This document shows, in pieces, positions 1 through 64,000 of a stretch of 64,000 bases of DNA. The notes under the pieces were generated by a model. That model did no database searches. It was not told the origin of the DNA and worked only from the letters and a program-made list of their open reading frames with translations. The translations under genes were made by a program, and so were the position numbers. The stretch spans positions 930,001 to 994,000 of the forward strand of contig JANHCV010000013.1 in the NCBI GenBank assembly GCA_025594325.1. The letters are read 5' to 3'. This stretch comes from Blastocladiella emersonii ATCC 22665 (Eukaryota > Fungi > Blastocladiomycota). The number at the start of each line of letters is the position of its first letter. The first letter of the stretch is position 1.

Positions 1-526
1 GCGTAGGCAGGAAACGTTGCGCTGAAGCCATTGCAGCAAGTTAGTTCATCAGTTTGGCATCCTTCGTTTACAGGTCGCCCCCGCACAGGAGCTTCAGTGG
101 CGCTAACCCGGCGAGCGAGGCGGCGAGCGGTGTGGCGTTCGAGATCATGCGATCCTCCGTCACATGATATCGGAACGCGTCTCGCGTTCGAGGCACTCCG
201 GCCGCCACGTAGGGGCAAGATGGGGTCTAGCAGAAACAATAAATTCGGTATTTAGATGTCGTGCAAACTCTTCGTCGTCCAGACTGTCGGGAAGGGCGGG
301 AGAAGGAGGGCGCGCTTGAGCTCCGCCTTGAGAATGTCAAAGGCCGCGATCGTGCCCGCGCCAAGCCTCGATTCCGGTCGATACCGCATCAGATCGTGTA
401 GGTCCGGGTTCGAGTGATCCGTCGTGGCCGCGCTCCGTCGTGGCCGCGCTCGAGTATTCAAACAACTGTCCAAGTGCGCGGGCGTTACGGCCGCCTGGCC
501 ACTTGACCACGCGAAACGGCTTTCCT

Positions 527-1369
527 TCAGCACACCTGTACGCCTGCTCCAAAGCGTTGACGAGCTGACGCAGTCGAGGCAGAGAATCGGCTTGGGGACC
601 AGAGTCCAGCGAAGGTGACGTCGAAAGCAGAAGAAAGCTCACATCGTACGCGACCCTGCGGTGGAATGCCAATCGACTGGTTGACAAACAAGACTGCAAG
701 TGGTTCGGTCGAGCCCGCAGGCACAATCTTGATGACACCAGGTCGATTGCCCATTGTGCGGACGAGTCCACCCAGATCAAGAAACAAGGTCTTGATGAAG
801 GCGGCTTTGGCAATGGGCGCCACGCCAAAGTCGACTGGCGCGTCCCGATCTGCGAGTACTTGACGATGAACCTGCTCGGTTTCAGGAAGCGTCATCAAGT
901 AACCGATCGTGGAAAGCGATCGCTCAAAAGCATTGGAGACGAACTCTCGACCCTGCGTTGGAGGACTGAACGGCGCAAATCGCGGGAGCAGCGGGCCTAG
1001 ACCAAGGTGGGGGGGAATCACCGCTTGAGAGGCTGTTTCAACCTCAACAGTCAACATAGAACGGGAGGTCGTGAGGAATGTCACCTTGACGCCTACCGCG
1101 CGCGTGGGGAAGGGAAGTCTGACGAGGCACACTGTGCCGTTGCAGTGCACTGCAACGGCGCCACGGTAAGGCGCGAGCTCTCTTTGCTGGATTGGCTTGA
1201 CAATCTTGCCCTCAAGGTCGCGAAACACGATCAGGCCCAGCATCATTGAGGAAGCGCCTTGTGTGAGCAAAGCGCTTGCAAAAATCTCCTCTGCCCCCAG
1301 AACGAGGTAAAGCGAACTACTTGCACAAGGAGGGCGCTGCCGATGCCATGACGCCGCGAACCGCGCCAA
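527..1369 (-). CDS. hypothetical protein (280 aa ORF; true start and exon structure uncertain)
   Basis: Long ORF with ordinary amino-acid composition; no motif recognised. Confidence 0.3.
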   Translation of the reverse strand: MARFAASWHRQRPPCASSSLYLVLGAEEIFASALLTQGASSMMLGLIVFRDLEGKIVKPIQQRELAPYRGAVAVHCNGTVCLVRLPFPTRAVGVKVTFLTTSRSMLTVEVETASQAVIPPHLGLGPLLPRFAPFSPPTQGREFVSNAFERSLSTIGYLMTLPETEQVHRQVLADRDAPVDFGVAPIAKAAFIKTLFLDLGGLVRTMGNRPGVIKIVPAGSTEPLAVLFVNQSIGIPPQGRVRCELSSAFDVTFAGLWSPSRFSASTASARQRFGAGVQVC

Positions 1370-2851
1370 GCAGATCCAAGATCAAGATCCGAGTTGATTT
1401 GACGATCGGCTCTGCCGTACGCGGCCGACACCCCATCAGATCATGACCAAGTGCGGGACTGATGGCCACAAAGTGGGTGAAGCAATTTGTATCAATCAGC
1501 CCAAACGCACGCGCTGGGACTGCGGCGAGATCGAATTAAGAGTCACCATCCGCAAGGTCCTCGGGATACATGTACCAAACCACGCGGACAGTATCACAAG
1601 ATGGATCGTGCGCGAAGCGGAGTGATTCAAAGGTCATAGTTCCTTCAAGTTGAACACGGCTCGCCTGAACCACCCAAAAGCAGGCAGCGGACCAATGAGC
1701 AACAACAAGCTTGAGAAGAGAAAAATCCGCTTCCATACGATACACGAATGCCGTTGCGTGATCGAGCTCGGTCCAATAGAAGCCGTGTGCGCGCGCGATA
1801 AGCAGGCCCTCGGAGCATTGCGTCACTGGAAGCCCCAGCTAATGAAGCTCGGACCAGGTTCCGTCCGCATACGAAGTAGGCCAAGGGAGCGACGTGTATG
1901 GAACAGCGCTGGACCAAGTCAAGCGACGACCAGCAAAAGCGTACGCCATCAATTTGATGATGAAAGCGTGAGTTGGAAACGATCCACCTACGCGTGAGGG
2001 AGATGAAATGGGTCAGCGATCCACGCAGCTTGCGTTACGGATGGAACTAAATTCTCAGCTGTAGCTTTAGCGAAGCTGAGTTTCTGTGGGAGCAATTGAA
2101 ACCTATCAGGCACATCAACCTTGCTCTTGTGGTCACATGAGTGGCTCAGTGACCGTTTTCGATTTTCGTCGCGCGACGAGTTCCGTTGTTTTTCGCTTTC
2201 ACTTCATTCCGACTCCTGCAACGTAAATCTGGACTGTGCTTTGCCTAGTCCCCAACAGTTCAAGGCTGTTCACTTCGAGGGGAGCGAGGTCCTGTGCAGC
2301 GGTTCCCGTGCGCAGGCGCGACGAGACGGACCTCGCTCGAAACTGACTGTTCAGCATCACGTGACCTGACATCAATCCTGTCTGGCTGCATTTTCGCGCC
2401 CTCGGAAGCTCTCCCACTCCACGCCTGCTATGATGTGAGAGTGGACAAAACGGATCCGCCATGACGTTCCTGCTACCTACAGCACTCCCCCGCACTCGAG
2501 CATCACAGCTCGCTGGTCCATCAGGCTTCTGGTCTCTTGGGGCGGGCATTTTCCTTCCGCATTTATCTCCATTTAGTGTCGTAAGCCTTTTTCACGATGG
2601 TGAGTGCCAGAGTCATGCTGTAGTCCCGCTCCCCCGAACTATAAATTGTTTAGCGCAGAGGATCGAACTCCGCCAGGGCTCATAACCTGCTATGATGTTA
2701 AGTGGACAAAACGGATCCGCCATGACGTTCCTGCTACCTACAGCAACGCCCGCTCGCTCGCGCTTGCCGCTGCTCGTCGACGCTCTTTGAGACCTCCTGT
2801 GCTGACCAGCCGACGGCTCCGCCTCCTTCGCAGGGCCCCAACGGTCCGCCC

Positions 2852-3508
2852 ATGTTCACGGCCGGTCCCTTGTCGCCCGCCAAGATGGTTCCCGGCGCTG
2901 CGGCCGCGCCCGCTGCGCTCGTCCCGCTCATGGCCGCGTGCACCACCCGCTCGCCGACTTCCACCTTGGCGTCCGTCAACGCGCCGTCGGGCGGCACCAC
3001 GTTGGGCAGCACCACGTCCGGCAGCGCCAGGACGCCGTCGGGACCCGCGGCGTTGGCCGTCGTCCAGGAGCTCGACATCAACCTGCAGGAGTGGGACGAC
3101 GTCGGCAGCGAGTCCGACATGACCGTGGTTCCCGCGTTGTTATCCGCCGTGACCAAGAACAAGAACATCACCAAGATAGTTGTCGACTCGGAGGCCGATG
3201 AGGAGGTCGACGCCGACGAGGAGGAGAGCGAGTGCGAGTTGGGCCCGTCGTCGTTGTCAAGCCGCGCGCGCAAGATGGCCACCAAGGCCAAGGGCCGCGA
3301 CAAGAACAAGACGGTCAAGACCCCGCCGGCCTCGCCCACCAAGCGTACCCGCACGTCGGCCGTCAAGGGCAAGTCCGGCGCTGCCGTCCCTGCCGCCCAA
3401 GACAACGACGAGGCCAACGACGACGACTCGGCGACCCCGCTGGCCTCGCCGACCAAGCGCGCGCGTCGCGGTCCCGCCAAGGGCAAGGGCAAAGACCGCT
3501 CGGCCTGA
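2852..3508 (+). CDS. hypothetical low-complexity acidic/basic protein (218 aa)
   Basis: GC3-rich codon usage typical of host genes; acidic tract (DSEADEEVDADEEESE) and two SPTKR motifs. Confidence 0.5.
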   Translation: MFTAGPLSPAKMVPGAAAAPAALVPLMAACTTRSPTSTLASVNAPSGGTTLGSTTSGSARTPSGPAALAVVQELDINLQEWDDVGSESDMTVVPALLSAVTKNKNITKIVVDSEADEEVDADEEESECELGPSSLSSRARKMATKAKGRDKNKTVKTPPASPTKRTRTSAVKGKSGAAVPAAQDNDEANDDDSATPLASPTKRARRGPAKGKGKDRSA

Positions 3509-6500
3509 TCCTGATCCTGTTCCTTCCTTCGTTTCTTTCGAAAATACTTCCGCTGTCTGATATATTCCAAACTCTTTTTCTTCCAACTGGTTACTACTCG
3601 AATTTGTGAGGTGCTCGTCGACTGGCGAGCTCAAAGAGTTCACCCCTGAACTCTGAGAACGCGTTTCAAAGACGCGTTGCGTGACGCGTCGCGTCGGCGC
3701 TCGCGTTTGTGTTCTCACAACGATGACCCTGAACAAGGTCATTGCCGACTTCGGCGACCCCAAGCTCCCGCATCGTTTTCCTGCCCGGTACCCGTACATG
3801 GTCCTCTCTCAAGCGCGCAGGACCGAGGACATCCTCATCATCCGGTTCAACAGTCGGGTTCTCGTGCAGAAGGCATTACAGCACGTGGCGAAGGACATGG
3901 AGCGACTGTCCGTGCTGAGCAGGATTGAGAATTGATAAACTACTTCACTTTCACCAACTGAAACAGTCTCAAGAAGCCAAGTAAACCTACAGCTGAGACC
4001 CAAGTGTGTGCGCAGCACACACACCTAGTAACACACACCCGGAGTAAATTTGGGTCCTTGATGGTCGGCCCAGTTCACAGCGGAGTGCTCTCCGATTGAG
4101 CGCTCCAGCGAGGTCGCGTCATCAAGGGAGACCGCAACGTCAGGGACACCAAGCTTGCGGAAGGTAAACTAGCGGTACTTCGTGACATCAAAAGAAAACT
4201 GCGGGGGAGAAAACGGCTTGAACTGTGAGCGCCAGTCATCCATGCCGGGACCTCCTGCTTCCATCGGAAATCGCGGATCACAAATTGTGCGGCCAGCTGC
4301 AAATTTGCACTCAATTCTTGGGCCGGGTCGGGTGAGGGTCGAAATCGCATATCAGGATTTCTGGTGAATGCGATACATGAGCGTGATGGGTGAGGTCAGG
4401 GGGATTTTTTGCTGGTGGTCGTGGTGGTTATAGTCGCCCTTGAAGTAAGTTGGACTTTTCATCACAACGGCTCAGTCGATTGCGCTGTTCTCGAAGGTGA
4501 TGGACTGACCGTGCTAAGAGCTACAAAAGAGATAATTAAGCGTTGGGGTGGTTGGAAGCCGGGTGTCAAGAAAAAAATGGCGATCGGATTCTCAACGCTA
4601 ACACACCGCCAGGGTTGATTCAAGAAGCTAACCGAAAGTCGTTCCTGCGCAACGGAGTGAAGGATGTGACTCGCGGAAATATATTTAGCGCTCAGAGGAG
4701 CACGGAAACGATAGACACAGTTTGAATTCATGGGGTCGCAAATCGAGTACAGCATCCAATCCAGAGGGTAAACAGGCTTTCTCCTGGCGGCAAACTGGTC
4801 AACTACCTCTACCTCGGTAGATAAACTTGGTTTCCTGGCCGGGATTGCAGTTTAAAGAGGGCGAAACCTATGTTCGCCTGAAGGGGTTTGCGGCACGCAT
4901 GCTGTTGCGGATTGCGCTCGCGGATCGAGCTTATTAGGTGGACGCCTACTGGCGCGGCAGGCCAAGCGGCCAAAGAAAGTTGATTTTCTTCAATTGTTTG
5001 TACGTGGCCGCATACTGGCCCGATTCGTACAAGTTGACGAGAGCGAGCGAGTGAAGGACCGCTTCCGCTAGCACGAATGGACAACAATTGCCAGCCTCGA
5101 GTAAAGCTGGTGAGCCCTGGTACTTAGCTTGCTCACAATTCAGCGCTTCAGCGAGAGCGCGCGGGACGGTCGCCCAACCAGTGAAGCACGTCCACGGCGC
5201 TGAACCGGCACGTTGCAAATCTTTCCAGACCTGAATGAGGTGCATGCGATCCAGTCGGTGCGATTGAGCGCCTGGAACGCATCAAAGGCCACTTCAGAGA
5301 GTTGCGAATGGTGCTATTCCTTTGCTTGAACACAGGGTCGCGGAACGGCCATGCTCGAGCTGCCTCTGACGCTGGTAGAACATGTAACACCCCGTGATCG
5401 AGCTTCACTATCTGCCACGCGACGATTTTAGAGTTGAAACGCGACGTGAACGTTTCCAGCTTCATGGTAGAGTCATGGATCAGTAGGCGACATTCTGTTC
5501 GTCACTCAAGGGCGGGTCTCCGACTTGGCGAGCGGCCCTATCAACTAGCTGAAGCTACCGGCGGTCAAATCCAAAGCGGACATGACTTCTTCTGATGCGC
5601 TGGGAGCGACAGGCGCGGCTCGTCAGCGGCTGGCGGTGCCTGTGCTACGGGTTCAGCGCGGCGCTCGAATCACGCAAGTAGACATAAACTAGGCGCAATT
5701 TGGAAGAAATCCATGGGTTGAATACATTGCATCAACTGGCATCTACAGCATGCGTAAAACATGCACGGAAGGTGGATGGAGCAAATCAGCGAGCTGTGGC
5801 GAGCGTGTAAACTCCACCGTCCGACGCCACCGCAGGGTCACGTTGGCCGCGTCCGTTCACGCTTGGCCTGCGAGCTCGTTCAGGCGCAAGGTCCCCTTCA
5901 ATCCGCGATGGATGACCTTTGCGGCTGAGTCCAGCCGCATCCGTAACATCCGGCTGTCGTCGCGCAGGCAAGAGAGCCGAAGGCATGAGCTCGCTCTTAG
6001 TATGTTCGTACGACCGTTACACGGTTATCAGACCCGGCTCGCTTCTCGGCCCCAGTTCACGAAGGAAACGGTGGGTGCTCGCTGTGGACACGAATGCGTG
6101 GAATGGGACGGCGAGCTGCGACCCCAGCAACTGTCATGACAAGGGTCTCGTCGCTTCCAAAGCCTAACCAACATCTAAGCTTTGATCGACTCGAGAACAA
6201 AGGGGGGTAACCGCGCGGCCGCGTCACGACCCCAAACGCGCCGTGCTTGCCCAGTTCCTCCCTCCTCCCCTCGCAGTCCTGCTTTTAAGTGCAGCTTGTC
6301 GTTTTTTTTTTAACCGGGCGTTTCAAGGCTAGCGAAACTGAGCGAGAGTCGTGGCACGGCGGGTTGCGAGACGGGGTGCGAGACGCGTCGCGAAAACACG
6401 TGTGCGGTCACCCGCACGTGACACAGCTTGGCTTGGACTTTGCCGCGAGCGCGCGTCGGGGGAGCGAGTGACTCTTCGCCACGCCGCGGTCGGTCCCCGC

Positions 6501-7813
6501 TCTCTCGCTTATCACCACTCGCTGCAATGTATCACCCGTCCACCAAAGAAGCACACTACGATCTCGACGCGCGGCAACCACGCGGCCACCGTCAACAGGT
6601 ACGCGTCACATCCCGCTGCCGCGCCCGCCGCCGCGCGCTTGGCTCCCATCGCGCCGACCGTCGTGTTGCGCTCCCGTGGCGGTGCGCCCGGTGTGGTGCC
6701 CTTCACACTCAGCTCTGGCGCGTCGACGACGCGCTGTGAGACCAGCGGTGTCGTCGCTGCCGCGCGTGCGCACCGTCGTACGCGGGCTCCGCCGCGCTCG
6801 TTCCTCGGGCGCAGCACGGCGCAGCGCAAGGGGACCCCACCGGGCTACCAGCCGCGTGCGCGCTCGTCAAAGGTGCTGACACCTGTGCGGTGCCCATGTA
6901 GCCGCCGGCGCGCGTCCGCCACCAGGGACTCAACATTTGGCGACTCATGGACCTGAGACCATCGAGCCAGCCTCGCTCGCGACGGTACGCCGTCTCCGCG
7001 TGTCTCATGCACTCACGCTGCACGCTCGCGCCAGTAGCGCCGACAGGCTCGCTCAAGCGGTTCGACCGCGGCCACCGCGTGCGTCAAGTCCCAGTCGCAG
7101 GTACGCTTGACACTTCTCGTCGCTGCGCAAGAGTTGGCGCGCGACTGACATGCTCGCTCGCATTGCTCCTCGTAGCCCCTCGTGATCCACTGGTCTCTCG
7201 CTACACTATCGACCCGCCGCCTCTCAACGGATGAACAACTGGCGCGCAGCATCCGCAAGCTGTACGGCGCCGTATTCGAGGCGACTCGGTACGCCCTCGT
7301 CACACGCCGCTCGAGGCGCAGCGCGACTCACATGAGCTCTCGGACCTTTCTTGCTTGTAGCAGCGATCTCTGACGACCATCTCGCCCGGCCGGTTTCTGT
7401 ACTCGGGGTCGTGGCGCGACCTGACCGTGGATCGCAGCAAGTGCGACGCGCACGCGGTTTGGGTCACGGTCGGCGGCTTCGAGTGCGGAGACCTGGTGCT
7501 GGCGACGGCGTCTGCTCTCCGCTCGGGTACCTGCTTGTCGTGCATCGTCGTCGCGCATGGGCCGGGATTCCGACTCGCATGCCGCGCGACCCGCGGCGGT
7601 GGCGACCTGACCTGTATCTGAGATCTCCCTGTACGCAATACACTCGCAAATTTGCACAAAACGCAGTCCCCATCTTGAGAATATGCCATCAATTCGTGCA
7701 CCAATCGGGTTGCTCGCCTCACCAATTGGCCATCAAATCTGCCATCAAGTCGCAGCAGATTGAACGGCAATTGGTTGCAAATTTGCTGTCCTAGCCGAAC
7801 CGCGGGCCGCCGC

Positions 7814-9463
7814 TCAATTTGGTGCAAATTTGCTCAGGTTTAAAATTTGCCTCCAAACCATGTAAATTGGCCGCAAATTCGCAAGGCCCGGATTTGCGAT
7901 GTCGCAGAGAGCAACGCCAAAAAGTACGGGCAGGAGCGAGTACGAGAGATGCTTCTTCGTCTCCAGATAGTCCATGTTGGAGAGTCCGTCTGTAGTTGTT
8001 TCGCGCGTGCACAAGTTGAGCAGCGAGAAATCGTCCGTGGTGTGATCAGGGTACTTAAGCACGGCCGAGCCGTGCAGAAGCAAGTCGAGAAACCCGCATC
8101 GATCAGCGAGCGCGGACGTTTCGACCACATCGAAACGGAGGTCGGGGTTTGCTGCCAGCTCCTCGAGCTGCAGGATGGCGTCGCCAAGGGCGAACGTGAT
8201 CGTTTGCGGCGTTGGATTGCCAGCGGAGAAGGCTGCGCGAAGCGCTCCAACCCAATCTCGGATGTAGAAAAACATGATTGACTTGACGGATAAGCCAACG
8301 TCGTTGACAAAGAATCCCGCGAGCGGCACAGACAATACACCAAGTTTCGTCGATTTGGCGCAGGAGAAGGTCGGATTAGGAGAGGGATGGTCCGAGCCAT
8401 CACTGCTGCAAGAACCGCATGCCGTCATATACTTCAAGTGGCCTCGGTAGCAGGAAGCAAAATAAGCACCATCGTCAACGAGTCGATCAATTTCGCAGCG
8501 CGTGCGAGCGAAGATTGATGCGCCCGATTTATGGAGCGAGTAGTAGAGCGAGGCGTCCTGCGTAAGTCGAAGAAGCATTGAGCGAGCTGCGTCACCATTT
8601 CGAATGTAGCCGTCGTGGACTTTGTCGAGTCGCGGATGGTCGAGCGGGCTGACATTCAGAAGCGCGGCGCGGGCAGCGAGCTGCTCGGCAGAGGACTGCA
8701 TCGTGCTGGACTGATCGAACCACCGTTGCCAACAAGCGCGAGCGGCTTGGAGAGTCGCGTCATCGATAACGCGCACTCGCGAGGAAGTTGACAACCAGTC
8801 AACATTGAGACAAGCGTTCTTTTTTTTTGGAACCCATTGATGTTTTTCTTAACAGTGGTATTGTTGCCTGCACGCAGAATATGCACTGTACGACAGCTGT
8901 TGGCCTTTCTTGGGCAAGCTGCCTTGGCAAAGCTGGCCCAGACTACAGGCGTCGAGAATCACTGGGGGCGTTCGATGTAACTCACTGGGCTTAAGTGGGT
9001 TGTTACTTGTCAGGGGAGCTGCTTGCGTTTGAGACAAGCGTTCATCTGATCGCGCCAGAAAGCGAACAGCCGCCCCTCGAGGTACTCCGAAAACCAGAGC
9101 TGGGCGATAAATGGAGTAAGGTCGGCGCTTTCCGGAAGGCCTGTATCCGTAGCCGGGTCCAGCAGCGCGTGAAGAATGAGAAGCGAGCGAGCAATCGGCT
9201 CCGGTCGGAGGTCGTTGAGCGCGAACGACATGGTCGCGCGCGACCCCTTTCGCTGGGCTTCGCCCACCCTGTGAGCGACCGAGCGCAGGTCGTTGAAGCC
9301 GCAAAGCAAAGCACCAAGTTTGCGGTCGGTAAATACTGGCATCGTGGTAAAGGAATAGGTCCGTTGCGTGCGAGTCGCGGAACGGATCGAAGTGTTCGGA
9401 CGGATCCATGTAAAGCACCGCGGCGCTCGTTTGTGTCGGTATAAACTTCGACGCTGAATCCAT
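7814..9463 (-). CDS. DUF4470-domain protein, multi-exon or frameshifted
   Basis: ORF pieces carry LLCGFNDLRS, SFALNDLRPEPIARSLLILH and RFDVVETSALADRCGFLDLL. These match the GCGDLR / FTLND..P..LARN / FDVI.TSNLAD motifs of fungal DUF4470 proteins, spread over three frames. Confidence 0.55.
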
Positions 9464-9619
9464 TGCAACAAGTTATTCCATCAGTTTGGCACCAGGGTCG
9501 AGTGAAGGGCGTTTCAATCGGAGCGGAGCTCGGCGCCCGACCGCAGCTGACGTTATGGCGTGTGGCGCTGGTCCGGTCACGCCTGTTTCACATGATATTG
9601 AGGCGCGTCTCTCGCACGC

Positions 9620-10554
9620 CGCTCGCACGCCGCTCGCTACGTTCGCGAGGCAGCACCGGTCCTTCGACTAACTCGCTTTCACACCTCCTCCGCGGACTTC
9701 CGAGCTTTCTCACAACCATCAGTCTGCAATCCTGCTCGCTCAACGAAACCGCAGCGCTTGCAGCCGTAGAACTGCCTCCGCCTACGCTTCAATTGCTGGA
9801 CCTAAAGCAGAATCGCATCACCGGTGCTGGGCTCGAGCTGATTGATCTGCCCTCGCCTTCCTACCCAGTTGAGGAGTCTCGACGTTTCGCGCAACTCGCT
9901 GGGGTCCAGCGCAGTGGCTCGCTGGGAGTTTCCCGCCGGCTTGCTCGAACTCAGAATGGAATCTATCAACCTGGACGATCCAAGCACTCGCTGCCTTGCC
10001 AATTCGCTTTCTTGTGGCTTGAAGGCCCTGTACCTGTGCGGCTATCCGATCGAGTCAGCTTCCAATCATTATCCCGGCGCTCCCCGGACCTTTCGACCGG
10101 ATCGACCTTTCCTGTTCAATGCTTGACGAAAACACTGGACTCTTGCTTCTCGATGCTGTTTCACCCGCGCTCATGTCTATCGCGGTGAGCATGTGTGACA
10201 TTGGCGAGAGGTTCCTTGCGCGCCTTTCCGAAATTTCCACGCTTCGCCTCAACCACGGTCGGTACACCAGGCTGCCGTGTCATTGCACGATGCGTTCCGC
10301 AGCTGGAACCCCTGGCGTTTGCCGCAGCATATATTGACGACGAAGCGGTGCAAGCGCTCCTCGCCAACGGACTACCGCCGACTCTTAATCACCTGGACCT
10401 TTTATACAACGACATCACGGATGCAGGTGCACTGCTGCTTGCGCGGGAATTCCAGTGCGGCACGCTTGGTCTCGAGGGAAACGTCTCCATTTCCAGCGAA
10501 GGAAAACTCGCGGTACTCGATGCTGCACGCGACGGCGTGAAAGTGTTGATTTGA
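9620..10554 (+). pseudogene. RNI-like leucine-rich-repeat gene, fragmented paralogue of 47141-48811 and 51294-53007
   Basis: Pieces ISLQSCSLNETAALAAVELPPPTLQLLDLKQNRITGAGL, LRSLDVSRNSLG and LDLLYNDITDAGALLLA...AARDGVKVLI align with the two intact LRR paralogues but lie in several frames. Confidence 0.55.
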
Positions 10555-11560
10555 TACTTGAATTGATGTGAGCCGCTTTGTCGCAGAGTTACTCCGGAGT
10601 CCTGTGTCATAACCCATCAATGGTTTACCCTAAGCGTAAGGCGGACCGGGAGCCTCGTTTCTCGCGAAGCCGCGCCTTCCTTTGGCCAAAAACGGCAGCG
10701 AACGATAGAAACAGCGGCAGCGCAACGGCCGATCGCGCGACTGAGTTGTCAATCACGCTACTGAGAAGCATCAGACCCTCTGGAACTTTCAGTCATTGTT
10801 GACAACAATCGCGACTCGGTCAACTATGAGCAGGCTGCATACCCGTGGAACGCGATGCGGCGCCCCGCTCACCCAGCCACTGCCACAAATATCGGGAACT
10901 GGGGGGCGTGCACCGTACACGCACCGAACAAGTGAGCGTGGAATATACAACGCCGGTGACCTACTAAACTGCGGCACCCCTTGCCTCGACCTGACGCTTT
11001 GTGTTGCAACCCGCAGCCTGCCGAGTCTGCCGCGAACCACCCATTGAAATGTCTGAATCCAAGCCCGACAAGTCGAATCCGGTCCCGACGTCCCGCGCTT
11101 CGACAAGTTCTCCGTGCTCGACCTGTCCGACTTCGCGTTGGTCCTGCTCTACGCCAAGGACCCAGTCACTCTCAAGGCACTTGGTTCCACGTTGCGCGAT
11201 GCGTGCATCCACCACGCTGAGCATTTAAACAAATAAGATAACCGCTGGACGTGTGACGGAGCTGTACCGTAACTCTCAACCGTTCAACATAGAGGGGATC
11301 CGGGCGCTCAACTCGGCGTTTGATTCATCAACTGTAGCTGTCAATACTTTGGCGCTTGCTGCTATTGGCTGATGTGCTCGCCGAACCCATTTTGACGTGA
11401 TCAGCGAAAGCGTTGCAGCAGCCGCGAGAGACACGCGCCGCGAGACGCGACGATCAATCATGTGATGGAGCGTGACGCCTTCGCGAGGCAAACCAAGCAA
11501 GCCACTCTGGCAAATCCGCGCCAAAGTTCGGCTCTCTCGTCCGTTCAAGAGCTAAAAACC

Positions 11561-12901
11561 ATGGAACCTGATGCAGTAGTAAATTCGCACATTGTGCAAC
11601 GGATCCCGATCGAGCTTATCGAGCAAATCCTTGTCCAGGCCGTCCACCTCGACCCGCGCGGCGTTGACCCGCTCCTGCTGCTTCGGGTCGCCCCCGGTCT
11701 ATCTCAGCTCAAGCGCGTTATCCTTCAGCACTCGGTGCATCACCGCATGTGGAGGCTTCTTAACAAGCATGACGAGACATTCCGGGAAACTCTCCTCGAC
11801 CTCCGTAGCACCCTGCGTTTGGAGGAGGACAGCGACGAAGCCACCTTCTATCTCTCTTTGGCATGCGCGAACGGCCGCACCGATCTCTTGGACGAGTGGG
11901 ACGAACTAGAGCTCGAGTTCCCGGACTCCCCGCACCTCATGGACATGGCCTCCGGTCACGGCCACATCAACGTCCTTGATTGGCTTCACGCGCATCAACT
12001 CGAGCAAAACTTTACGGAGGCGGCCATTGATATCGCCGCGATCAACAGACGCCTTGATGTCCTTGATTGGTGGGCCCGTTCCAACATTACCATTGACTAC
12101 TGGAGCCTCGGTGCATTCCAACACGCAGTCGATCACGAGGATGTTGAAGTTATCAATCGCCTTGTCAAGTTGAATTTCGAGTCCACCAGCCACGTCGACG
12201 GGTTCAGTTACAACCCGGTGATGCGCTCTGCGATTGACGACAGACGTCTCAAGGTTCTCACCGAGTGCGCCAAGTCTTTGTTCGACTATGACGATGCTCT
12301 GGACGAGACGGATTGGGCCGAGCTTGTGCGGGACGCTATGGAAAAAAAGGAGCTTGACTTTCTTTTCTGGATTTACCACCGGGTTCCCAAGAAGTACTTT
12401 GACTCTTGCAACGAGCTCGAATACAACTCCGAAACTGATTACGGGGTCAACGCCATTCAAAGTGCCGCTGACTCGGGCGATTACAACTACGACTACAACT
12501 CCGGCCAAGATGACAGCGACTTTGAAGTCGATGACCAGTACATTCCTTACTACCCTCATCAGCAGCAGCTTGCTGCACAACGCGAGCTCTCCTACAACAA
12601 ATTTTGGTTGCACATGCTTGGCTACGCGAGCAAGCACAACTGGTTTGATGTGCTCGACTGGTTCCGCTCCACTGTCCCGCAAGACCAACTCGCCTGCCCG
12701 CTTGGTTGGTCAATTGTAGAGCACGACGACAACAAGGACGCGGCGCTCGCCCGCCTTCAGTGGTGGCGCGACTCGGGCGTCCCGCTCAAGCTCGGACGCA
12801 ACCATGTTCGCTGCGCCAACGATTTTTCGCTCAAGCTTGGGTTCCATCGGATCGCGCAGTGGTGGCGGGACTCGGGTCTTGAGAGTCAGCAGCAAACGTA
12901 A
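11561..12901 (+). CDS. F-box-like N-terminus plus degenerate ankyrin-repeat protein
   Basis: RIPIELIEQIL (F-box-like), MDMASGHGHINVLDW and IDIAAINRRLDVLDWW ankyrin-like repeats; clear paralogue at 62461-63768. Confidence 0.7.
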   Translation: MEPDAVVNSHIVQRIPIELIEQILVQAVHLDPRGVDPLLLLRVAPGLSQLKRVILQHSVHHRMWRLLNKHDETFRETLLDLRSTLRLEEDSDEATFYLSLACANGRTDLLDEWDELELEFPDSPHLMDMASGHGHINVLDWLHAHQLEQNFTEAAIDIAAINRRLDVLDWWARSNITIDYWSLGAFQHAVDHEDVEVINRLVKLNFESTSHVDGFSYNPVMRSAIDDRRLKVLTECAKSLFDYDDALDETDWAELVRDAMEKKELDFLFWIYHRVPKKYFDSCNELEYNSETDYGVNAIQSAADSGDYNYDYNSGQDDSDFEVDDQYIPYYPHQQQLAAQRELSYNKFWLHMLGYASKHNWFDVLDWFRSTVPQDQLACPLGWSIVEHDDNKDAALARLQWWRDSGVPLKLGRNHVRCANDFSLKLGFHRIAQWWRDSGLESQQQT

Positions 12902-13381
12902 CGTGCGGGTTCGCTCGAGTCGGCCCAAGTGTTTTGTCATTCATAGTGAGTATATGAGTTTTTTCAATTAAACGCTTGCTCAAATCGCTTGAGCAGACGC
13001 CTTGGACGTTCTTGATATCGCCTGGACGATCAGCCGTGAAGCGCCTGGGAACCCCAACGCGGCGGGCCACACGTCGGGCGGCTGGAGCGTCCCGGTGTGT
13101 GATCGTGGGCCAGCTACACACGTTCTGGATCTTTCCCACGCTCAAGCTCGCGGTCTGGCTCGGCCGTTTGAACGTCGTTGCGGTCACCGCAAGAAGCTGC
13201 GCCAGGGCGTCCGTCAGGCACATGCAGCGTGTTGGTCCGGCGCCCCTTCCACTGCGAGCGAATCCCGTGTTAGCTTTGTGAACAAGAGTGAGCCGCGTGA
13301 GCCCAAGCATGAGACGCGTCCAATTATTACGATAAATCAGGTGACTGGCGCTTCACGTGCGGCCGGCTCTCACCGCACGCT

Positions 13382-14500
13382 GTGCGAATCGCGTCGCTTC
13401 GGCTCCTGCACGCTCTTTCTAGCTCACCAATGAATATATCAGGAACCATGAAACTACCTGCAACCGGCGAAAGTCCAGCTGACAATGCTATTATGGTCGA
13501 CTCAGCGGAATCCCCAATCTCGTCGCCCTTGACGTGTCGCACGCTGTACCAGGGGAACCGCGTCGCAGCGTATCGGCCGTACCGGCACCTGCCCCCAGGC
13601 GACATGTTTCTCTGGCACGGTTCCAGCGTGCGGCCTGAGTTGTCCGCGTTCCTGTGCGGCTGTGGTGACCTGTCGGACCTCTCCCGGACCGTGTGCGAGG
13701 CCGCGGCCAAGGGTGCCACCGCAACGCTCTCATTCACGCTCAACAACATCCATCCCGAAGTCCTCGCACGAAACTTTCTGATACTTCATGCCATCGCCTT
13801 CGCTTCGGACGACGTACTTGACTTAGATACGCCCACGCGCTATGTCGGACAGCTCTGGTATTCGCATCTTCTCGATCCAAGCGCGCGAGAATTTTGGAAT
13901 ACTCAGCTGAGTGCCTGCATCGCGACGAACTGGGTCAAGCGCTCGGACGACTCGCCGCTGGTCATTTGCAACGAGCCGACTCAAGTCCAGTTGCGCCGCT
14001 GCTGGCGTGCTTGGCTCATTGTGGATTGGTCCGTCGACGCCTTGTTGGAAAATCGGACTGTGTATCGTCAATCGGCTTCCGCTGCAGGTCCGAATGCTAG
14101 CCAAAGTCCTTCAAACTCGGCGTCCTGCTTTATGAAACGCGTCGACGCGCAGTACCGCGGTGTACTCGAAAGCGCTCAGTCTGCGCGCACTGCGTGTTCG
14201 ATTGAGCGGCTTGCTGACTCGAGCGCTTTAACACTCGAAGGCAACGCTCAGATGGGATATGAGTCCGTCGTCAATCCGACGATGCTCTGGATCTCCATTG
14301 CCAAAGAGCCTTACTACGGCGTTGATACGAGTACATTATCCGCTCCCAACTTTTCTCAACGGAGGTGGTGCGCGAGGCCGATTCGCGCCGCTGCAACGAA
14401 CTTGCGTGGGGCGAAGGCGGACCCGGGACCGATTTCACGTGGATTCTTGAACAATTACACCGCGTTCCACATCGTACACTTTTATGCATTCTTGGCCTGA
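13382..14500 (+). CDS. DUF4470-domain protein (probably 3' truncated or spliced)
   Basis: FLCGCGDLSDL...LSFTLNNIHPEVLARNFLILH motif; paralogue of 7814-9463. Confidence 0.6.
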   Translation: MRIASLRLLHALSSSPMNISGTMKLPATGESPADNAIMVDSAESPISSPLTCRTLYQGNRVAAYRPYRHLPPGDMFLWHGSSVRPELSAFLCGCGDLSDLSRTVCEAAAKGATATLSFTLNNIHPEVLARNFLILHAIAFASDDVLDLDTPTRYVGQLWYSHLLDPSAREFWNTQLSACIATNWVKRSDDSPLVICNEPTQVQLRRCWRAWLIVDWSVDALLENRTVYRQSASAAGPNASQSPSNSASCFMKRVDAQYRGVLESAQSARTACSIERLADSSALTLEGNAQMGYESVVNPTMLWISIAKEPYYGVDTSTLSAPNFSQRRWCARPIRAAATNLRGAKADPGPISRGFLNNYTAFHIVHFYAFLA

Positions 14501-14693
14501 ATGAGTCGTCGCCCCATAACTACTGGCGCATGCTCCCGTGCGGCGCGCTCAAGAATGTCCGTCGGCTGCCCTTGCGGCAATAATCAGAATAGGCATTTGT
14601 TGCTACAATGATTTGGGTACACTAAGATGCATCGACGGCTCATAACGTTTGCGCAGCTCGATCAGGGAACAAAATCATGCGCATCATCACGGC

Positions 14694-15464
14694 TCACAAC
14701 CAGCGCGGTCGAACCGAGACTCCCAGCATGAGCTCAGCGCCCGACGCCGCGACCTGCGTGAGTCGCCGAAGCCCCGGCGCAACGAAATCGACGGCCTCGG
14801 CCGCGATCTTGAGCGCGAGCTCTTCGAGGCGCACGGGGCACTTGAACGCCGCCGCACCAGCGAGCTCGAGGCGGTACCCGATTACGCGCAGCGCGTCAAC
14901 GCCCGCGCCAACGCGGTAGTACACGGCGACCTTGTCGCCGTCAACCAAGCTCGGCGCATCGCTTAGAACCAGCGACTGCGGAACCCCGCACGCGACCAGC
15001 ATGCTGCGCAGGAACGCGTTCTGCGTCGGCTCGCGCACACGCCACGTGAACTGGACCGGAATCGTGAGCTCGGTCCCGTCGGAACGGGCGGGGATGCGTA
15101 GCTTTGCAAGAGTGCCGTTGGCGATCGCGTCCGTCGCGTTGGCTGACGGGAAGGCCCCGTATCGCACGTCGTGGAGGTCGATGGGGAACACGTTCGGGTT
15201 CGAAATTGACACGATCACGTCCCAGTTGATTGTCACGGTCGTTGGTGCCGTCGTATCAACCGAGATGGGCGAGCGCGAGAGTGGAATACGCGTTCGCACG
15301 AAGGAAACCGTAGGTTTGGACACGGTCGAAGCTAAATGGACGAGTAGCGCAACAATGAAGACGATGCCAACATTCACAAGGGTTCGCGCGTGAGAGCTCT
15401 GTCCAAGGCGGGATTGATGCGGCGCCAGCGGAATCAAGCTAAGGCCACGATCGGGTGAGACCAT
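14694..15464 (-). CDS. LEA type 2 (LEA_2/WHy-like) single-pass membrane protein
   Basis: N-terminal TM helix (LVNVGIVFIVALLVHL) followed by VSISNPNVFPIDLHDVRY...ANGTLAKLRIPAR, typical of LEA_2. Confidence 0.65.
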   Translation of the reverse strand: MVSPDRGLSLIPLAPHQSRLGQSSHARTLVNVGIVFIVALLVHLASTVSKPTVSFVRTRIPLSRSPISVDTTAPTTVTINWDVIVSISNPNVFPIDLHDVRYGAFPSANATDAIANGTLAKLRIPARSDGTELTIPVQFTWRVREPTQNAFLRSMLVACGVPQSLVLSDAPSLVDGDKVAVYYRVGAGVDALRVIGYRLELAGAAAFKCPVRLEELALKIAAEAVDFVAPGLRRLTQVAASGAELMLGVSVRPRWL

Positions 15465-15738
15465 CGACGCGTCGCGAGTGCATCGCACAACACGCACGGA
15501 GATGTGTTGCGTCTCCCACACTTGACATGAGCTTCATGTTCGCGGTTATCATCATGTTGATTCATTGCGGGTAGTAATTTCATGCTTCGCTTGGATGGTG
15601 GATACATCGAGAGACTGTCTCATGATTGACGCGTCACGCAGCTCACAACGAAATCGCGACGCGTCTAAGAAGCCCCTCACAACCCGAACATGCTGGCATA
15701 TTCCATCAACTATTTCATCAAAATAATCGGCCCAACGA

Positions 15739-18302
15739 TCACTTGCGCCAGTTGCCGCCAAGGCTTCTCTCAGGAGCGCAAACTTTTTTTGTGACCGCCA
15801 GCGACTGCTTGGCCTGCTTTTGAGCCTTGGCGTGCTGTGCCTTGGCCTGCTGCTCCGCCTTGGCCTGCGACTGCTTCTGGACCTTGGCATCCATGCAAAT
15901 CGTGCGCGCCTTGACCTGCGCCTCGATCTCCTTGCGCTGATTGCGCCAGTAGTACAGTCGCGCCACTCTGCCAATCGTTTTCGCCAGCCCATAGTGGCCG
16001 CACTCTTGCTTCGCGTGCTGCGATTCGAAGGCAAGCGAGCGCGCTGCACCCGCAGGAACGTAAAGGCGCGCACCAAACCAGATCAGACCGTCGGCGTCAA
16101 TCGAGAAATCGGGGTGTTCGCCTGGCGCGCGCATGATCGACTGCGCGAACTCGTCGCTTGAGAGGCTGGCAAGAATCGCGGCGCGCACGGGATCGTCGAA
16201 GCTCGTCTCGCCGACTTGCTCAGGAAGCGCTTCATCGGCCGGGACCGGCGGCATAAAGTCAGCGCGGCGAGAGAGCAAGGAGGCACCCGTTGAGTTGCGG
16301 CGAACGAACCGGAACTGGATCCGCTGGAAGAAGAGCGCCCACCGCGCGTGCTGCCGCGACCTGACGTGGACGGAGCAAAACACCTTTTGCTGATCCGGGT
16401 CCGCGTGCACCTGCACGCAATGACGCGCGCCCTCGAGGTGGTGCCGCCACACCTCAAACGCGACCTTGAGTGCAAGAAGCTTCTTCTCGAGCGGCGGGTA
16501 ATCAAGCTCGGAGCCCATGAACGGACGGCGAAGAAAGCCACGGGAAGCTGCGCGTGGTCAGCGCCGAACTGCAGGAGTACACACCCAATCGCGTGGTCAG
16601 ACGTGTCCACATCAAGCATGAACGGCTTGCTAGGATCAGCGGGGACCATACACGAAACAAGCTGCGCCTTTGTGGCTTCAAACGCCGTTGATTCAGCGGC
16701 GGACCAGCGCCACGGCGTGTCGGTCCGGGTCAAGCGGTTGAGCGGCGCGACGAGCGCGAGGAAGTCGGGCACAAAGCGCTTGAAGTGACGGGCGAATCCA
16801 ACGAACGCGTCCACTTTGTCCGCCGAACGAGGCGCGGGCCAGTCGAGCACCGCGGCCGCCCGCGACGCGTCCAGCTCGACGCCTGATGCAGAGACCATGC
16901 GGCCGAGAAACTCGACGCGCGAGGCGTCCCACTCGCACAAGGCCGCGTTCGCAAAGATTTGATTCTCGTCAAGTCGTTGGAGGACCGCTTTAACCACGTC
17001 AGTATGAGCAGCTTCCGCGTCCGAATAGATAAGAATCGTTTCGTGAGACACGAGCACGCCGCGGCTGGCCAAGTCGGAAAACACGTCGCTGAGGTACTCG
17101 TTGAACAGCGCAGGCGCACTCGCACGCCCAAGCGGCGTGGCGAGCCACTCAAAGTCCGTGAACCGCGCGCTGAACGCCGGGCGCCACTTGTCGCCCTTGC
17201 GGATCCGCGGAATGTTGGAGGCGCCGCGCAAGTCAAGCTTGGTGAAGATGCGTGCGCCGTGGACACGCTTGATGAGATCTTGGAGGTGCGGCTGCGCGAG
17301 ACGCGTGGCGGTACTGGCGGCATTGAGCAAGCTAAAATCAATGTAACACGGCCGCGGGCCCAACTTCTTGGCCTCGGTTAACGTAGGCGCACCGGACAGG
17401 GCGCGTGAGAAGCGAATGAACCCGCCAGCGAGACACTGGTCGATGACTTTGTGAAGCGTCGCAACCTCGGGCTGTGAAAGCATGTAGAAAGGCACGAACA
17501 GCGTATTCGCAAACTTGGTCGGCGCTCGAGGCTTCGACGCGCTGCCGCGAGTAAGGTCGGGAAGAGCGTCGGGATGGGCATCGAGCGGAGCGATGCGCTT
17601 CGAGCGCGTCGCCTGATCAGAGCCACAGATGCAGGCGAGCGCTTCGGCAAGTTCGACACGACCTCGGCGAAGCTTCAGCTGAGCGCCAACCGAGTCCATC
17701 CAATCCAGACCGAGGACGACAGGGAACGCGAGAGTATCGGCGACATGGAACTTGACGAGAGCGCACCGGACACAAGGGGTAAACATGGCGCGGTCGGTCG
17801 TGTCTGCGCGAATGTAAGGGGTGTGCTTCCGAGCGTGCTTTTGCTGCGACTCGGTACGTGGGGACATGTGACGTCCCTCGGCAAGGATGCGCTGCGTGCC
17901 GTCGATGGCGGTGCGTAATAAGTCGTCGGTGGTGATGGAGACAATCGCAAAAGCGGTGTGCGTGACGTGCAGGTCCGCCGTGGTCACCGGTTCGAGCTCC
18001 AGCCCAGCCTGCTCAGCGAGCTCGCGGCTGATGAGGTTGAAGGAAGAACCGGTACTGAGCATCATAAGCGAGAGTGCAGGCGGAGGCGCATTGTTCAAGT
18101 GCGGGCACGCGACGGTGCCTGCGAGCAGCATGTAGTTTGTCGAGGTCACCTGTGGCTCAACAAGGGTAGGATAGGTCGCAGGCGTATTGCGGGAACTCTT
18201 TTCATTCGCTTGCATGGTCTTGTTGAATTTCATGAAGTCGCCCAAGAGCTTCGGCGCATAAGCAAAGCGGTGAGCGTTTCGATTTCGCCAGCCTTGCGCC
18301 AC
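15739..18302 (-). pseudogene. Ty3/Gypsy pol-derived gene or relic (protease-RT-RNase H-integrase zinc finger), catalytically dead
   Basis: 739-aa ORF plus a frameshifted 259-aa ORF. MLSTGS replaces MLDTGA and VSHETILIYS replaces VYLDDILIFS; FTKLDLRG and DTSDHAIGCVL are retained. A Q/A/K-rich tail replaces the integrase core. No LTRs or gag seen. Confidence 0.85.
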
Positions 18303-18540
18303 AACGTGATCACCCTGTTACTTCACTCGGTACTTCGAGACGAAAGACAGCGACATGAACGACGCGTCACGCGTGCGACAAACAATAAGATGGTTTGGCA
18401 ACGCGTTGATGAGCCCCCGCGACCCAAAAATTTGTCGCCTTGCAAGGGTCTGCAACAGAAGCTAGAGAACTCACCCGCGCATGACTTGACGCATTTATCA
18501 TATATTCCATTCCGCTCCAGAGGCATGAGCGCCGGAATAA

Positions 18541-18752
18541 TCACTTGCGCGAGTGGTCGCCCGGCTTGCTGTTGGACGACGACCCGGTTTTCTTGGCCTG
18601 CTGCCTCTGCGGCGCCTGCATTGGCGACCTGGCGTTGGCCTGCTCCTGCGCTTTGGCTTGCTGGTCCGCTTCGGCCTGCTTGGCTTGATGGGCTCTGAGG
18701 GCGCGCAAACGCGCAGCGGAGGACGCAAAGATTGTAAGAAAGCCAAGCAAGG
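18541..18752 (-). pseudogene. 3' part of the Ty3-derived paralogue interrupted by the virus (5' part at 41081-41517)
   Basis: Joining the two flanks over one CAAGG gives an uninterrupted frame ...EFLADGDGVAL|LGFLTIFASS...QAKQAEADQQAKAQ..., similar to the tail of 15739-16518. Confidence 0.7.
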
Positions 18753-18778
18753 TGTCGTATCCCTTAAGGGATACGACA
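18753..18778. repeat. perfect 26-bp terminal palindrome TGTCGTATCCCTTAAGGGATACGACA
   Basis: TGTCGTATCCCTT is the exact reverse complement of AAGGGATACGACA; the same palindrome is at 41055-41080. Confidence 0.98.
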
Positions 18779-19256
18779 TGGGCTGACCCACTACCACTCG
18801 GGCTGACCAATTGCTTACCCCGAGCAGTCGGCGGGCAGTCACTTGGGCTAACCACGTGAGACCCAGTTGCTTACCCCGGGTGGTTAATAATATGTCGTAT
18901 GCCATATGTCGCATTCCCTTAGGGAACACGACACGCGGGCGGAGGCCGAAGGCCGGAGGGAGAGGGGTGGCGGGCGGGTCACGTGGATCACGTGCAGATG
19001 AACGGCGCGTGGACCCGATCTGCGAGTCGATCTGCGAGTCGATCTGCGAGTCGATCTGCGGGCAAGTCCCCGAGCCCGTCCCTGACCAACCGCTCGGGCT
19101 GACCATTGCTTACCCCGGGTGGTGGGCGGGGGGCGGCGAGCGAAGCGAGACAAAGAGCAGCGCAGCTGCGGCTACCCACTGTGCGGATCCCTGGTCTGGT
19201 CCCTGAGCACAGCTGAGAGTCCATCTGTGAGCAGTCAACGATCAGTCTGTGAGCCA

Positions 19257-19619
19257 GTCCCTGACCACCTGCCGCAAGCAACAGCTATGAACCTATCACC
19301 GCGCCGCATCCCCTTGTCCATCATTTTGCCCCATGGTGTATAAGTACATAGACGGTTTTGATGGACAAGGGGATGTGCCACGGTGATAGGTCTCTGGTTT
19401 GGGAGTGAAGGGAGAGAGCGAATAGCTGCGAGCTGTCTGAGAGTTGATCTGTGGAAGTCCGAGAGCTGTCCCTGACCACCTGCCGCGAGCAACAGCTATG
19501 AACCTATCACCGCGCCGCATCCCCTTGTCCATCATTTTGCCCCATGGTGTATAAGTACATAGACGGTTTTGATGGACAAGGGGATGTGCCACGGTGATAG
19601 GTCTCTGGTTTGGGAGTGA
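19257..19619. repeat. 211-bp-period direct repeat inside the TIR, each copy containing a 99-nt imperfect hairpin
   Basis: CCTATCACCG-N5-CATCCCCTTGTCCATC...GATGGACAAGGGGATG-N5-CGGTGATAGG at 19292-19390 and 19503-19601; mirrored in the right TIR. Confidence 0.9.
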
Positions 19620-20229
19620 GAGAGAAGGGCGAACAGCAGCGAACAGCAGTTGACTCGTTTACGGAACAGGTCGGGGAGCAGGTCATGGACACAGGCGGTC
19701 GTGGGGTGTCTTAGAGCTTGTCGTCGTCCAGGTTCAGCGTAAAGGTCGGGGACTGCTGCGGGGTGGTTGTCCAGGTGTCTGTCCATGGACAGGTCAGTGG
19801 ACACTTGTCCAGCTTGCCAGTGAGCTGTGTGGCTGGTGAACTGACCAACTGTGTGGCTGGTGAACTGACCAACGCGTGGCTGGGGAATTAGCGCTATCCC
19901 TTGCCCTATAAGAACCCCCCACCGCCCCCCTCCCCAGACCTGCTCTCCACCACCCACAACAGAAGCCATGACACAGATTCACTGCCTCAAGCCCCTGCTG
20001 AGCGCGTATAGGCCATCTTGCTGCAATGAGCCCAACGCACTCACAGGACTTTTGGTATGGGTATCATGGCCAACGTTGTGGGTGGTCAAAGTGTACGGCA
20101 CAAGACGTACAGGGCTATCTGCTGTGCACGGCAATAGACTCGGTTGCTTGTGTCAGGACATGGAGCGCTGCGCGGACTTGCTACCCGTGCAGTTGCACCA
20201 TGGACCTTTCTTCCTTTATCCTGTTGGCG

Positions 20230-20606
20230 CTGTGTGGTCAATGAGCTTTGGTCTGTGCTGGTGTCCTGGTGTGGTCAATGAGCTTTGGTCTGCGTTGGTG
20301 TCCTGGTGTGTTGGTGTCCTGGTGTCCTGGTGTGTTGGTGTCCTGGTGTCCTGGTGTCCTGGTGTCCTGGTGTCCTGGTGTCCTGGTGTCCTGGTGTCCT
20401 GGTGTCCTGGTGTCCTGGTGTCCTGGTGTCCTGGTGTGCCGGTGTACTGTGTGGTCGATGAGCTTTGGTCTGTGCTGGTGTACTGTGTGGTTGATGAGCT
20501 TTGGTCTGTGCCGGTGTACTGTGTGGTCGATGAGCTTTGGTCTGTGCCGGTGTACTGTGTGGTTGATGAGCTTTGGTCTGTGCCGGTGTACTGTGTGGTT
20601 GATGAG
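20230..20606. repeat. tandem array: about 18 x 8-bp GGTGTCCT-type units, then about 4.5 x 36-bp units
   Basis: Read directly: GGTGTCCT/GGTGTGTT units at 20297-20440; GGTGTACTGTGTGGTYGATGAGCTTTGGTCTGTGCY units at 20441-20606. Confidence 0.95.
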
Positions 20607-21070
20607 TACTTGGCAATGATGCCCTGCTCCACACTGGAACTCCGATTAGTGGTTGGCCACCATGAAAGGAGACTCCAGTGTGGGGCAGTCTGGGGGCTGC
20701 CTGGCCAGCAGCTCCTGGACGGGGGCGGAGCACCCATTGCTACGTTATGTCATTGCGGGGGGCTGTGGTCACGTGACCAGTTGCCATGGACTGTTTGGTG
20801 GTGATGATGGAAGCGCGTTCAACGCACAAGTCTTTGACTTCTTCTCTGAGCCTTCAGTAATCCATGCGCCTGCATCCTTGACATCACTCCCCTGCCTCAG
20901 CCGCCGTGCGACCACTTGGAGCCACCTCGGTGGGTCTATGACAACCGGCTCCTGCTGGCCACGGTAGTTTACCCATGCTGTTGTCACATGTACACGTACC
21001 GCCGTAACAACTACTAAGTCTTTGGTCTTCAGTCTTCAAGGTAGCATTCACTGTTAACTTGAAGGGGCGC

Positions 21071-21217
21071 TTACTCAAAGCGCACAGTGTACACAACTTT
21101 GACACCGGGTGGACTTGTGTCTCGGATGGCCATGTACTGGCTCAGGGACTTTGGCCCTGGTGTGGTTGGAGAAGGTGTACGGGGTGGTGACAAAGTGCAG
21201 CCAGTAGCCTGGTTCAT
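21071..21217 (-). CDS. putative viral micro-ORF (48 aa, P/T/S-rich), not in the ORF track
   Basis: MNQATGCTLSPPRTPSPTTPGPKSLSQYMAIRDTSPPGVKVVYTVRFE*, preceded by TATTTTCC...TAGTAAG, like other viral genes. Confidence 0.35.
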   Translation of the reverse strand: MNQATGCTLSPPRTPSPTTPGPKSLSQYMAIRDTSPPGVKVVYTVRFE

Positions 21218-21273
21218 GGTGTTGTCTCTTACTACGTCGTTGGGAAAATAAACACATTGCGCTGACGCGTTGC

Positions 21274-21384
21274 TTAGTCTACGGCGCGAATATCTTTGAG
21301 CGCGCTGGAGGTGTACCCAATGATGGCAAGGTTGGCCACAAGGCTGACCACGTTGGCTGCAAGGACAAGTGTCTCAAGGATCAT
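21274..21384 (-). CDS. putative viral small hydrophobic protein (36 aa), not in the ORF track
   Basis: MILETLVLAANVVSLVANLAIIGYTSSALKDIRAVD*, preceded by TTTTTTGCTGTGTACATGTAAG-ATG. Confidence 0.45.
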   Translation of the reverse strand: MILETLVLAANVVSLVANLAIIGYTSSALKDIRAVD

Positions 21385-21414
21385 CTTACATGTACACAGC
21401 AAAAAAGTCGCAGC

Positions 21415-22161
21415 TCAGATGAACGCAAGCTCGATGTAGAAGGGTTGCCCCAGGAAGTCAACAGAGCGCAGGTTCTCGTCCACCACGTCAACGTCAATGG
21501 AGTCTATCAGCTGCGGTGTGCCTCGCGCGTCAAAGCGAAAGTAGTTGCTCATGTGTGGCCGGTGCTCGAACCAGCTCCCAAACGGCTGTGTGACATGGAT
21601 ACTGCACAGCACACCATTGTCCTGCGGGTACGCCAAGAACATGTTGTCCGCAAGGCAGCTGCCCAGGTTGCGCGAGTACACATGCAGCAGGTTGATGGGA
21701 GAGATGTTCACCAGAGACATCCCGTACTGGACCTTGCTGTAGCCGTAGCTGCCGACAAAGCCCATGTGCGTGTTCAGCGCAGCGGCCCCTGTCCCAACAG
21801 TGAAGTCGCAGGTGTCATTGGCAATGCGCATCTTCTGTGTGGTGGAGTCAACCTGCACGTCCCATGTGCCCTGCCACAGAAGACTTGACGGCGCGTTGTT
21901 GAGCAGGCTCTTGAGCGTTGACGTGAACGTCTCAACTGTGTAGTTGCCATCAGGGACAGTGATGGTCCCTGGGAAGGTCACACTGCCACGGCTCTGTGTC
22001 AGGTACACCTTGTTGGCCTTGGAGTTGACCACGTGCCAGCTGTTACAGAGGTACGCCAAGTTGACCTTGACGCCGCTCACAGACACGGCCCGCGGGAGGT
22101 ACAGCACACCGTTCTTGAGGTCGCGGCTGCAGATGGTCAGTGTCTTGTAGGAGCCAGTCAT
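21415..22161 (-). CDS. minor capsid (penton-like) protein
   Basis: 248 aa with LTICSRD, NSWHVVN, ITVPDGNYT and IDVDVVDENLRSVDFLG motifs typical of Polinton/PLV minor capsids; adjacent to MCP. Confidence 0.8.
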   Translation of the reverse strand: MTGSYKTLTICSRDLKNGVLYLPRAVSVSGVKVNLAYLCNSWHVVNSKANKVYLTQSRGSVTFPGTITVPDGNYTVETFTSTLKSLLNNAPSSLLWQGTWDVQVDSTTQKMRIANDTCDFTVGTGAAALNTHMGFVGSYGYSKVQYGMSLVNISPINLLHVYSRNLGSCLADNMFLAYPQDNGVLCSIHVTQPFGSWFEHRPHMSNYFRFDARGTPQLIDSIDVDVVDENLRSVDFLGQPFYIELAFI

Positions 22162-22182
22162 TTAAGTAAGGCTTAGAAGATA

Positions 22183-22449
22183 TTATTGCACTGCCGTGCC
22201 TGTGTTGTTGTCGTCTGTCTCAAAGATCTCACTTGTTGGCCAGTTGTACCATGTGTGGATGTCCTGGGCCAGGTCAGCGCCCTTGGACACAAGCTGTGCC
22301 ACAGACGACACGGCAGGGTTGTGCGAGCGCTCAAAGAACTTGGACACGGTCTTGACTCCCTTGAGCACAGTGGGGAGATGCTTGTTCACAAAGCTGCCTA
22401 CCTGGCCGAGCACGTTGCTGAAGTTGGTCCACAGGTTCCTGAAGATCAT
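22183..22449 (-). CDS. small viral protein with N-terminal amphipathic helix (88 aa)
   Basis: Lies between minor capsid and MCP, has the shared upstream motif, and starts IFRNLWTNFSNVLGQVGSFVNKHL. Confidence 0.6.
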   Translation of the reverse strand: MIFRNLWTNFSNVLGQVGSFVNKHLPTVLKGVKTVSKFFERSHNPAVSSVAQLVSKGADLAQDIHTWYNWPTSEIFETDDNNTGTAVQ

Positions 22450-22488
22450 TGCGTTTAACTGTATGCAAGAAAAGAATGCACGTGGGGC

Positions 22489-23709
22489 TTACTTGTAGAG
22501 GTTGACCTCGCCGGTTGGGAGGAACTTGTACACAATGTCAACACCAACAAAGGCGTCAACACGCTGGTTTGGGACAGTGTTTGAGGTGAGGATGATCTGC
22601 ATGTCCACGGCCTGGCTCTTGCAAGACTTGTCTCCACTGACAATGGTACGGGACAACTCAAGGTTGTGGCCAATGCAGAAGGTCCCCTCAGCTGGCACAT
22701 TGTACTTGTCCACTGACATGCCTGCACCAATGACATGGCCATGGAAGGCGTTGGACAGCTCTACAAAGGCCTCTGAAGCGTAGTCGTCACAGCAGACAGG
22801 CTTCTGGGGGAAGAGACGGCCACTAATGCTGAACTGGTATGTTGCAATGGTCTTGGCACGGAGGAACGAGTCCTTGGCATTGTCATTGAGCACTGCGTTG
22901 TTGCAGAACAACACCAGCACGTCCTTTTGTGACGCACTGCAGTCAGAGACGTTGAGCATAGAGTTGGGCACCGAGTAGTTGAGGGAGTGGTGGTTGTACG
23001 TTGTGCCGTAGAGCTTGAGACCCTGCTTCTTGAAGGCAGCGTCCATGACGGCGATCTGCTGGTCATTGAGCTTGATCAGGTCAGACACGATGCACACGTC
23101 CTTGACACTGTAGCTTGGGATGGCATTGTTCTTGACCACACAGGCATCTGCGCCAGGAGCCAGGGTGAACTTGACATGGATACCACCAAGGTACTTCATG
23201 GGCAGATGCTTCTGGTTGGACAGCAGTGCAGACTTGATGGGCAGCATGTACCGGTGAAGTCCAGATGACACAGCAAAGCGGTCAGCCCCAGTGGCAAAGT
23301 AACCCTGGGCCACGCCAAGGCATGAGTCCTTGAGGTGCTGTGGGACAGTCACGTCAGCCTCAATGCGCTGACGCAGGTTGAAGTAGGGAAGCTCTTCAAG
23401 CAGGGCTCCACCCGCGCTGTAGACTTGCACACGGTCAATGATGCTGAAGATGCCATCACAGAAGGCGACGTTGGCGTCTGCAGTCTTGGCACTGAACTGC
23501 AGGAACGTGCAGTGGGTGTCCATCATGTCATTGCGCGGGGGCAGGAGGACACTGATAGTGTTGCCAGGTGCAGACTCAGGGCCGCCCTGTGCAGTGAACT
23601 GGACAGTCTGACGCTCGGCATACACAGACTCCTTGGGCAGGTTAAACGTCATCTCTGGCGGCAGAGTCTTTGACAGGACCTGGGAGAACTGGGCATTGGT
23701 GGAAGACAT
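22489..23709 (-). CDS. major capsid protein (double jelly-roll, Polinton-like virus type)
   Basis: 406 aa, intact. ISVLLPPRNDMMD..CTFLQF, FSIIDRVQVYSAGGALLEEL..FN, YQFSISGRLFPQKP and FCIGHNLE match the PLV MCP pattern; clustered with minor capsid and ATPase. Confidence 0.88.
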   Translation of the reverse strand: MSSTNAQFSQVLSKTLPPEMTFNLPKESVYAERQTVQFTAQGGPESAPGNTISVLLPPRNDMMDTHCTFLQFSAKTADANVAFCDGIFSIIDRVQVYSAGGALLEELPYFNLRQRIEADVTVPQHLKDSCLGVAQGYFATGADRFAVSSGLHRYMLPIKSALLSNQKHLPMKYLGGIHVKFTLAPGADACVVKNNAIPSYSVKDVCIVSDLIKLNDQQIAVMDAAFKKQGLKLYGTTYNHHSLNYSVPNSMLNVSDCSASQKDVLVLFCNNAVLNDNAKDSFLRAKTIATYQFSISGRLFPQKPVCCDDYASEAFVELSNAFHGHVIGAGMSVDKYNVPAEGTFCIGHNLELSRTIVSGDKSCKSQAVDMQIILTSNTVPNQRVDAFVGVDIVYKFLPTGEVNLYK

Positions 23710-24312
23710 GGCGTGTGTTACTGAAGCACAAGAAAAAAAGTCGCTGCGTCACTTAGTCCTTGATGATCCACTCACTGAAGCTGTCTACCAGCCTGTACTT
23801 GGGACTGTTCTGGTTGTTGACACCAAGGAAGCGTTGCTTGGTGTTGCCCTCTGAGCGGGTGTCAAAGAGCTGCTCAATGATCACCTCAAACTCCTTGAGC
23901 AAGAACTGCGACCCGATCTCCTTGTGCAGTGTCTTGACCTCTGTCTTGTCGTAGAGGGGGTACACGACGCTGTAGCTGCAGTTGATGCGCAGTGTCTTGG
24001 GCAGAGCACACCAGCGCTGCATGCCAATGATGCAGCTGATCTTGAGGTGTTGCAAGTTGCACAGGAAGTTGGTCAGCGTCTTGTGGGACAGCAGCTTGAG
24101 GCCCAGCACGTCGTCAATGATCAGCAGCTGGTCCTGCAGTGCCTTCTTGCCCTGGTCTTCAAAGGTCTTGGTCAGGTCTTTGTGCATCTTGAGCAGCGTG
24201 GGGATGAACAGCTCTGGGTCCGTGACAATGCACGATGGCTTCACCTTGAGCCGGTTTGGGTTGTGCTCCTGTGGATCAAGTACATTGTGCTGCTTCTTGG
24301 GTGGTCGCAGGA

Positions 24313-24486
24313 TGTAAGGTGCCGAGGGGGAGGGTCTTGTGCCACGAGGAATGACTAGCCGGATAATGAAGGATTGTATCACGAATGACAAGAGAGAGGG
24401 AGAGCGAGGGCAACGCTCGGCTTATGAGGGACTGCGCCACCAGCCCGCGCCACCAGCCCAAGCCGTTGGATCACTGAACCGTGACA
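24313..24486 (-). repeat. 3' LTR
   Basis: Direct repeat of 29460-29633 with 3 differences, all CpG transitions. Confidence 0.97.
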
Positions 24487-24506
24487 CTATCTCCCCTTCC
24501 CCCTCC
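24487..24506 (-). promoter_or_regulatory. polypurine tract
   Basis: GGAGGGGGAAGGGGAGATAG on the element strand, immediately 5' of the 3' LTR. Confidence 0.85.
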
Positions 24507-27500
24507 GCGGGTCGGGTTTTGACGGGTTCTGCGCGTGGAACTCGGCGAGCAGCTCGAGGTGCTTGAGGTTCGCGTACGGCTCCCAGGTGTTGTCGTCCTC
24601 GGGGCAGCCGTGCCACTTGAGCAGGTACTCGACGCTGCGGCCGACCTTGCGCGCGTCGCGGATCGCCTCGACTGTCCACTCCTCGTGCCCGTTGACGGCG
24701 TACGGCGTTGGCGGCGGCAGCGCGCGGCCCGGGAACGCCTCCTCGTCGTGCTCGTCGATCGGCTTGATGAGCGAGACGTGGAACACGGGATGGACGCGCG
24801 CCATGGTCGGCGGCAGCTCAAGCTCGACGGCCGATTTCCGGATGAGGCGCACGATCTTGAGCGGCTCCGTGTACTTGGGCCCGAGCTTGGCCTTGGGCAC
24901 GTTGACGCGCAGGTTCTTGGTGCTCAGCAGCACCATGTCGCCGACCTTGTAGTCGGGGCCCTCGCGGCGGCGGCGGTCAGCGTGCTTCTTGTACAGCTCC
25001 TTGGCGCGCTCGACCTTCTCGCGCAGCTTGCCCTGGACGTCGGCAATGCGCTTGGCCAGCGCGGCGGCTGACGGGACCCGATCCGACCGAACTGGCGCGG
25101 CCGAGAGCCGCTGGTCAAACGCGTAGTTGGCCTTGAACGGCGACATGCCCGTTGACTCGTTGACCGTGTTGTTGATGGCCATCTCGGCGTACCGCAGCAG
25201 CTCGGCCCAGTTTGACTGGTCCTCGTTGGCGAACATGCGCAGGTACACCTCGAGGGTCTGGTTCATGCGCTTGGTCTGCCCGTCGGTCTGCGGGTGGTAC
25301 GCCGTCAAGAGCTTGGCCTTGATCTCAAGCGACTTGCACATGGCCGACCAGAACCGCGACGTGGACTGCGACCCGCGGTCCGAGACGATGTCGTCGGGCA
25401 GCCCGTGCGGCCGCACCACGTGCTCAATGAAGGCGTCGGCGGTCGTGGCGGCCGTTGGGAGCGCGGCGAGCGGGATGAAGTGCGTCATCTTGGAGAACCG
25501 ATCGACGACGACCATGATGCAGGTGTGACCCTTGCTGCGCGGCAGGTCCGTGATGAAGTCCATGGAGATCGACGACCATGGCCGCGGCGGCGTGGGCAGC
25601 GGCTGCAGCTCGCCGTCAGGCCGGTGGCGCGGCACCTTGGCCCGCGCGCAGGTGAGGCACGACTTGACAAACCGCTCGATCACCTTGCGCATCCCGGGCC
25701 ACCAGTACGAGCGCGACACCTTCTCGATGGTGCGCTGGACGCCGAAATGACCGGCTACACGCGTCGCGTGCGCCTCCTTGATCACCCGGGTGCGCGCGAC
25801 GCCCAACGGTACGTACAGCCGGTCGTCTCGCCAAACGAAGCCGTCGAGGTCCATGGTGAGCGACGGGTGCTTGCCCGGGTTCCGCTGCATCGACTGCGCG
25901 AGCTCGTCCTCCGCCAGGCCGTCCCGAATCGCGGCGAGCACGTCGTCGCCCTGCGTGCCCGCGACGAGCGGCGCGCTGGCCGCGGCCGTGGCGGCCACCG
26001 TGAGCGCCGACGCGGGAACGACAGCGCGGCCGAGCATCGGGTTGTCAAACAGCTCGTAGTCGGCGCGGCGCGACAGCGCGTCGGCGCGCCCGTTGATTGC
26101 GCCGGGCCGGTACGTGAACCGGAACGAAAACCGCTCAAGGAACAGTGCCCACCGCGCGTGCCGCTGCGACTCGACCGTCATGGTGCGAAAGTGCTCAAGG
26201 TTCTTGTGGTCCGTGTACACCTCGACCGGGTGCTGCGCGCCCTCAAGGTGGTGGCGCCAGATCTCGAACGCGACCTTGATGGCGAGCAGCTCCTTATCCA
26301 AGATGGGATAATTCAGCTCCGCCGCCTTGAGCGCGCGCGAGTGGAACGCGACCGGCCGCAGCGTGCCCTCGTTGTCGACCTGCGACAGGACGCACCCAAT
26401 GGCGAAGTTGGACGCGTCGGCCTCGACAATGAACTGTTTTGAGGGGTCGGGGTGCGCGAGGAACTGGTCGGACGCGAACCGCGTCTTGATGGCCGCAAAG
26501 GCCGCCGCCTCGGTGTCGCCCCACCGCCACGGCGTGTCCTTCTGCGTAAGACGGGTGAGCGGGATGGTCAGTTCCGAGAACTCGGGGATGAAGCGGCGGT
26601 AGTAGTTGGCGAGGCTCAGGAACGCCTGCACCTCCTTGACCGTCCGTGGCGCGGGCCACTCGGTCACGGCGCGGACCTTGGCCGGGTCCATCTCGACGCC
26701 CTCGGTGGTCAGGATGTGGCCGAGGTACTCGACGCGCGTCACGTCGAATTCGCACTTCTCGAGCTTGACGTACAGCTTGTTGTCGGCGAGCCGCTGCAGC
26801 ACCTCCTTGACGAGCGCCGTGTGCTCTTCGGGGTCCTCGCTGAAGATGAGGATGTCGTCCAGGTACACGAGAACGCCGCGGCGGTCGAGCAGGTCGCGGA
26901 ACACGTCGTTGACAAACGCCTGGAACGCGGCCGGCGCGTTGGTCAGCCCGAACGGCATCACCATCCATTCATAATGTCCGTAGCGCGTGCGGAACGCCGT
27001 CTTCCACTCGTTGCCCTCGCGGATGCGGACCAGGTTGTACGCGCCGCGCAGGTCGAACTTGGTGAAGATGCGCGCGCCCTGCACTTGGTTCATGAGCTCC
27101 GCGATGAGCGGCAGCGCGTAGCGGTTCTTGACCGTCAGCGCGTTGAGGCGGCGGTAGTCCACACACATGCGGCGCGACCCGTCCTTCTTGGGCACGAACA
27201 TGATCGGCGCGCCGGCTGGCGACCGCGATGGGCGGATGAAGCCGCGCGCGAGGTTCTCGTCGATGGTCTTGCGCAGCTCCTCGAGTTCGGGCTGCGACAG
27301 GGCGTAGACGGGCAGGAACGGCACCTTGGCGCCCTCGACGAGCTCGATCTCGCAGTCGTACGGTCGGTGCGGCGGGAGCGCGGACGCCGCGGCGGCATCG
27401 AAGACGTGCGCCCACTTGAGGTACTTGGCGGGCAGCACGCGCTTCGGCGCCGCGTCATCTGGCGCCTCGGGCGGGCCGTGTGCCTCGTCCCACGCGAGCG

Positions 27501-28320
27501 GGTCGAGGTCGACGCGCGGTGCGACCGTGGCCACCGTGACGCGCTGGGCGGGCGGGCACCCGCAGCGACCAGTGCACGCGCCGTCAATCGCGACCGTGGC
27601 CGAGCGCGGATCCGGCTTCGCGCCGTTCGCGACCATCCATTCGAGTCCCATGATCACCGGAAACGCGGGAGAGTCGACGACGAGGAAGCGCGCGACCGAG
27701 CAATGAAGGCACGGAATGTCGATGGCGCGACCCGCGTCTCCCACCACGCGCTTCTGCTTGGACGCGTCGCCGGGAGGCACGACGCCGTCCGCGAACACGG
27801 TTTGGGATCCCGCGACCGCCGCGTGCAGGAATTCGGGCGACGTGACGGACACGGCCGCGTGCACGTAATGCGAGATGTACTGGCGCTGGCCCGGCGCGGA
27901 ACCGACGACACCGCGGAGGTCGATGCGACGCGCTAGGCGCTTTGGCACGAGCCCGGCCTGCTCGGCCACCCTGCGGCTGATCAGGTTAACCGGCGCGCCC
28001 GTGTCGAGCATCATGAACGTCGGGATCGGCGCCGTGCGGAGCCCTGGATGCGCGAGGAGCCCGCCGAGGTGCAGGTGGTCCTGCGCCATCTCTAGACGCA
28101 CAAGTGCACCAAAGTACGCAGCAACAGATTTTCCATTAGTCTTCTTATCATTCATGTTTTGTTTCTTCTTTTTGTTCATTTTTTTCTTCTTGTCGGCGGG
28201 CACCGACATCTTATCCGCGGCGGCGGCCGCCGTGGCCATCGCCGTTGTACCACCCAAATCCGCAGGTTTTGGCTTCGAGGACGTCGCGGCCTGCTCCGCT
28301 ACGCCCGACTGGCGTTTCCC
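24487..28320 (-). CDS. pol: Pol polyprotein (PR-RT-RNase H-IN-chromodomain), -1 frame relative to gag
   Basis: MLDTGA, YLDD, ADASNFAIG, H..H..C..C zinc finger, SMDFITD/SDRG, and C-terminal chromodomain WTVEAIRD...YLLKWHGCPEDDNTWEP. The integrase catalytic Glu is mutated (GQTKRMN). Confidence 0.95.
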   Translation of the reverse strand, partial: GKRQSGVAEQAATSSKPKPADLGGTTAMATAAAAADKMSVPADKKKKMNKKKKQNMNDKKTNGKSVAAYFGALVRLEMAQDHLHLGGLLAHPGLRTAPIPTFMMLDTGAPVNLISRRVAEQAGLVPKRLARRIDLRGVVGSAPGQRQYISHYVHAAVSVTSPEFLHAAVAGSQTVFADGVVPPGDASKQKRVVGDAGRAIDIPCLHCSVARFLVVDSPAFPVIMGLEWMVANGAKPDPRSATVAIDGACTGRCGCPPAQRVTVATVAPRVDLDPLAWDEAHGPPEAPDDAAPKRVLPAKYLKWAHVFDAAAASALPPHRPYDCEIELVEGAKVPFLPVYALSQPELEELRKTIDENLARGFIRPSRSPAGAPIMFVPKKDGSRRMCVDYRRLNALTVKNRYALPLIAELMNQVQGARIFTKFDLRGAYNLVRIREGNEWKTAFRTRYGHYEWMVMPFGLTNAPAAFQAFVNDVFRDLLDRRGVLVYLDDILIFSEDPEEHTALVKEVLQRLADNKLYVKLEKCEFDVTRVEYLGHILTTEGVEMDPAKVRAVTEWPAPRTVKEVQAFLSLANYYRRFIPEFSELTIPLTRLTQKDTPWRWGDTEAAAFAAIKTRFASDQFLAHPDPSKQFIVEADASNFAIGCVLSQVDNEGTLRPVAFHSRALKAAELNYPILDKELLAIKVAFEIWRHHLEGAQHPVEVYTDHKNLEHFRTMTVESQRHARWALFLERFSFRFTYRPGAINGRADALSRRADYELFDNPMLGRAVVPASALTVAATAAASAPLVAGTQGDDVLAAIRDGLAEDELAQSMQRNPGKHPSLTMDLDGFVWRDDRLYVPLGVARTRVIKEAHATRVAGHFGVQRTIEKVSRSYWWPGMRKVIERFVKSCLTCARAKVPRHRPDGELQPLPTPPRPWSSISMDFITDLPRSKGHTCIMVVVDRFSKMTHFIPLAALPTAATTADAFIEHVVRPHGLPDDIVSDRGSQSTSRFWSAMCKSLEIKAKLLTAYHPQTDGQTKRMNQTLEVYLRMFANEDQSNWAELLRYAEMAINNTVNESTGMSPFKANYAFDQRLSAAPVRSDRVPSAAALAKRIADVQGKLREKVERAKELYKKHADRRRREGPDYKVGDMVLLSTKNLRVNVPKAKLGPKYTEPLKIVRLIRKSAVELELPPTMARVHPVFHVSLIKPIDEHDEEAFPGRALPPPTPYAVNGHEEWTVEAIRDARKVGRSVEYLLKWHGCPEDDNTWEPYANLKHLELLAEFHAQNPSKPDPRRGKGR

Positions 28321-29404
28321 GACGACGAGCGCGGGGGCGACGGGCAATCAGCCGCCTTGTGGCCGTAGCCCTTGCAGTTGTAGCACTTGATGTCAGTGAG
28401 GGCGCGGCCCTGGTGCGCCGCCGCCCGCTGCCGAATCGCGCCAACGTCCATGGCGTCCGGGTCCGGGACGAGCTCGGCCGCGACGCCCATCGCCCCGCCC
28501 TCGTGCACCAGGAAGTGCTCGACCATCTTGTCAAAACGGTAGCCCTTGCGCAGCGAGGCGAAGGCCACGTCCGCGGCCAGCGGCGAGTTGCCGGCCGTGA
28601 CCACCAGGTAGAACTGCATCGCCAGCTCGCTGAGCGCGCGGTAGCCTGCACCGGACGCGGTCTGGCGGAACTTGGAGACGAAATCGCGCGCCGGCATGGC
28701 GCCGCGCACGTACTTGAGGTTCTTGAGCTCGTGCGCGTACTCGGTCTCCGACTTCTCGGCCGGCTGCGTTGACTTGACGAGGGAGATGTAGGCGTTGAAC
28801 GAGCCGTAGTCCTCAAACTTGGACCCGGCCATCGCCAGCTCCACGGCCTCGAGCACCTTGCCCGTTAGCTTGCCGTGGAAGTGCGCAATCTTGAACTTCT
28901 CCGGGACGTTGAACGTGAGCTGGAGGATGCTCTCGTACTGCGTGATGGCGCTCTTGACCTTGAAGTTGACGCCGTCAACCGAATTCATGCGCATCAGCGC
29001 GTGCATCGCGGCCGGCGTGAAGCCATCAACGCCCACGCCCGGCCCGCGCGCGCTGCTGACCTGGATGCTGTCGAGCTCGCCCTGCAGGATACCGTTGAGC
29101 GGCTGGCTCTGCTGCGTCTGCCGCAGCTCGACCTCGAGCGCATACGCGCGGCGCTCCGCCGTCTCGGCGCGCCGCTCGGCCGCGACCGCCGTCTCGGCGC
29201 GCCGCTCGGCCGCGACCGCGCGGGCCTCGGTCGACACGCCCAGTTGCCAGTAGTCGCTGGCGACGTTGAGCGCGAGGAAGACGAGCTTGGCTTTGTCCTC
29301 GTACGGCATGACCAGGTCGCGCCACGGCGCGAGCTGGTACTCGGGGACAATGGCCGCAACGTCAAACGTCGCCAGCTTTTCGAGGAACTGTGCCGGCGTT
29401 ATCA
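28299..29404 (-). CDS. gag: Gag with CCHC zinc knuckle
   Basis: CYNCKGYGHKAADC near the C-terminus; the first ATG downstream of the 5' LTR is MITPAQF. Confidence 0.85.
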
Positions 29405-29448
29405 TTTTGCCGTCGTGGAAGAAATCACCGCTCGGAGGGGGTTTTACG

Positions 29449-29457
29449 GTGATACAA
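29449..29457 (-). promoter_or_regulatory. candidate self-priming primer-binding site
   Basis: TTGTATCAC lies 2 nt downstream of the 5' LTR and is perfectly complementary to GTGATACAA inside the LTR (29521-29529); no TGG tRNA-type PBS. Confidence 0.65.
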
Positions 29458-29459
29458 AG

Positions 29460-29633
29460 TGTAAGGTGCCGAGGGGGAGGGTCTTGTGCCACAAGGAATG
29501 ACTAGCCGGATAATGAAGGATTGTATCACGAATGACAAGAGAGAGGGAGAGCGAGGGCAACGCTCGGCTTATGAGGGACTGCGCCACCAGCCCGCGCCAC
29601 CAGCCCGAGCCGTCGGATCACTGAACCGTGACA
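29460..29633 (-). repeat. 5' LTR
   Basis: 174 bp, TGTCAC...CTTACA on the element strand. Confidence 0.97.
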
Positions 29634-29904
29634 CAGGATCGCCTGTGAGGCAATGTACTCGTACTTGTCGTCAGCGTGGAAGGTGGGGTTGAAGACCCAG
29701 ATGTTGTCAAAGCGTCCCTTGTAGAACTGCGGGAAGCACACAAGGTTGGCGATCAGTGTTGACTTGCCCTGACCCTTGGCGCCAATGACGTTCATGGTGA
29801 AGGGGTGCTTGGGGATGGGCGAAGGCTGGTTGTCATTGTTCCTGGTGAAGCCGTTGTCAATGGCCACAATGTCGTACATCTTACTGTAACCCAAGACAAA
29901 AGGT

Positions 29905-30105
29905 TCACGCCCATCCAAGGTCAGTGACAATGCCACTGCGCTTGGGGACTTCGCGCACTTGCTTGACTGGTCGCTCAGGGAGCTTCTGGTGACGCTTGAT
30001 CTGGGGTGCTGTCAGGCCACTGCCGGCCGACGTCTTCTCTGTGAACAGCTTCGCGTCCAGGGGCTTCTTGTAGCCCAGTTGCTTGAGGATCTGTTCGAGT
30101 AACAT
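29905..30105 (-). CDS. small basic viral protein (66 aa)
   Basis: Co-oriented with the structural genes; K/R-rich; upstream TAGTAGTAAG motif. Confidence 0.45.
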   Translation of the reverse strand: MLLEQILKQLGYKKPLDAKLFTEKTSAGSGLTAPQIKRHQKLPERPVKQVREVPKRSGIVTDLGWA

Positions 30106-30159
30106 CTCTGTCTTCTTACTACTACCCTCGGAATTGTTCTTGGGCGCGTCTGCAAGCTG

Positions 30160-31623
30160 TCAGATGAGCTGCTCCAGGTTGCTGGTGTCCAGGACCTGTG
30201 GCTGTGCTGGCGGCTGCATCGTGTCCAGCTTGCTGCCCAGGTCCTGGAGTGTCTTGTTCACAGCAGCATTGGACTCTGTCTGTCCCTGGATGGCGCTCTG
30301 GACACCTGTTGCAAGCTGGCCAATGAGTCCCTGCTGGTTGGTCAGGGCAGTTGACATGCCGCTTGCAATCTCAGACACCAGTGCACGGTTCCCTGCATCA
30401 ATCTGTCGCACAAAGGCGTTGCGCTCTGCATGCAGTGTGTCCACCATGTTAGCTGCAAGGTTGGCAAAGGTCTCAAGTGCCAGTCCTTGGGCGTTCTTGG
30501 ACTGCTCAATCAGGGCCATGTACGCCTGGTACTGCATGACCTGACTGTTCGCAAACTGGCCAGCAATGACATCCAGCGCAGCCATCACGTTGGGGTCGCT
30601 GTTGTACTGCACCATGATCTGTGTACGCAGGTCATTGTTCTGCTGGTAGTAGTTCTGCTCGTACTGCATGATGTACTGCCGCATGTCGTAGTTCTGTGTG
30701 TTGTCCTGCTGGAAGCTGCTGTAGACGTATTGATTGAACTGCTGAAAGTTCTGGACAATGTCAACCTCCATGTCATCTGTCGTGGTCAGTGCCCGCTCTG
30801 GGTTGTAGACCTGGATGTCCTTGGAGCCTTCAATCATCTGAGACTCGTCCATGGTGGGATGTACGTGTGTGTCATTGTACACAGAGCTGCGCTGTGGAAG
30901 GTCCTGTCCGTAGCTGGGAGGGACAACAACCAGGTTGCGTGTGCCATCGTTGAGCCGGGGTGGAAGGTCATTGCCGCCGTTGTTGTCATTCTGAATCAAG
31001 TAACGTCCAGGGATCATGCCAGCGTACTCTGGGATGTCCTGGCCAACGTAGTCACCAGCGTCCACAGGGTACTCTTCAGGGACAACTGGGCGGACAGGTA
31101 CAGGCAAGAGATGGTCAGGCACACGCTGCCCTGCTGTCTCAAGCATCTCAGCAAGTTTGTCCAAGGTGTCCTGTGGCCTCTGTGAGCCTATGCCAGAGTC
31201 TTGTGTGCTTAGGACGTCTGGTGTGTCTGCGCCTGTGTCAGAGTCTGGCGTGCCTTCCTGTGCAACAGGAACACGTTGGATGCCACTGCTAACGCTTGTG
31301 CTTGCTTGTTTGATGGTGTCATAGACGTGCTGCATGACGCTCTCTGAGTCTTGCCCCATGATCTCTCCATTGTGTCTCAGGAACAGCATCCCTGATTGCT
31401 TGCCCTCAAAGTCGTCTGCATAGCTCTCTGGTGTGACAGCGTAGTCAAAGGCAAGGATGTACGGGACCCACACAGTGAGGAACTCCTTGGCTGTGGGGAA
31501 AGTGTACGCGCGTCCATCAATGGTGGCCTTGATCCTCTGGCCAGGCATGCGCTCTGCAGTGATATGACTGTTTGTCTTGGCTGCAACGTCTTCCAGTTGC
31601 TTGGTGATGGGTCTTTGTGTCAT
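30160..31623 (-). CDS. viral protein of unknown function, Q/N-rich with likely coiled coil (about 487 aa from MTQRP)
   Basis: Long ORF with viral codon usage; ATG at 31623 is preceded by TTATTTTCGCTTCATACAGTAACCACC. Confidence 0.75.
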   Translation of the reverse strand: MTQRPITKQLEDVAAKTNSHITAERMPGQRIKATIDGRAYTFPTAKEFLTVWVPYILAFDYAVTPESYADDFEGKQSGMLFLRHNGEIMGQDSESVMQHVYDTIKQASTSVSSGIQRVPVAQEGTPDSDTGADTPDVLSTQDSGIGSQRPQDTLDKLAEMLETAGQRVPDHLLPVPVRPVVPEEYPVDAGDYVGQDIPEYAGMIPGRYLIQNDNNGGNDLPPRLNDGTRNLVVVPPSYGQDLPQRSSVYNDTHVHPTMDESQMIEGSKDIQVYNPERALTTTDDMEVDIVQNFQQFNQYVYSSFQQDNTQNYDMRQYIMQYEQNYYQQNNDLRTQIMVQYNSDPNVMAALDVIAGQFANSQVMQYQAYMALIEQSKNAQGLALETFANLAANMVDTLHAERNAFVRQIDAGNRALVSEIASGMSTALTNQQGLIGQLATGVQSAIQGQTESNAAVNKTLQDLGSKLDTMQPPAQPQVLDTSNLEQLI

Positions 31624-31661
31624 GGTGGTTACTGTATGAAGCGAAAATAAACCCTGGGCAA

Positions 31662-31804
31662 GGTACACTTTGCACCTGTCTGTGGTACACTTTGCACTGT
31701 CAAGGGTACACTTTGTACCTGTCTGTGGTACACTTTGTACCGTCAAGGGTACACTTTGCACCTGTCTGTGGTAAACTTTGTACCGTCAAGGGTACACTTT
31801 GTAC
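31662..31804. repeat. 7 copies of GGTACACTTTGYAC with alternating 8- and 7-bp spacers
   Basis: Read directly; lies between divergently oriented viral gene blocks. Confidence 0.95.
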
Positions 31805-32015
31805 GTTGTGCATTGCGCTTGGCATTGAGTGCCTTGTAGATGCGGATCTTGACGCGCTCTGCCCGTGCTGCCTCACTGTCAACGTGGACAAAGCGACTGG
31901 CCTTGCGGTCCCTCTTCTGTAGCCACTTGGCCTTGTCCTCGTCGCTCTTGTTGTACCAGTTGGATGGCACAGGGAAGGTCCCTGCAAGGTGTTCATGCCA
32001 CTCATCAAGGGACAT
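31743..32015 (-). CDS. possible small basic viral protein (90 aa)
   Basis: MSLDEWHEHL...KRNAQR looks coding, but its 3' end runs into the repeat array and the shared upstream motif is absent. Confidence 0.35.
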   Translation of the reverse strand: MSLDEWHEHLAGTFPVPSNWYNKSDEDKAKWLQKRDRKASRFVHVDSEAARAERVKIRIYKALNAKRNAQRTKCTLDGTKFTTDRCKVYP

Positions 32016-32058
32016 GTCCTGGTACTCTGAGCAATTCATTTCTTGCACTAAGTTAAAC

Positions 32059-33999
32059 ATGGTCAAGAATATATTCAACGTGTCTACCAACGTGTCACCA
32101 ACAGTGTCGGCCACAGGTGTCTCAGACGTGTCCACGGCATATGTTGATGGTGCCATCAGTGCTGTCTATGCCACAGTTGGTGCACCTGTCGCTGGGCCTG
32201 GACTCAGCGTGTCAGGGACAACTGTCTCTGCCAAGGTCAATGACCAGACACTGGGTGTTGGTCCAAGCGGTCTCTATGTCAAGTCAATCAGTACGGCCCA
32301 GCTCCTGCCAGCCAGCGTCACAGCAGACAAGCTTGTGAGTGTCACAGCTGCACAGGTCACAGGTAAGCTTGTTGATGCACAGCTGGACACTGTGTCAGCA
32401 TCCAAGGTCACTGGTGTGCTCAGTGCGTCCAACCTTCCAGCGCTTGGGACAACGTCCATTGCAGATGGCTCTGTGACAGACGCCAAGGTTGCCTCAGTGT
32501 CCAGGTCCAAGCTGGTTCTGGGGACCGTCAACACAGCAGCTCTTGCAGACACCTCCATGACAGACGCCAAGGTTGTCTCAGTGTCTGGGTCCAAGCTGGT
32601 TGCAGGAAGTGTCTCAACACCTGCTCTTGCAGACGCCTCAGTGACAGATGCCAAGGTTGCGTCTGTGTCCGGGTCCAAGCTGGTTCCAGGGACTGTCAGC
32701 ACAGCAGCACTTGCAGACACCGCAATAACAGATGTCAAGGTTGCCTCAGTGTCTGGGTCCAAGCTGGTTCCAGGGACTGTCAGCACAGCTGCCCTTGCAG
32801 ACGCTGCTGTCACCAACGCCAAGCTGGCCACTGGTATAGACGGTGCAAAGCTCAACGTGTCATCTGTGGGAACAGCACACCTTGCAGCAGGGTCAGTCAC
32901 CGATGCCAAGGTCACAGATGTGTCTGCCACCAAGCTGACAGGGACGCTTGATCCTGCACGCATTGCAGACAGTTCACTGACCAATGCCAAGCTGGCCACT
33001 GGGATAGACGCTGCCAAGTTGTCTGGGACCATTGACCTTGCACGACTGCCTGACGTGTCCAGCAAGGTGTCAAGTGTCAACGGAGCCATTGTCACTGGGA
33101 CGCTCCCCCAGTCCACCCTTGGACTTGGCAGTGTCTTTACATTTGCCAGTACTGTGGACAGCACATCGACGTCCACTGGGGCAGTCACTGTGGCAGGTGG
33201 CCTTGGTGTGGGCAAGCAGCTCACTGTGCCAAACGTCCTTGTCCGGAACACAGTCAGTGCAAATGTGGTCTTTGACTCTGCTGCCAACACACTCACATAC
33301 ATTGACTTCAAGCAAGCAGGTGTCCTGAAGAGCAACCTGGCATGCACTGCACTGGGCACCATTGAGATCGCTTCAGCAACTAATGGTGGCGTGTCCTTGG
33401 CTGCAGGTGGAGGGAATGTTGTCATTGGCTCAGCGACGCTTGGCACAGAAAAGCTCCATGTCAAAGGCACTGGTCGCTTCACAGGGCAGCTCACCCTTGA
33501 CCTCGCTCCAGTGGCAGGCACCGATGCAGCAAACAAGGCATACGTTGACTCGCGGTCTGGCACAACCCGGTACATCGCTCAGGCCAAGCACCGCTCTACA
33601 AATGGAGTGACCACGGGCGGCAAGATCATTGGCGGCACAGCATCAACGGGCCCAGCCACCTTTGCATTCCAGTCCACGGCGGGTGCGTTCATGTCTGTGA
33701 TCAATGGATGCGTCAAACCCCCTGTCAGTGGCTACTACCTTGTCCATGCAAAGGGCTATTACGCAAACGGCACGCTCCCTGGAGCCCACACTGTGAACTT
33801 TGCGCTGTACAATATGACGGACATGATTGCAGTGTCACTTGTCACCGGGTGCCGCGCTGAAGGCAACGTCCAGTTCCTTCAGTTCTCGAGCATTGAGTAC
33901 CTTGACGCGGCCAAGAGCTACTCTTTCATCTGGATCCCATCGGTCGCAGTTGCCAACGACTGCCAGGTCATCATTCAAAGCCACTGGACCCTGCTCTAA
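32059..33999 (+). CDS. fibre / tail-fibre-like protein (646 aa)
   Basis: Repeated ~25-aa units (ALADTSVTDAKVASVSGSKLVPGTV), phage-fibre-like EKLHVKGTGRF and PVAGTDAANKAYVD, and a C-terminal beta-rich head (PPVSGYYLV). Confidence 0.7.
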   Translation: MVKNIFNVSTNVSPTVSATGVSDVSTAYVDGAISAVYATVGAPVAGPGLSVSGTTVSAKVNDQTLGVGPSGLYVKSISTAQLLPASVTADKLVSVTAAQVTGKLVDAQLDTVSASKVTGVLSASNLPALGTTSIADGSVTDAKVASVSRSKLVLGTVNTAALADTSMTDAKVVSVSGSKLVAGSVSTPALADASVTDAKVASVSGSKLVPGTVSTAALADTAITDVKVASVSGSKLVPGTVSTAALADAAVTNAKLATGIDGAKLNVSSVGTAHLAAGSVTDAKVTDVSATKLTGTLDPARIADSSLTNAKLATGIDAAKLSGTIDLARLPDVSSKVSSVNGAIVTGTLPQSTLGLGSVFTFASTVDSTSTSTGAVTVAGGLGVGKQLTVPNVLVRNTVSANVVFDSAANTLTYIDFKQAGVLKSNLACTALGTIEIASATNGGVSLAAGGGNVVIGSATLGTEKLHVKGTGRFTGQLTLDLAPVAGTDAANKAYVDSRSGTTRYIAQAKHRSTNGVTTGGKIIGGTASTGPATFAFQSTAGAFMSVINGCVKPPVSGYYLVHAKGYYANGTLPGAHTVNFALYNMTDMIAVSLVTGCRAEGNVQFLQFSSIEYLDAAKSYSFIWIPSVAVANDCQVIIQSHWTLL

Positions 34000-35108
34000 A
34001 GCCCGCGGTCCCACTTTTCTTGGACTCGGACTAGGACGCGCCTGACCCGGGTCGAGGGCTCCCTTGGCGTGACCGGGGTGCGCGCAACAGGGAGCCTTGG
34101 AAGACTTGGGGCCATGCGTGGCCTTGTCGGCGGGTCCTGGGTCACTGTGACTGGCTGGACGTCGCTTCGAGGGTAGAAGCCCTTGAGGCCTTGGACCTTG
34201 TAGCTCGGATTGCTCACACCCAACCCCTTGCGCACAACCTGGACCTGGCTCACAGTTGTCAACCAGACCAGCTTCCCCTTGGCCTCCATGGCAGTCTTGT
34301 ACGGCTCGCGGACTCGGACCTGGGTCCCTACCTTCAACAACGCGCTCAGAGGGTCGCCCTCGGGCTTGCCCTTGGCAGCTCGGATCTCCTTGAGCTTTTG
34401 CTTGGCCGTTTCGCGGGGCATGTCATGGAACTCGTTGGGCGCCCTGCCCGTGGCCCTCGACTTGCTGCTGTTGATCACAGATTCAATGGTCTCGAGGTGC
34501 TTGGGCCAGTCGTTGTTGCCCGGGATGGACAGCCACGGTGTGAGCATCCGGCAGATGGTCCCGTTCATACGCTCAACAACACCTTGACCGTATGGCACTC
34601 CTGCCTTGCCCTTGATGTGCTTGGCCTCAGTCCCGGCCTCTATGCCAAAGAACTCGGTCCCATTGTCCGTCTGGATCGTGGCAGGTGCAAGGCTGTGCTT
34701 GGCGACCACGCTGGACCATGCTTCCCGCGTCTTGTCCTTGGTCTTGATGGGTTGGAGGTAGACGCGGCGGCTCGCCAGGTCGACACACGTGAGAATGTAA
34801 CAGAAGCCCTTGTACGTACCATTTTCGCCCATGTCAATGAGGTCGAGCTGAAAGTTGCGGCCAGGACTTGTTGAGTTGATGCTTCGAATGTCTCGGCGCT
34901 TCTGAGGTGCGCGTTTGTACTGCTGCCACACAGACTGTTTGCCGAGCCATCTCTCAAGCTGGGCGTGGTAGATGTGCTTCCCTGTGTTCTCTCTGGACAC
35001 AATGTCAAAGAGCCGACGGATGCCAACACCTACGTGGCCATGCTTGTAGTACAAGTCTGTCAGGAATGCTTGCTGTGCGTCTGTGAGCGGCTCTTTGTGG
35101 GCATACAT
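33996..35108 (-). CDS. Maverick/Polinton-type retroviral-like (rve) integrase, 370 aa
   Basis: Intact DDE triad: FQLDLID, IQTDNGTEF, QGVVERMNGTI. N-terminal LTDLYYKHG..GIRRL and C-terminal LKVGTQVRV as in Maverick c-integrases. Confidence 0.93.
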   Translation of the reverse strand: MYAHKEPLTDAQQAFLTDLYYKHGHVGVGIRRLFDIVSRENTGKHIYHAQLERWLGKQSVWQQYKRAPQKRRDIRSINSTSPGRNFQLDLIDMGENGTYKGFCYILTCVDLASRRVYLQPIKTKDKTREAWSSVVAKHSLAPATIQTDNGTEFFGIEAGTEAKHIKGKAGVPYGQGVVERMNGTICRMLTPWLSIPGNNDWPKHLETIESVINSSKSRATGRAPNEFHDMPRETAKQKLKEIRAAKGKPEGDPLSALLKVGTQVRVREPYKTAMEAKGKLVWLTTVSQVQVVRKGLGVSNPSYKVQGLKGFYPRSDVQPVTVTQDPPTRPRMAPSLPRLPVARTPVTPREPSTRVRRVLVRVQEKWDRGL

Positions 35109-35136
35109 TGTATTAACAAAGGCGGAGACAAAAGGA

Positions 35137-36273
35137 TTACTGAGGCGTCATGTAGTAGGTCAGGGCAACAGGGACGCTGTGACCCATCTCGTGTGCGCGG
35201 TCAGCAATAGCTTGCTGCGCGGCAAAGTTCTCGCTGGTGGAGATACGGCGGATCACTGCCACGCCGCCATCCTCAAAGCCGACCGTCTTTGCAGCCCGAC
35301 TAATCGACGTACACCAGGTGCTGCTAACCCTCTTGCGGAGCGTGGTGTCCTTGAGCTCCTCGAGGGTGTAGTTGTTGAAGACAAAGTCATGACCTTCGGC
35401 GAGACGCTGGGCGAGGATACGCTTGAGAGCGGCGGCGACCTTGGGCTCACTAACTGTGTGCGAGAAGTTGTAGCCACAGCCCTCTGTCTTGACAATGACA
35501 TCGCCGGCCAGAATCTGGGTCTCTGGGTCGTAGTACGGGTACCCAGTGGTTGGCTTTGTGGTCAGGAACGCAGGGTCGGAGCGCACCACACTCACAACTT
35601 GGAGGTACAGACGCAGGAGCCCTGTGCCCAAGCCCTTTGCATCAACAATAGCGGCGCAAATGGCGTCACGGCTTGGGAGCGCACCAGACTCGAGTTCCTT
35701 GCGCGCGTCGCAGAAGTCGGCAGCGTCCTGCTTCTTGGCCTCTGTGTACTTGGCCCCGAGTTCGGTCCACCCGTTCCAGGTGCAGTACTTGGCCAGGGCC
35801 TTGAGCGTCTCAACCTGCAGCCCCTGCTCGCCCTTGGACGCGCGGTACGCTGCCACAGCTTTGGACACGGCGTCAACGTCTTCAATGTCCATGCCCGACT
35901 TGGCAAAGGCACAGAGCACGCGGGATGTCTTGGCCTTGTCCGTGTTGCTCAGCTTGGCCAGTTCCCCGTGCTTGTTCTGAACACGCGCATTGACGCACGC
36001 CGCAATGGATTCCTCGGTCATCTGCGCGTACTTGACCTGGGGATCAGTGTCCATGGGTTTGCCAGACTCGTTGGCGGGGGTGTGATTGGAACTGTGATTG
36101 CAGTCACGTGACACTGCAGCCAGCGCGGCGAGGCTGGTCTCAATTCCCTTGAGCCGCTCATCAAAGGATGCCAGCAGCGGCTTGATACCATCGAGCACTT
36201 GGTGCACTACGTCGGCGGCAATGTGCTGAGCAACAACCTTGGACACCTGGGACACGAGCGCTTCGAGAGACAT
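35137..36273 (-). CDS. tyrosine recombinase-family protein (378 aa)
   Basis: C-terminal catalytic signature: VVRSD (R), VKTEG (K), AVIRRIS (R), AHEMGHSVPVALTYY (H, with Y eight and nine residues downstream). Confidence 0.75.
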   Translation of the reverse strand: MSLEALVSQVSKVVAQHIAADVVHQVLDGIKPLLASFDERLKGIETSLAALAAVSRDCNHSSNHTPANESGKPMDTDPQVKYAQMTEESIAACVNARVQNKHGELAKLSNTDKAKTSRVLCAFAKSGMDIEDVDAVSKAVAAYRASKGEQGLQVETLKALAKYCTWNGWTELGAKYTEAKKQDAADFCDARKELESGALPSRDAICAAIVDAKGLGTGLLRLYLQVVSVVRSDPAFLTTKPTTGYPYYDPETQILAGDVIVKTEGCGYNFSHTVSEPKVAAALKRILAQRLAEGHDFVFNNYTLEELKDTTLRKRVSSTWCTSISRAAKTVGFEDGGVAVIRRISTSENFAAQQAIADRAHEMGHSVPVALTYYMTPQ

Positions 36274-36362
36274 CTTACCGTAGCCACAGAAAAGAAGGTG
36301 TCACTGACTCAAGTGCGTTTGGCGGTATCGTTAAATATATTGTGCGTCAATGGTAGGACACC

Positions 36363-36857
36363 ATGTGCGACAACGATGACTCGCCCAGTCCTCTTGGACG
36401 TCTGCTGCTGGACATCCACAACTGCACAGGCAAGGTGGTCGACCTGAGCCAGATGAAAGCCTTGACCATGGACGCTGTGCGCAAGCAATGGCTGGGTGAC
36501 AACGAGTCTCTGACAGAGGCCATGAAGACGCTGCGTGTTGCTACTGCCCGTCTTGCTGTGTTGCAGCAAGTGAGAGGGAAGCCTGCAAAGACACAGGAGG
36601 TGTATGGTGAAGGGCCCATTTGCGACCTCCTGTGCTACTATGGCTCAAAGAAGGACCAGGACGCTGTCGTTGACTTTGCCCAGCTTGAGCAAGACTACCC
36701 TCTGGACACGTCAGAGTGGGATGCCATCAAGAGAGAGTACCATGACTGGCTTGTCCGACAGTCCATGATGCGTCTTGCTGAGCTGTGTGTCCGGACAGAC
36801 CGCAAGAAGAAGAAGAAGGTCAAGTTTGAGAGCGACTCGGACTACAGCAGCGCGTAA
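36363..36857 (+). CDS. viral hypothetical protein (164 aa)
   Basis: ORF with viral codon usage; ends in a basic KKKKK stretch (possible NLS). Confidence 0.6.
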   Translation: MCDNDDSPSPLGRLLLDIHNCTGKVVDLSQMKALTMDAVRKQWLGDNESLTEAMKTLRVATARLAVLQQVRGKPAKTQEVYGEGPICDLLCYYGSKKDQDAVVDFAQLEQDYPLDTSEWDAIKREYHDWLVRQSMMRLAELCVRTDRKKKKKVKFESDSDYSSA

Positions 36858-36871
36858 ACGCACCATGGACA

Positions 36872-37021
36872 CAGGCCAACAACACAATGCACAGGACAGG
36901 CCAAGGACACAATGCACAGGGCAGGCCAACGACACAATGCACAGGGCAGGCCAACAACACAATGCACAGGGCAGGCCAACGACACAATGCACAGGGCAGG
37001 CCAACGACACAATGAACAGGG
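36872..37021. repeat. 6 x 25-bp tandem repeat CAGGCCAACRACACAATGCACAGGG
   Basis: Read directly; intergenic, upstream of the primase-helicase. Confidence 0.95.
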
Positions 37022-37159
37022 TCTACAGACCACCCACCTTACCTTTGCACAGGACAACTGCAATGGTAACTGAACACAGAGCTGGGGCTGTAGCGATACT
37101 GCCAAACGCATTAAACGCGCGCTCCCCCTCACCTTTTTCTGCTGCCTCATCCTAACAAG

Positions 37160-40122
37160 ATGGTCTACAAGCTTGCAAGCACGTCCTTTGGTCTCCAGTG
37201 GTACTCGGGCAAGGACGGTGACGACAAGGACATGGGCCCTCAGCGCTACGTGCTGTCGACGCTCAAGGACAACAAGCTTGTGGTCAAGCGTCTGGTCAAC
37301 AAAGGCGTCAATCAAACGGCAAAGACAAGGAGGCCCACCACTTTGCCAAGGTCAAGCCCGAGAAGCTGGTGGAGATCCTCAACAGGAACCACTGCATCCA
37401 GGAGATGGTCCACCCGGACCGTCTGTCCAAGGTGTACTTTGACGTGGACTTTAACCGCGACTGTGGCGACGTGACGCTGGACGAGGTCAAAGCGGTGATC
37501 ATGGACCAGTTCCCCAGCGCTAATCTCCAGATCTGTGGCTACGAGACTGACCAGAAGAAGTCGTGGCACATTGTCCTCAGCAACTACACGGCTACATTCA
37601 AGGAGCTCGAGCTCGTCAAGCTGTTCTGCATGCAGTACTCTGCCCTTGGCTTTGACGCCAAGGTGTACACGGCGAACCGGTTCATGAAGTGCATCAACCA
37701 GTCCAAGCCCAAGAAGACGCCAGGCGTGTACATTGAAGGTTCACGCGAGGTGTCCAAGCACCTGATCCAGGTCAACTTTGACGACAACTGTGTGTCTGTG
37801 TCCACGCTGTCCTTTGACGCGTTGATGTCAGACAAGGCCAAGGCCGCCGTGGCCAAGGGTCGCCGTGTTGACTTTACCACGGACATTCCCGAGTTCAAGG
37901 ACGTCACCATTGACCCTGACTTCTTCTTCTACGACGCGGCGCCGCTGCAGATCCTGCACAACCTCCCAGTGAGCCCGGACAATGCGTTTAGCAACGACGT
38001 GACGTGGCGGATCATGACCTGGGCACTCCGCCGTGGTCTGACCTTTGCCAAGTTCTGGGCGTGGACATCACAGCAGGACGACTCGGTGCAGCGCATGCAC
38101 AAGTACCAGCAGCGGTGGGCCGAGATTGAGGGCAACAACAAGTACCAGGTCCGCAACGGGTTCATGGAGGGCATCTTCTACGCCCACTTCCCAAGCGCTC
38201 TCAAGTCCAAGGCCCTGAAGCTGTTCAACGCGTCTCTTTGTGTCCCGGCCACCAAAACCAGCCCTAACCAGTGGCTGACCTGCGACGACATCACGCCCGC
38301 CAAGTTCAACGTGCTGGCCACTGGCATGGGATCCAGCAAGACGGGTGCGGTGTGCTCGTACATTGCCAAGTTCCCCGACGCCCGTGTGGTCTGGATCACG
38401 CCGCGCATCACTCTGACCCACAACACGGAGGGTTGACTGGTAAAAGAAGGCCTCGGCTTTGTCAACTACCGCAATGTCAAGAACAAGAAGGCCATGGGCT
38501 CGCACAAGCGCCTTGTGATCTCGCCGTGCTCCCTGCACTACATCACAGAGCCCTACGACATGGTCGTGGTGGACAAGTCGGAGACCGTGCTGCAAATGTT
38601 CCTGGATGACAAGCTGCACACAACGACGGGCAAGAACAACCTTCTCGCCAACTTGCTCGCCTTCAAGACGCTGTGCGAGAATGGCCGTGGTATCTTCATG
38701 GACGCGTTTGTCACTAACCTGACCATGGACGTCCTGCGCTCCTTTGAGGTGGCACCAACCATTCCCAACCAGCTCTGTGGTATGGTCGAGTTCCGCAGTA
38801 AGATCGAGGTCATCAAGAACACGCTGCCCAACACCTTTAAACCGCGCAAGATGACGTACATTGCCAGTAAGCCGCACCTTGAGCTCAGCGCCGAGGACAT
38901 CATGGAGCGGAACATTATCGCCGACCTGCGCGCTGGCAAGAAGCTGTACGTGTTCATCCCCCGCAAGCACGACAACAACTCCATCTGGGCGGTGCAGAAG
39001 TTTGGCGAGTACCTTGAGAAGGTCATGGACTGGAAGATTGGCAACCAGATCAAGGTGTACCACAGCGGGCGCCCCAAACACGAGAACAAGGAACTCGAGA
39101 ACCCTGACACCGCGTGGGGCTTGGACAATGTCCGCGTGGTCATCTTGAACCTCAAGATCACTGTGGGCGTCAACTTCTCGACGGAGAAGGTCTTCCACAA
39201 GGTCTACGCGCGCTACGAGTCCTGGTTCTCTGCGCGCAACTTCATCCAAGGCGTGTTCCGTGTCCGCCACCCCATCGACAACAAGATTGTGTTCATGACG
39301 TGCAAGGGCAATCGCAGCAAGTACCTCAAGCGCACCAAGGTCATCAACGTGGCCCCTGTCGGCGAGCTGCACCAGGCGATTGTCAAGAATGCGATGCTTG
39401 AGCGCGAGATGGCCGCTGTGTCCGCTCGCTACAAGGTCTTTGACTCGTTCCGCAAGCTTGCAGGGGTTGTCATTGACAACTGCCCCGACTACTACTACGA
39501 AGTCGACCCCAAGGTCAAGGTCGTGCTCGAGTCTGGCTGGTCCTTTGAGTGGAAGAACATTGAGCCGGCCAAGGACGACACAATGCAGGCGTACAGTGAC
39601 AAGGTCCTTGACGCGCCTGACTGGAAGACGTGGCTGTCGATCCGCAAGTCCTTCTTCATGTCGACGTTCAAGGGGCTGAGCGAGAAGCAGATGAGCGTCA
39701 TCTGGGACAACAACTCGGAGGACTTTATGGAGACGATCAAGCACTTTTACACCAAGGACACGGACCACGTCCTGCACACCCTCCTCGCGCACAACAAGAT
39801 GGATCTCCGCACAGCCACCAAGTTCAACGTCCAGGCTGTGGTCCCTGCTGCGTTTGGCAACGACATCAAGCGCTGGTACAAGCAGCTGACCCGCAAGGCC
39901 TGTGGCAACGCGACTCTACTCTCCAGCCTGCTCAACAAATACTTTGGCAAGAAGATTGTCCGAGTCGACCCCAAGCAGCGTCAAGTGATGATCGACTACA
40001 AGCCCTACCCCAACTTGTCATGGACAGACAACTACGAGCTCTTCAAGATGTACATCGACTGGACAACCACCCCGCAGCAGTCCCTGACCTTTACGCTGAA
40101 CCTGGACGACGACAAGCTCTAA
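37160..40122 (+). pseudogene. PrimPol (AEP)-SF2 helicase fusion, disrupted by a frameshift near 37310 and an in-frame TGA at 38434-38436
   Basis: AEP motifs YFDVD, KKSWH and FDAKVY..NRFMK; helicase motifs TGMGSSKT, WITPRITL, VVDKSE, TVGVNF and FIQGVFRVR (origin-binding-protein-like). ORFs 37369 and 38494 are in the same frame. Confidence 0.85.
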
Positions 40123-41080
40123 GACACCCCACGACCGCCTGTGTCCATGACCTGCTCCCCGACCTGTTCCGTAAACGAGTCAACTGCTGTTCGCTGCTGT
40201 TCGCCCTTCTCTCTCACTCCCAAACCAGAGACCTATCACCGTGGCACATCCCCTTGTCCATCAAAACCGTCTATGTACTTATACACCATGGGGCAAAATG
40301 ATGGACAAGGGGATGCGGCGCGGTGATAGGTTCATAGCTGTTGCTCGCGGCAGGTGGTCAGGGACAGCTCTCGGACTTCCACAGATCAACTCTCAGACAG
40401 CTCGCAGCTATTCGCTCTCTCCCTTCACTCCCAAACCAGAGACCTATCACCGTGGCACATCCCCTTGTCCATCAAAACCGTCTATGTACTTATACACCAT
40501 GGGGCAAAATGATGGACAAGGGGATGCGGCGCGGTGATAGGTTCATAGCTGTTGCTTGCGGCAGGTGGTCAGGGACTGGCTCACAGACTGATCGTTGACT
40601 GCTCACAGATGGACTCTCAGCTGTGCTCAGGGACCAGACCAGGGATCCGCACAGTGGGTAGCCGCAGCTGCGCTGCTCTTTGTCTCGCTTCGCTCGCCGC
40701 CCCCCGCCCACCACCCGGGGTAAGCAATGGTCAGCCCGAGCGGTTGGTCAGGGACGGGCTCGGGGACTTGCCCGCAGATCGACTCGCAGATCGACTCGCA
40801 GATCGACTCGCAGATCGGGTCCACGCGCCGTTCATCTGCACGTGATCCACGTGACCCGCCCGCCACCCCTCTCCCTCCGGCCTTCGGCCTCCGCCCGCGT
40901 GTCGTGTTCCCTAAGGGAATGCGACATATGGCATACGACATATTATTAACCACCCGGGGTAAGCAACTGGGTCTCACGTGGTTAGCCCAAGTGACTGCCC
41001 GCCGACTGCTCGGGGTAAGCAATTGGTCAGCCCGAGTGGTAGTGGGTCAGCCCATGTCGTATCCCTTAAGGGATACGACA
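40059..41080 (-). repeat. right terminal inverted repeat (1022 bp), ending in the 26-bp palindrome at 41055-41080
   Basis: Reverse complement of 18753-19774; includes the last ~20 codons of the primase-helicase. Confidence 0.97.
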
Positions 41081-41517
41081 CAAGGCAACACCATCGCCGT
41101 CCGCCAAAAATTCTAGTTTTTCGCCCGGAAAATGCAAGACTGACGATTGCTTAGACTCGTTAAACGCAAGGACGTTGAGGATAATGCGGCGCATGTCATC
41201 CCAGGTACTCTCGTCGTTGGAGTCCACATGCAGGCCTTCATCGGAAGCGGGAGTTGAAAGCGTCAGCATGAAGTTTCGCCGGCACGAGAGGTTGGCGGCA
41301 CCCAACGAGGTCCCGTCGACCATCATGTGCCCCGCCAGGATCCCTCCTGCTCTTGGTCAAAAATTGAGAAGGACACACCTGCAAGTGGTTTGCTGGAAGT
41401 CTTTTCATTCGCTTGCATGATGTGGTCGAGTTTTGCAGGCAGGATCGGAAGGCGAGGCGGGCGAACGAGGCGAAGAACGTCCTCGCTCTGAACTGCCTTG
41501 CGCCACACCGTGATCAC
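41081..41517 (-). pseudogene. 5' part of the Ty3-derived paralogue interrupted by the virus
   Basis: Shares ITVWRKA/MQANEK with the start of 16083-18302. DDMRRIIL..L..NE..QS...PGE..EF..DGDG aligns with DDPVRAAIL..L..DE..QS...PGE..DF..DADG. Confidence 0.65.
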
Positions 41518-41604
41518 CCTGTTACTTCACTCGGCGCGTCGGTACGCGTCGCGGGCGCAAGTTCCCAAAGGCGCTATCAAGGGAGCAAAAGGATCGAATC
41601 TACA

Positions 41605-44600
41605 TTACAATGTCTCGCCGCTACTCGTCAGCGCCTCGAGCGTGAGCCCGCCATTCTCGAGGAATTTGGCGATATTCGGCGTGTCCTTGAGCGCGGCGGG
41701 CGAGAGCAGGTGGAGGACCGAGCACAGCGACCTAGCCTCGCGGCGGAGCTTCTTGACGCCGAGCACAAGGAAAGACGCAACCGTGGCGACAATGGCCGCG
41801 ACCGTGGCGATCAGCATCACGATACACGACATCATCGAGTACGCGACGCGGCCCGACATGGTGCCGCGGAACACGTCGTTGGCGGCGGCGATGCGGTACA
41901 TGAGGTCCGCCGAGATGGCCATGGACAGCTGCCACGTCTCGACCTCAGGCGAGGCCGGGTCCGTCAGGTTGGTCAGCGTCGACGCCATCGAGTCGGCGAG
42001 CCGCGTCGTCACGTCAATGTACCGGTCCATCTCCGAGTCGAGCGGGAGCGACGCGATGGCGTTGGTGAAGCCGATCTCGGGCCGCTCAACCACGCCCGGA
42101 CACGCCGTCTTGACGCAGTCGCGCGGGTAGATGGTGTGCTCGGGGATCATGATCGACAGGCCGTTCGGGTCGTTGACGAGGATCGAGTGCTCGGTGAAGA
42201 GGTCGAGCAGCGTGCTCTGCACGCCTTTGACGCAGTCGGCTACACGACGGGGCGCAGAGTCAGTGCTCGAGCATGACGAATCAGAGCGCTCCGCACGCAC
42301 AGTTGGAGATGATGTGATCGGGCGAAAAGTACTCGATCGTGTACATGACGGCCTCGGTCATGTGGAACCGGCGGTTGGCGGAGAGCGTGAGCCGGTGAAT
42401 GTCCTCTCGCAGCGAGGTCGACTGGAGCGACGTGATGAACATGCCCGAGAGCAGGCCGCCGATGACGAGCAGCGCGACGCCCGCCGCGACCTTGTAGTTG
42501 CGGCTGCGATGCGGTACCGTGGCCGTGCTGGACCCGTCGGTGCCGGGCGACCGCCGCTTCATGTCGCCCTCGATCTCCTCCTCGGGGCTCGTCGCCGTGA
42601 CCTCGCGGAACGACTCGATCTCCTCCTCGATCGACGTCAGCATGTCGGCGGCCGCGCGCTTCGGGATCTTGCGCAGCAGGTTCAGCACGTGGTCCTGGTG
42701 CCGGAAGTACCGGTGGAAGACGGAGATGTACGCGACGCCAATGGTGAGCAGCAGGAAGAAGATGCTCGCCGCAAGCGCGATCATCATGAGCACGAGCATC
42801 TGCGCGGCGAGGTCCTCGTACTCGCGGATCGACACCTCGACCATGCTGCGCAGCGCGTCGAAGATGGTCTTGAAGTTGTCGGTCAGCAGCCGCAGCTCGG
42901 CCGTGTGCTGGAACTTGTACGACGTGAGCGCGCCGGGTGCCGTGAGCCCCGCGCTGATGCTGCCGGCCGCCAGGATCGACCGGAACACGTCCATGGGCGT
43001 CATGTCAATGGGCCGGAAGTTGGTCGCGTTGCGCGTCTCGTGCGCGCGGAGATGCGGAATGTCGGCAGCACCACCTGTGTCGTCATGTCCCACATGGCGA
43101 GCTTCGGCAGCGCCTAGGTCGTGTGCTTGAGCGTCGAGTTGAGCAGCGTCACGTACGACGCGAGCTGGTCGCGGTTGCCGTTGATGTTGGCGAACACGAG
43201 CCCGCGCATCGCCTTGAGCATGTCGAGCGCATCGGACCGGTTGGCCCGCGTGATGGCGAACTTGCTGAGGACCTCGCTTGTCAGTGAGAAGAAGTGCAGG
43301 CACGTAATGAACCCCATGCTCACGCCAATGAGCAGCAGGAGGCCCGGGATCAGTGCGCGCCAGAACTTGCGCAGCGGGGCGGCGACGCGCTCCTGCAGCA
43401 GGCGCCGCAGCTGCATCTTCTGCCGCTCGGCGCGCGAGATGGACGTGCCCGACGTGTGCGACGGCGCGCGCGCACCAGCGAAGAAGGGCCGGTCGCGGTC
43501 GCGGTCCCGGTCGCCCGAGAGCGGCTGCTGGCCGCGCTGCGCGGCCGTGAAGTCGTCGACCGACAGCGCGAGCTCGGTCGCGTTCATGAGCATCTGGCTT
43601 ACGGTGCGCGTCGGCCGCGTCGGCAGCGAGAGTGCGTCGACGGCGCCCGTGTTGGGCGAGATCATGCCCGTCGCCATGGGCAGGCTGCCGGCGGACCCGG
43701 CGTTGCTCGACGGCAGCCGCGGGAGCGCGGGCGCCGACTTGATGTTGGTCGTCTCCTCGGTCGAAATCGAGACAAACTGCGGCGAGTTCGCGCCCGTGCC
43801 CGGCGCGGGCATGGTCGAGATGCCGGGCGCGCTCGAAGCCGAGGCGAGCTGGTGTTGGACGAGAGGCGGCGGCGGCGGGATCGGGTGGCCGGGGCCGCCG
43901 GACGTGGCGAGCGGGGTGCTGCCTCCGAGACTCGAGTTGAGCTTGCTGGGCGAGTGGTGCATCATGGCGGGAGGTCCCGAATCGGACATGTCGCCGCCGT
44001 TCATCATGAAGCTGCCCTGGATCCGCCGAGAGTAGGACCTCGCGAGCCCGAACCCGAGCCCGCTCGCGCCGCTGACGACCGACGGCAGCGCCATGGTCTT
44101 GAGCTGCGACTCGTACGACTCGACTACACATGAGCGCGGGCGCGAGCGCGACAAAGTTAGACTCGAGCTGAGCGCAGATCCCCATCCACCGACAACATAC
44201 CCTCCTCGGCGAGCTCGAGAATCTGAGCCGACCGCGCGGTATCGGCGTCGACGCACGCGAGGAACTGCGCGTAGCTGCGGAGCGTCTGCTTGTCGCGGGG
44301 GCTGCGCTCGAGGATGCGGCGATAGCACTTGCGCGCGCCCGTCTGCGACTCGGCCAGGCGCATCACAATTGTAGCCATGAACTCGGTCGTGGCGCCAGTG
44401 CGGATCGCCTCCCACAGGTCGCGCACGCCCGCGAGCGCGGCGAGGTGGTGGCGCCGACATTCCCTGGCCAATGCGTCGAGTGCAGTACGGTCGAGTACGT
44501 GCTCGCCGCGATCGCGCGCACTGCGCTCCTGCAGGTACGCAAGGAACTTGACGTCGAGCGGCACGCCGTGGCGGCTCTCCTTGAGGTCGCCGAGCAGCTC

Positions 44601-46470
44601 GGACGCGGCCATGGCGCCGTCGGGCCCGTAGTACGCGGCGAGGTACGTGGCGGCGAGCAGGAGGAGAAGCGGGTGCTTCGGATGCTCAATGAGCCCGCGC
44701 TCGAGGAGCTCGAGCGCTAGCGCGTGCTGCGTCGGTGACGGGTTGTCACGAAGGAATCGAATGCCTAGCGACGAAAGCAAGCGGGGTCAGTGCACGGGAG
44801 TGGGCGACGGACAGCGACGCGAAGTACGCACAGACTTCCACCTGGAGCGCCGAGTCGAACACGTTCTCCCTCCGCTTGGGCTGTCGCGCCTTGGCCGCGT
44901 TAAGGGCGTCGGTCGACGTCCCCTTGAACAGCGTGTGTAGTGCGGATCCGCTCGGCTCGGCCGCCGTCGAGTGCGCGAGCGTCTCGAAGGCGCGCGACAC
45001 GGTGCTGTGCCGCCGGTTCTTGCGGTCGCCGAGCGTCGACGCGGGCCGGGCGGGCGACTCGTCGCCGTTCTGCGACGGCGTGCCGGGCGAGATGAGGCCC
45101 GAGGACAGGATGGTCGTCTCGAGCGTCGTCTGGACCGTGGGCTTGGTCGTCGAGACAGCCACCGACATGCGGCGCGTCAGGGTGCCCGCGCGGCGCAGCG
45201 TGGACATGGTCAGCGGCAGGATCGCGTCGCCGGGCGCCAATGGGTTGACGTTGCTCGCACCGCCGATGCCCGAGGTGCTGGTCGCCGCGCTCTCGGGCGA
45301 CGTCTCGCCCGCGCTCTCGCCGCGCGCGACGACACGGTGCCACGTCTTGATGACGCGCTGCAGCTGGTGGTCGGCCGACCACTTGCTGCCGTACGCGCCG
45401 CCGACGAACCCGAGGATCGCGGCCGGGATGAGCGCGAGCCACGCGCCTTCAGGCTCGCCGACGGCGTGCACGATCATGGACGCGACCATAGACATGCACG
45501 CGGCCATGGTCAGGCCGATCCGGAGCATGGTCATGCGCGCATCGAAATAGGGCTGGGCGCGCGCAAACTGCAGCGACAGGTACGCGAGGCCGGCGGCGAC
45601 GAGGACCATGTACGCCCACTTGCCCGCGGTGCCGAGGTCGCGCAGGAACACGTCGAGGAACACGAACGTGATGCGCATCGAGACGGCGAGCAGGTCGGTG
45701 CGGCCGTGCGCGCGGGCGAGCGGCGACTTGGAGGTCGGGGAACACTCGATAAACACCACAGATCCGACGAGGATCAGCGGGATGAAGATGGCGAGCGAGA
45801 TTGAGTCGAAGATGAGGAGCGGGAGGTGTTGCGACGACGTGCACGAGACGTTGAACTCGGGGATCACGCCGCCGATACAGTGGATGCCGACCATGAAGAG
45901 CCCCGTGATCGGGATGCTGAGCGCGGTGCAGAGCAGCGTGCACAGCAGGCGGAGCGTCTGAAGCGCGCTGATGGGCGCCTTCATTTGCCGGTGCATGAGC
46001 GAGGACACGATCATGATGAGCAAAATCGTAGTCACGACCATGCAGACGGCGATCGCGTTGGCCACCGTGTACGAGAAGTAGTCGGTGAGCAGGCGCGTCG
46101 GCTCGGTGATGGCGGCGAGCGCGAACGATAGATCGTGGTGGAGATGCTTGTTGAACGCGAACGAGGTCCATTGGATCTCTTCGACGAACTACAACAAGGG
46201 AGGGAAGTCGCGGGTCAGCTCGAGGGGTTCGAACCGCGTAGCCCGGATGCCACACACCGTGAGCGCCCACGAGAGGGCGGGCGGGTGCTCATTGTCGCGG
46301 GTCGTGATGTAGGCGACCTGGAACACGGTTTGCTCGAGGGCGTTGACGGGGACGAGGTTGTTGAGGTCGGTGCGGCGGCTCGGCGCGCCCGACTTGGCGT
46401 CGGCGCGGTCGCCCGCCTCCTCGTGCGCGAGCACCGTGTCGTCGAATTGGATGTTGCCACCGCCTTGCAT
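41605..46470 (-). CDS. multi-exon TmcB/TmcC-like multipass membrane protein with TPR region
   Basis: N-terminal TM bundle (AHGRTDLL, AQPYF), TPR-like exon (ARKCYRRILERSPRDKQTLRSYAQFL), further paired TM segments; GT-AG introns between ORF pieces. Confidence 0.7.
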
Positions 46471-47140
46471 GGTGTTGGCCGATCTATAGAGTAGCTTTCA
46501 TGGCTAAAGAGCTGATCGGGATGGCGAGTCGTCGCCGACTCGGATCGCATTCATGGCAACGCGAAGCGAACGGGTGGGGCGTCCCCCATCTCCGCGCCCG
46601 ATGGGTCTCCTTGCACCAGGAGTGCATGTAGCCAGGGGTGCGGTTCTCCCGCGATGCCCCCGTTGCGTGAGTAATCGCCGAGACGCGTCTCGCAACGCGC
46701 TGGAAAACGCGTCTCGCACCGCGCCAGCCATACGCACGTGACGTGATTTTCGTTTCGACGATCACCATCGCGGAGACCCATACATAGTTACGAATAAATG
46801 ACCTTATGCAATGAACTCGGGATGGTCTTTATCACGCGTAGTACGGCGCTTTTCGACAGGTTGTTCTGATCGGCGTGCATGGCTCAGCCATCGCGCAGGG
46901 GAAAGGCGGGGGGAGCTCATGTGCAGCACTTTGAAGATCTATTCGGCACGTAATACAGAAAGTTTGAAGCACGATACGACTTGATGCCAAGCGTCGCCCG
47001 ACGCGTCGCCGCGGCCACGTGGCATCGCGACGTGTCGCTCGACTATTAGTCGAGCTGTACTTGATGTTGCGTGTGACCAAGTTGAGTTGGCGAGATCGAA
47101 TGCTTGAGCCGCTTAGAAAGCGAAGCAAATCGTTCTGAAA

Positions 47141-48811
47141 TCAAATTAGCACTCGGACGCCGTCATGCGCGGCGCGTAGCATGGCCCGCCTCCCGTCATC
47201 TGTGATTCTGCGGTTGTATTCGAGATTGAGAGTTGCTCCGTGGAATCGCTTTTCGAGCAGCAAGGCTCCGGTGTCCGAAATTCGGTTGCGTTCGAGATCC
47301 AGGTAAGTTAAAGTTGCGGATAACTCGCCTGGAATCAGCTCGGCGAGCAGTGTGTCATTGAGACCCGCAGATTTGAGCTCGAGGGTCTCTAGGCGTGTAG
47401 CCAAAAGTGAGAGTGACCGACAACCATTGAGCGTGATCGTGGCATTGTTCATTGTGAGGCGGCGCACAGTCATGTTCTGGCCGAGTACCTCGAGAACGGT
47501 GTTGGTCCTAGTCCAGCCATCAAGCGACACAGAGACGAGCACAGGATGACCGACCAGCACTATTGCTGCAGTCGGCGAAAGTCTGATGTACGAGAGGTCG
47601 ACGGTACGGATCGTCTCGGGAAGTGATGTGGGCAACACTGGCTCCTGGTGGATCGGAAACTCGGCACGGTTGAGGTGCAGCTCTTCCAAGGCGGGAGGAA
47701 GCGAGCATAAGAGCAAATGAGAGGTAATCAAGTCGAACTTGACATTGTTGAGCCGAAGAATCGCAAGGCTCGCGGGGAAGGACCAATCTGACTGCTTGTT
47801 ATCGCCGAGTGGGTTCGACGACAAATCTAGGTCCCGCAGATTGGGTGGAAGCTTCGAGGAAAGCGCGCCGAGTCCAGCGCCTGTGATTTGGTTGTGCTGA
47901 AATTCCAGGCGCTCAAGGGTTCGCGGAAGCAGTTCAGCCGCGGCAAGTGCGGCTGTGTCGTCAAGTGAGGATCCCTGCAGATTGATTGACTTGAGCGACG
48001 CAGGAAAGCCCTGTTTCAGAAGAGCGAGGAGCGAACTCGTCAAAGTTCCCGTGCATCCGCCAAGCGCAAGCGATTCGAGGCGTGGCGGCCAAGCCACCTG
48101 CGGATCGATCCTCGAGCAATCGAGCCAAGTGTTGCTGAGGTCTAAAGTCACAAGGGTTGACGGAAGCCAGAGCAGATGAAATCGAGGCAGGTCGATCGTC
48201 GACCGGGCAAGTGAGAGCGAGTAAATAGGTGCGTCCGAGGCAAAGAACGCGTCATTGATCGCCATGATTCCATCCATGTCGATCGACTGGCCCTCCAAGC
48301 AAAGATCGGCGATCTGGCCGGCCGCGAGGTCTCCGACTACGGCATTGACACCCGCGTTGGTGAGCGGCACAGCTTGCGTTGAGATCTTCAGCATCGCGAA
48401 GTCTTCTAGAAAGCACTTGGGGCCATTGATCTTGCCCAACATGAGCAGGGCGGCAAGCTTCGAGTACATTGTGCCGCGAAGCATTGGACAAGTGCCGCCG
48501 ACGTCCCGCCACCATTCTAGCGACTTCAAACGACGTCGGCGCTCAGCATCCACAAGCGCTGCTGGCGAAAGGGTGAGCGGAAGGCCGGACGTAAGCCAAA
48601 CGTTGAGCGCCGCGACTCGCCCATCAGCGCTCGCTCGATCCATGGAGAGGGCCGGACAGCGTTGCAGGATGGCGAGCAGGACGCGTGGGGCCTGCCAGCG
48701 CGGAAGAACGCGCGAGTATTGCGCGAAACCAGTCACGTCTTCTGGGTCATCGTGTGCCCAGACGGCGCGCCAGAGGATCGACTCTATGATAGCAAGTACT
48801 GTGAGTTTCAT
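47141..48811 (-). CDS. F-box/ankyrin-like N-terminus plus RNI-like LRR protein (556 aa)
   Basis: Many LxxLxLxxN repeats (LRDLDLSSNPL, LTYLDLERNRI); N-terminal MDRASADGRVAALNVWLTSGL. Confidence 0.8.
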   Translation of the reverse strand: MKLTVLAIIESILWRAVWAHDDPEDVTGFAQYSRVLPRWQAPRVLLAILQRCPALSMDRASADGRVAALNVWLTSGLPLTLSPAALVDAERRRRLKSLEWWRDVGGTCPMLRGTMYSKLAALLMLGKINGPKCFLEDFAMLKISTQAVPLTNAGVNAVVGDLAAGQIADLCLEGQSIDMDGIMAINDAFFASDAPIYSLSLARSTIDLPRFHLLWLPSTLVTLDLSNTWLDCSRIDPQVAWPPRLESLALGGCTGTLTSSLLALLKQGFPASLKSINLQGSSLDDTAALAAAELLPRTLERLEFQHNQITGAGLGALSSKLPPNLRDLDLSSNPLGDNKQSDWSFPASLAILRLNNVKFDLITSHLLLCSLPPALEELHLNRAEFPIHQEPVLPTSLPETIRTVDLSYIRLSPTAAIVLVGHPVLVSVSLDGWTRTNTVLEVLGQNMTVRRLTMNNATITLNGCRSLSLLATRLETLELKSAGLNDTLLAELIPGELSATLTYLDLERNRISDTGALLLEKRFHGATLNLEYNRRITDDGRRAMLRAAHDGVRVLI

Positions 48812-49231
48812 GAGCTTCGTGGTTGTTTTCGGCGGGTGAGAGGGAGAGAGAGAAAGAGCCGCTCGAGGGGCGTCGAGGCGAAAAGTGCAACGCCACCCGA
48901 AACCGTCACGGGACCTGGGTCATGTGAGCTCACGCCATTTCGCGACGCGTCTCGCACCCGCCGCGAACAACGCGCCAGCGGGTTTTCGTCCCGCACCCCG
49001 CATCCCCCACTTGAGAAACACGTCGCAAGGTCACAAATTTACTCGTGTGGGCTCCAGTTCGCAAAGTCAAACACAAGGCAGCTCGCCACTTGCGCCACTT
49101 GGGCGAAAACTTTGAGTGCTTGGGCCCGCTCGACTGTGTCTCGCACTGCTCGCCAACTAAGCGCAAAGGGGAGAGAATTTCTGCAAGCTCGCTCTCCTCA
49201 GCAAACTCGCAGATGAATCAGGAAAGCAAAC

Positions 49232-51194
49232 GTGATGGATGACCGCCGAGCCTCCTCAACGAGCACCGCGAGTTCTGCGCAAACAGTTGCGGGCTCAGAC
49301 CATGAGCTGTTGCCCTTGCTCAACACCCGGAAGGGCAGCAGCGGCCAGCACGAGCGTCGACATCGGCGGCGGCTCTCGACTCACGGGCGCGCGAATGCCG
49401 GCCAGGCTAAGCCGCGGTCCTGTATCGATTCAGCTCGGCGCGGACCGCTGAGGTATGCGATCAGCGCTACCGTCCTAATTGTGACTTGCGTGGTGGTAAG
49501 TCTCGTTGCTTACCTCGCGGGGATCCTCTGCGCCAAGGAAAACCTCAGCAAGTGGGGCAGCGTGCTCGCAGACAATACTCGGGCCATCTACAATTTCTTG
49601 ACATGGACGCTCGCCGATGTTCTATTCCGCTTGCACTTTTCAATCGTCTACTCCGTTCTTTCGAAGATCGCGTGGTCACGGTCGCGTATCGCCTTTACTT
49701 TGTTGGGCTGGCTGCAACATCGGCCAATCGCATAGCCGTCGTCCAACTCGGAGCACCTACTGCCGTCTACAACCTCGCGGTCAAGCTTTGCGACCACTTT
49801 CAGTACCTGTATCTGCTTGTGTTCCTCCCGCTCGTCTTGTATAGCCGAGTCCGGCGGCTAACCAAGCTCACCGCCTCGCCGATTCCTCACCAACCTCTCT
49901 TCTCCTTTTTCTGGGCGGCCACGCTGGCCGCTGTCGCGTACTGGACCTCGTACTGGACCACGTCGGCGACTGGAGCCGCAGCAGCCATGGCGGCATCTTT
50001 CATTGTCGCGTTGCTCGCGTGCCTGATCGCGTACCGCGCAATGGCTCGTCATGACCTGTACTCGCGGCACTTTGGATACTCTGCGCTCCTTCGTATCGGT
50101 TACCACCTCACGCGCGGCATCCCGAAGCTCATGTACACGGTACTATCGACGAGCGGTGGTGCGGCCAACTCGACTTGGGTCATTTTCGGATCTCGCATGC
50201 TTTACGCGACGTTTGTGCTCCACATCGATGATTTCATGTTCGGCGCGTTCGGGAATCCGACCATGTGGGGCACGTTTTACACTCGGGTACGCTCAAACTG
50301 CTGAGACCTTCAGCAGATTTCTCACACTAGCGTTGCATGTAGATCGGCGAGGCTCCTGTCACAACCTGCGCCATCATGAACTACATCAACGACGCGACCG
50401 ACCTGCTCGTTTACATGCCCGGCAACATCATTATGACGTCGCTCAAGGACTCGAGTATCGCCAAAGACATCCGTTTCCTTCGCGCTCACGGGTACTGTGT
50501 GCTTTCACCAAGCGCGGCCACCGACGATGGGATTGATCCGAGCAGCGTCGTATCCGCGTCCAGCAGTGCATCTGGAACGGGCGTCGTCGGGCCAAGTCCT
50601 TCTCGAGTTGGCGAGATTGACGCAGCCGCCCCTAATTCGCACTTTACGGCGCAACCTGTGGCCACCGGCAAGGCCGCCAAGCTTCAGCTTCTGGCTTTTG
50701 ACCTGCGGCTCCAGCTCGCGCGGTCAGAAATGATGCTGATTGCGCGCATCGGCGCCATTCTCATCTACCTCGTTTGCCTCTGTGCTGCTTACGCGTGCGG
50801 CCTGACCAACCCGACGAAAATGCAATTCCCGACCTCAAAACCACTCGCAATTGGAGCTTCTCGTCGGTATTGTTGTCGAGATCATCGTCTCGCGCGTCGT
50901 ATCGTCGATTTCCGATGGAAGGCCACGCGGCTTCGCGGCTTGGCCAGTAGCGAGTCGCGATCCGGTTCGGTCGCGGCTGCTTTCTCAGGCGGGTCCACCG
51001 CCGCGAGCTCCATTGCGAATAGTAGCGGGGCCGCGGCTGAGCTGGTGCAGCCGCCGCCCAAATCCTCGCCGCGGATCCGGCTCGGACTGGCGCTGTGGTT
51101 GACGGCGCTCCTGTCCAACTCCGAGTTTTTCTTCCTGGTCCTCTTGTCGTCGGCCTGGACTTGCTCAGTTCAGATGGGACCTTGGACTATCTAA
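49232..51194 (+). CDS. multi-exon multipass membrane protein, unknown function
   Basis: Successive ORFs with hydrophobic helices separated by short intron-like gaps. Confidence 0.4.
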
Positions 51195-51293
51195 CGCGTG
51201 GTCCTCAATACGTGGTCGCGGCTGAACTAAGGTCGACAATTGTATCAACGGAGAGGAAGAGAAAAAAAAATAACACACAGCTTGGATGCGAAA

Positions 51294-53007
51294 TCAAAGC
51301 ACCACGCGAACACCAGCACGCGCAGCCTGCATGGCCGCGTTTTTGCCATCAGCGGTCATGCGCATGTTGCCCTTGAGGAGGAGGATTCCGCGCTGGAAGC
51401 GCTCAGCGATGAAAAGCGCGCCAGCGTCCGTCAGTTCGTTGGATGAAAGATCCAAGAGCGTCAGGGTGCGAGGCGGGTCGGTTGCGAACAGCTCTTTCAG
51501 AGTTCTGTCGCTCATAGACAACTTGCGAAGTTCCAAGGAGTGAAGCTGCGGAATAAGCGAACCGAGCGCTTGGTGACAGCGCTTGAAGCGCGCGCACTCG
51601 CTGAGATCCAGGTGGCGCAGCGCCGGGTTCTTCGCCAGGTGGCCCACGACGAGAAGCAATTTGGGGTAATTTTGAAGTGAGATGGAAGCGAGATCAGGAA
51701 GCCGAGCAATCTCGATAATCGCATTGGAATCAAACCGTGTGTGCGAGAGATTGATCCTGCGGAGCGAACGAGGCAGCGCAGCAGCCAGCAGCATGTGTCG
51801 AGTATAACCATGAATGCCAGAACAGTTGACTGACAGCTCCTTAAGGCCAGCGGGAACCGACTGAAGTAGTTCGTGCGAAAAAATGTCGACAGCATCAAGG
51901 ACAAGAGTCGCAAGGCCTGGGGGGAATCGGAAACTCGATGCACTCCCTTCGTCAAGTGGATTGACCGAAACATCAAGCTTTCGAAGGCTGGGCGGAAGAC
52001 TGGGGCAGAGTGCGCCCAAACCAGCACAAGTGATTTCGTTTCGCCCAAGCACCAAAGTTTCAAGCGAGTGCGGGAAGAGCTGGACCGCTTCCAAAGCTGC
52101 GGCGTCATCCAAGCGGCAGCTCTGCAGATCGATTGACTTGAGCGTGTGCGGGAGGCCGCGCAGCACCTTGAGCACGGAGCTTGGTGACCTGCCAAAACTA
52201 TTTGCAAGGGCAAGCGATTCGAGTCGCGGAGGCCATACGACCTGGATATCCGTGCCGCGACACGTGAGCCAGGTATTGCTGAGATCAAGCGACACGAGGT
52301 TCAGCGGAAGCTGAAGGTCAAGCAAGCGAGGGAGGTCAATCGTGGACCCAGCAAGCGAAACTGCAGTAACGTTGCATTCCGACGAGGCAAAGGCAACGTT
52401 GAGACTCCGGATACCTAAAATGCTGATTGTTTGGTGCTCGAGCGAAAGCATGGTCATCCGACCGGCAGCAAGATCATCAAGGATTGCAGTGACCCCCTCG
52501 TCCGCCACTGCACCGTTTTTCTACCGTGGAACGGACGGAAAGTGGGTGAGTTTACTGTTTTCCTCCACACATATCCTCGAACAAACGCACCGTCCAGCGA
52601 ACGGTCCCGTTCATTACGCGTTTACGAAAGCCAAGCGCAGTAAGGGTTGAGTATTTGATGTCACGGAGGTCGAGCACCGACGTTGGGTGGTAGTTCGATT
52701 CCCGCCACCATTCGAGCGACTTCAGCTGTCCTCCAAGACCTGCTTGCACAATACCATGCTGGGTGTAGTCGAGCGGCAGGCCCAAAAAGTACCGCAGGTC
52801 CAAAACCGCGACGCGGCCATCTTTCGTCGCGTTTTGCGCGGAAAGCCTTGGAGAGCAGAGCAAGATAGCGCGAAGGACGCGCAGAATCTGGTCGCGCGGA
52901 AGCACTCGGGAGTACTGCGCGAGCCCAGCAATGTCGTTGGGGTCGTCGTGTGCCCAGACGGCGCGGCAGAGAATCGACTCGATGATGGTCGGTATAGCAA
53001 GTTTCAT
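51294..53007 (-). CDS. LRR protein, two-exon paralogue of 47141-48811
   Basis: Exon 1 MKLAIPTIIESILCRAVWAHDDP matches MKLTVLAIIESILWRAVWAHDDP; the LRR exon ends AARAGVRVVL. Confidence 0.75.
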
Positions 53008-53195
53008 TTACGGGTTCATAAGTTTCATACTTGGGGCGGCGGCAGGGAGAGCGAGGACTGGCTGCGGGGCACTGCGGTGAGAAGACGAACGCCGCCGCCG
53101 ACCAGGCCGCCGACGTGGCGCGACCCCGTTTCGTCCTCCCCTCCCTTGCGCAACTCTCATACCAACGCACCACACATGTAACTTGCCGCAACGCC

Positions 53196-53768
53196 ATGGA
53201 CTCGATCACCTTGCTCTTTGTCCTCGTCATCGCCTTTGGCCTCGCGAGTTTCCTGATGGGTGCGCTGCCGCCGCACGGTCCTCGCTCGCGCCGTCGCGCC
53301 ATCTCACTCCACCAACCCCACTAGGCGGCCCGGCCCCATCCAACGGCAGCGGGGCGCGCCCGCCGATGGGCCGACACCTGGTGACCGACGAGATGATCGC
53401 GCAGGTGCTCGCCATGTTCCCGGACCTCGACCGCGCCGACGTGCGCGCCGACCTGTCGGTCACGGGCGCCGTCGAGGCTACCGTCGAGCGCGTGCTTGCC
53501 GGCACGTTCTACCGGTCGCCACCGCCAGCGGTACGTTCAACCGGGCGTTTTGGGGGATGTGGGACTAAACCCGCTCGTGTAGGCAACAACGACGGCGACT
53601 CCCGCAAACGGCGCTGCGCGCTCTCGTACGGCTGTGGATGCGTCCAAACCGTCCGCGACCCCCGCGTGGTCGTCGCTGATCACGAACGCGTCGCTCGCGG
53701 AACGGCGCGCCGAGATGGTCGCGCGCGGCCGCGCCGGGTTCCTTGCGAAGCATCCCGTTGCGCAATAA
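53196..53768 (+). CDS. membrane-anchored CUE-domain protein (Cue1/Cue4-like), spliced
   Basis: N-terminal TM (MDSITLLFVLVIAFGL); CUE motif VTDEMIAQVLAMFPDL...DLSVTGAVEATVERVL. Confidence 0.75.
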
Positions 53769-54421
53769 ACGACCCTCGTGGTCTACATCTTGCACTATCA
53801 CTGCCTCGCCCTCGTGTACAGCGGACTTGTCGAATCCGCCACGGTTTTGAGGGATTCGGCCCGGTTCGCTGGCCTGTGAACGACGCGACGCAGGTCCGCG
53901 TCTGCGTAGCACGAGTGCTGCCGACCGCCTTGTCCATCCCTTGTGCCGAGAGCAGCGCCGCGTCAGTGGATCTCTCGTGGATGCGCGGATCCCTCGCTCG
54001 CCCCAAAACTGTCCGACACGGCGGACCGCGGACCCATCTCCCTCCTGCTCCTAAACACTGACCTCCTCGTCTCTGCCACGCTCATACCGTGCACCCGGAA
54101 GCCGCTCCGCGCCAGTGCCTTTGTCGTCAGCCCGCAAACGGTCCGACGCGGCGAACCGCGGCTTCCCGACCCGTCCATCGCGAACTGTCGACAACGTCGT
54201 CCCTGTCGCGCTTCGGCCGTGCACCGGGAGCCCCTCCGCGCTGGCTTATCCTTCGCCGGTCCGCGACCACCGACCACATCGTGCCGCTCATGCTCCTGCC
54301 GCGGAGCACCGTGAGCCGCTCTGCTTTAGCGAGTCCCTCGCATGTCCGCGACTCTCCTCCCGTCCCGCACAAGACCCATCCAGCCCTCACGACCTGCCAC
54401 CGCGTACAGCCAACACCGCGT

Positions 54422-57400
54422 TCATTCACCTATCCTACACGCCGCCTCGACCCACCCCCTCGCCGCCCGCTCGCCGTCAAACTCGATCTCGACCATCCAC
54501 TTCCCCTTCACCCACACCCTGACCCTCGCCCCGTTCACCCTATACTCCACCCTCCCGCCCCCGAGCGGCCACACCACCACCCCCTGCCTCCCCGCGGCGA
54601 CCACGACCAGCCGCAAACTCGGCACCACGCAAATAAACCCGGGCGTCCAGGAGCCCCACGCGCGGCGGACCGAGACGAACGCGCGCGGGACGTGGGCGGG
54701 GAGGAGCGCGATGAGCGCCGCGGAGCGAGGGGGTTTGCGCGACACGGTCGCGGTCGCGGTGCCCGAGGTCGCGCGGAGGAGGAGCGCGGGCGAGGGAGGG
54801 GAGGGGAGGCCGATACCCAGGTCCGCCACGGCGTCGGGTGGCGTGAATGAGGCGCCAGCGGGTGAGGAGGCGGGATCGTGGTCGGTGAAGGCGGCGGACG
54901 CGATGAGCCGGCTGGATTTCGGGCGGTACGCCGCCGCCGCGGCCACGTCTTTTGCCGCGGGACCCGCCGGCACCACGTCTTCGTCGCTCCCGCCGTCCTC
55001 GTCCTCGCCGACGGCCCACAGACTCGCGGCGTCGTCGGCGTCGATGAGCATCGTGATGACGCCCGGGTCGGGCACGGCCGCCTCCGCGTCGCGGCGGTGC
55101 GAGGCGCCCGCGGTGGTGAGGATGCTCGACTTGCGCCGTGCGAGGGCGGACGCGGGCGACAGGTGCGTCGCGCTGAGTCGGCGCCACCACGACGCGCGGC
55201 GGGTTGGGTCTGCTGCAGAGTCAGTGGCGGCGGCGGCGGCGGTGGTTGTTGGTGTGTGAGAGGTCGCGGACTCGCCGCGCGTTGCCGTAGCCGTAGCCGT
55301 AGCCGTAGCGGTACCCGACCTGTCGTCGCTAACACTCGACTGCGCGCCTCCCCCACCCCCGCCGCCCCTCGCGCCCTTCCCGACAGCCGCCGCCATCGCG
55401 ACCAGCGCAACGGGGACGGCCGCCGAATGCACCACGAGCCCCGCGACCGCCGCGACCACGGGCACCGTCCACAGGTGCACCATCGGCATCCGCGGCGCAC
55501 CCAGGAGAATCCCCACCCCCACACCGATCCCGACCCCGAGGTACTCGTACACGCGCGCCGCGGCACGCGGGTCCGCCGTGAGCGTGACGACGTTCCGCGT
55601 CTTTCGCACCAGCCACGCGGTAGCCGCGGCGAGGGGAACGTGCACCAGCACCACCGGAACGAGCGCGATCCACGCCGCCGTCTCTGGCCGCGGACATACC
55701 CGCGCGAACGACGGCGGCAAGGTCGCGAGCGGGACGAGATCCGCCGACGACCCGGCGACGGCGGCGGTCCACGGCGCGACGGCGACCGCGACGCCCGCGG
55801 CGCAGACCGCGAACGCGGCCATGATCTGGCGGATGGTGGTCCCGCGGACCGTGGCGAGGCGGCCGAACACGACGACCGAGAACGAGACGTTGGCGACGAT
55901 GGCGTGCACGCGCCAGACGCGGGCGGCGGTGGCGAACTGGATGGCGGCGAGGCCGAGGGACGTGAGAAATGCGCGGGCGGGGCACGCGGCGAGGGAGAGA
56001 GTGGGGAGAAAGAGGCCGAGGATCAGGAGCAGGGAGCCCGCGAGGTGCAGCGCGACGAGCGACGGGGACTGCACGCGGAGCGCGGGCTCGGTGCGCAGGC
56101 GGTACGTCGCGGCGAGAGTGAGCAGGATGAGGAGCGTCGTGAGCGAGGTGAGGAGAAGTAGGAGGAGCAGGTCGGCGTCGAGCCATGACGCGCGGCGGAT
56201 TGGGACGACTGCACACACACGCGCGACGTTAGTCCAGACGCTCGCGCGCACCACCGAAGAGCGTACCGTGATCCGCAGGCGGCACCCCGATCCACGCGCT
56301 CCACGTCGTCTCATGCGCGCGGATCCAGTCACACGCGACGTCCGCGACCTCCTCGCCGGCATCCAGCCGCGCGAGCATCCCGCGGAGCGCGTCGTCGGCG
56401 ACCGAGAACCCGCGCAGGAGCCCCGCGACCTGCGGGACCTCCTCCATTGTGCCCGGGTGTGCGAGTTTCTGGAGCACCTCGACGGGCCAGTCGCACTCGA
56501 GCCTCGTCTCCCCCGACCCCGCCAGCGTAGCGTTGAAGCGGGACCAGCACCCGGGCGTGTACCCCGGCAGATGCACGCGCTGCAAGGCGAACGCCGCGAG
56601 CGCTGGGTACGGCGCCCACGCATAGAATAGACACGTGCGGGCCGGGTCCGCCGCGGCGAGACACGCGGTGACGCGGGCGTCGAACGTGTCGCCGAGGTAC
56701 ACGACGACGAGCGGGAGACCCAGGTCGTGGATCCGTTGCTCGGTCTCGCCCGGATTCAGCCCGGGGCGGATGTGCCACAGCTCGCGGCAGATTCCCCCAA
56801 AGCGGCACTGCGGCGGGACGTACACGCCGTCGGTGCACACCGGCGCCCCGCACACGTACTCGCCCGTCAGCAACCTCGCGGGCGGCGTCGTCCCGGCTGG
56901 CGGGAGCAGCGCGAGGAGGTCCGGCAGCGCGAGCGAGCGCCACGAGTCGACCAAGATCTCCGGCCGCTGGTTTTCGAGGGAGCCGGGCAGGTACCACGAC
57001 ACGCTCCCCGCGTACCCGGTGGGCCCGAGATCGCGCACGGCGCGGGCCTCGGTCACGTACGCGCGGTACAGCGCGGCCTTGTTGGCGGGCCACACCTCGA
57101 GCGACGCGGTGGTGGTGCCCGAGGCGAGGCGCGGGTACACGCCCGCGGCCGAGTCGCGCTCTGAGAGCGAGACGGACAGGCCCAGGATGTCGCGCGCGAG
57201 GAAGGCGGCGAGGTGGGTTGTCACGTTGGCGCTGCACTCGCGCGAGGGGTCAGGTTGAGCGGGGAGGGGGAGGGAAGGGAGAGAACGTACGAAGCCCACG
57301 CGCCGTACTCGAGCACGACGGGCGGGTACACGCGGCGGACCACATCCTCGTCGGTCTCCAGCACCTGGACGTGGCCGAACTTGGCAGCGTCGGCGCGCGG

Positions 57401-57496
57401 GATGCACGCGGCGGCGGGCAGCGTGCGGGCGATGGCATGGGTTTCCGTGAAAGCGAGTGCAAGCAGTGCGAGCAGCAGCGCGGCACGAGGTGACAT
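54422..57496 (-). CDS. class C (GABA-B-like) GPCR with glycine-betaine/OpuAC-type extracellular binding domain
   Basis: Signal peptide MSPRAALLLALLALA; SLEVWP...LGPTGYAGSVSWYLP binding-domain motif; 7TM starting LRVQSPSLVALHLAG...ARVWRVHAIV. Confidence 0.7.
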
Positions 57497-57757
57497 GGTC
57501 GTTGCGCGTGGTTCATTTGCGGGGCGATCCGCGGGAGGGGGCGCGTGGACAGCCGCGGACACGATTGTGGTCCAAAGCGTTGGCGGCGAGAGGGGAGATG
57601 AGGGGAGACGCGCGCCGGGTGCTCGCGCAACACGCGCGCGCGTGGGAGACAATTGTGTTGACCGCCGGCGGTCCGGTCGAGGCCCTCAGGCGGCGCGAGG
57701 AGGGCAGGGAGAGTAACCTAATCCAGATGTTTTTTATGTACTGTACGCTCACCGTCA

Positions 57758-58172
57758 TCACGCCTGCGAGGTCGCCGCGGGTGCCGCGGCCGCTTGCCGC
57801 GCGGGACGCAGGCCGAGCTTGCGGTCGCGGATCTCGGCCTCGCGCTTGTTGATAAAGTGCTTGACCTGTTCTTTTGGCGGTTAGCAACCGTCCCTACGCA
57901 GCAACAACGCGAGCAAAACGCACCCAGGAGCTCGGACACGCCTTCTGGAACTCGGCGAGCTCGCGGAGGCACAGCGAGTTGGCGTCGACCGAGGGCGCGT
58001 CGATGCCGTAGGACCGGTCGAGGCACGCGAGGTAGCCGTCGCGCGCAGACCAGCACACGCGCCGCTTCGACTTGTCCGGGAACGCCGCCGACACGGGCGC
58101 GCCGGACCCGGGCGGCGCGGCAGCCGCGGCCACGGGGTTGACGGGCGAGGCGGGCGACGAGAAGAAGCCCAT
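57758..58172 (-). CDS. COA6: cytochrome c oxidase assembly factor 6-like (twin-Cys), two exons
   Basis: RRVCWSARDGYLACLD...C...FQKACPSSW|VKHF; intron GTGCGT...CTAAC...CAG (57866-57921 approx.). Confidence 0.75.
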
Positions 58173-58554
58173 TGTTTTGCGGTGACTGTTGTTGATGCGT
58201 TCTTGAAGGGGAGAGAGGAAGCGATGGACTGGCCGACGCGATCGGAGCCTCAAAGAGAGGCGTGACGTGATGTCACGCGCCGCAGAGACCTTTCCTTCCG
58301 GAGAGGTGCGCCACACGGCCGCCCGACGCGTTTCCCGGCTTGGCGTCGCTGCCCTCTCCTCCTGTCGGAAAGCCGCCCTTGCTCACGCGCCGCACGCCCA
58401 CACCAGTGCCCGCACCACTCTACGCATTCGCCATGTAACTATCTGCCCGCCCGCCCGGCCCTCGGCGTGAACGCGCGCGTGCTGACGCCCCGCCCTTGAC
58501 GCGTCGTCTCGCGTAGCCCACCCCCCTTGCACCGACCACCACCCTCAGTCCACC

Positions 58555-59063
58555 ATGGGTTTCATCGAGGAGCTCAAGTCCGGCAACGGCACCGTCTACG
58601 CCCAGTGGTACGCCCGCCCGCCCTTTTTGGGGGAGTCCCACCCGCTCACCGTCCCCCAAACCCGTGTAGGGGCGGCCTGCTGTCCATCATCTTCCTGGTG
58701 ATCGGCGGCTTCTCGAACCTGTTCTCGAGCCTGATCGTGTTCGCGTTTATCGCGTGGGCCGAGGCCTTCATCATGATCCTGCTCGAGATCCCCGTGTTCC
58801 AGAAGTGCTGCCCGCACGGCCCGCGCGTCCAGGCCTTTGTCAAGTACTTTGAGGGCAACTACCTGCGCGCCGTCCTCTACGTCGGCTTCTCGGTCCTCAT
58901 GTGGCTCACCCTGACCATCAGCTCGTCCTTCACCTTCTTCATCCTCGGCGCCCTCACCACGGCGTTTTCGGCCTTCTGCTACGGCATCGCCGGCCTCAAG
59001 AAGCAGGAGCGCCAGCCGTCCACGCTCACGGGCGCGAACCTCGGGCCCGGGTCGCTCCTGTAA
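58555..59063 (+). CDS. TVP18: Golgi membrane protein Tvp18/Flower family, two exons
   Basis: MGFIEELKSGNGTVYAQW...LLEIP..QKCCP..PR...NYLRAVLY, characteristic of Tvp18. Confidence 0.8.
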
Positions 59064-59528
59064 TTTTTTCTCGTTCTGATGCTGGTACCTGACCGATTAT
59101 AAGACTTATTTGATGCGCACACCCGCGTTGGTCTCCTGGAGCGAGCACGAGAAAAACGTCTCGCGGTGGCTCCAAATGAACGACGCGTCGCGCTCGCGCG
59201 TGGGAACTCGCTCCCCCGCCGAAACAAGCAACGGCCGCTGAGCCACCACCGCTCCGCGCACTCGGCGCACTTGGATGCTTCCACTCGGGCCACCACTTGC
59301 TTGTTTGCGAGCCAAGCGCGCTTCGCGGCGCGTCTCGCGATGCGCACGCGTCATCGAATCCGCGCGCTTGCGCCCGCGCCGAGGCGGACTGGATGCTTCC
59401 ACTTGTCGGTCCCTGCCCTCCCTCCCTTCCTCCCGCGACGACGACGACGACGACTCGCTGATGCATAAAGCGGCGCAACTGCCGCGATCCATGAAGACTT
59501 GCCACCAGATACACAAGACGACGACACC

Positions 59529-62248
59529 ATGCATCTTCTCCACCTCGCGCTGCTCGCGGTCCTCGCGGTCCTCGCCCTCTTCGCGACCGCGGCACGCGCC
59601 GCCGGCGACGTGCTGATCGACGGCACCTCGTTCTACAACACGGCGGGCCTCGAGATCGCCAACGACGGGTCCATGGCCGAGTGGACCATTGCGGGTGGCG
59701 GCATCCAGTTCCGCCCGCGCGCCGACGGCTCGAGCTACCTGTACACGACCGTCTACTGCCGCGACTACTCGCGCTTCTCGGGCGTGCGGCTGACCGTGAC
59801 CGCGCCCGCGGGCGCCGCCTTCACCGTCACGCTGCAGAACGCCGGCGCGCAGTGCCAGGATATCCGCGGGCCGCGGTATGATGTCAAGACGGCCGAGTAT
59901 GTGCGGTTCACGGGGTCCGGCGCGCCGCAGAGCGTGTTTCTGGGCTTCGGGCTGTTTGGGCTGCTCGACCCGGCGCGCGTGTCGGCGGTGGTGCTCTCGC
60001 AGTTTTCGAATGCGGGCGAGCGGTTTGTCCTGCACCGCGTCGAGTTTGATACCGGGACGGGGCCGACGCGGGTGTGTCCGACGTGCGCTTCCCTTCCCTC
60101 CCGCTCCGTGCACCGTCGCCGCGTCCACTCACCCGCGCCCGCCTCGCCTCCAGATTCCGCGACGCCATGGCGTGGGACCCGTTCAGCTCGCTCGCGTCAT
60201 GGACCGACGCGTCGCAAGCGGGCGGCGGCCCCGCCAACTACTTTTCGACCGGCCGCGCGCTGACCTTCACCGTGAACCCAACGACCGAGGTGCGCCCGAA
60301 ACTCCGCTACACCCCGCGCCGCTTCCTGGGCCCCGGCCGCCACCAGTGGCGCGTGTACACGCCGCGCCGCGCGCCGGGCACGACGGCGAGCATCGGCGCG
60401 TTCCTCTACTTTGACGACTACCACGAGCTCGACTTTGAGATCGGGTACGGCGCTGCCGACACGCGCCGCGCCCTGGGCGCGCGCGACCACCAGCTCCTCG
60501 CGTACGTGACGACGCAGGCGGTGGATGGCCGGTCGTGGGGCACGTTAAGCGGGACGCAGGTCGTGATTGACGGGAACGCGTGGCACGATCTCGCGCTCGA
60601 CCTCGACCTCGACGTCACGGGCACCCGGTTCGTCGTCAGCTGGTGGATCGACGGGCGCCGCGTGTTCCGCAGCGCGCAGGCGTGGGGGCCCGCTGCGGTT
60701 TCGGGGAACGGCTTCGCGGCGCTCGTCTCCCTCGAGAACCTGTGGTGGATGGGGCTCAAGCAGGGGCAGACCGGGTACCCCGGCCCGCCCACGTACGACC
60801 CGCGCGCGCCCCGCGTCTCGGCGACCTTTGACACGTACCAGTTCACGCCGAATACGCAGTGTCTCCCGCTCTCGGCACCGCTCCCGCTGCCGGGTGACGC
60901 GACGGCGGCCGCGGTCGTCGAGCCGTACGTCCCGAGCGGGGAGATGCGGAAGTGTAACGGCGCCGTGGCCGTGTGCACGAAGCGCGTCGCGGACGTCGTG
61001 TTCCCCGGCGCGCGCGGCGTCGGGACCGACACGGTCGCGTGCCGCGTGCCGGACCCGAACGTGTGCGGGCCGGGTACGACGACGGTGCTCGGGACGCGGA
61101 CGACGACGGTGTTCACGCCGACGAACGCGGCGTCGACGAGCACGAGCGCGACGGCGGCGCCGATGTCGGCTACGACTACGACTACGACTGGATCGGCCTC
61201 ATCGACCTCGACTCGCGCGGTCTCGACTCCCACGGCGTCCACGACACTCATGCCGCTCGCCGCGACGTCGCTCACGACCACGATTGTACCAACACCACCA
61301 TCCACCCGCACCTCCCCAACCACGGCCCTCGCCGCCCGCCCACGCCGCCGCTCCCCTCTGCACCCGCGCCAACTCCTCCCGCCACCGCCCTCCTGCACCG
61401 CGTCCTGCGCCGCGTCGCCGTACCCGGCGGCCTGCGCGTTCGCACACCAGCGGCTCGGCGTCGCGGACCTGCTCACGCGCGGCGTCCGCTGGCTCGACCT
61501 CGCCGTGTGCACCTCGCCCACCGGGCTCGTGATCTGTAGCGCGGGCGAGGCCGGGACCGCGTATGGTGCCAGTTTGGCGCAGGTTGTGGTCGAGGTACGC
61601 TAGGCGGGGTGAGAGAAGCTGGAGTGGTGACTGACCCGCGACGCCGCCGCCTGTGTAGCTCGCATCGTGGACCCGCGCGAACCCGACCGAGCTCGTCGTC
61701 GTGTACCTGTCGCGCGCCGACGACGCGGCCGGCGCAGTGCGCGCGATCGCGGCGGGGATCGGCGGCGCCATGTACCGCGGCTTTGGGATTGAGAACGAGG
61801 TCGTCGGCGCGCTCCTTGACCGCGGCGTCCGCGTCGTTGTCGCGGCGAAGCGCAGGGTCGCGGCGGGGGTCGCGGATGTGCAGACGGTACGCTCTCCCCC
61901 TTGCTCTCGCTCTTTCACCCGCCCGACGACTAACCTCCTCTCGCGTAGTTCTCCGCCATCGACGTCTCGCCCACCACCCTCGCCCCCTCCGCCTCCGCCA
62001 TCGCCGCCGCATGCCAGCAATCGGGCCGCATCATCCTCGGCGCGTACGGCGTGCTCCCGCTCGACACCTCTCGCGTCCCGGCGCTCCGCGGCAAGGCGCC
62101 GTGCAACGCGCAGCTCCAGGACACCGTTAGCGCGGGAGACTGGCTCGCGGCGGTCCCCGCCGGGTGTAAGGTGCAGGCCGTCGTCAAGGGGTTCGCGGAC
62201 GTGTCGCAGGGGATGTTTGAGGGAGTCGAGGGGGTGAATGTGGCGTAG
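59529..62248 (+). CDS. secreted multidomain protein: GH16-like catalytic domain plus PI-PLC-like (TIM-barrel phosphodiesterase) region, spliced
   Basis: Signal peptide; ELDFE motif (GH16 ExDxE); S/T-rich linker; LLTRGVRWLDL (PLC-like GVR.LD). Confidence 0.55.
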
Positions 62249-62460
62249 CGAGCGCGAGGGGAGGGGTGTACATAAAGACTGGCACTTTCGATTGATTTGT
62301 GTGGCCGCGTTCGGAGGGAACCAGCGCCCCTGACGGGACGCGCGAGACGCGACGAACAATCATGTGATGGAGAGCAGAGTGAAACGAAACGCGCGAGGCA
62401 GAGTGCGCGTCGCGCTCCGTTGGAATCCATGAATCCCATGAACTAGACCCGCACCACACC

Positions 62461-63768
62461 ATGCAACGGCTTTCGATCGAGCTGGTCGAGCGGATCCTCG
62501 TACACGTCGTCCAGATCGACCCGCGCGGCGCCGACCCGCTCGCGCTTCTCTCCGTCGCGCCCGGCCTCTTGCGCCTCAAGCGCGCCATCCTCGATTGCTC
62601 GCTGCACCCTCGCACCTGGAAATTTCTCCGCGGCCGCGCCGACGAGCCCAACCGCGACGCCCTGGCCGAGGACCGCTGGGCCGCCCTCACCGCGGGCAAC
62701 CCCCGCGCGACGACGCGCCACCTCGCGCGCCTGTGCGCCGACGGCCGCTACGACTGCCTGGACCGGTGGCTGCTCGCGGGCCGCGCGTTCCCGCCATCGC
62801 CGCTGTTCGTCGACCTCGCGTCCGCACACGACCAGATCCTCGTCCTGCGGTGGCTCGCGCAGCGCGGGCTCGCGGGCCAGTACACGTGGTCCGCGATCGA
62901 CGACGAGGCCCGCGCGCGCGCACTGGACGCGCTCGACTGGTGGATTCGGCCCAACGACCGCCCGGCGCTGCCCGCGGCCGACGTGCGGACGATCCGCGCG
63001 ACGCTGATGCGTGCAGTGGAGCGGGATGACGCGGCGGTGCTCTCCCGCCTGCTGAAGCTCGACCTCGAGCACTGGCGCGGCGACGACAACGAGCGGTACA
63101 ATTACCGCCTGGCGGAAGCCGCCGTCGACGGCCGCCGCGTGCAGATCCTCCGCGCCATGTTCTGGCACCTGCCCGACGCGAACATCACCGCCAAGTCCGT
63201 GTACTGGATCCACGAGGCGTGCGACGCGGTCGACCGCGAGAACGTCGCGTTCCTCGACTGGATGTACCGCGATGTCCCCGAGAACCGCCTCGACATGTTC
63301 AGCGAGCTCGATCCGAGCGACAAGGAGTACGGCGTCGGCGCGATCCAGGCCGCCGACGACGCGGGCGACTACGGGTACGACCTCGCCGCGGACGCGTTCC
63401 TCGCCAAGGAGGAAGAGTACGCCGACGACGAGTACGCCGTGTGCGCGGGCGCGGGGCTCGCCGCCGAGCGGTTCTGGGCGTTCATGACCGGGTACGCGAG
63501 CAAGCGGAACAAGGTCTCGGTCCTCAAATGGCTCCGCAAGACAATCCCGCGCGACGAGTTCGTCTGCCCGCTCGGCTGGTCGGTCGTCGAGACGGGCGAC
63601 GACGAGGACGCGGCGCTCGAGCGGCTCGAGTGGTGGGGCAAGTCGGGCGTGGAGCTCAAGGTCGGCCGGAACCACGTCCAGTGCGCCCGCGAGTTTGCGG
63701 ACAAGTGCGGGTTCAGCAAGATCGCGACGTGGTGGGCGGACAAGAAGAAGTGGGCCGTGGCGCCGTGA
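62461..63768 (+). CDS. F-box-like plus ankyrin-repeat protein, paralogue of 11561-12901
   Basis: Shared MQRLSIELVERIL..VV.IDPRG start, GV.AIQ.A.D.GDY motif and CPLGWS.VE..D..DAAL.RL.WW..SGV.LK.GRNHV.CA end. Confidence 0.8.
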   Translation: MQRLSIELVERILVHVVQIDPRGADPLALLSVAPGLLRLKRAILDCSLHPRTWKFLRGRADEPNRDALAEDRWAALTAGNPRATTRHLARLCADGRYDCLDRWLLAGRAFPPSPLFVDLASAHDQILVLRWLAQRGLAGQYTWSAIDDEARARALDALDWWIRPNDRPALPAADVRTIRATLMRAVERDDAAVLSRLLKLDLEHWRGDDNERYNYRLAEAAVDGRRVQILRAMFWHLPDANITAKSVYWIHEACDAVDRENVAFLDWMYRDVPENRLDMFSELDPSDKEYGVGAIQAADDAGDYGYDLAADAFLAKEEEYADDEYAVCAGAGLAAERFWAFMTGYASKRNKVSVLKWLRKTIPRDEFVCPLGWSVVETGDDEDAALERLEWWGKSGVELKVGRNHVQCAREFADKCGFSKIATWWADKKKWAVAP

Positions 63769-64000
63769 GCGCTGCTCGCTCCCTTAGCGGCGCTGGCTCC
63801 GGGCGGGAGACGTGGATGTGAGCGCAGTTTGAATACATGTCGTTCGTTTCATACAGTTGCCCCCGATTTCGCCGACCCACTCCAAGTGTGAACAATCATG
63901 TAAGTTGCGTTACGGCATCGCTCGGTGCCGAGGGAGAGCTGGGCAAGCTGGCGTTCGCCTGCAGGGTGCGAGACGTGACGAACAATCATGTGACGCGAAG

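Follow-up and report, generated by a model that had tools for sequence, protein, structure and literature searches.

Organization of the element

Positions 18753–41080 of the window (the whole 64,000-nucleotide stretch of Blastocladiella emersonii DNA analyzed here) are occupied by a copy of a Polinton-like virus (PLV) that is integrated and in decay. The element is 17,002 bp long once a nested gypsy insert is subtracted, inside the 14–40 kb range of PLVs. It is bound by two terminal inverted repeats (TIRs) of 1,022 nt each (18753–19774, + strand, and 40059–41080, − strand), which differ at a single position (TIR position 996). The termini of the element are TG and CA, and both are flanked by the 5-bp target site duplication (TSD) CAAGG (18748–18752 and 41081–41085, + strand). 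The left TIR contains internal repeats and a duplication with a spacing of 211 bp and is followed by a repeat-rich stretch of 8-nt and 36-nt tandem units (19775–21270) that contains no assignable gene. An earlier note on this DNA, made from the sequence alone, had described the TIRs, the TG...CA ends and the 5-bp TSD, all of which are confirmed, and had interpreted the element as an endogenous PLV of a zoosporic fungus. Both the identity and the host type are supported; the element has the ends, a predicted double-jelly-roll (DJR) capsid protein and an A32-type packaging ATPase.

The insert is a 5.3-kb Ty3/gypsy chromovirus (24313–29633, − strand; TSD CAGGA), which is foreign to the virus and consists of gag (28299–29405), pol (24487–28239) and two 174-nt LTRs (24313–24486 and 29460–29633). 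It interrupts the ATPase gene. Because the ATPase and replicase genes are both interrupted, this copy is unable to package or replicate alone. With one mismatch in 1,022 nt, the two TIRs are closer to each other than are the LTRs of the chromovirus nested between them, which have three mismatches in 174 nt (Fisher p = 0.011).

Virion proteins

The major capsid protein (MCP, 406 residues long) is encoded by an open frame at 22489–23709 (− strand) that carries 10 private substitutions. An alignment of 7 close sequences gave a model of low quality (pLDDT of 33.8), while a 112-row alignment gave the final model (pLDDT of 92.8, pTM of 0.89). Its predicted fold is the double jelly roll that the earlier note required of an MCP, and it is most similar to NCLDV capsid proteins (PBCV-1: Z of 28.3, rmsd of 3.3 over 352 residues, Foldseek E of 5.5e-18), with the virophage capsids of Sputnik (Z of 19.7) and mavirus (Z of 18.6) ranking below them. 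The PDB, queried by sequence with the profile of the MCP, the minor capsid protein (mCP), the tyrosine recombinase (YR) described below and its profile, yielded nothing useful.

The product of 21415–22161 (− strand, 248 residues) is probably the minor capsid (penton) protein, judging by its position and by a by-eye motif likeness to PLV proteins in the supplement of PMC7805220. It had no match in the profile library searches, so this assignment is weaker than the earlier note implied. Between the two capsid genes lies an 88-residue ORF (22183–22449, − strand), the N-terminus of which is conserved in other copies. Its N-terminal half is amphipathic (hydrophobic moment of up to 0.62 versus a 99th percentile of 0.53), and the product is possibly a membrane-lytic virion protein, presumably resembling adenovirus pVI. 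A second MCP gene beside the first was ruled out: the 303-residue members of the corresponding cluster are gene models in which the 88-residue ORF and the mCP gene are merged.

The packaging ATPase, also listed in the earlier note, is of the A32 type and is split by the chromovirus into a C-terminal part with the Walker B motif (23753–24307, − strand; Pox_A32 E of 8e-7, over the cut-off) and an N-terminal part with the Walker A motif (29634–29879, − strand; Pox_A32 E of 0.016). The fiber gene, which that note lists as well, is on the + strand (32059–33999, with 32059 as the likely start). It contains 84-nt repeats, and its product matches a PHROG tail fiber family (E of 7e-8). Two further ORFs have no assignment. 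One is a Gln/Asn-rich ORF of 487 residues (30160–31623, − strand), the longest unassigned ORF in the element, which continues in frame for 84 codons past its stop (29908–31623 in total). The other encodes 164 residues (36363–36857, + strand).

Nine of the 11 gene starts, including that of the fiber gene, are preceded by a common start-proximal motif that has no matches in 46,993 bp of flanking and gypsy DNA. This enrichment is inflated because the motif was derived from those same upstream regions. The motif, which does not appear in the earlier note, precedes, among others, a 36-residue hydrophobic ORF (21274–21384, − strand).

Integrase, probable recombinase and replicase

The element carries a free-standing rve-type DDE integrase (33996–35108, − strand, 370 residues). 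The match to Pfam rve (E of 6e-7) is at 30.1 bits, slightly below the cut-off of 32.6, and the D-D-E motifs are present, which supports the Maverick-type integrase of the earlier note. Next to it is a probable tyrosine recombinase (35137–36273, − strand, 378 residues), identified by the order and spacing of its catalytic motifs. R231, K262, R343, H365 and Y374 form an R-K-(H)xxR-H-Y set that is spaced as in lambda Int and conserved in all seven full-length rows, with the first His replaced by Val or Gln. The distance from R to H is 22, the same as in lambda Int, versus 33 in TelN. Repeated searches of the YR gave no profile or library match, and tblastn of the YR and of the primase parts against phages gave no match either. 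The hhalign scores of 0.2% against lambda Int and 0.3% against protelomerases come from a test that is insensitive because it missed lambda Int as well as the protelomerases. For six of the seven YR representatives in B. emersonii, a capsid gene model lies within 2–6 locus tags. The earlier claim that both integrase types reside in one element stands, provided that the second protein is a recombinase.

The replicase gene (37160–40122, + strand), the 3′ end of which enters the right TIR, encodes a fusion of an AEP-type primase, so typed by a single DxD motif, and an SF2 (CyRepA1-like) helicase. Two lesions disrupt it, a frameshift near 37.3 kb and an internal stop codon (38434–38436). The PrimPol-helicase of the earlier note is therefore a broken gene, in which the helicase half alone has a library match (CyRepA1, E of 9e-9; its 34.8 bits compare with a cut-off of 200). 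AEP-SF2 replicases have been described as a “sizable minority” of polisuviruses (10.64898/2026.10.13.758929).

In agreement with the earlier note, no family match to protein-primed PolB (pPolB) or an adenain-type protease was found in 19 scanned ORFs (15 of them the element’s own), with the 19775–21270 stretch as a place where a decayed gene could hide. The protease search returned only sub-threshold matches (Peptidase_M64, E of 0.03; Peptidase_C12, E of 0.09). HUH endonuclease and late transcription factors had no match in Pfam, which may miss them. PLVs usually lack both pPolB and protease: absence of the protease has been described as typical of them, and Tlr1 of Tetrahymena pairs rve with no pPolB (PMC4642659).

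Terminal palindromes

Each tip of the element is a perfect 26-bp palindrome (18753–18778 and 41055–41080), flush with the TSD and capable of forming a hairpin. It is the longest perfect palindrome of the window, in which 0.002 palindromes of this length are expected by chance. Degenerate copies of its half-site are found further inside the TIR at 18893, 18907 and 18921 (2–3 mismatches each), where they and a degenerate second copy of the palindrome span 18893–18933. Of 45 contigs from one sequencing run, 11 show the same terminus joined to different flanking DNA, and one of these 11 is possibly the right end of this copy; the four runs behind the comparison represent one sample. Across the compared contigs, positions 18753–18791 have zero variant rows in a table that leaves variants close to contig ends unlisted. 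The terminal palindromes were absent from the earlier note.

Copies and relatives

The PLV family is multi-copy in B. emersonii: 9 of its contigs carry at least 17 gene models of MCP length, of which 11 were read. The MCP frames are open and 79–94% identical across subfamilies. Phylogenetic trees of the MCP were built from 148 and 48 rows, which exclude fragments and represent a minority of the 494 matches, with support given as bipartition values. The MCP belongs to a distinct clade of 15 of the 48 sequences (SH-aLRT of 100) that includes AMAG_17996 of Allomyces macrogynus (26% identity); among its closest relatives are metagenome proteins and this Allomyces MCP, in one clade. Allomyces and Blastocladiella belong to the same fungal order. 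Look-alikes of the Spizellomyces punctatus PLV group, assigned by eye, form a separate, fully supported clade. As for a possible place in Aquintoviricetes, the remote matches include a protein of Tetraselmis striata (E of 7.6e-11). Pattern scans of related loci gave 0/163 and 0/143 for relatives on viral contigs and 0/171 on metagenome contigs.

PLVs have been reported in both S. punctatus and A. macrogynus (PMC7805220). The A. macrogynus PLV, which is presumably the source of AMAG_17996, was reported with its MCP, ATPase and helicase (Bellas and Sommaruga 2021, PMC7805220); its ends, integrases and full map, which are not described in the accessible part of that paper, are given here for the B. 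emersonii element. The S. punctatus group is likewise chytrid-associated and integrated and has a remotely homologous MCP, but has members with pPolB and often chitinase, neither of which was found here, and falls into the separate MCP clade (by eye, not by HMM).

Maverick/Polinton elements (Polintoviricetes) share the TIRs, TSD, rve, DJR capsid and A32 ATPase but carry pPolB and a cysteine protease, neither of which was found here. Virophages (Virophaviricetes) carry a protease, which has no match here, and their capsids are the lower-ranking structural matches of the MCP. Gezel-14T/PgVV and other aquintovirus-type PLVs have the MCP, A32 ATPase, fiber, primase-helicase and TIRs in common with this element, carry the mCP and YR that are probable here, and also lack the protease, but they have TVpol-SF3 and no rve, whereas this element has AEP-SF2 and rve. 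Tlr1 likewise has rve, ATPase, both capsid proteins (the minor one being probable here) and no polymerase, but its helicase is of SF1, and the accessible text mentions no YR (PMC4642659). In cryptophyte PLVs, the presence of TSDs goes with rve and not with YR.

A close parallel to the ends is found in Halocafeteria seosinensis, where PLV subtype 4 and virophage subtypes 1, 2, 5 and 6 also have RVE and where palindromes next to TSDs accompany non-pPolB replicases and particular RVE integrases, and for which a 2026 preprint proposed hairpin priming (10.64898/2026.07.28.741278). There, however, RVE and YR are combined in virophages and not in PLVs, the palindrome shown is 52 nt long versus 26 here, and the host is a protist and not a fungus.

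Novelty is thus below that proposed earlier: fungal PLVs, terminal palindromes with non-pPolB replicases and hairpin priming have all been reported. The proposed distinct lineage of viruses of zoosporic fungi retains its distinct MCP clade, but its novelty was overstated, with fungal PLVs and the Allomyces MCP already known. For a PLV, the combination of a free-standing rve with a probable tyrosine recombinase remains unusual, as does an end-to-end map for the fungal clade. No Blastocladiella–polinton link was present among the literature matches listed; supplements of recent PLV preprints may already include the element or its clade.

Proposed life cycle

The palindromic ends, the retroviral-type integrase and the likely second recombinase together make priming from folded-back ends likely. 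The element is probably a decaying copy of a multi-copy blastocladialean PLV family that would enter the chromosome by means of rve and replicate through fold-back hairpins with no protein primer. The integrase would join CA-3′ ends to the target with a 5-bp stagger. After release, each palindrome would fold back and prime synthesis, with help from the AEP-SF2 protein and from a polymerase of the host or a helper; the complete palindrome, ending in CA, would be restored by nicking and fill-in. The probable recombinase would resolve replication dimers or place the PLV genome inside that of a giant virus acting as helper, and the shared start motif may time expression, possibly via a giant-virus polymerase.

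The palindrome could, however, be merely a symmetric protein-binding site. That the same virus carries it as such a site or as a repair relic, starts replication at a primase-helicase origin within the TIR and uses the recombinase to handle a circular form is possible though doubtful. The half-site copies recur within the TIR as binding sites do, YR is paired with replicases of the AEP and PolA types across polisuviruses, a dual role as origin and as substrate of YR has been suggested for TIRs (PMC11296320), and the authors of the Halocafeteria study offer accidental annealing as an alternative (10.64898/2026.07.28.741278). Against this, each tip has a perfect palindrome that directly abuts the TSD, and the first 39 positions have no listed variant, with the reservation about contig ends given above. 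It is improbable that the recombinase is a protelomerase-like enzyme that cuts the palindrome centers, thereby excising the provirus as a linear genome with hairpin ends, and that also resolves dimers formed in replication. Retroviral-type integrases normally do not excise, which counts for such an enzyme, as does the co-occurrence of palindromic sites with a tyrosine-recombinase-type protein; in phage N15, the inverted-repeat cut site adjoins the protelomerase. But the R-to-H spacing is that of lambda Int and not of TelN, the hhalign score is 0.3% (in the insensitive test), and the R-x-x-Y motif found in four of five aligned protelomerases (W in the fifth), all of them phage enzymes, is missing. 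The literature searched contained no protelomerase–polinton link.

Two other identities concern the element as a whole. A Tlr1-like large DNA transposon with vestigial capsid genes and intragenomic movement only would share the gene set of Tlr1, and TIRs that are more alike than the nested LTRs in a decayed copy fit mobilization in trans. This is very unlikely given that the MCP frames are open across subfamilies, a fiber gene is present, and metagenome proteins and the Allomyces MCP are among the closest relatives, in one clade. A small virus related to Nucleocytoviricota (of the Mriyavirus, Zora or Zephyr type), or else a fragment of a giant virus, in place of an aquintovirus-type PLV, is less credible still and can be given hardly any weight. 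NCLDV capsids are indeed the top structural matches, and look-alikes of the Allomyces MCP in the Atlas are labeled mostly Nucleocytoviricota or Uroviricota. Known PLV MCPs, however, likewise match PBCV-1 and faustovirus first, the sequence relatives include the T. striata protein and, by eye, the MCPs of the S. punctatus group, and the element is 17 kb long, TIR-bound and has no HUH or late-transcription-factor match in Pfam.

The family bears on how PLVs without pPolB replicate and exit the chromosome; in the literature covered, hairpin priming has been proposed from one protist genome. If true, the combination of a free-standing rve with a tyrosine recombinase would run counter to the published pairings, in which DDE goes with pPolB and YR with AEP. 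The wider picture is more speculative and, on balance, unlikely: a Blastocladiales-centered lineage of hairpin-primed, pPolB-less PLVs that would use rve for the fungal chromosome and YR either for a giant-virus helper (Mycodnaviridae) or to cut their own palindromic ends, have promoters read by the helper, and provide a virophage-like defense of the fungus through many proviruses. As an independent case from a fungus, the family combines exactly defined ends and many copies with a host, B. emersonii, that is a culturable model organism. Blastocladiella does not appear in the main text of the report on persistent giant viruses of the host phylum (PMC13533422). Because the phylum carries such viruses, hairpin priming can be tested directly, and so can a virophage-like role in fungi.

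Anatomy of the element

The element at window positions 18753–41080 is a real endogenous polinton-like virus (PLV), an identification that we hold with high confidence. It has a predicted capsid fold, an A32 packaging ATPase, a fibre gene on the + strand, terminal inverted repeats (TIRs) and a target-site duplication (TSD). The TIRs are 1,022 nt long with one mismatch between them, the element starts with TG and finishes with CA, and CAAGG is duplicated at both flanks as a 5-bp TSD; the TIR length, the end dinucleotides and the TSD length are those given in the earlier note. These ends and the 5-bp TSD are the footprint expected of an rve-type enzyme; in cryptophyte PLVs, TSDs are reported to go with rve and not with tyrosine recombinases (PMC12220804). 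The ATPase gene is interrupted by a Ty3/gypsy chromovirus (24313–29633), which has LTRs of 174 nt and is flanked by a separate 5-bp TSD; minus this insertion the element measures 17,002 bp. The chromovirus has open gag and pol frames and a chromodomain, and its LTRs differ at 3/174 sites, all of them CpG. The left junction is identical letter for letter in contigs from three of the four sequencing runs, all made from one sample. The left flank is decayed gypsy pol, and short repeats 79–88% alike lie on both sides (15739–18342 and 41381–41546), which suggests that the element landed within a cluster of old LTR-element pieces.

Inside each TIR, 33-nt inverted repeats 35 nt apart lie within a 211-bp-spaced duplication (19291–19391 and 19502–19602, mirrored in the right TIR) and are a possible origin or hairpin. 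Intergenic tandem arrays with units of 8, 36, 21/22 and 25 nt occupy 20256–20614, 31662–31804 and 36847–37046.

Capsid module

The 406-residue product of the major capsid protein (MCP) ORF (22489–23709) has no sequence match in Pfam, PHROG or PDB; a profile search finds 494 relatives at E ≤ 0.001. Its structure, predicted from a 112-row alignment (pLDDT 92.8, pTM 0.89), matches the capsid proteins of PBCV-1 (Z 28.3, rmsd 3.3 over 352 residues), faustovirus (Z 26.7), Sputnik (19.7) and mavirus (18.6), and Foldseek agrees. The predicted fold is that of a double jelly-roll, as the reading in the earlier note required. The packaging ATPase proposed alongside it scores above the Pox_A32 cut-off. 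The ORF at 21415–22161 is a candidate minor capsid protein, judged by its position and a motif match made by eye. Between the two capsid ORFs sits an 88-residue ORF (22183–22449) with an amphipathic N-terminal half. The host annotation fuses all three through invented introns (public gene models P0005, P0010–P0013, P0011), so the viral genes are hidden as hypothetical proteins.

Integrase, probable recombinase and replicase

The Maverick-type DDE integrase claimed for the element is present as a free-standing rve protein of 370 residues (33996–35108) that carries the D, D and E motifs but lacks an RT domain. The adjacent 378-residue ORF (35137–36273) is probably a tyrosine recombinase (YR): it has no library match, but R231, K262, R343, H365 and Y374 are kept in 7/7 full-length rows, down to 60% identity, and the R–H and H–Y spacings of 22 and 9 are those of lambda Int (33 and 9 in TelN). 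Of the proposed PrimPol-helicase (37160–40122), the SF2 helicase part has a CyRepA1 match (E 9e-9), the fused primase domain is AEP-like by its DxD motif only, and a frameshift and a stop codon disrupt the gene. A family search of the element's ORFs found neither a protein-primed polymerase (pPolB) nor a protease, in line with the earlier note.

Terminal palindromes and a possible replication mechanism

A feature absent from that note is a perfect 26-bp palindrome at each tip, flush with the TSD (chance expectation 0.002 per window), with degenerate copies ~140–180 bp inward. The palindromic terminus is joined to other flanks in 11/45, 7/24, 7/61 and 2/5 contigs of runs X1, X2, X3 and X4, respectively. 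Another perfect palindrome, of 24 bp, is found in the left flank at 1136–1159.

The anatomy of the element, its family of copies and its decay are the demonstrated part of this account. On the mechanism, we consider it reasonably probable that rve integration is combined with palindrome-primed synthesis and with YR resolution or helper targeting. Linear DNA ending in CA would be integrated by rve; the tip palindromes would fold back and prime DNA synthesis, making a terminal protein and pPolB dispensable; nicking and filling in would restore the palindrome as a blunt end that terminates in CA; and the probable YR would resolve dimers or target a helper virus. The YR might instead act as a protelomerase at these ends, but its R–H spacing departs from that of TelN, which makes this role improbable and less likely than the combined mechanism.

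Copies in the host, lineage and decay

Proteins closely related to the MCP (7 clusters, 79–94% identity) and to the YR (7 clusters, 56–97%) are all annotated in Blastocladiella emersonii, where at least 17 gene models of MCP length are spread over 9 contigs. Because 6/7 of its representatives have a capsid gene model within 2–6 locus tags, the YR is a trait of the family. A second B. emersonii MCP subfamily, 30% identical (P0042, H9P43_009120; P0189, H9P43_006855), implies at least two PLV invasions of this species. The closest MCP outside the B. emersonii family is 35% identical, and among 20 outside matches examined, the three that have an organism name are Allomyces macrogynus AMAG_17996, a B. 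emersonii fragment and a Tetraselmis striata protein. A 15-member clade (SH-aLRT 100; FastTree support 0.984 for a matching 16-member group) brings together the two B. emersonii subfamilies, AMAG_17996 and 9 environmental proteins; MCPs of the S. punctatus type, as assigned by eye, form a separate one. The distinct lineage suggested earlier stands as an MCP clade, but it had been glimpsed before in Allomyces.

CpG observed/expected ratios are 0.53–0.69 in the element versus 1.24–1.32 in the flanks, and CpG sites hold 23/29 listed transitions against a background of 0.28 (transitions among 40 of 330 rows); decay looks CpG-driven. Despite the decayed genes, the two TIRs differ less from each other than do the LTRs nested in the element (p 0.011, small counts), which suggests that a copy already damaged was mobilised in trans, that conversion evened out the TIRs or that the assembly homogenised them.

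Comparison with known elements

The element works like a PLV, and the testable PLV features were found except the minor capsid fold, still a candidate. It falls outside the Mavericks/Polintons, strictly defined, and, judged by capsid and protease, is not a virophage. PLVs are described as typically lacking a protease, and Tlr1 as having rve without a polymerase (both PMC4642659); here, too, rve is present and pPolB was not found. AEP–SF2 replicases are given as a sizable minority, and DDE integrases as usually found together with pPolB, YRs together with AEP or PolA (10.64898/2026.10.13.758929); under a replicon-replacement model, mixed gene sets are expected to arise transiently (PMC11296320). 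PLVs have been reported from S. punctatus and A. macrogynus (PMC7805220), A32 ATPases from numerous chytrids (10.64898/2026.06.19.733378), and pPolB-type and giant-virus relics from fungi (PMC8502044, PMC13215967, PMC7017919); a 2023 protist survey is described as excluding fungi (PMC10120064). Blastocladiomycota are reportedly infected by Mycodnaviridae, five with polinton-like integrases (PMC13533422). In the literature searched, no fungal PLV was found for which the full architecture, palindromic tips or a free-standing rve beside a probable YR had been described; preprint supplements may already contain the clade.

Start motif and neighbouring genes

A second feature absent from the earlier note is a start motif, in which a run of T and then (G/C)T(T)AA stand right before the ATG, at 9/11 gene starts examined. 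The pattern, defined post hoc, has 0 matches in 46,993 bp of flank plus gypsy, and 200 Markov controls average 0.245. It may resemble poxvirus late promoters. PgVV and its helper virus are reported to have a promoter motif in common (10.1101/2022.07.28.501842).

Outside the element lie two pairs of paralogous repeat-protein genes (11396–12901 with 62383–63768, and 47141–48919 with 51294–52520); by eye, one pair looks ankyrin-like and the other leucine-rich-repeat-like.

Follow-up and report, generated by a model that had tools for sequence, protein, structure and literature searches.

Perfect 26-bp palindromes at the ends of a Polinton-like viral element of Blastocladiella emersonii: a likely hairpin origin and a possible opening step by the integrase

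Palindromes at the outer ends of terminal inverted repeats (TIRs) were described in a July 2026 preprint on Halocafeteria seosinensis, where they adjoin the target-site duplication in virophages as well as in Polinton-like viruses (PLVs) (10.64898/2026.07.28.741278). As reported there, they are present in every complete member of one PLV subtype and four virophage subtypes, occur preferentially with replicases other than pPolB and with particular RVE integrases, and hairpin priming was proposed for them. Since, according to the same text, the PLVs never combine an RVE integrase with a tyrosine recombinase, the palindrome-bearing PLV subtype 4 appears to be free of recombinase. The element of B. 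emersonii described here resembles those of Halocafeteria in having the palindrome at the TIR end beside the duplication, a non-pPolB replicase and an RVE integrase. The Halocafeteria host is a bicosoecid and the subtype illustrated in the preprint has 52 nt, while here the host is a fungus and the palindrome is 26 nt long; furthermore, the two enzymes occur here together in a PLV, a combination which the preprint gives only for virophages. The model presented there is fold-back priming after excision, and a closed hairpin opened by the integrase is not part of it.

Several other systems share some of these features. The mid-GC EMALE virophages of Cafeteria burkhardae likewise have no pPolB, a long primase-helicase, an rve integrase together with a tyrosine recombinase, and TIRs, and their duplications are of 3-5 bp; they differ in their virophage capsid and protease, and neither 'palindrome' nor 'hairpin' appears anywhere in the main text of that paper (PMC8547959). 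Mavericks/Polintons are similar in size (15-20 kb), long TIRs, rve integrase, A32 ATPase, capsid genes and a 5-6-bp duplication (PMC8547959, PMC12220804). Unlike them, the present element gave no match to a pPolB or protease family, and its end is palindromic. In the protelomerase systems (phage N15 telRL/TelN, TelK, TelA and a phaeovirus) there is also a perfect palindrome with a 6-bp self-complementary centre and an enzyme of the tyrosine recombinase superfamily nearby (PMC3558466, PMC13236599), but here the site lies at the provirus ends, the predicted enzyme fold is nearer to XerA, Cre and Int, and integration would be the work of a DDE enzyme. At the 2-LTR junction of foamy virus an rve integrase cuts after CA in an uninterrupted palindromic duplex; in that case the CAs point inward and integration removes the palindrome, whereas here they point outward and it is retained (PMC1180852). 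A word search of PMC12220804 for 'palindrom' and 'hairpin' gave no occurrence in the text covered, and the searched text of two further papers held no such account, with one unrelated mention of a palindrome (10.1101/2022.07.28.501842) and one figure label (10.64898/2026.10.13.758929). Literature searches that covered few subscription journals returned no paper on Blastocladiella with Polintons, on Polinton-like viruses with a protelomerase, on integrase, hairpins and P nucleotides at palindromic transposon ends, or on Tlr elements with palindromes.

The window, that is the whole 64,000-nt stretch of DNA analysed, contains one such element (Table 1). When the flanks were compared at lengths 2 to 9, they matched at length 5 only. 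The element measures 22,328 bp from end to end, and 17,001 bp remain once a nested Ty3 retrotransposon is taken out. Removal of the element and of one copy of the duplication rebuilds an empty site with a 160-codon minus-strand frame, upstream of the pol frame of a neighbouring retrotransposon; this agrees with the borders and lends them modest support, the DNA being GC-rich. The insertion site of the virus lies within a second, degenerate Ty3-like element (15000-18752 and 41081-41600), of which 18178-18342 is partly repeated at 41381-41546. The surrounding host DNA contains two related ankyrin-type genes (11465-12901 and 62461-63768), which lie about 51 kb apart and are 70-72% identical over parts of their DNA. 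Further host genes are of the LRR type (47141-48811 and 51294-53007) and like those of class C GPCRs (54422-56623).

Table 1. Features of the element and its borders (positions in the window)
Feature	Position	Strand	Remarks
Target-site duplication CAAGG, left copy	18748..18752	+	
Left TIR	18753..19774	+	1,022 bp; differs from the right TIR only at 19748
Left terminal palindrome TG...CA	18753..18778	.	centre between 18765 and 18766
Internal dyad related to the terminal palindrome	18907..18933	.	27 nt, two mismatches in this copy
Probable minor capsid (penton)	21415..22161	-	248 aa; assigned from size and position only
Major capsid protein, double-jelly-roll-like	22489..23709	-	
A32 packaging ATPase, C-terminal part	23753..24312	-	PF04665, E 8e-07, above cut-off
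Nested Ty3/gypsy chromovirus	24313..29634	-	175-bp LTRs that differ by 3 mismatches; flanked by a separate 5-bp duplication (CAGGA); not viral
A32 ATPase, N-terminal part	29635..29879	-	Walker A motif
487-aa ORF	30160..31623	-	no recognised family
Repeat-rich, fibre-like protein	31840..33999	+	719 aa; PF09327, E 3e-04, below cut-off
rve (DDE) integrase	33996..35108	-	370 aa; triad present
Tyrosine recombinase	35137..36273	-	R-K-x-R-H-Y site, HxxR His replaced
Probable primase fused to SF2-type helicase	37160..40122	+	apparent frameshift near 37330, stop at 38434-38436
Right TIR	40059..41080	-	1,022 bp
Right terminal palindrome	41055..41080	.	26 bp, perfect
Target-site duplication CAAGG, right copy	41081..41085	+	

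The element is assigned to the Polinton-like viruses and not to the Mavericks. Of the features of a Polinton-like virus, an A32-type packaging ATPase, a size of 17.0 kb (range 14-40 kb), long TIRs, a duplication and a double-jelly-roll-like capsid were found. The capsid assignment is a lead from language-model features and not from alignment: a 94% identical paralog scored 0.97-0.98 to viral clusters, some of which include DJR-like, Capsid_N or Capsid_NCLDV members. The penton candidate gave no Pfam or PHROG match. The ATPase gene is split by the Ty3 insertion, and this copy of the virus is defective. The nested Ty3 itself is near-intact (gag, and pol with a chromodomain) and its insertion in the viral ATPase gene is another case of a retrotransposon in a Polinton-like virus. 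Three small intergenic tandem arrays were also seen in the virus, at 20218-20614, 31662-31804 and 36847-37046, with 8-/36-bp, 21/22-bp and 25-bp units, respectively.

Two statements of the earlier, sequence-only reading concern the enzymes, namely that an rve integrase is present and that PolB is absent. The former was borne out: PF00665 matched the integrase with an E of 6e-07, just under the cut-off, the D-D-E triad was found, and a 31% identical relative matched rve_3 above the cut-off. The latter held as well, as no PolB family, and likewise no protease, HUH nickase or RuvC-type family, was matched in the 88 frames of the element (at least 70-80 aa), a search in which Pfam also missed the capsid and which a very divergent PolB remnant could escape. 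The probable primase-helicase matched phrog_4913, 'replication' (E 1.7e-09), and a DEAD/DEAH helicase family (E 0.058). By eye, motifs were assigned in it which we take to be those of an AEP-like primase; the structure of the primase region, predicted without alignment, had a pLDDT of 36.6 and its fold search was uninformative. The tyrosine recombinase fold of the second enzyme is certain (model pLDDT 78.8). In the fold search TelA and TelK ranked below XerA, Cre and Int, and most of the nearest viral folds were those of giant-virus proteins whose annotations read 'uncharacterised', 'integrase' or 'tyrosine recombinase'. The His of the HxxR motif is replaced by Ala, Gln or Arg in all 25 aligned recombinases covering the position, at which TelA has Tyr and the classical enzymes His (PMC3558466).

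A perfect 26-bp palindrome was claimed at both termini, ending exactly at the duplication, and it was found there without a mismatch, with CAAGG directly outside each copy. These two are the only exact copies in the window, and the terminal 26-mer occurred at no third place in it when up to 3 mismatches were allowed, nor in any of 100 shuffled sequences. The 13-bp arms form the longest perfect palindrome of the window, the maximum in 30 Markov simulations being 10 bp; the second longest, of 24 bp, lies in the host flank at 1136-1159. With DNA parameters the single strand is predicted to fold at -10.8 kcal/mol, with 11 bp in the stem and 4 nt in the loop, while in a TIR-TIR junction the palindrome would present 11-bp arms flanking a self-complementary 6-bp core. 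A second CA stands just inside the palindrome in the ordinary orientation, and its use by the integrase would lose the palindrome. Exact scans of metagenome and viral contigs for the palindrome gave no match. An assembly artefact was ruled out at the left junction, because short-read contigs of three runs (X1-X3) cross it without difference, and a host repair scar was ruled out by the finding of the same edge at many loci. Borders read as 28-bp ends with a 3-bp duplication were also rejected, as about half of the other ends are without the extra base.

Other copies were sought in contigs from four runs (X1-X4), which are not independent since all come from one sample. A 79-base stretch of the left end was covered by 35, 19, 34 and 2 records in the four runs. 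Twenty-seven of these records run outward into foreign DNA, and 26 of them leave the element at 18749-18753 (7 in X1, 7 in X2, 11 in X3 and 1 in X4), while the 27th leaves at 18764, where the loose letters are those of a variant arm; none leaves at the tip of the palindrome. The outward flanks of the 26 records agree poorly with each other. In each run, one record may stem from the right end of the present copy itself. Thus the expectation that other copies would show the same outer edge with different flanks was confirmed for the left-end stretch, and the palindromic end is a fixed feature of a multicopy family: it is real, exact and family-wide. Several records have 1-2 differences within 18752-18798. 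No palindrome-less end was among the listed records, although such a copy would overlap the 79-base stretch by only 22 bases. Likewise, a strand-switching joint was not seen in the contigs, which is a weak test and no evidence either way, since a contig across such a junction would be longer by no more than a few letters. In three runs the contig depth rose 57- to 98-fold from the flank to the palindrome, a ratio that is not a copy number. In X3, 7 of 12 ends had C as their first base outside the element (p ~0.05), an excess too slight for a target preference to be retained. At the protein level, all seven recombinase matches (56-97% identity) and all seven capsid matches (79-94% identity) were B. 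emersonii proteins, and the family has at least 23 recombinase loci. None of the window's own three sequences had a letter-for-letter identical entry in the protein collection. Scans of viral contigs and metagenomes with the recombinase, capsid and integrase confirmed no relatives, and the integrase matched no phage record.

A look-alike of the terminal palindrome lies inside the left TIR, with its mirror copy at 40900-40926, so that a dyad stands 154 bp inside each TIR. It is imperfect in at least two haplotypes, while record 5 of run X1 has six substitutions, two of which turn it into a perfect 13+1+13 palindrome. It may be an old terminus or a second, putative binding site. The region 18780-19125 and its mirror also contain iterated motifs (a 10-mer three times, a 9-mer three times and a 12-bp unit four times), which are candidate origin iterons. 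Further inside, at 19257-19642 and 40191-40576, each TIR has a 211-bp tandem duplication, each unit of which holds a 33-bp inverted repeat with its halves 35 nt apart.

Some form of hairpin in the life cycle is probable, and the hairpin origin of the palindrome is likely. Because of the TG...CA ends, the 5-bp duplication and the D-D-E enzyme, the junctions are attributed to the integrase. Without PolB the genome would need another way to finish its ends, and fold-back supplies one. Our best explanation, to which we give a little less than an even chance, is that the palindrome is an unfolded hairpin telomere, opened by the integrase of the element at the terminal CA while being joined to the host. 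The free genome of about 17 kb would be linear with each end folded at the palindrome centre, and such ends would solve end replication for the primase-helicase and a host polymerase without a terminal protein. Copying round the tip would yield TIR-palindrome-TIR junctions. The rve integrase would then nick after the outer CA, either on the closed hairpin or on both strands of the junction. Both routes would end in an identical nicked hairpin, so that the integrase might serve as resolvase too. The 13-bp arm would be the attachment site of the integrase, with the genome held through the other strand, and the two 3'-OH ends would attack host DNA 5 bp apart. Host gap repair would fill the 5 nt and copy through the fold-back, leaving a whole palindrome at each end. 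For comparison, retroviral att sites are of 12-20 bp, and foamy virus (PFV) integrase cuts after CA within continuous duplex DNA (PMC1180852). The chemistry of hairpin opening is self-consistent and, with this partial precedent, plausible. Against it, retroviral processing and the PFV junction cut have the opposite geometry to the one proposed, in which the short arm would be the donor and the genome the flank, and the look-alike motif lies away from the end. No rve integrase is known to take a short arm as donor and the genome as flank. The direct opening of the hairpin by the integrase is held tentatively.

The sequence-only reading had claimed hairpin ends opened by the integrase; the constant edge, the rve integrase and the missing PolB match speak for it, while the specific opening step is possible but is not told apart from its rivals by the letters of the provirus, which fit other routes too. 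Transfer of a hairpin to an open end that then undergoes ordinary 3' processing, or a recombinase or binding site on a genome without hairpins, would leave the same integrated sequence. The rather unlikely course that the palindrome folds back as a primer, with a nick at or just inside its inner edge and an extension giving an open duplex end with the full palindrome, as in parvoviruses, predicts an identical provirus. The integrase would then insert the open end by ordinary chemistry, blunt or after trimming a dinucleotide behind CA, that is, in its normal geometry and with a longer att site, and the same was proposed for ends of this type in the Halocafeteria preprint (10.64898/2026.07.28.741278). 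It needs a nick with a free 3'-OH, for which no HUH or Rep family was found in the 88 frames, and the tyrosine recombinase would leave a blocked 3' end (PMC3558466). The integrase itself could nick at the inner CA step, but this would predict some palindrome-less insertions, and none was seen in what is a weak test. A reading without any hairpin, in which the genome is open and linear and the palindrome is a two-fold protein-binding site (an origin for the primase-helicase or a site for a dimeric integrase), is distinctly unlikely. The internal look-alike is the main point for it, being a related dyad inside each TIR among iterated short motifs and perfect in one haplotype; the terminal copy, however, is perfect and without a spacer, whereas mismatches occur in the internal copy in two haplotypes or more. 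Such a site would also leave end replication without PolB or terminal protein unexplained, and the same arrangement is reported at 52 nt in unrelated non-pPolB elements (10.64898/2026.07.28.741278).

That the palindrome is the core site of the tyrosine recombinase of the element is improbable; it can coexist with a hairpin opened by the integrase. As a symmetric site is at once a direct and an inverted repeat, recombination between the ends would release the element as a circle, with a single palindrome staying behind between the duplicated bases, and the recombinase might also cut a TIR-TIR junction and seal hairpins in the manner of a protelomerase. The enzyme is conserved in the family: for at least 19 of the 23 named loci a capsid-cluster gene is no more than 6 locus tags away, and R, K, R, H and Y are kept in 21 of 26 aligned recombinases. 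Protelomerases cut palindromes 6 bp apart (PMC3558466), a switch from circle to hairpin was proposed for phaeoviruses (PMC13236599), and a 2026 preprint describes as elusive the connection of AEP replicases with tyrosine recombinases (10.64898/2026.10.13.758929). The structure model, on the other hand, is closer to XerA (Z 10.5, rmsd 13.0, 241 aligned) than to TelA and TelK (Z 5.1-5.5, rmsd 4.3-6.6, 165-204 aligned), and no telomere-resolvase Pfam family was matched. Pairs of RVE integrase and recombinase are usually read as host and giant-virus integrases (10.64898/2026.07.28.741278, PMC8547959), PLV subtype 4 of Halocafeteria appears, from the wording of the preprint, to bear palindromes without a recombinase (10.64898/2026.07.28.741278), and in phaeoviruses, a eukaryotic precedent for hairpins, the site lies internally and is served by a true telomere resolvase (PMC13236599). 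The combined cycle is given only a small chance. In it the recombinase, as a protelomerase that arose independently, would cut the terminal palindromes, free the provirus and seal the hairpins, and the rve integrase would open them again to integrate, with a 13-bp stem as donor and the whole genome as flank. If true, it would explain excision, end replication and why two 'integrases' are kept.

Palindromic ends are not new in kind, the Halocafeteria preprint being earlier (10.64898/2026.07.28.741278). What is new here is the fungal host and, as proposals, the opening of hairpins by the integrase and a conserved recombinase that could seal them. Since the end is short and sharp, is present in tens of copies in several subfamilies, is accompanied by candidate enzymes and occurs in a culturable fungus, the hairpin models are directly testable. 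If the integrase does open hairpins, this would be a new reaction geometry for rve integrases. The finding extends palindromic ends from a bicosoecid to the fungi, and it bears on how the ends of PolB-less Polinton-like viruses are copied and on how any of these viruses leave the chromosome.

Follow-up and report, generated by a model that had tools for sequence, protein, structure and literature searches.

The open reading frame at 35137-36273 of the window (the whole 64,000-nucleotide stretch of Blastocladiella emersonii DNA that was analysed) is predicted from its sequence and from structure modelling to encode a virus-type tyrosine recombinase, and comparison of motifs appears to place this enzyme outside the protelomerase family. 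The gene belongs to a polinton-like provirus, the present copy of which is defective. We tentatively propose, as a reading that is possible rather than probable, that a tyrosine recombinase of non-protelomerase type uses the 26-bp palindrome at the ends of the provirus as its site, recombines the two ends, and releases the element.

Terminal palindromes and the pairing of an rve integrase with a recombinase are each separately known. New here is an element of the polinton-like virus (PLV) type in a blastoclad fungus that has both enzymes, palindromic ends, and a recombinase family lacking both the HxxR histidine and the alphaN helix. The exit of proviruses that carry a retroviral-type integrase and no protein-primed polymerase has so far been unexplained. 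Because the element combines a small enzyme with a candidate site of 26 bp, one gel assay could separate recombination, hairpin formation, and nicking, and a recombination or hairpin result would supply the excision step for the virophages and PLVs that carry rve plus recombinase.

Organization of the provirus and its ends

The provirus, its terminal sequences, and its genes were located as follows.

18753-41080: provirus with TG...CA ends, 22,328 bp (17,006 bp without the nested gypsy retroelement)
18748-18752 (+) and 41081-41085 (+): left and right copies of the 5-bp target-site duplication CAAGG
18753-19774 (+): left terminal inverted repeat, 1022 bp, with a single mismatch against the right one
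40059-41080 (-): right terminal inverted repeat, 1022 bp
18753-18778: perfect palindrome of 26 bp at the left end, TG...CA, directly abutting the target duplication
41055-41080: right terminal perfect palindrome, 26 bp, same sequence as the left one
18907-18933, mirrored at 40900-40926: internal degenerate copy of the palindrome, 27 bp, with 3+3 mismatches and one extra central base
40191-40576, mirrored at 19257-19642: pair of 175-bp repeats with a spacing of 211 bp, both containing 33-bp inverted arms around a 35-bp spacer
21415-22161 (-): probable minor capsid protein, named from size and position, no family match
22489-23709 (-): probable double-jelly-roll major capsid protein, 406 aa
23753-29879 (-): A32-like packaging ATPase in two pieces, with an LTR retroelement between them
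24313-29634 (-): chromodomain Ty3/gypsy retroelement, 175-bp LTRs 98% alike, with its own 5-bp duplication
31840-33999 (+): fibre-like repeat protein, 719 aa
33996-35108 (-): rve-type DDE integrase, 370 aa, with D89, D148, and E179
35137-36273 (-): divergent tyrosine recombinase, 378 aa, reading frame unbroken
37112-40122 (+): probable primase-helicase gene in three pieces, with one frame change and one in-frame stop

The PLV features found in the element were the A32-like ATPase and the terminal inverted repeats. The C-terminal piece of the ATPase matched Pox_A32 with 26.8 bits (cut-off 22.8), and the N-terminal piece had an E-value of 0.034. The gypsy retroelement sits within this ATPase gene, and its pol and gag frames are apparently open. 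The major capsid candidate had feature scores of 0.97–0.98 to clusters in which DJR/NCLDV capsid families occur in 10–24% of the members; its recognition value was 1994, under the 2300 mark, and its single-sequence fold had a pLDDT of 31. The integrase matched Pfam rve with an E-value of 6e-7 and 30.1 bits, below the cut-off of 32.6. The primase-helicase label is based on Walker-like motifs judged by eye, and the pieces of this gene that were tried had no family match in Pfam, PHROGs, or PDB sequences. Of the 14 element ORFs scanned with Pfam, none matched pPolB or a protease family. ORFs without a family match were located at 30160-31623 (487 aa) and 36363-36857 (164 aa), the latter between the recombinase and primase-helicase genes, and short tandem arrays with units of 8, 36, 21–22, and 25 bp lie between element genes at 20218-20614, 31662-31804, and 36847-37046.

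The closest proteins were hypothetical proteins of B. emersonii with 56–97% identity (20 sequences in 7 clusters, plus 5 more). No related locus was found when viral contigs were scanned with the recombinase alignment, the integrase, the integrase alignment, the capsid, and the exact palindrome, and none was found in metagenome contigs. As for the surroundings of the provirus, a second gypsy pol fragment, which is degraded, lies directly to its left (16083-18233). Two related host genes (11465-12901 and 62461-63768) show patches of about 70% similarity, and weak ankyrin matches were obtained for the first; both genes have a 32-bp upstream motif in common, a third copy of which is present at 63967.

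The original prediction spoke of a terminal palindrome of 26 bp, and a perfect, symmetric palindrome of this length, which is a size used by enzymes of this kind, is indeed present at both ends. The longest perfect palindromes arising by chance in 30 order-1 resamples of the window were 14–20 bp, compared with the 26 bp observed. The 6-bp centre is self-complementary, and the inner edge of the palindrome reads CA, then TG. The internal degenerate copy lies 154 bp inward of each end; such pairs occurred in 0 of 200 resamples, and this copy may represent a former end or an additional binding site. The 175-bp repeats with inverted arms constitute a candidate replication origin. A third half-site look-alike of the palindrome was noted at 18893, and positions 40920-40937, near the internal copy, varied among the copies represented in contigs. 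Outside the element, another perfect palindrome, 24 bp in length, is present at 1136-1159, with neither TG...CA ends nor an obvious flanking duplication.

Other copies were represented in four contig sets (X1–X4) from one sample. Loose ends exactly behind position 41080 were observed in five contigs of X2 and two contigs of X3, with flank agreements of 0.51 and 0.60, respectively. Since these loose ends fall at one CA and have differing flanks, several insertions end there, as expected for a DDE integrase. Together with the TG...CA ends and the 5-bp duplication, the mixed flanks bear out the earlier proposal that the DDE enzyme carried out the integration.

In X1, the contigs over the fibre, integrase, and recombinase genes and the outer part of the repeat were short, branched, and deep, including a 230-nt contig inside the recombinase gene with a depth of 1,256, and a 2,424-nt unbranched contig over the helicase had a depth of 154, like the flank. 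The inner part of the repeat also had a low contig depth, like the primase-helicase gene. Contig depth is not copy number, so that the pattern hints only weakly at a recombinase that remains tied to the integrase and at a replicase and inner repeat that differ from copy to copy. The low depth shared by the inner repeat and the primase-helicase gene echoes EMALE04, in which the helicase version is linked to the repeat sequence (PMC10945749). No joint skipping the whole recombinase gene was present among the 15 of 16 joints listed. A low-depth contig of X4 had a loose end behind 41069, and its right palindrome arm differs from that of the present copy. None of the four sets had a strand-change joint at the right end, which carries no weight for or against hairpin ends because contigs are unable to reveal them.

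Catalytic residues, fold, and family placement of the recombinase

The original prediction described an intact R-K-R-H-Y signature next to an intact DDE integrase. All five residues are present in the recombinase (R231, K262, R342, H365, and Y374), and the integrase gene, with its catalytic triad complete, follows downstream on the same strand after a gap of 28 bp. The five-residue description stands, but it omitted the histidine of HxxR, which is replaced here by Ala339, aligned to H244 of XerD; across an eight-row alignment, this position is occupied by Ala, Gln, or Arg. K262, the MGH365 motif, and Y374 show no variation across the 17 family rows; in the present recombinase a further Tyr, Y373, directly precedes Y374. 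R231 is kept in the seven rows of the eight-row alignment that cover it, and R342 in seven of the eight, the exception being a Gln in the fragment P0009. The H-to-Y spacing of 9 is the same as in XerA/XerCD, Cre, and lambda Int. All 17 family rows end 2–7 residues past the catalytic Tyr (four residues in this recombinase), compared with 14–24 residues in five of five reference recombinases, and the alphaN helix is therefore missing.

Homologues of the recombinase were found among B. emersonii proteins, together with one Logan protein at 25% identity; the full profile search yielded two further B. emersonii proteins and the Logan protein. P0011, a protein of 3,652 aa with 32 matching stretches, was dropped as a repeat artefact. 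The recombinase subfamilies show 97, 80, 60, and 37% identity. The recombinase itself had no family match in Pfam, PHROGs, or NCBIfam and no informative match among PDB sequences. PF00589 weakly matched two of eight relatives, with a best E-value of 0.0049. The catalytic residues are kept down to 25% identity, in agreement with the tyrosine-recombinase fold that had been assumed for this protein.

In the structure model (pLDDT 74.5), long N-terminal helices (residues 1–57, low confidence) are followed by a core-binding domain (approximately 83–197) and a catalytic domain (approximately 198–378). A wide fold search gave XerA (Z 10.3, rmsd 12.6, 239 aligned residues), SroF (Z 9.2, rmsd 5.3, 246 aligned), XerH (Z 8.8, rmsd 6.1, 257 aligned), and Cre (Z 8.6, rmsd 7.0, 229 aligned). 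The ranking in a second search was similar, with XerH at Z 9.6 (rmsd 3.5, 145 aligned). Topoisomerase IB was level with the recombinases at Z 9.0–9.1 (for Z 9.0, rmsd 4.5 and 150 aligned), and Z values of 8–10 are middling for a mostly helical model. Residues 82–199 matched isolated core-binding domains of the lambda-Int type at Z 6.0–6.2. No telomere resolvase was among the best 50 matches in either VIA fold list (cut-offs Z 5.1 and 6.3), an absence that excludes nothing.

Foldseek gave TM-scores of 0.37, 0.29, and 0.24 for Cre, TelA, and TelK, respectively; TelA ranked 12th (E-value 0.024) and TelK 35th. Among the viral models of BFVD, the top named matches came from giant viruses and a virophage (Heterosigma akashiwo virus, Aureococcus virus, Harvfovirus, and Qinghai Lake virophage) and were either recombinases or uncharacterised proteins, with E-values of 5e-6 to 3e-3 and 9–17% identity; the EhV-86 resolvase ranked 28th, and VLF-1 models ranked 35th and 49th. 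Language-model neighbours fell into Preplasmiviricota clusters, in one of which 16% of the members carry PF00589. Profile comparison with XerD/XerC/Int/Cre gave an E-value of 0.0065 in register, and that with five telomere resolvases gave 0.5 out of register, the profiles being small in both cases.

The motifs of telomere resolvases were examined in TelN, TelK, ResT, and the VP882 and VP58.5 enzymes, with TelA added by structure alignment. The five aligned resolvases all have GRRxxE, RAI, and an Asp located seven positions ahead of the Tyr, and TelA likewise has GRRxxE and this Asp. RAI is missing from the recombinase family. GRRxxE is absent at the first catalytic Arg of the recombinase family, where the seven covering rows have RSD or RGD. 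The resolvase Asp (D398 in TelA, D328 in ResT, and D418 in TelK) is also absent, the corresponding residue of the recombinase being Val367, and no acidic residue occurs at H+1 to H+5 in any of the 17 family rows. XerD also has an Asp at this position, so the presence of Asp alone would not be diagnostic. The C-terminal extension past the Tyr comprises 114–215 residues in the five resolvases and 37 in TelA, compared with the 2–7 residues of the recombinase family. The label "protelomerase-like" is not upheld: fold and profile appear to lie nearer to Xer/Cre/Int and to virus recombinases, and the resolvase motifs examined are absent.

The Asp is required for hairpin formation in TelA and ResT, and is described as conserved in resolvases and not in recombinases at large; without it, TelA shifts to recombination between palindromic sites, and one or two substitutions switch TelA between hairpin formation and recombination (PMC12270096, PMC13221069). 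Since so few substitutions change the product of TelA, neither fold nor sequence decides the type of reaction.

Possible roles of the recombinase at the terminal palindrome

Retroviral-type (DDE) integrases are not known to excise a repaired provirus, and an excision route is therefore wanted. In the proposed recombination, the palindrome would be bound by a recombinase dimer, with arms of about 10 bp on either side of the 6-bp centre. Strand exchange between the palindromes at the two ends would then release a circle whose junction holds a single palindrome, and another single palindrome would stay behind in the chromosome between the duplicated bases; the junction of the circle could also be used to enter a helper giant virus. 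For the return, the DDE integrase would nick after the CA at each edge of this single palindrome, or 13 bases from a fold-back tip, the ends would be joined to host DNA at positions staggered by 5 bp, and fill-in would copy the palindrome to both ends. Integrase nicking followed by fill-in would thus explain the flush terminal palindromes without a hairpin-making enzyme. We infer that the palindrome points to a donor with a fold-back end or a palindromic junction, without naming the enzyme that makes this donor.

This recombination is consistent with the Xer/Cre-like fold, the in-register profile, and the giant-virus and virophage recombinases among the best viral folds. It is also consistent with the lack of the resolvase Asp in 17 of 17 rows, considering that TelA turns to recombination without it (PMC12270096, PMC13221069), and with the occurrence of rve plus recombinase without pPolB in EMALE types 5–8 (PMC8547959). 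The contig pattern, in which the recombinase seems to stay with the integrase and the ends and not with the replicase, gives a weak hint in the same direction.

Several observations argue against it. XerA deprived of alphaN cleaves without recombining (PMC3646895); the missing alphaN and the replaced HxxR His therefore count against recombination and leave room for hairpin formation or nicking-closing. The recombinase gene is 4.8 kb from the nearest end of the element, and the fold matches are middling, with topoisomerase IB equally high. Because its centre is symmetric, the palindrome lacks the directionality of loxP. According to the original prediction, related elements that retain palindromic ends but have no recombinase would speak against it. 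PLV subtype 4 of Halocafeteria seosinensis, which is palindromic with no recombinase called, appears to be such a case, and no PLV there combines RVE and Yrec in the available part of that report (bioRxiv 10.64898/2026.07.28.741278), so that the element may not need the enzyme. In subtype 4, however, a recombinase of similar divergence to the present one, which has no Pfam match, may have been overlooked, or the enzyme may be supplied in trans.

An unlikely alternative is that the enzyme has become a hairpin-telomere resolvase by convergence, a dimer cutting both strands across the centre of the palindrome and resealing each on itself. A hairpin-ended genome would thereby be excised and replication dimers resolved, and the DDE integrase would insert the genome by nicking 13 bases from the tips. 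The palindrome is perfect, and its self-complementary 6-bp centre is what resolvases require (PMC3558466); with CA/TG at the inner edge of the palindrome, a fold-back end would present CA to the integrase. In addition, the ORFs scanned included no pPolB that could solve end replication, the control normally exerted by the tetramer is gone without alphaN, and TelA and the EhV-86 resolvase appear among the structural matches. The ease with which TelA changes its reaction makes the fold indecisive (PMC12270096, PMC13221069), and phaeoviruses are eukaryotic viruses with resolvase-type hairpins (PMC13236599). These points are countered by the absence of GRRxxE, RAI, the resolvase Asp, and the C-terminal extension from the recombinase family and by the higher TM-score for Cre than for TelA and TelK. 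The published palindromic ends of Halocafeteria PLV subtype 4, with no called recombinase (bioRxiv 10.64898/2026.07.28.741278), and the Holliday-junction resolvases of helper viruses, which may be alternative hairpin makers (PMC13236599), also count against a convergent resolvase. In its general form, this reading would hold that in PLVs and virophages without pPolB a stripped-down tyrosine recombinase of non-protelomerase descent excises a hairpin-ended genome that the DDE integrase re-inserts by nicking, which we likewise consider doubtful. If true, it would mean that telomere resolution arose a second time and that excision and integration form a cycle run by two enzymes.

It is similarly doubtful that the recombinase is unrelated to the palindrome and acts as a second integrase with another attachment site, used for entry into giant-virus genomes, the palindrome serving the integrase and replication system alone. 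Such a second integrase has been put forward as the likely role in virophages that carry both enzymes (PMC8547959, PMC4642659, bioRxiv 10.64898/2026.07.28.741278). In Halocafeteria, the palindromes are associated with replicases other than pPolB and with certain RVE integrases rather than with Yrec (bioRxiv 10.64898/2026.07.28.741278), and a recombination hotspot of PgVV adjoins its recombinase gene (PMC4642659). However, among the 25 longest of 215 inverted-repeat pairs, none lies beside the recombinase gene, the natural junction of a circular donor would be the palindrome itself, and the missing alphaN weighs against this role as well.

Less probable still is a nicking-closing or genome-processing accessory, similar to topoisomerase IB or baculovirus VLF-1, that acts in replication or packaging without completed strand exchange: the tie of topoisomerase IB with the recombinases, the VLF-1 models among the viral matches, the cleavage by alphaN-less XerA (PMC3646895), and the correlation of recombinases with AEP/PolA replicases across polisuviruses (bioRxiv 10.64898/2026.10.13.758929) are in its favour, but the recombinase retains a core-binding domain of the lambda-Int type, and the contigs weakly hint that it does not travel with the replicase of the present copy.

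Comparison with known systems

In the literature searched, with most subscription papers outside its scope, we found no link between a recombinase and a palindrome in polintons or PLVs, no protelomerase or telomere resolvase linked to a polinton, and no polinton linked to Blastocladiella. The nearest published case is that of H. seosinensis, in which terminal palindromes occur in virophage subtypes 1, 2, 5, and 6 as well as PLV subtype 4 (bioRxiv 10.64898/2026.07.28.741278). These virophages and PLV subtype 4 resemble the present element in having palindromes beside the target duplication, an RVE integrase, mostly non-pPolB replication, and proposed hairpin ends. In the available part of that report, RVE and Yrec occur together only in some virophages and in no PLV, whereas both are present here in a PLV-type element. 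The palindrome shown there is 52 nt long, with hairpins proposed as primers and Yrec proposed for giant-virus integration, compared with 26 bp here.

The mid-GC EMALEs 5–8 of Cafeteria burkhardae are similar in carrying rve and a tyrosine recombinase, no pPolB, and a long primase/helicase, as well as nested retroelements, target duplications of short length, and inverted repeats of roughly 1 kb (PMC8547959). They differ in having a virophage capsid module with a protease, and the main text of that paper names neither a palindrome nor a hairpin. All EMALE types without pPolB are described as carrying rve plus recombinase (PMC8547959), indicating that the combination recurs. The tyrosine recombinases of OLV11-like and other PLVs, virophages, and giant viruses share the fold class and the host range of the element with the present enzyme, but those PLVs are mostly without RVE, unlike the element described here (PMC4642659). 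A recombinase related to those of PLVs has been suggested to resolve dimers at entomopoxvirus ends (PMC11296320).

TelN, TelK, TelA, ResT, and the phaeovirus resolvase share with the recombinase the tyrosine chemistry, a palindromic target with a symmetric centre (a candidate target in the present case), and a residue other than His at HxxR. As described, their sites are internal or replicated junctions, whereas the palindromes here are the ends of the provirus. XerA/XerCD, Cre, and lambda Int are alike in combining a core-binding and a catalytic domain and are the best PDB matches. The present recombinase differs from them in lacking the HxxR His and alphaN and in having an extra N-terminal helical arm in some copies.
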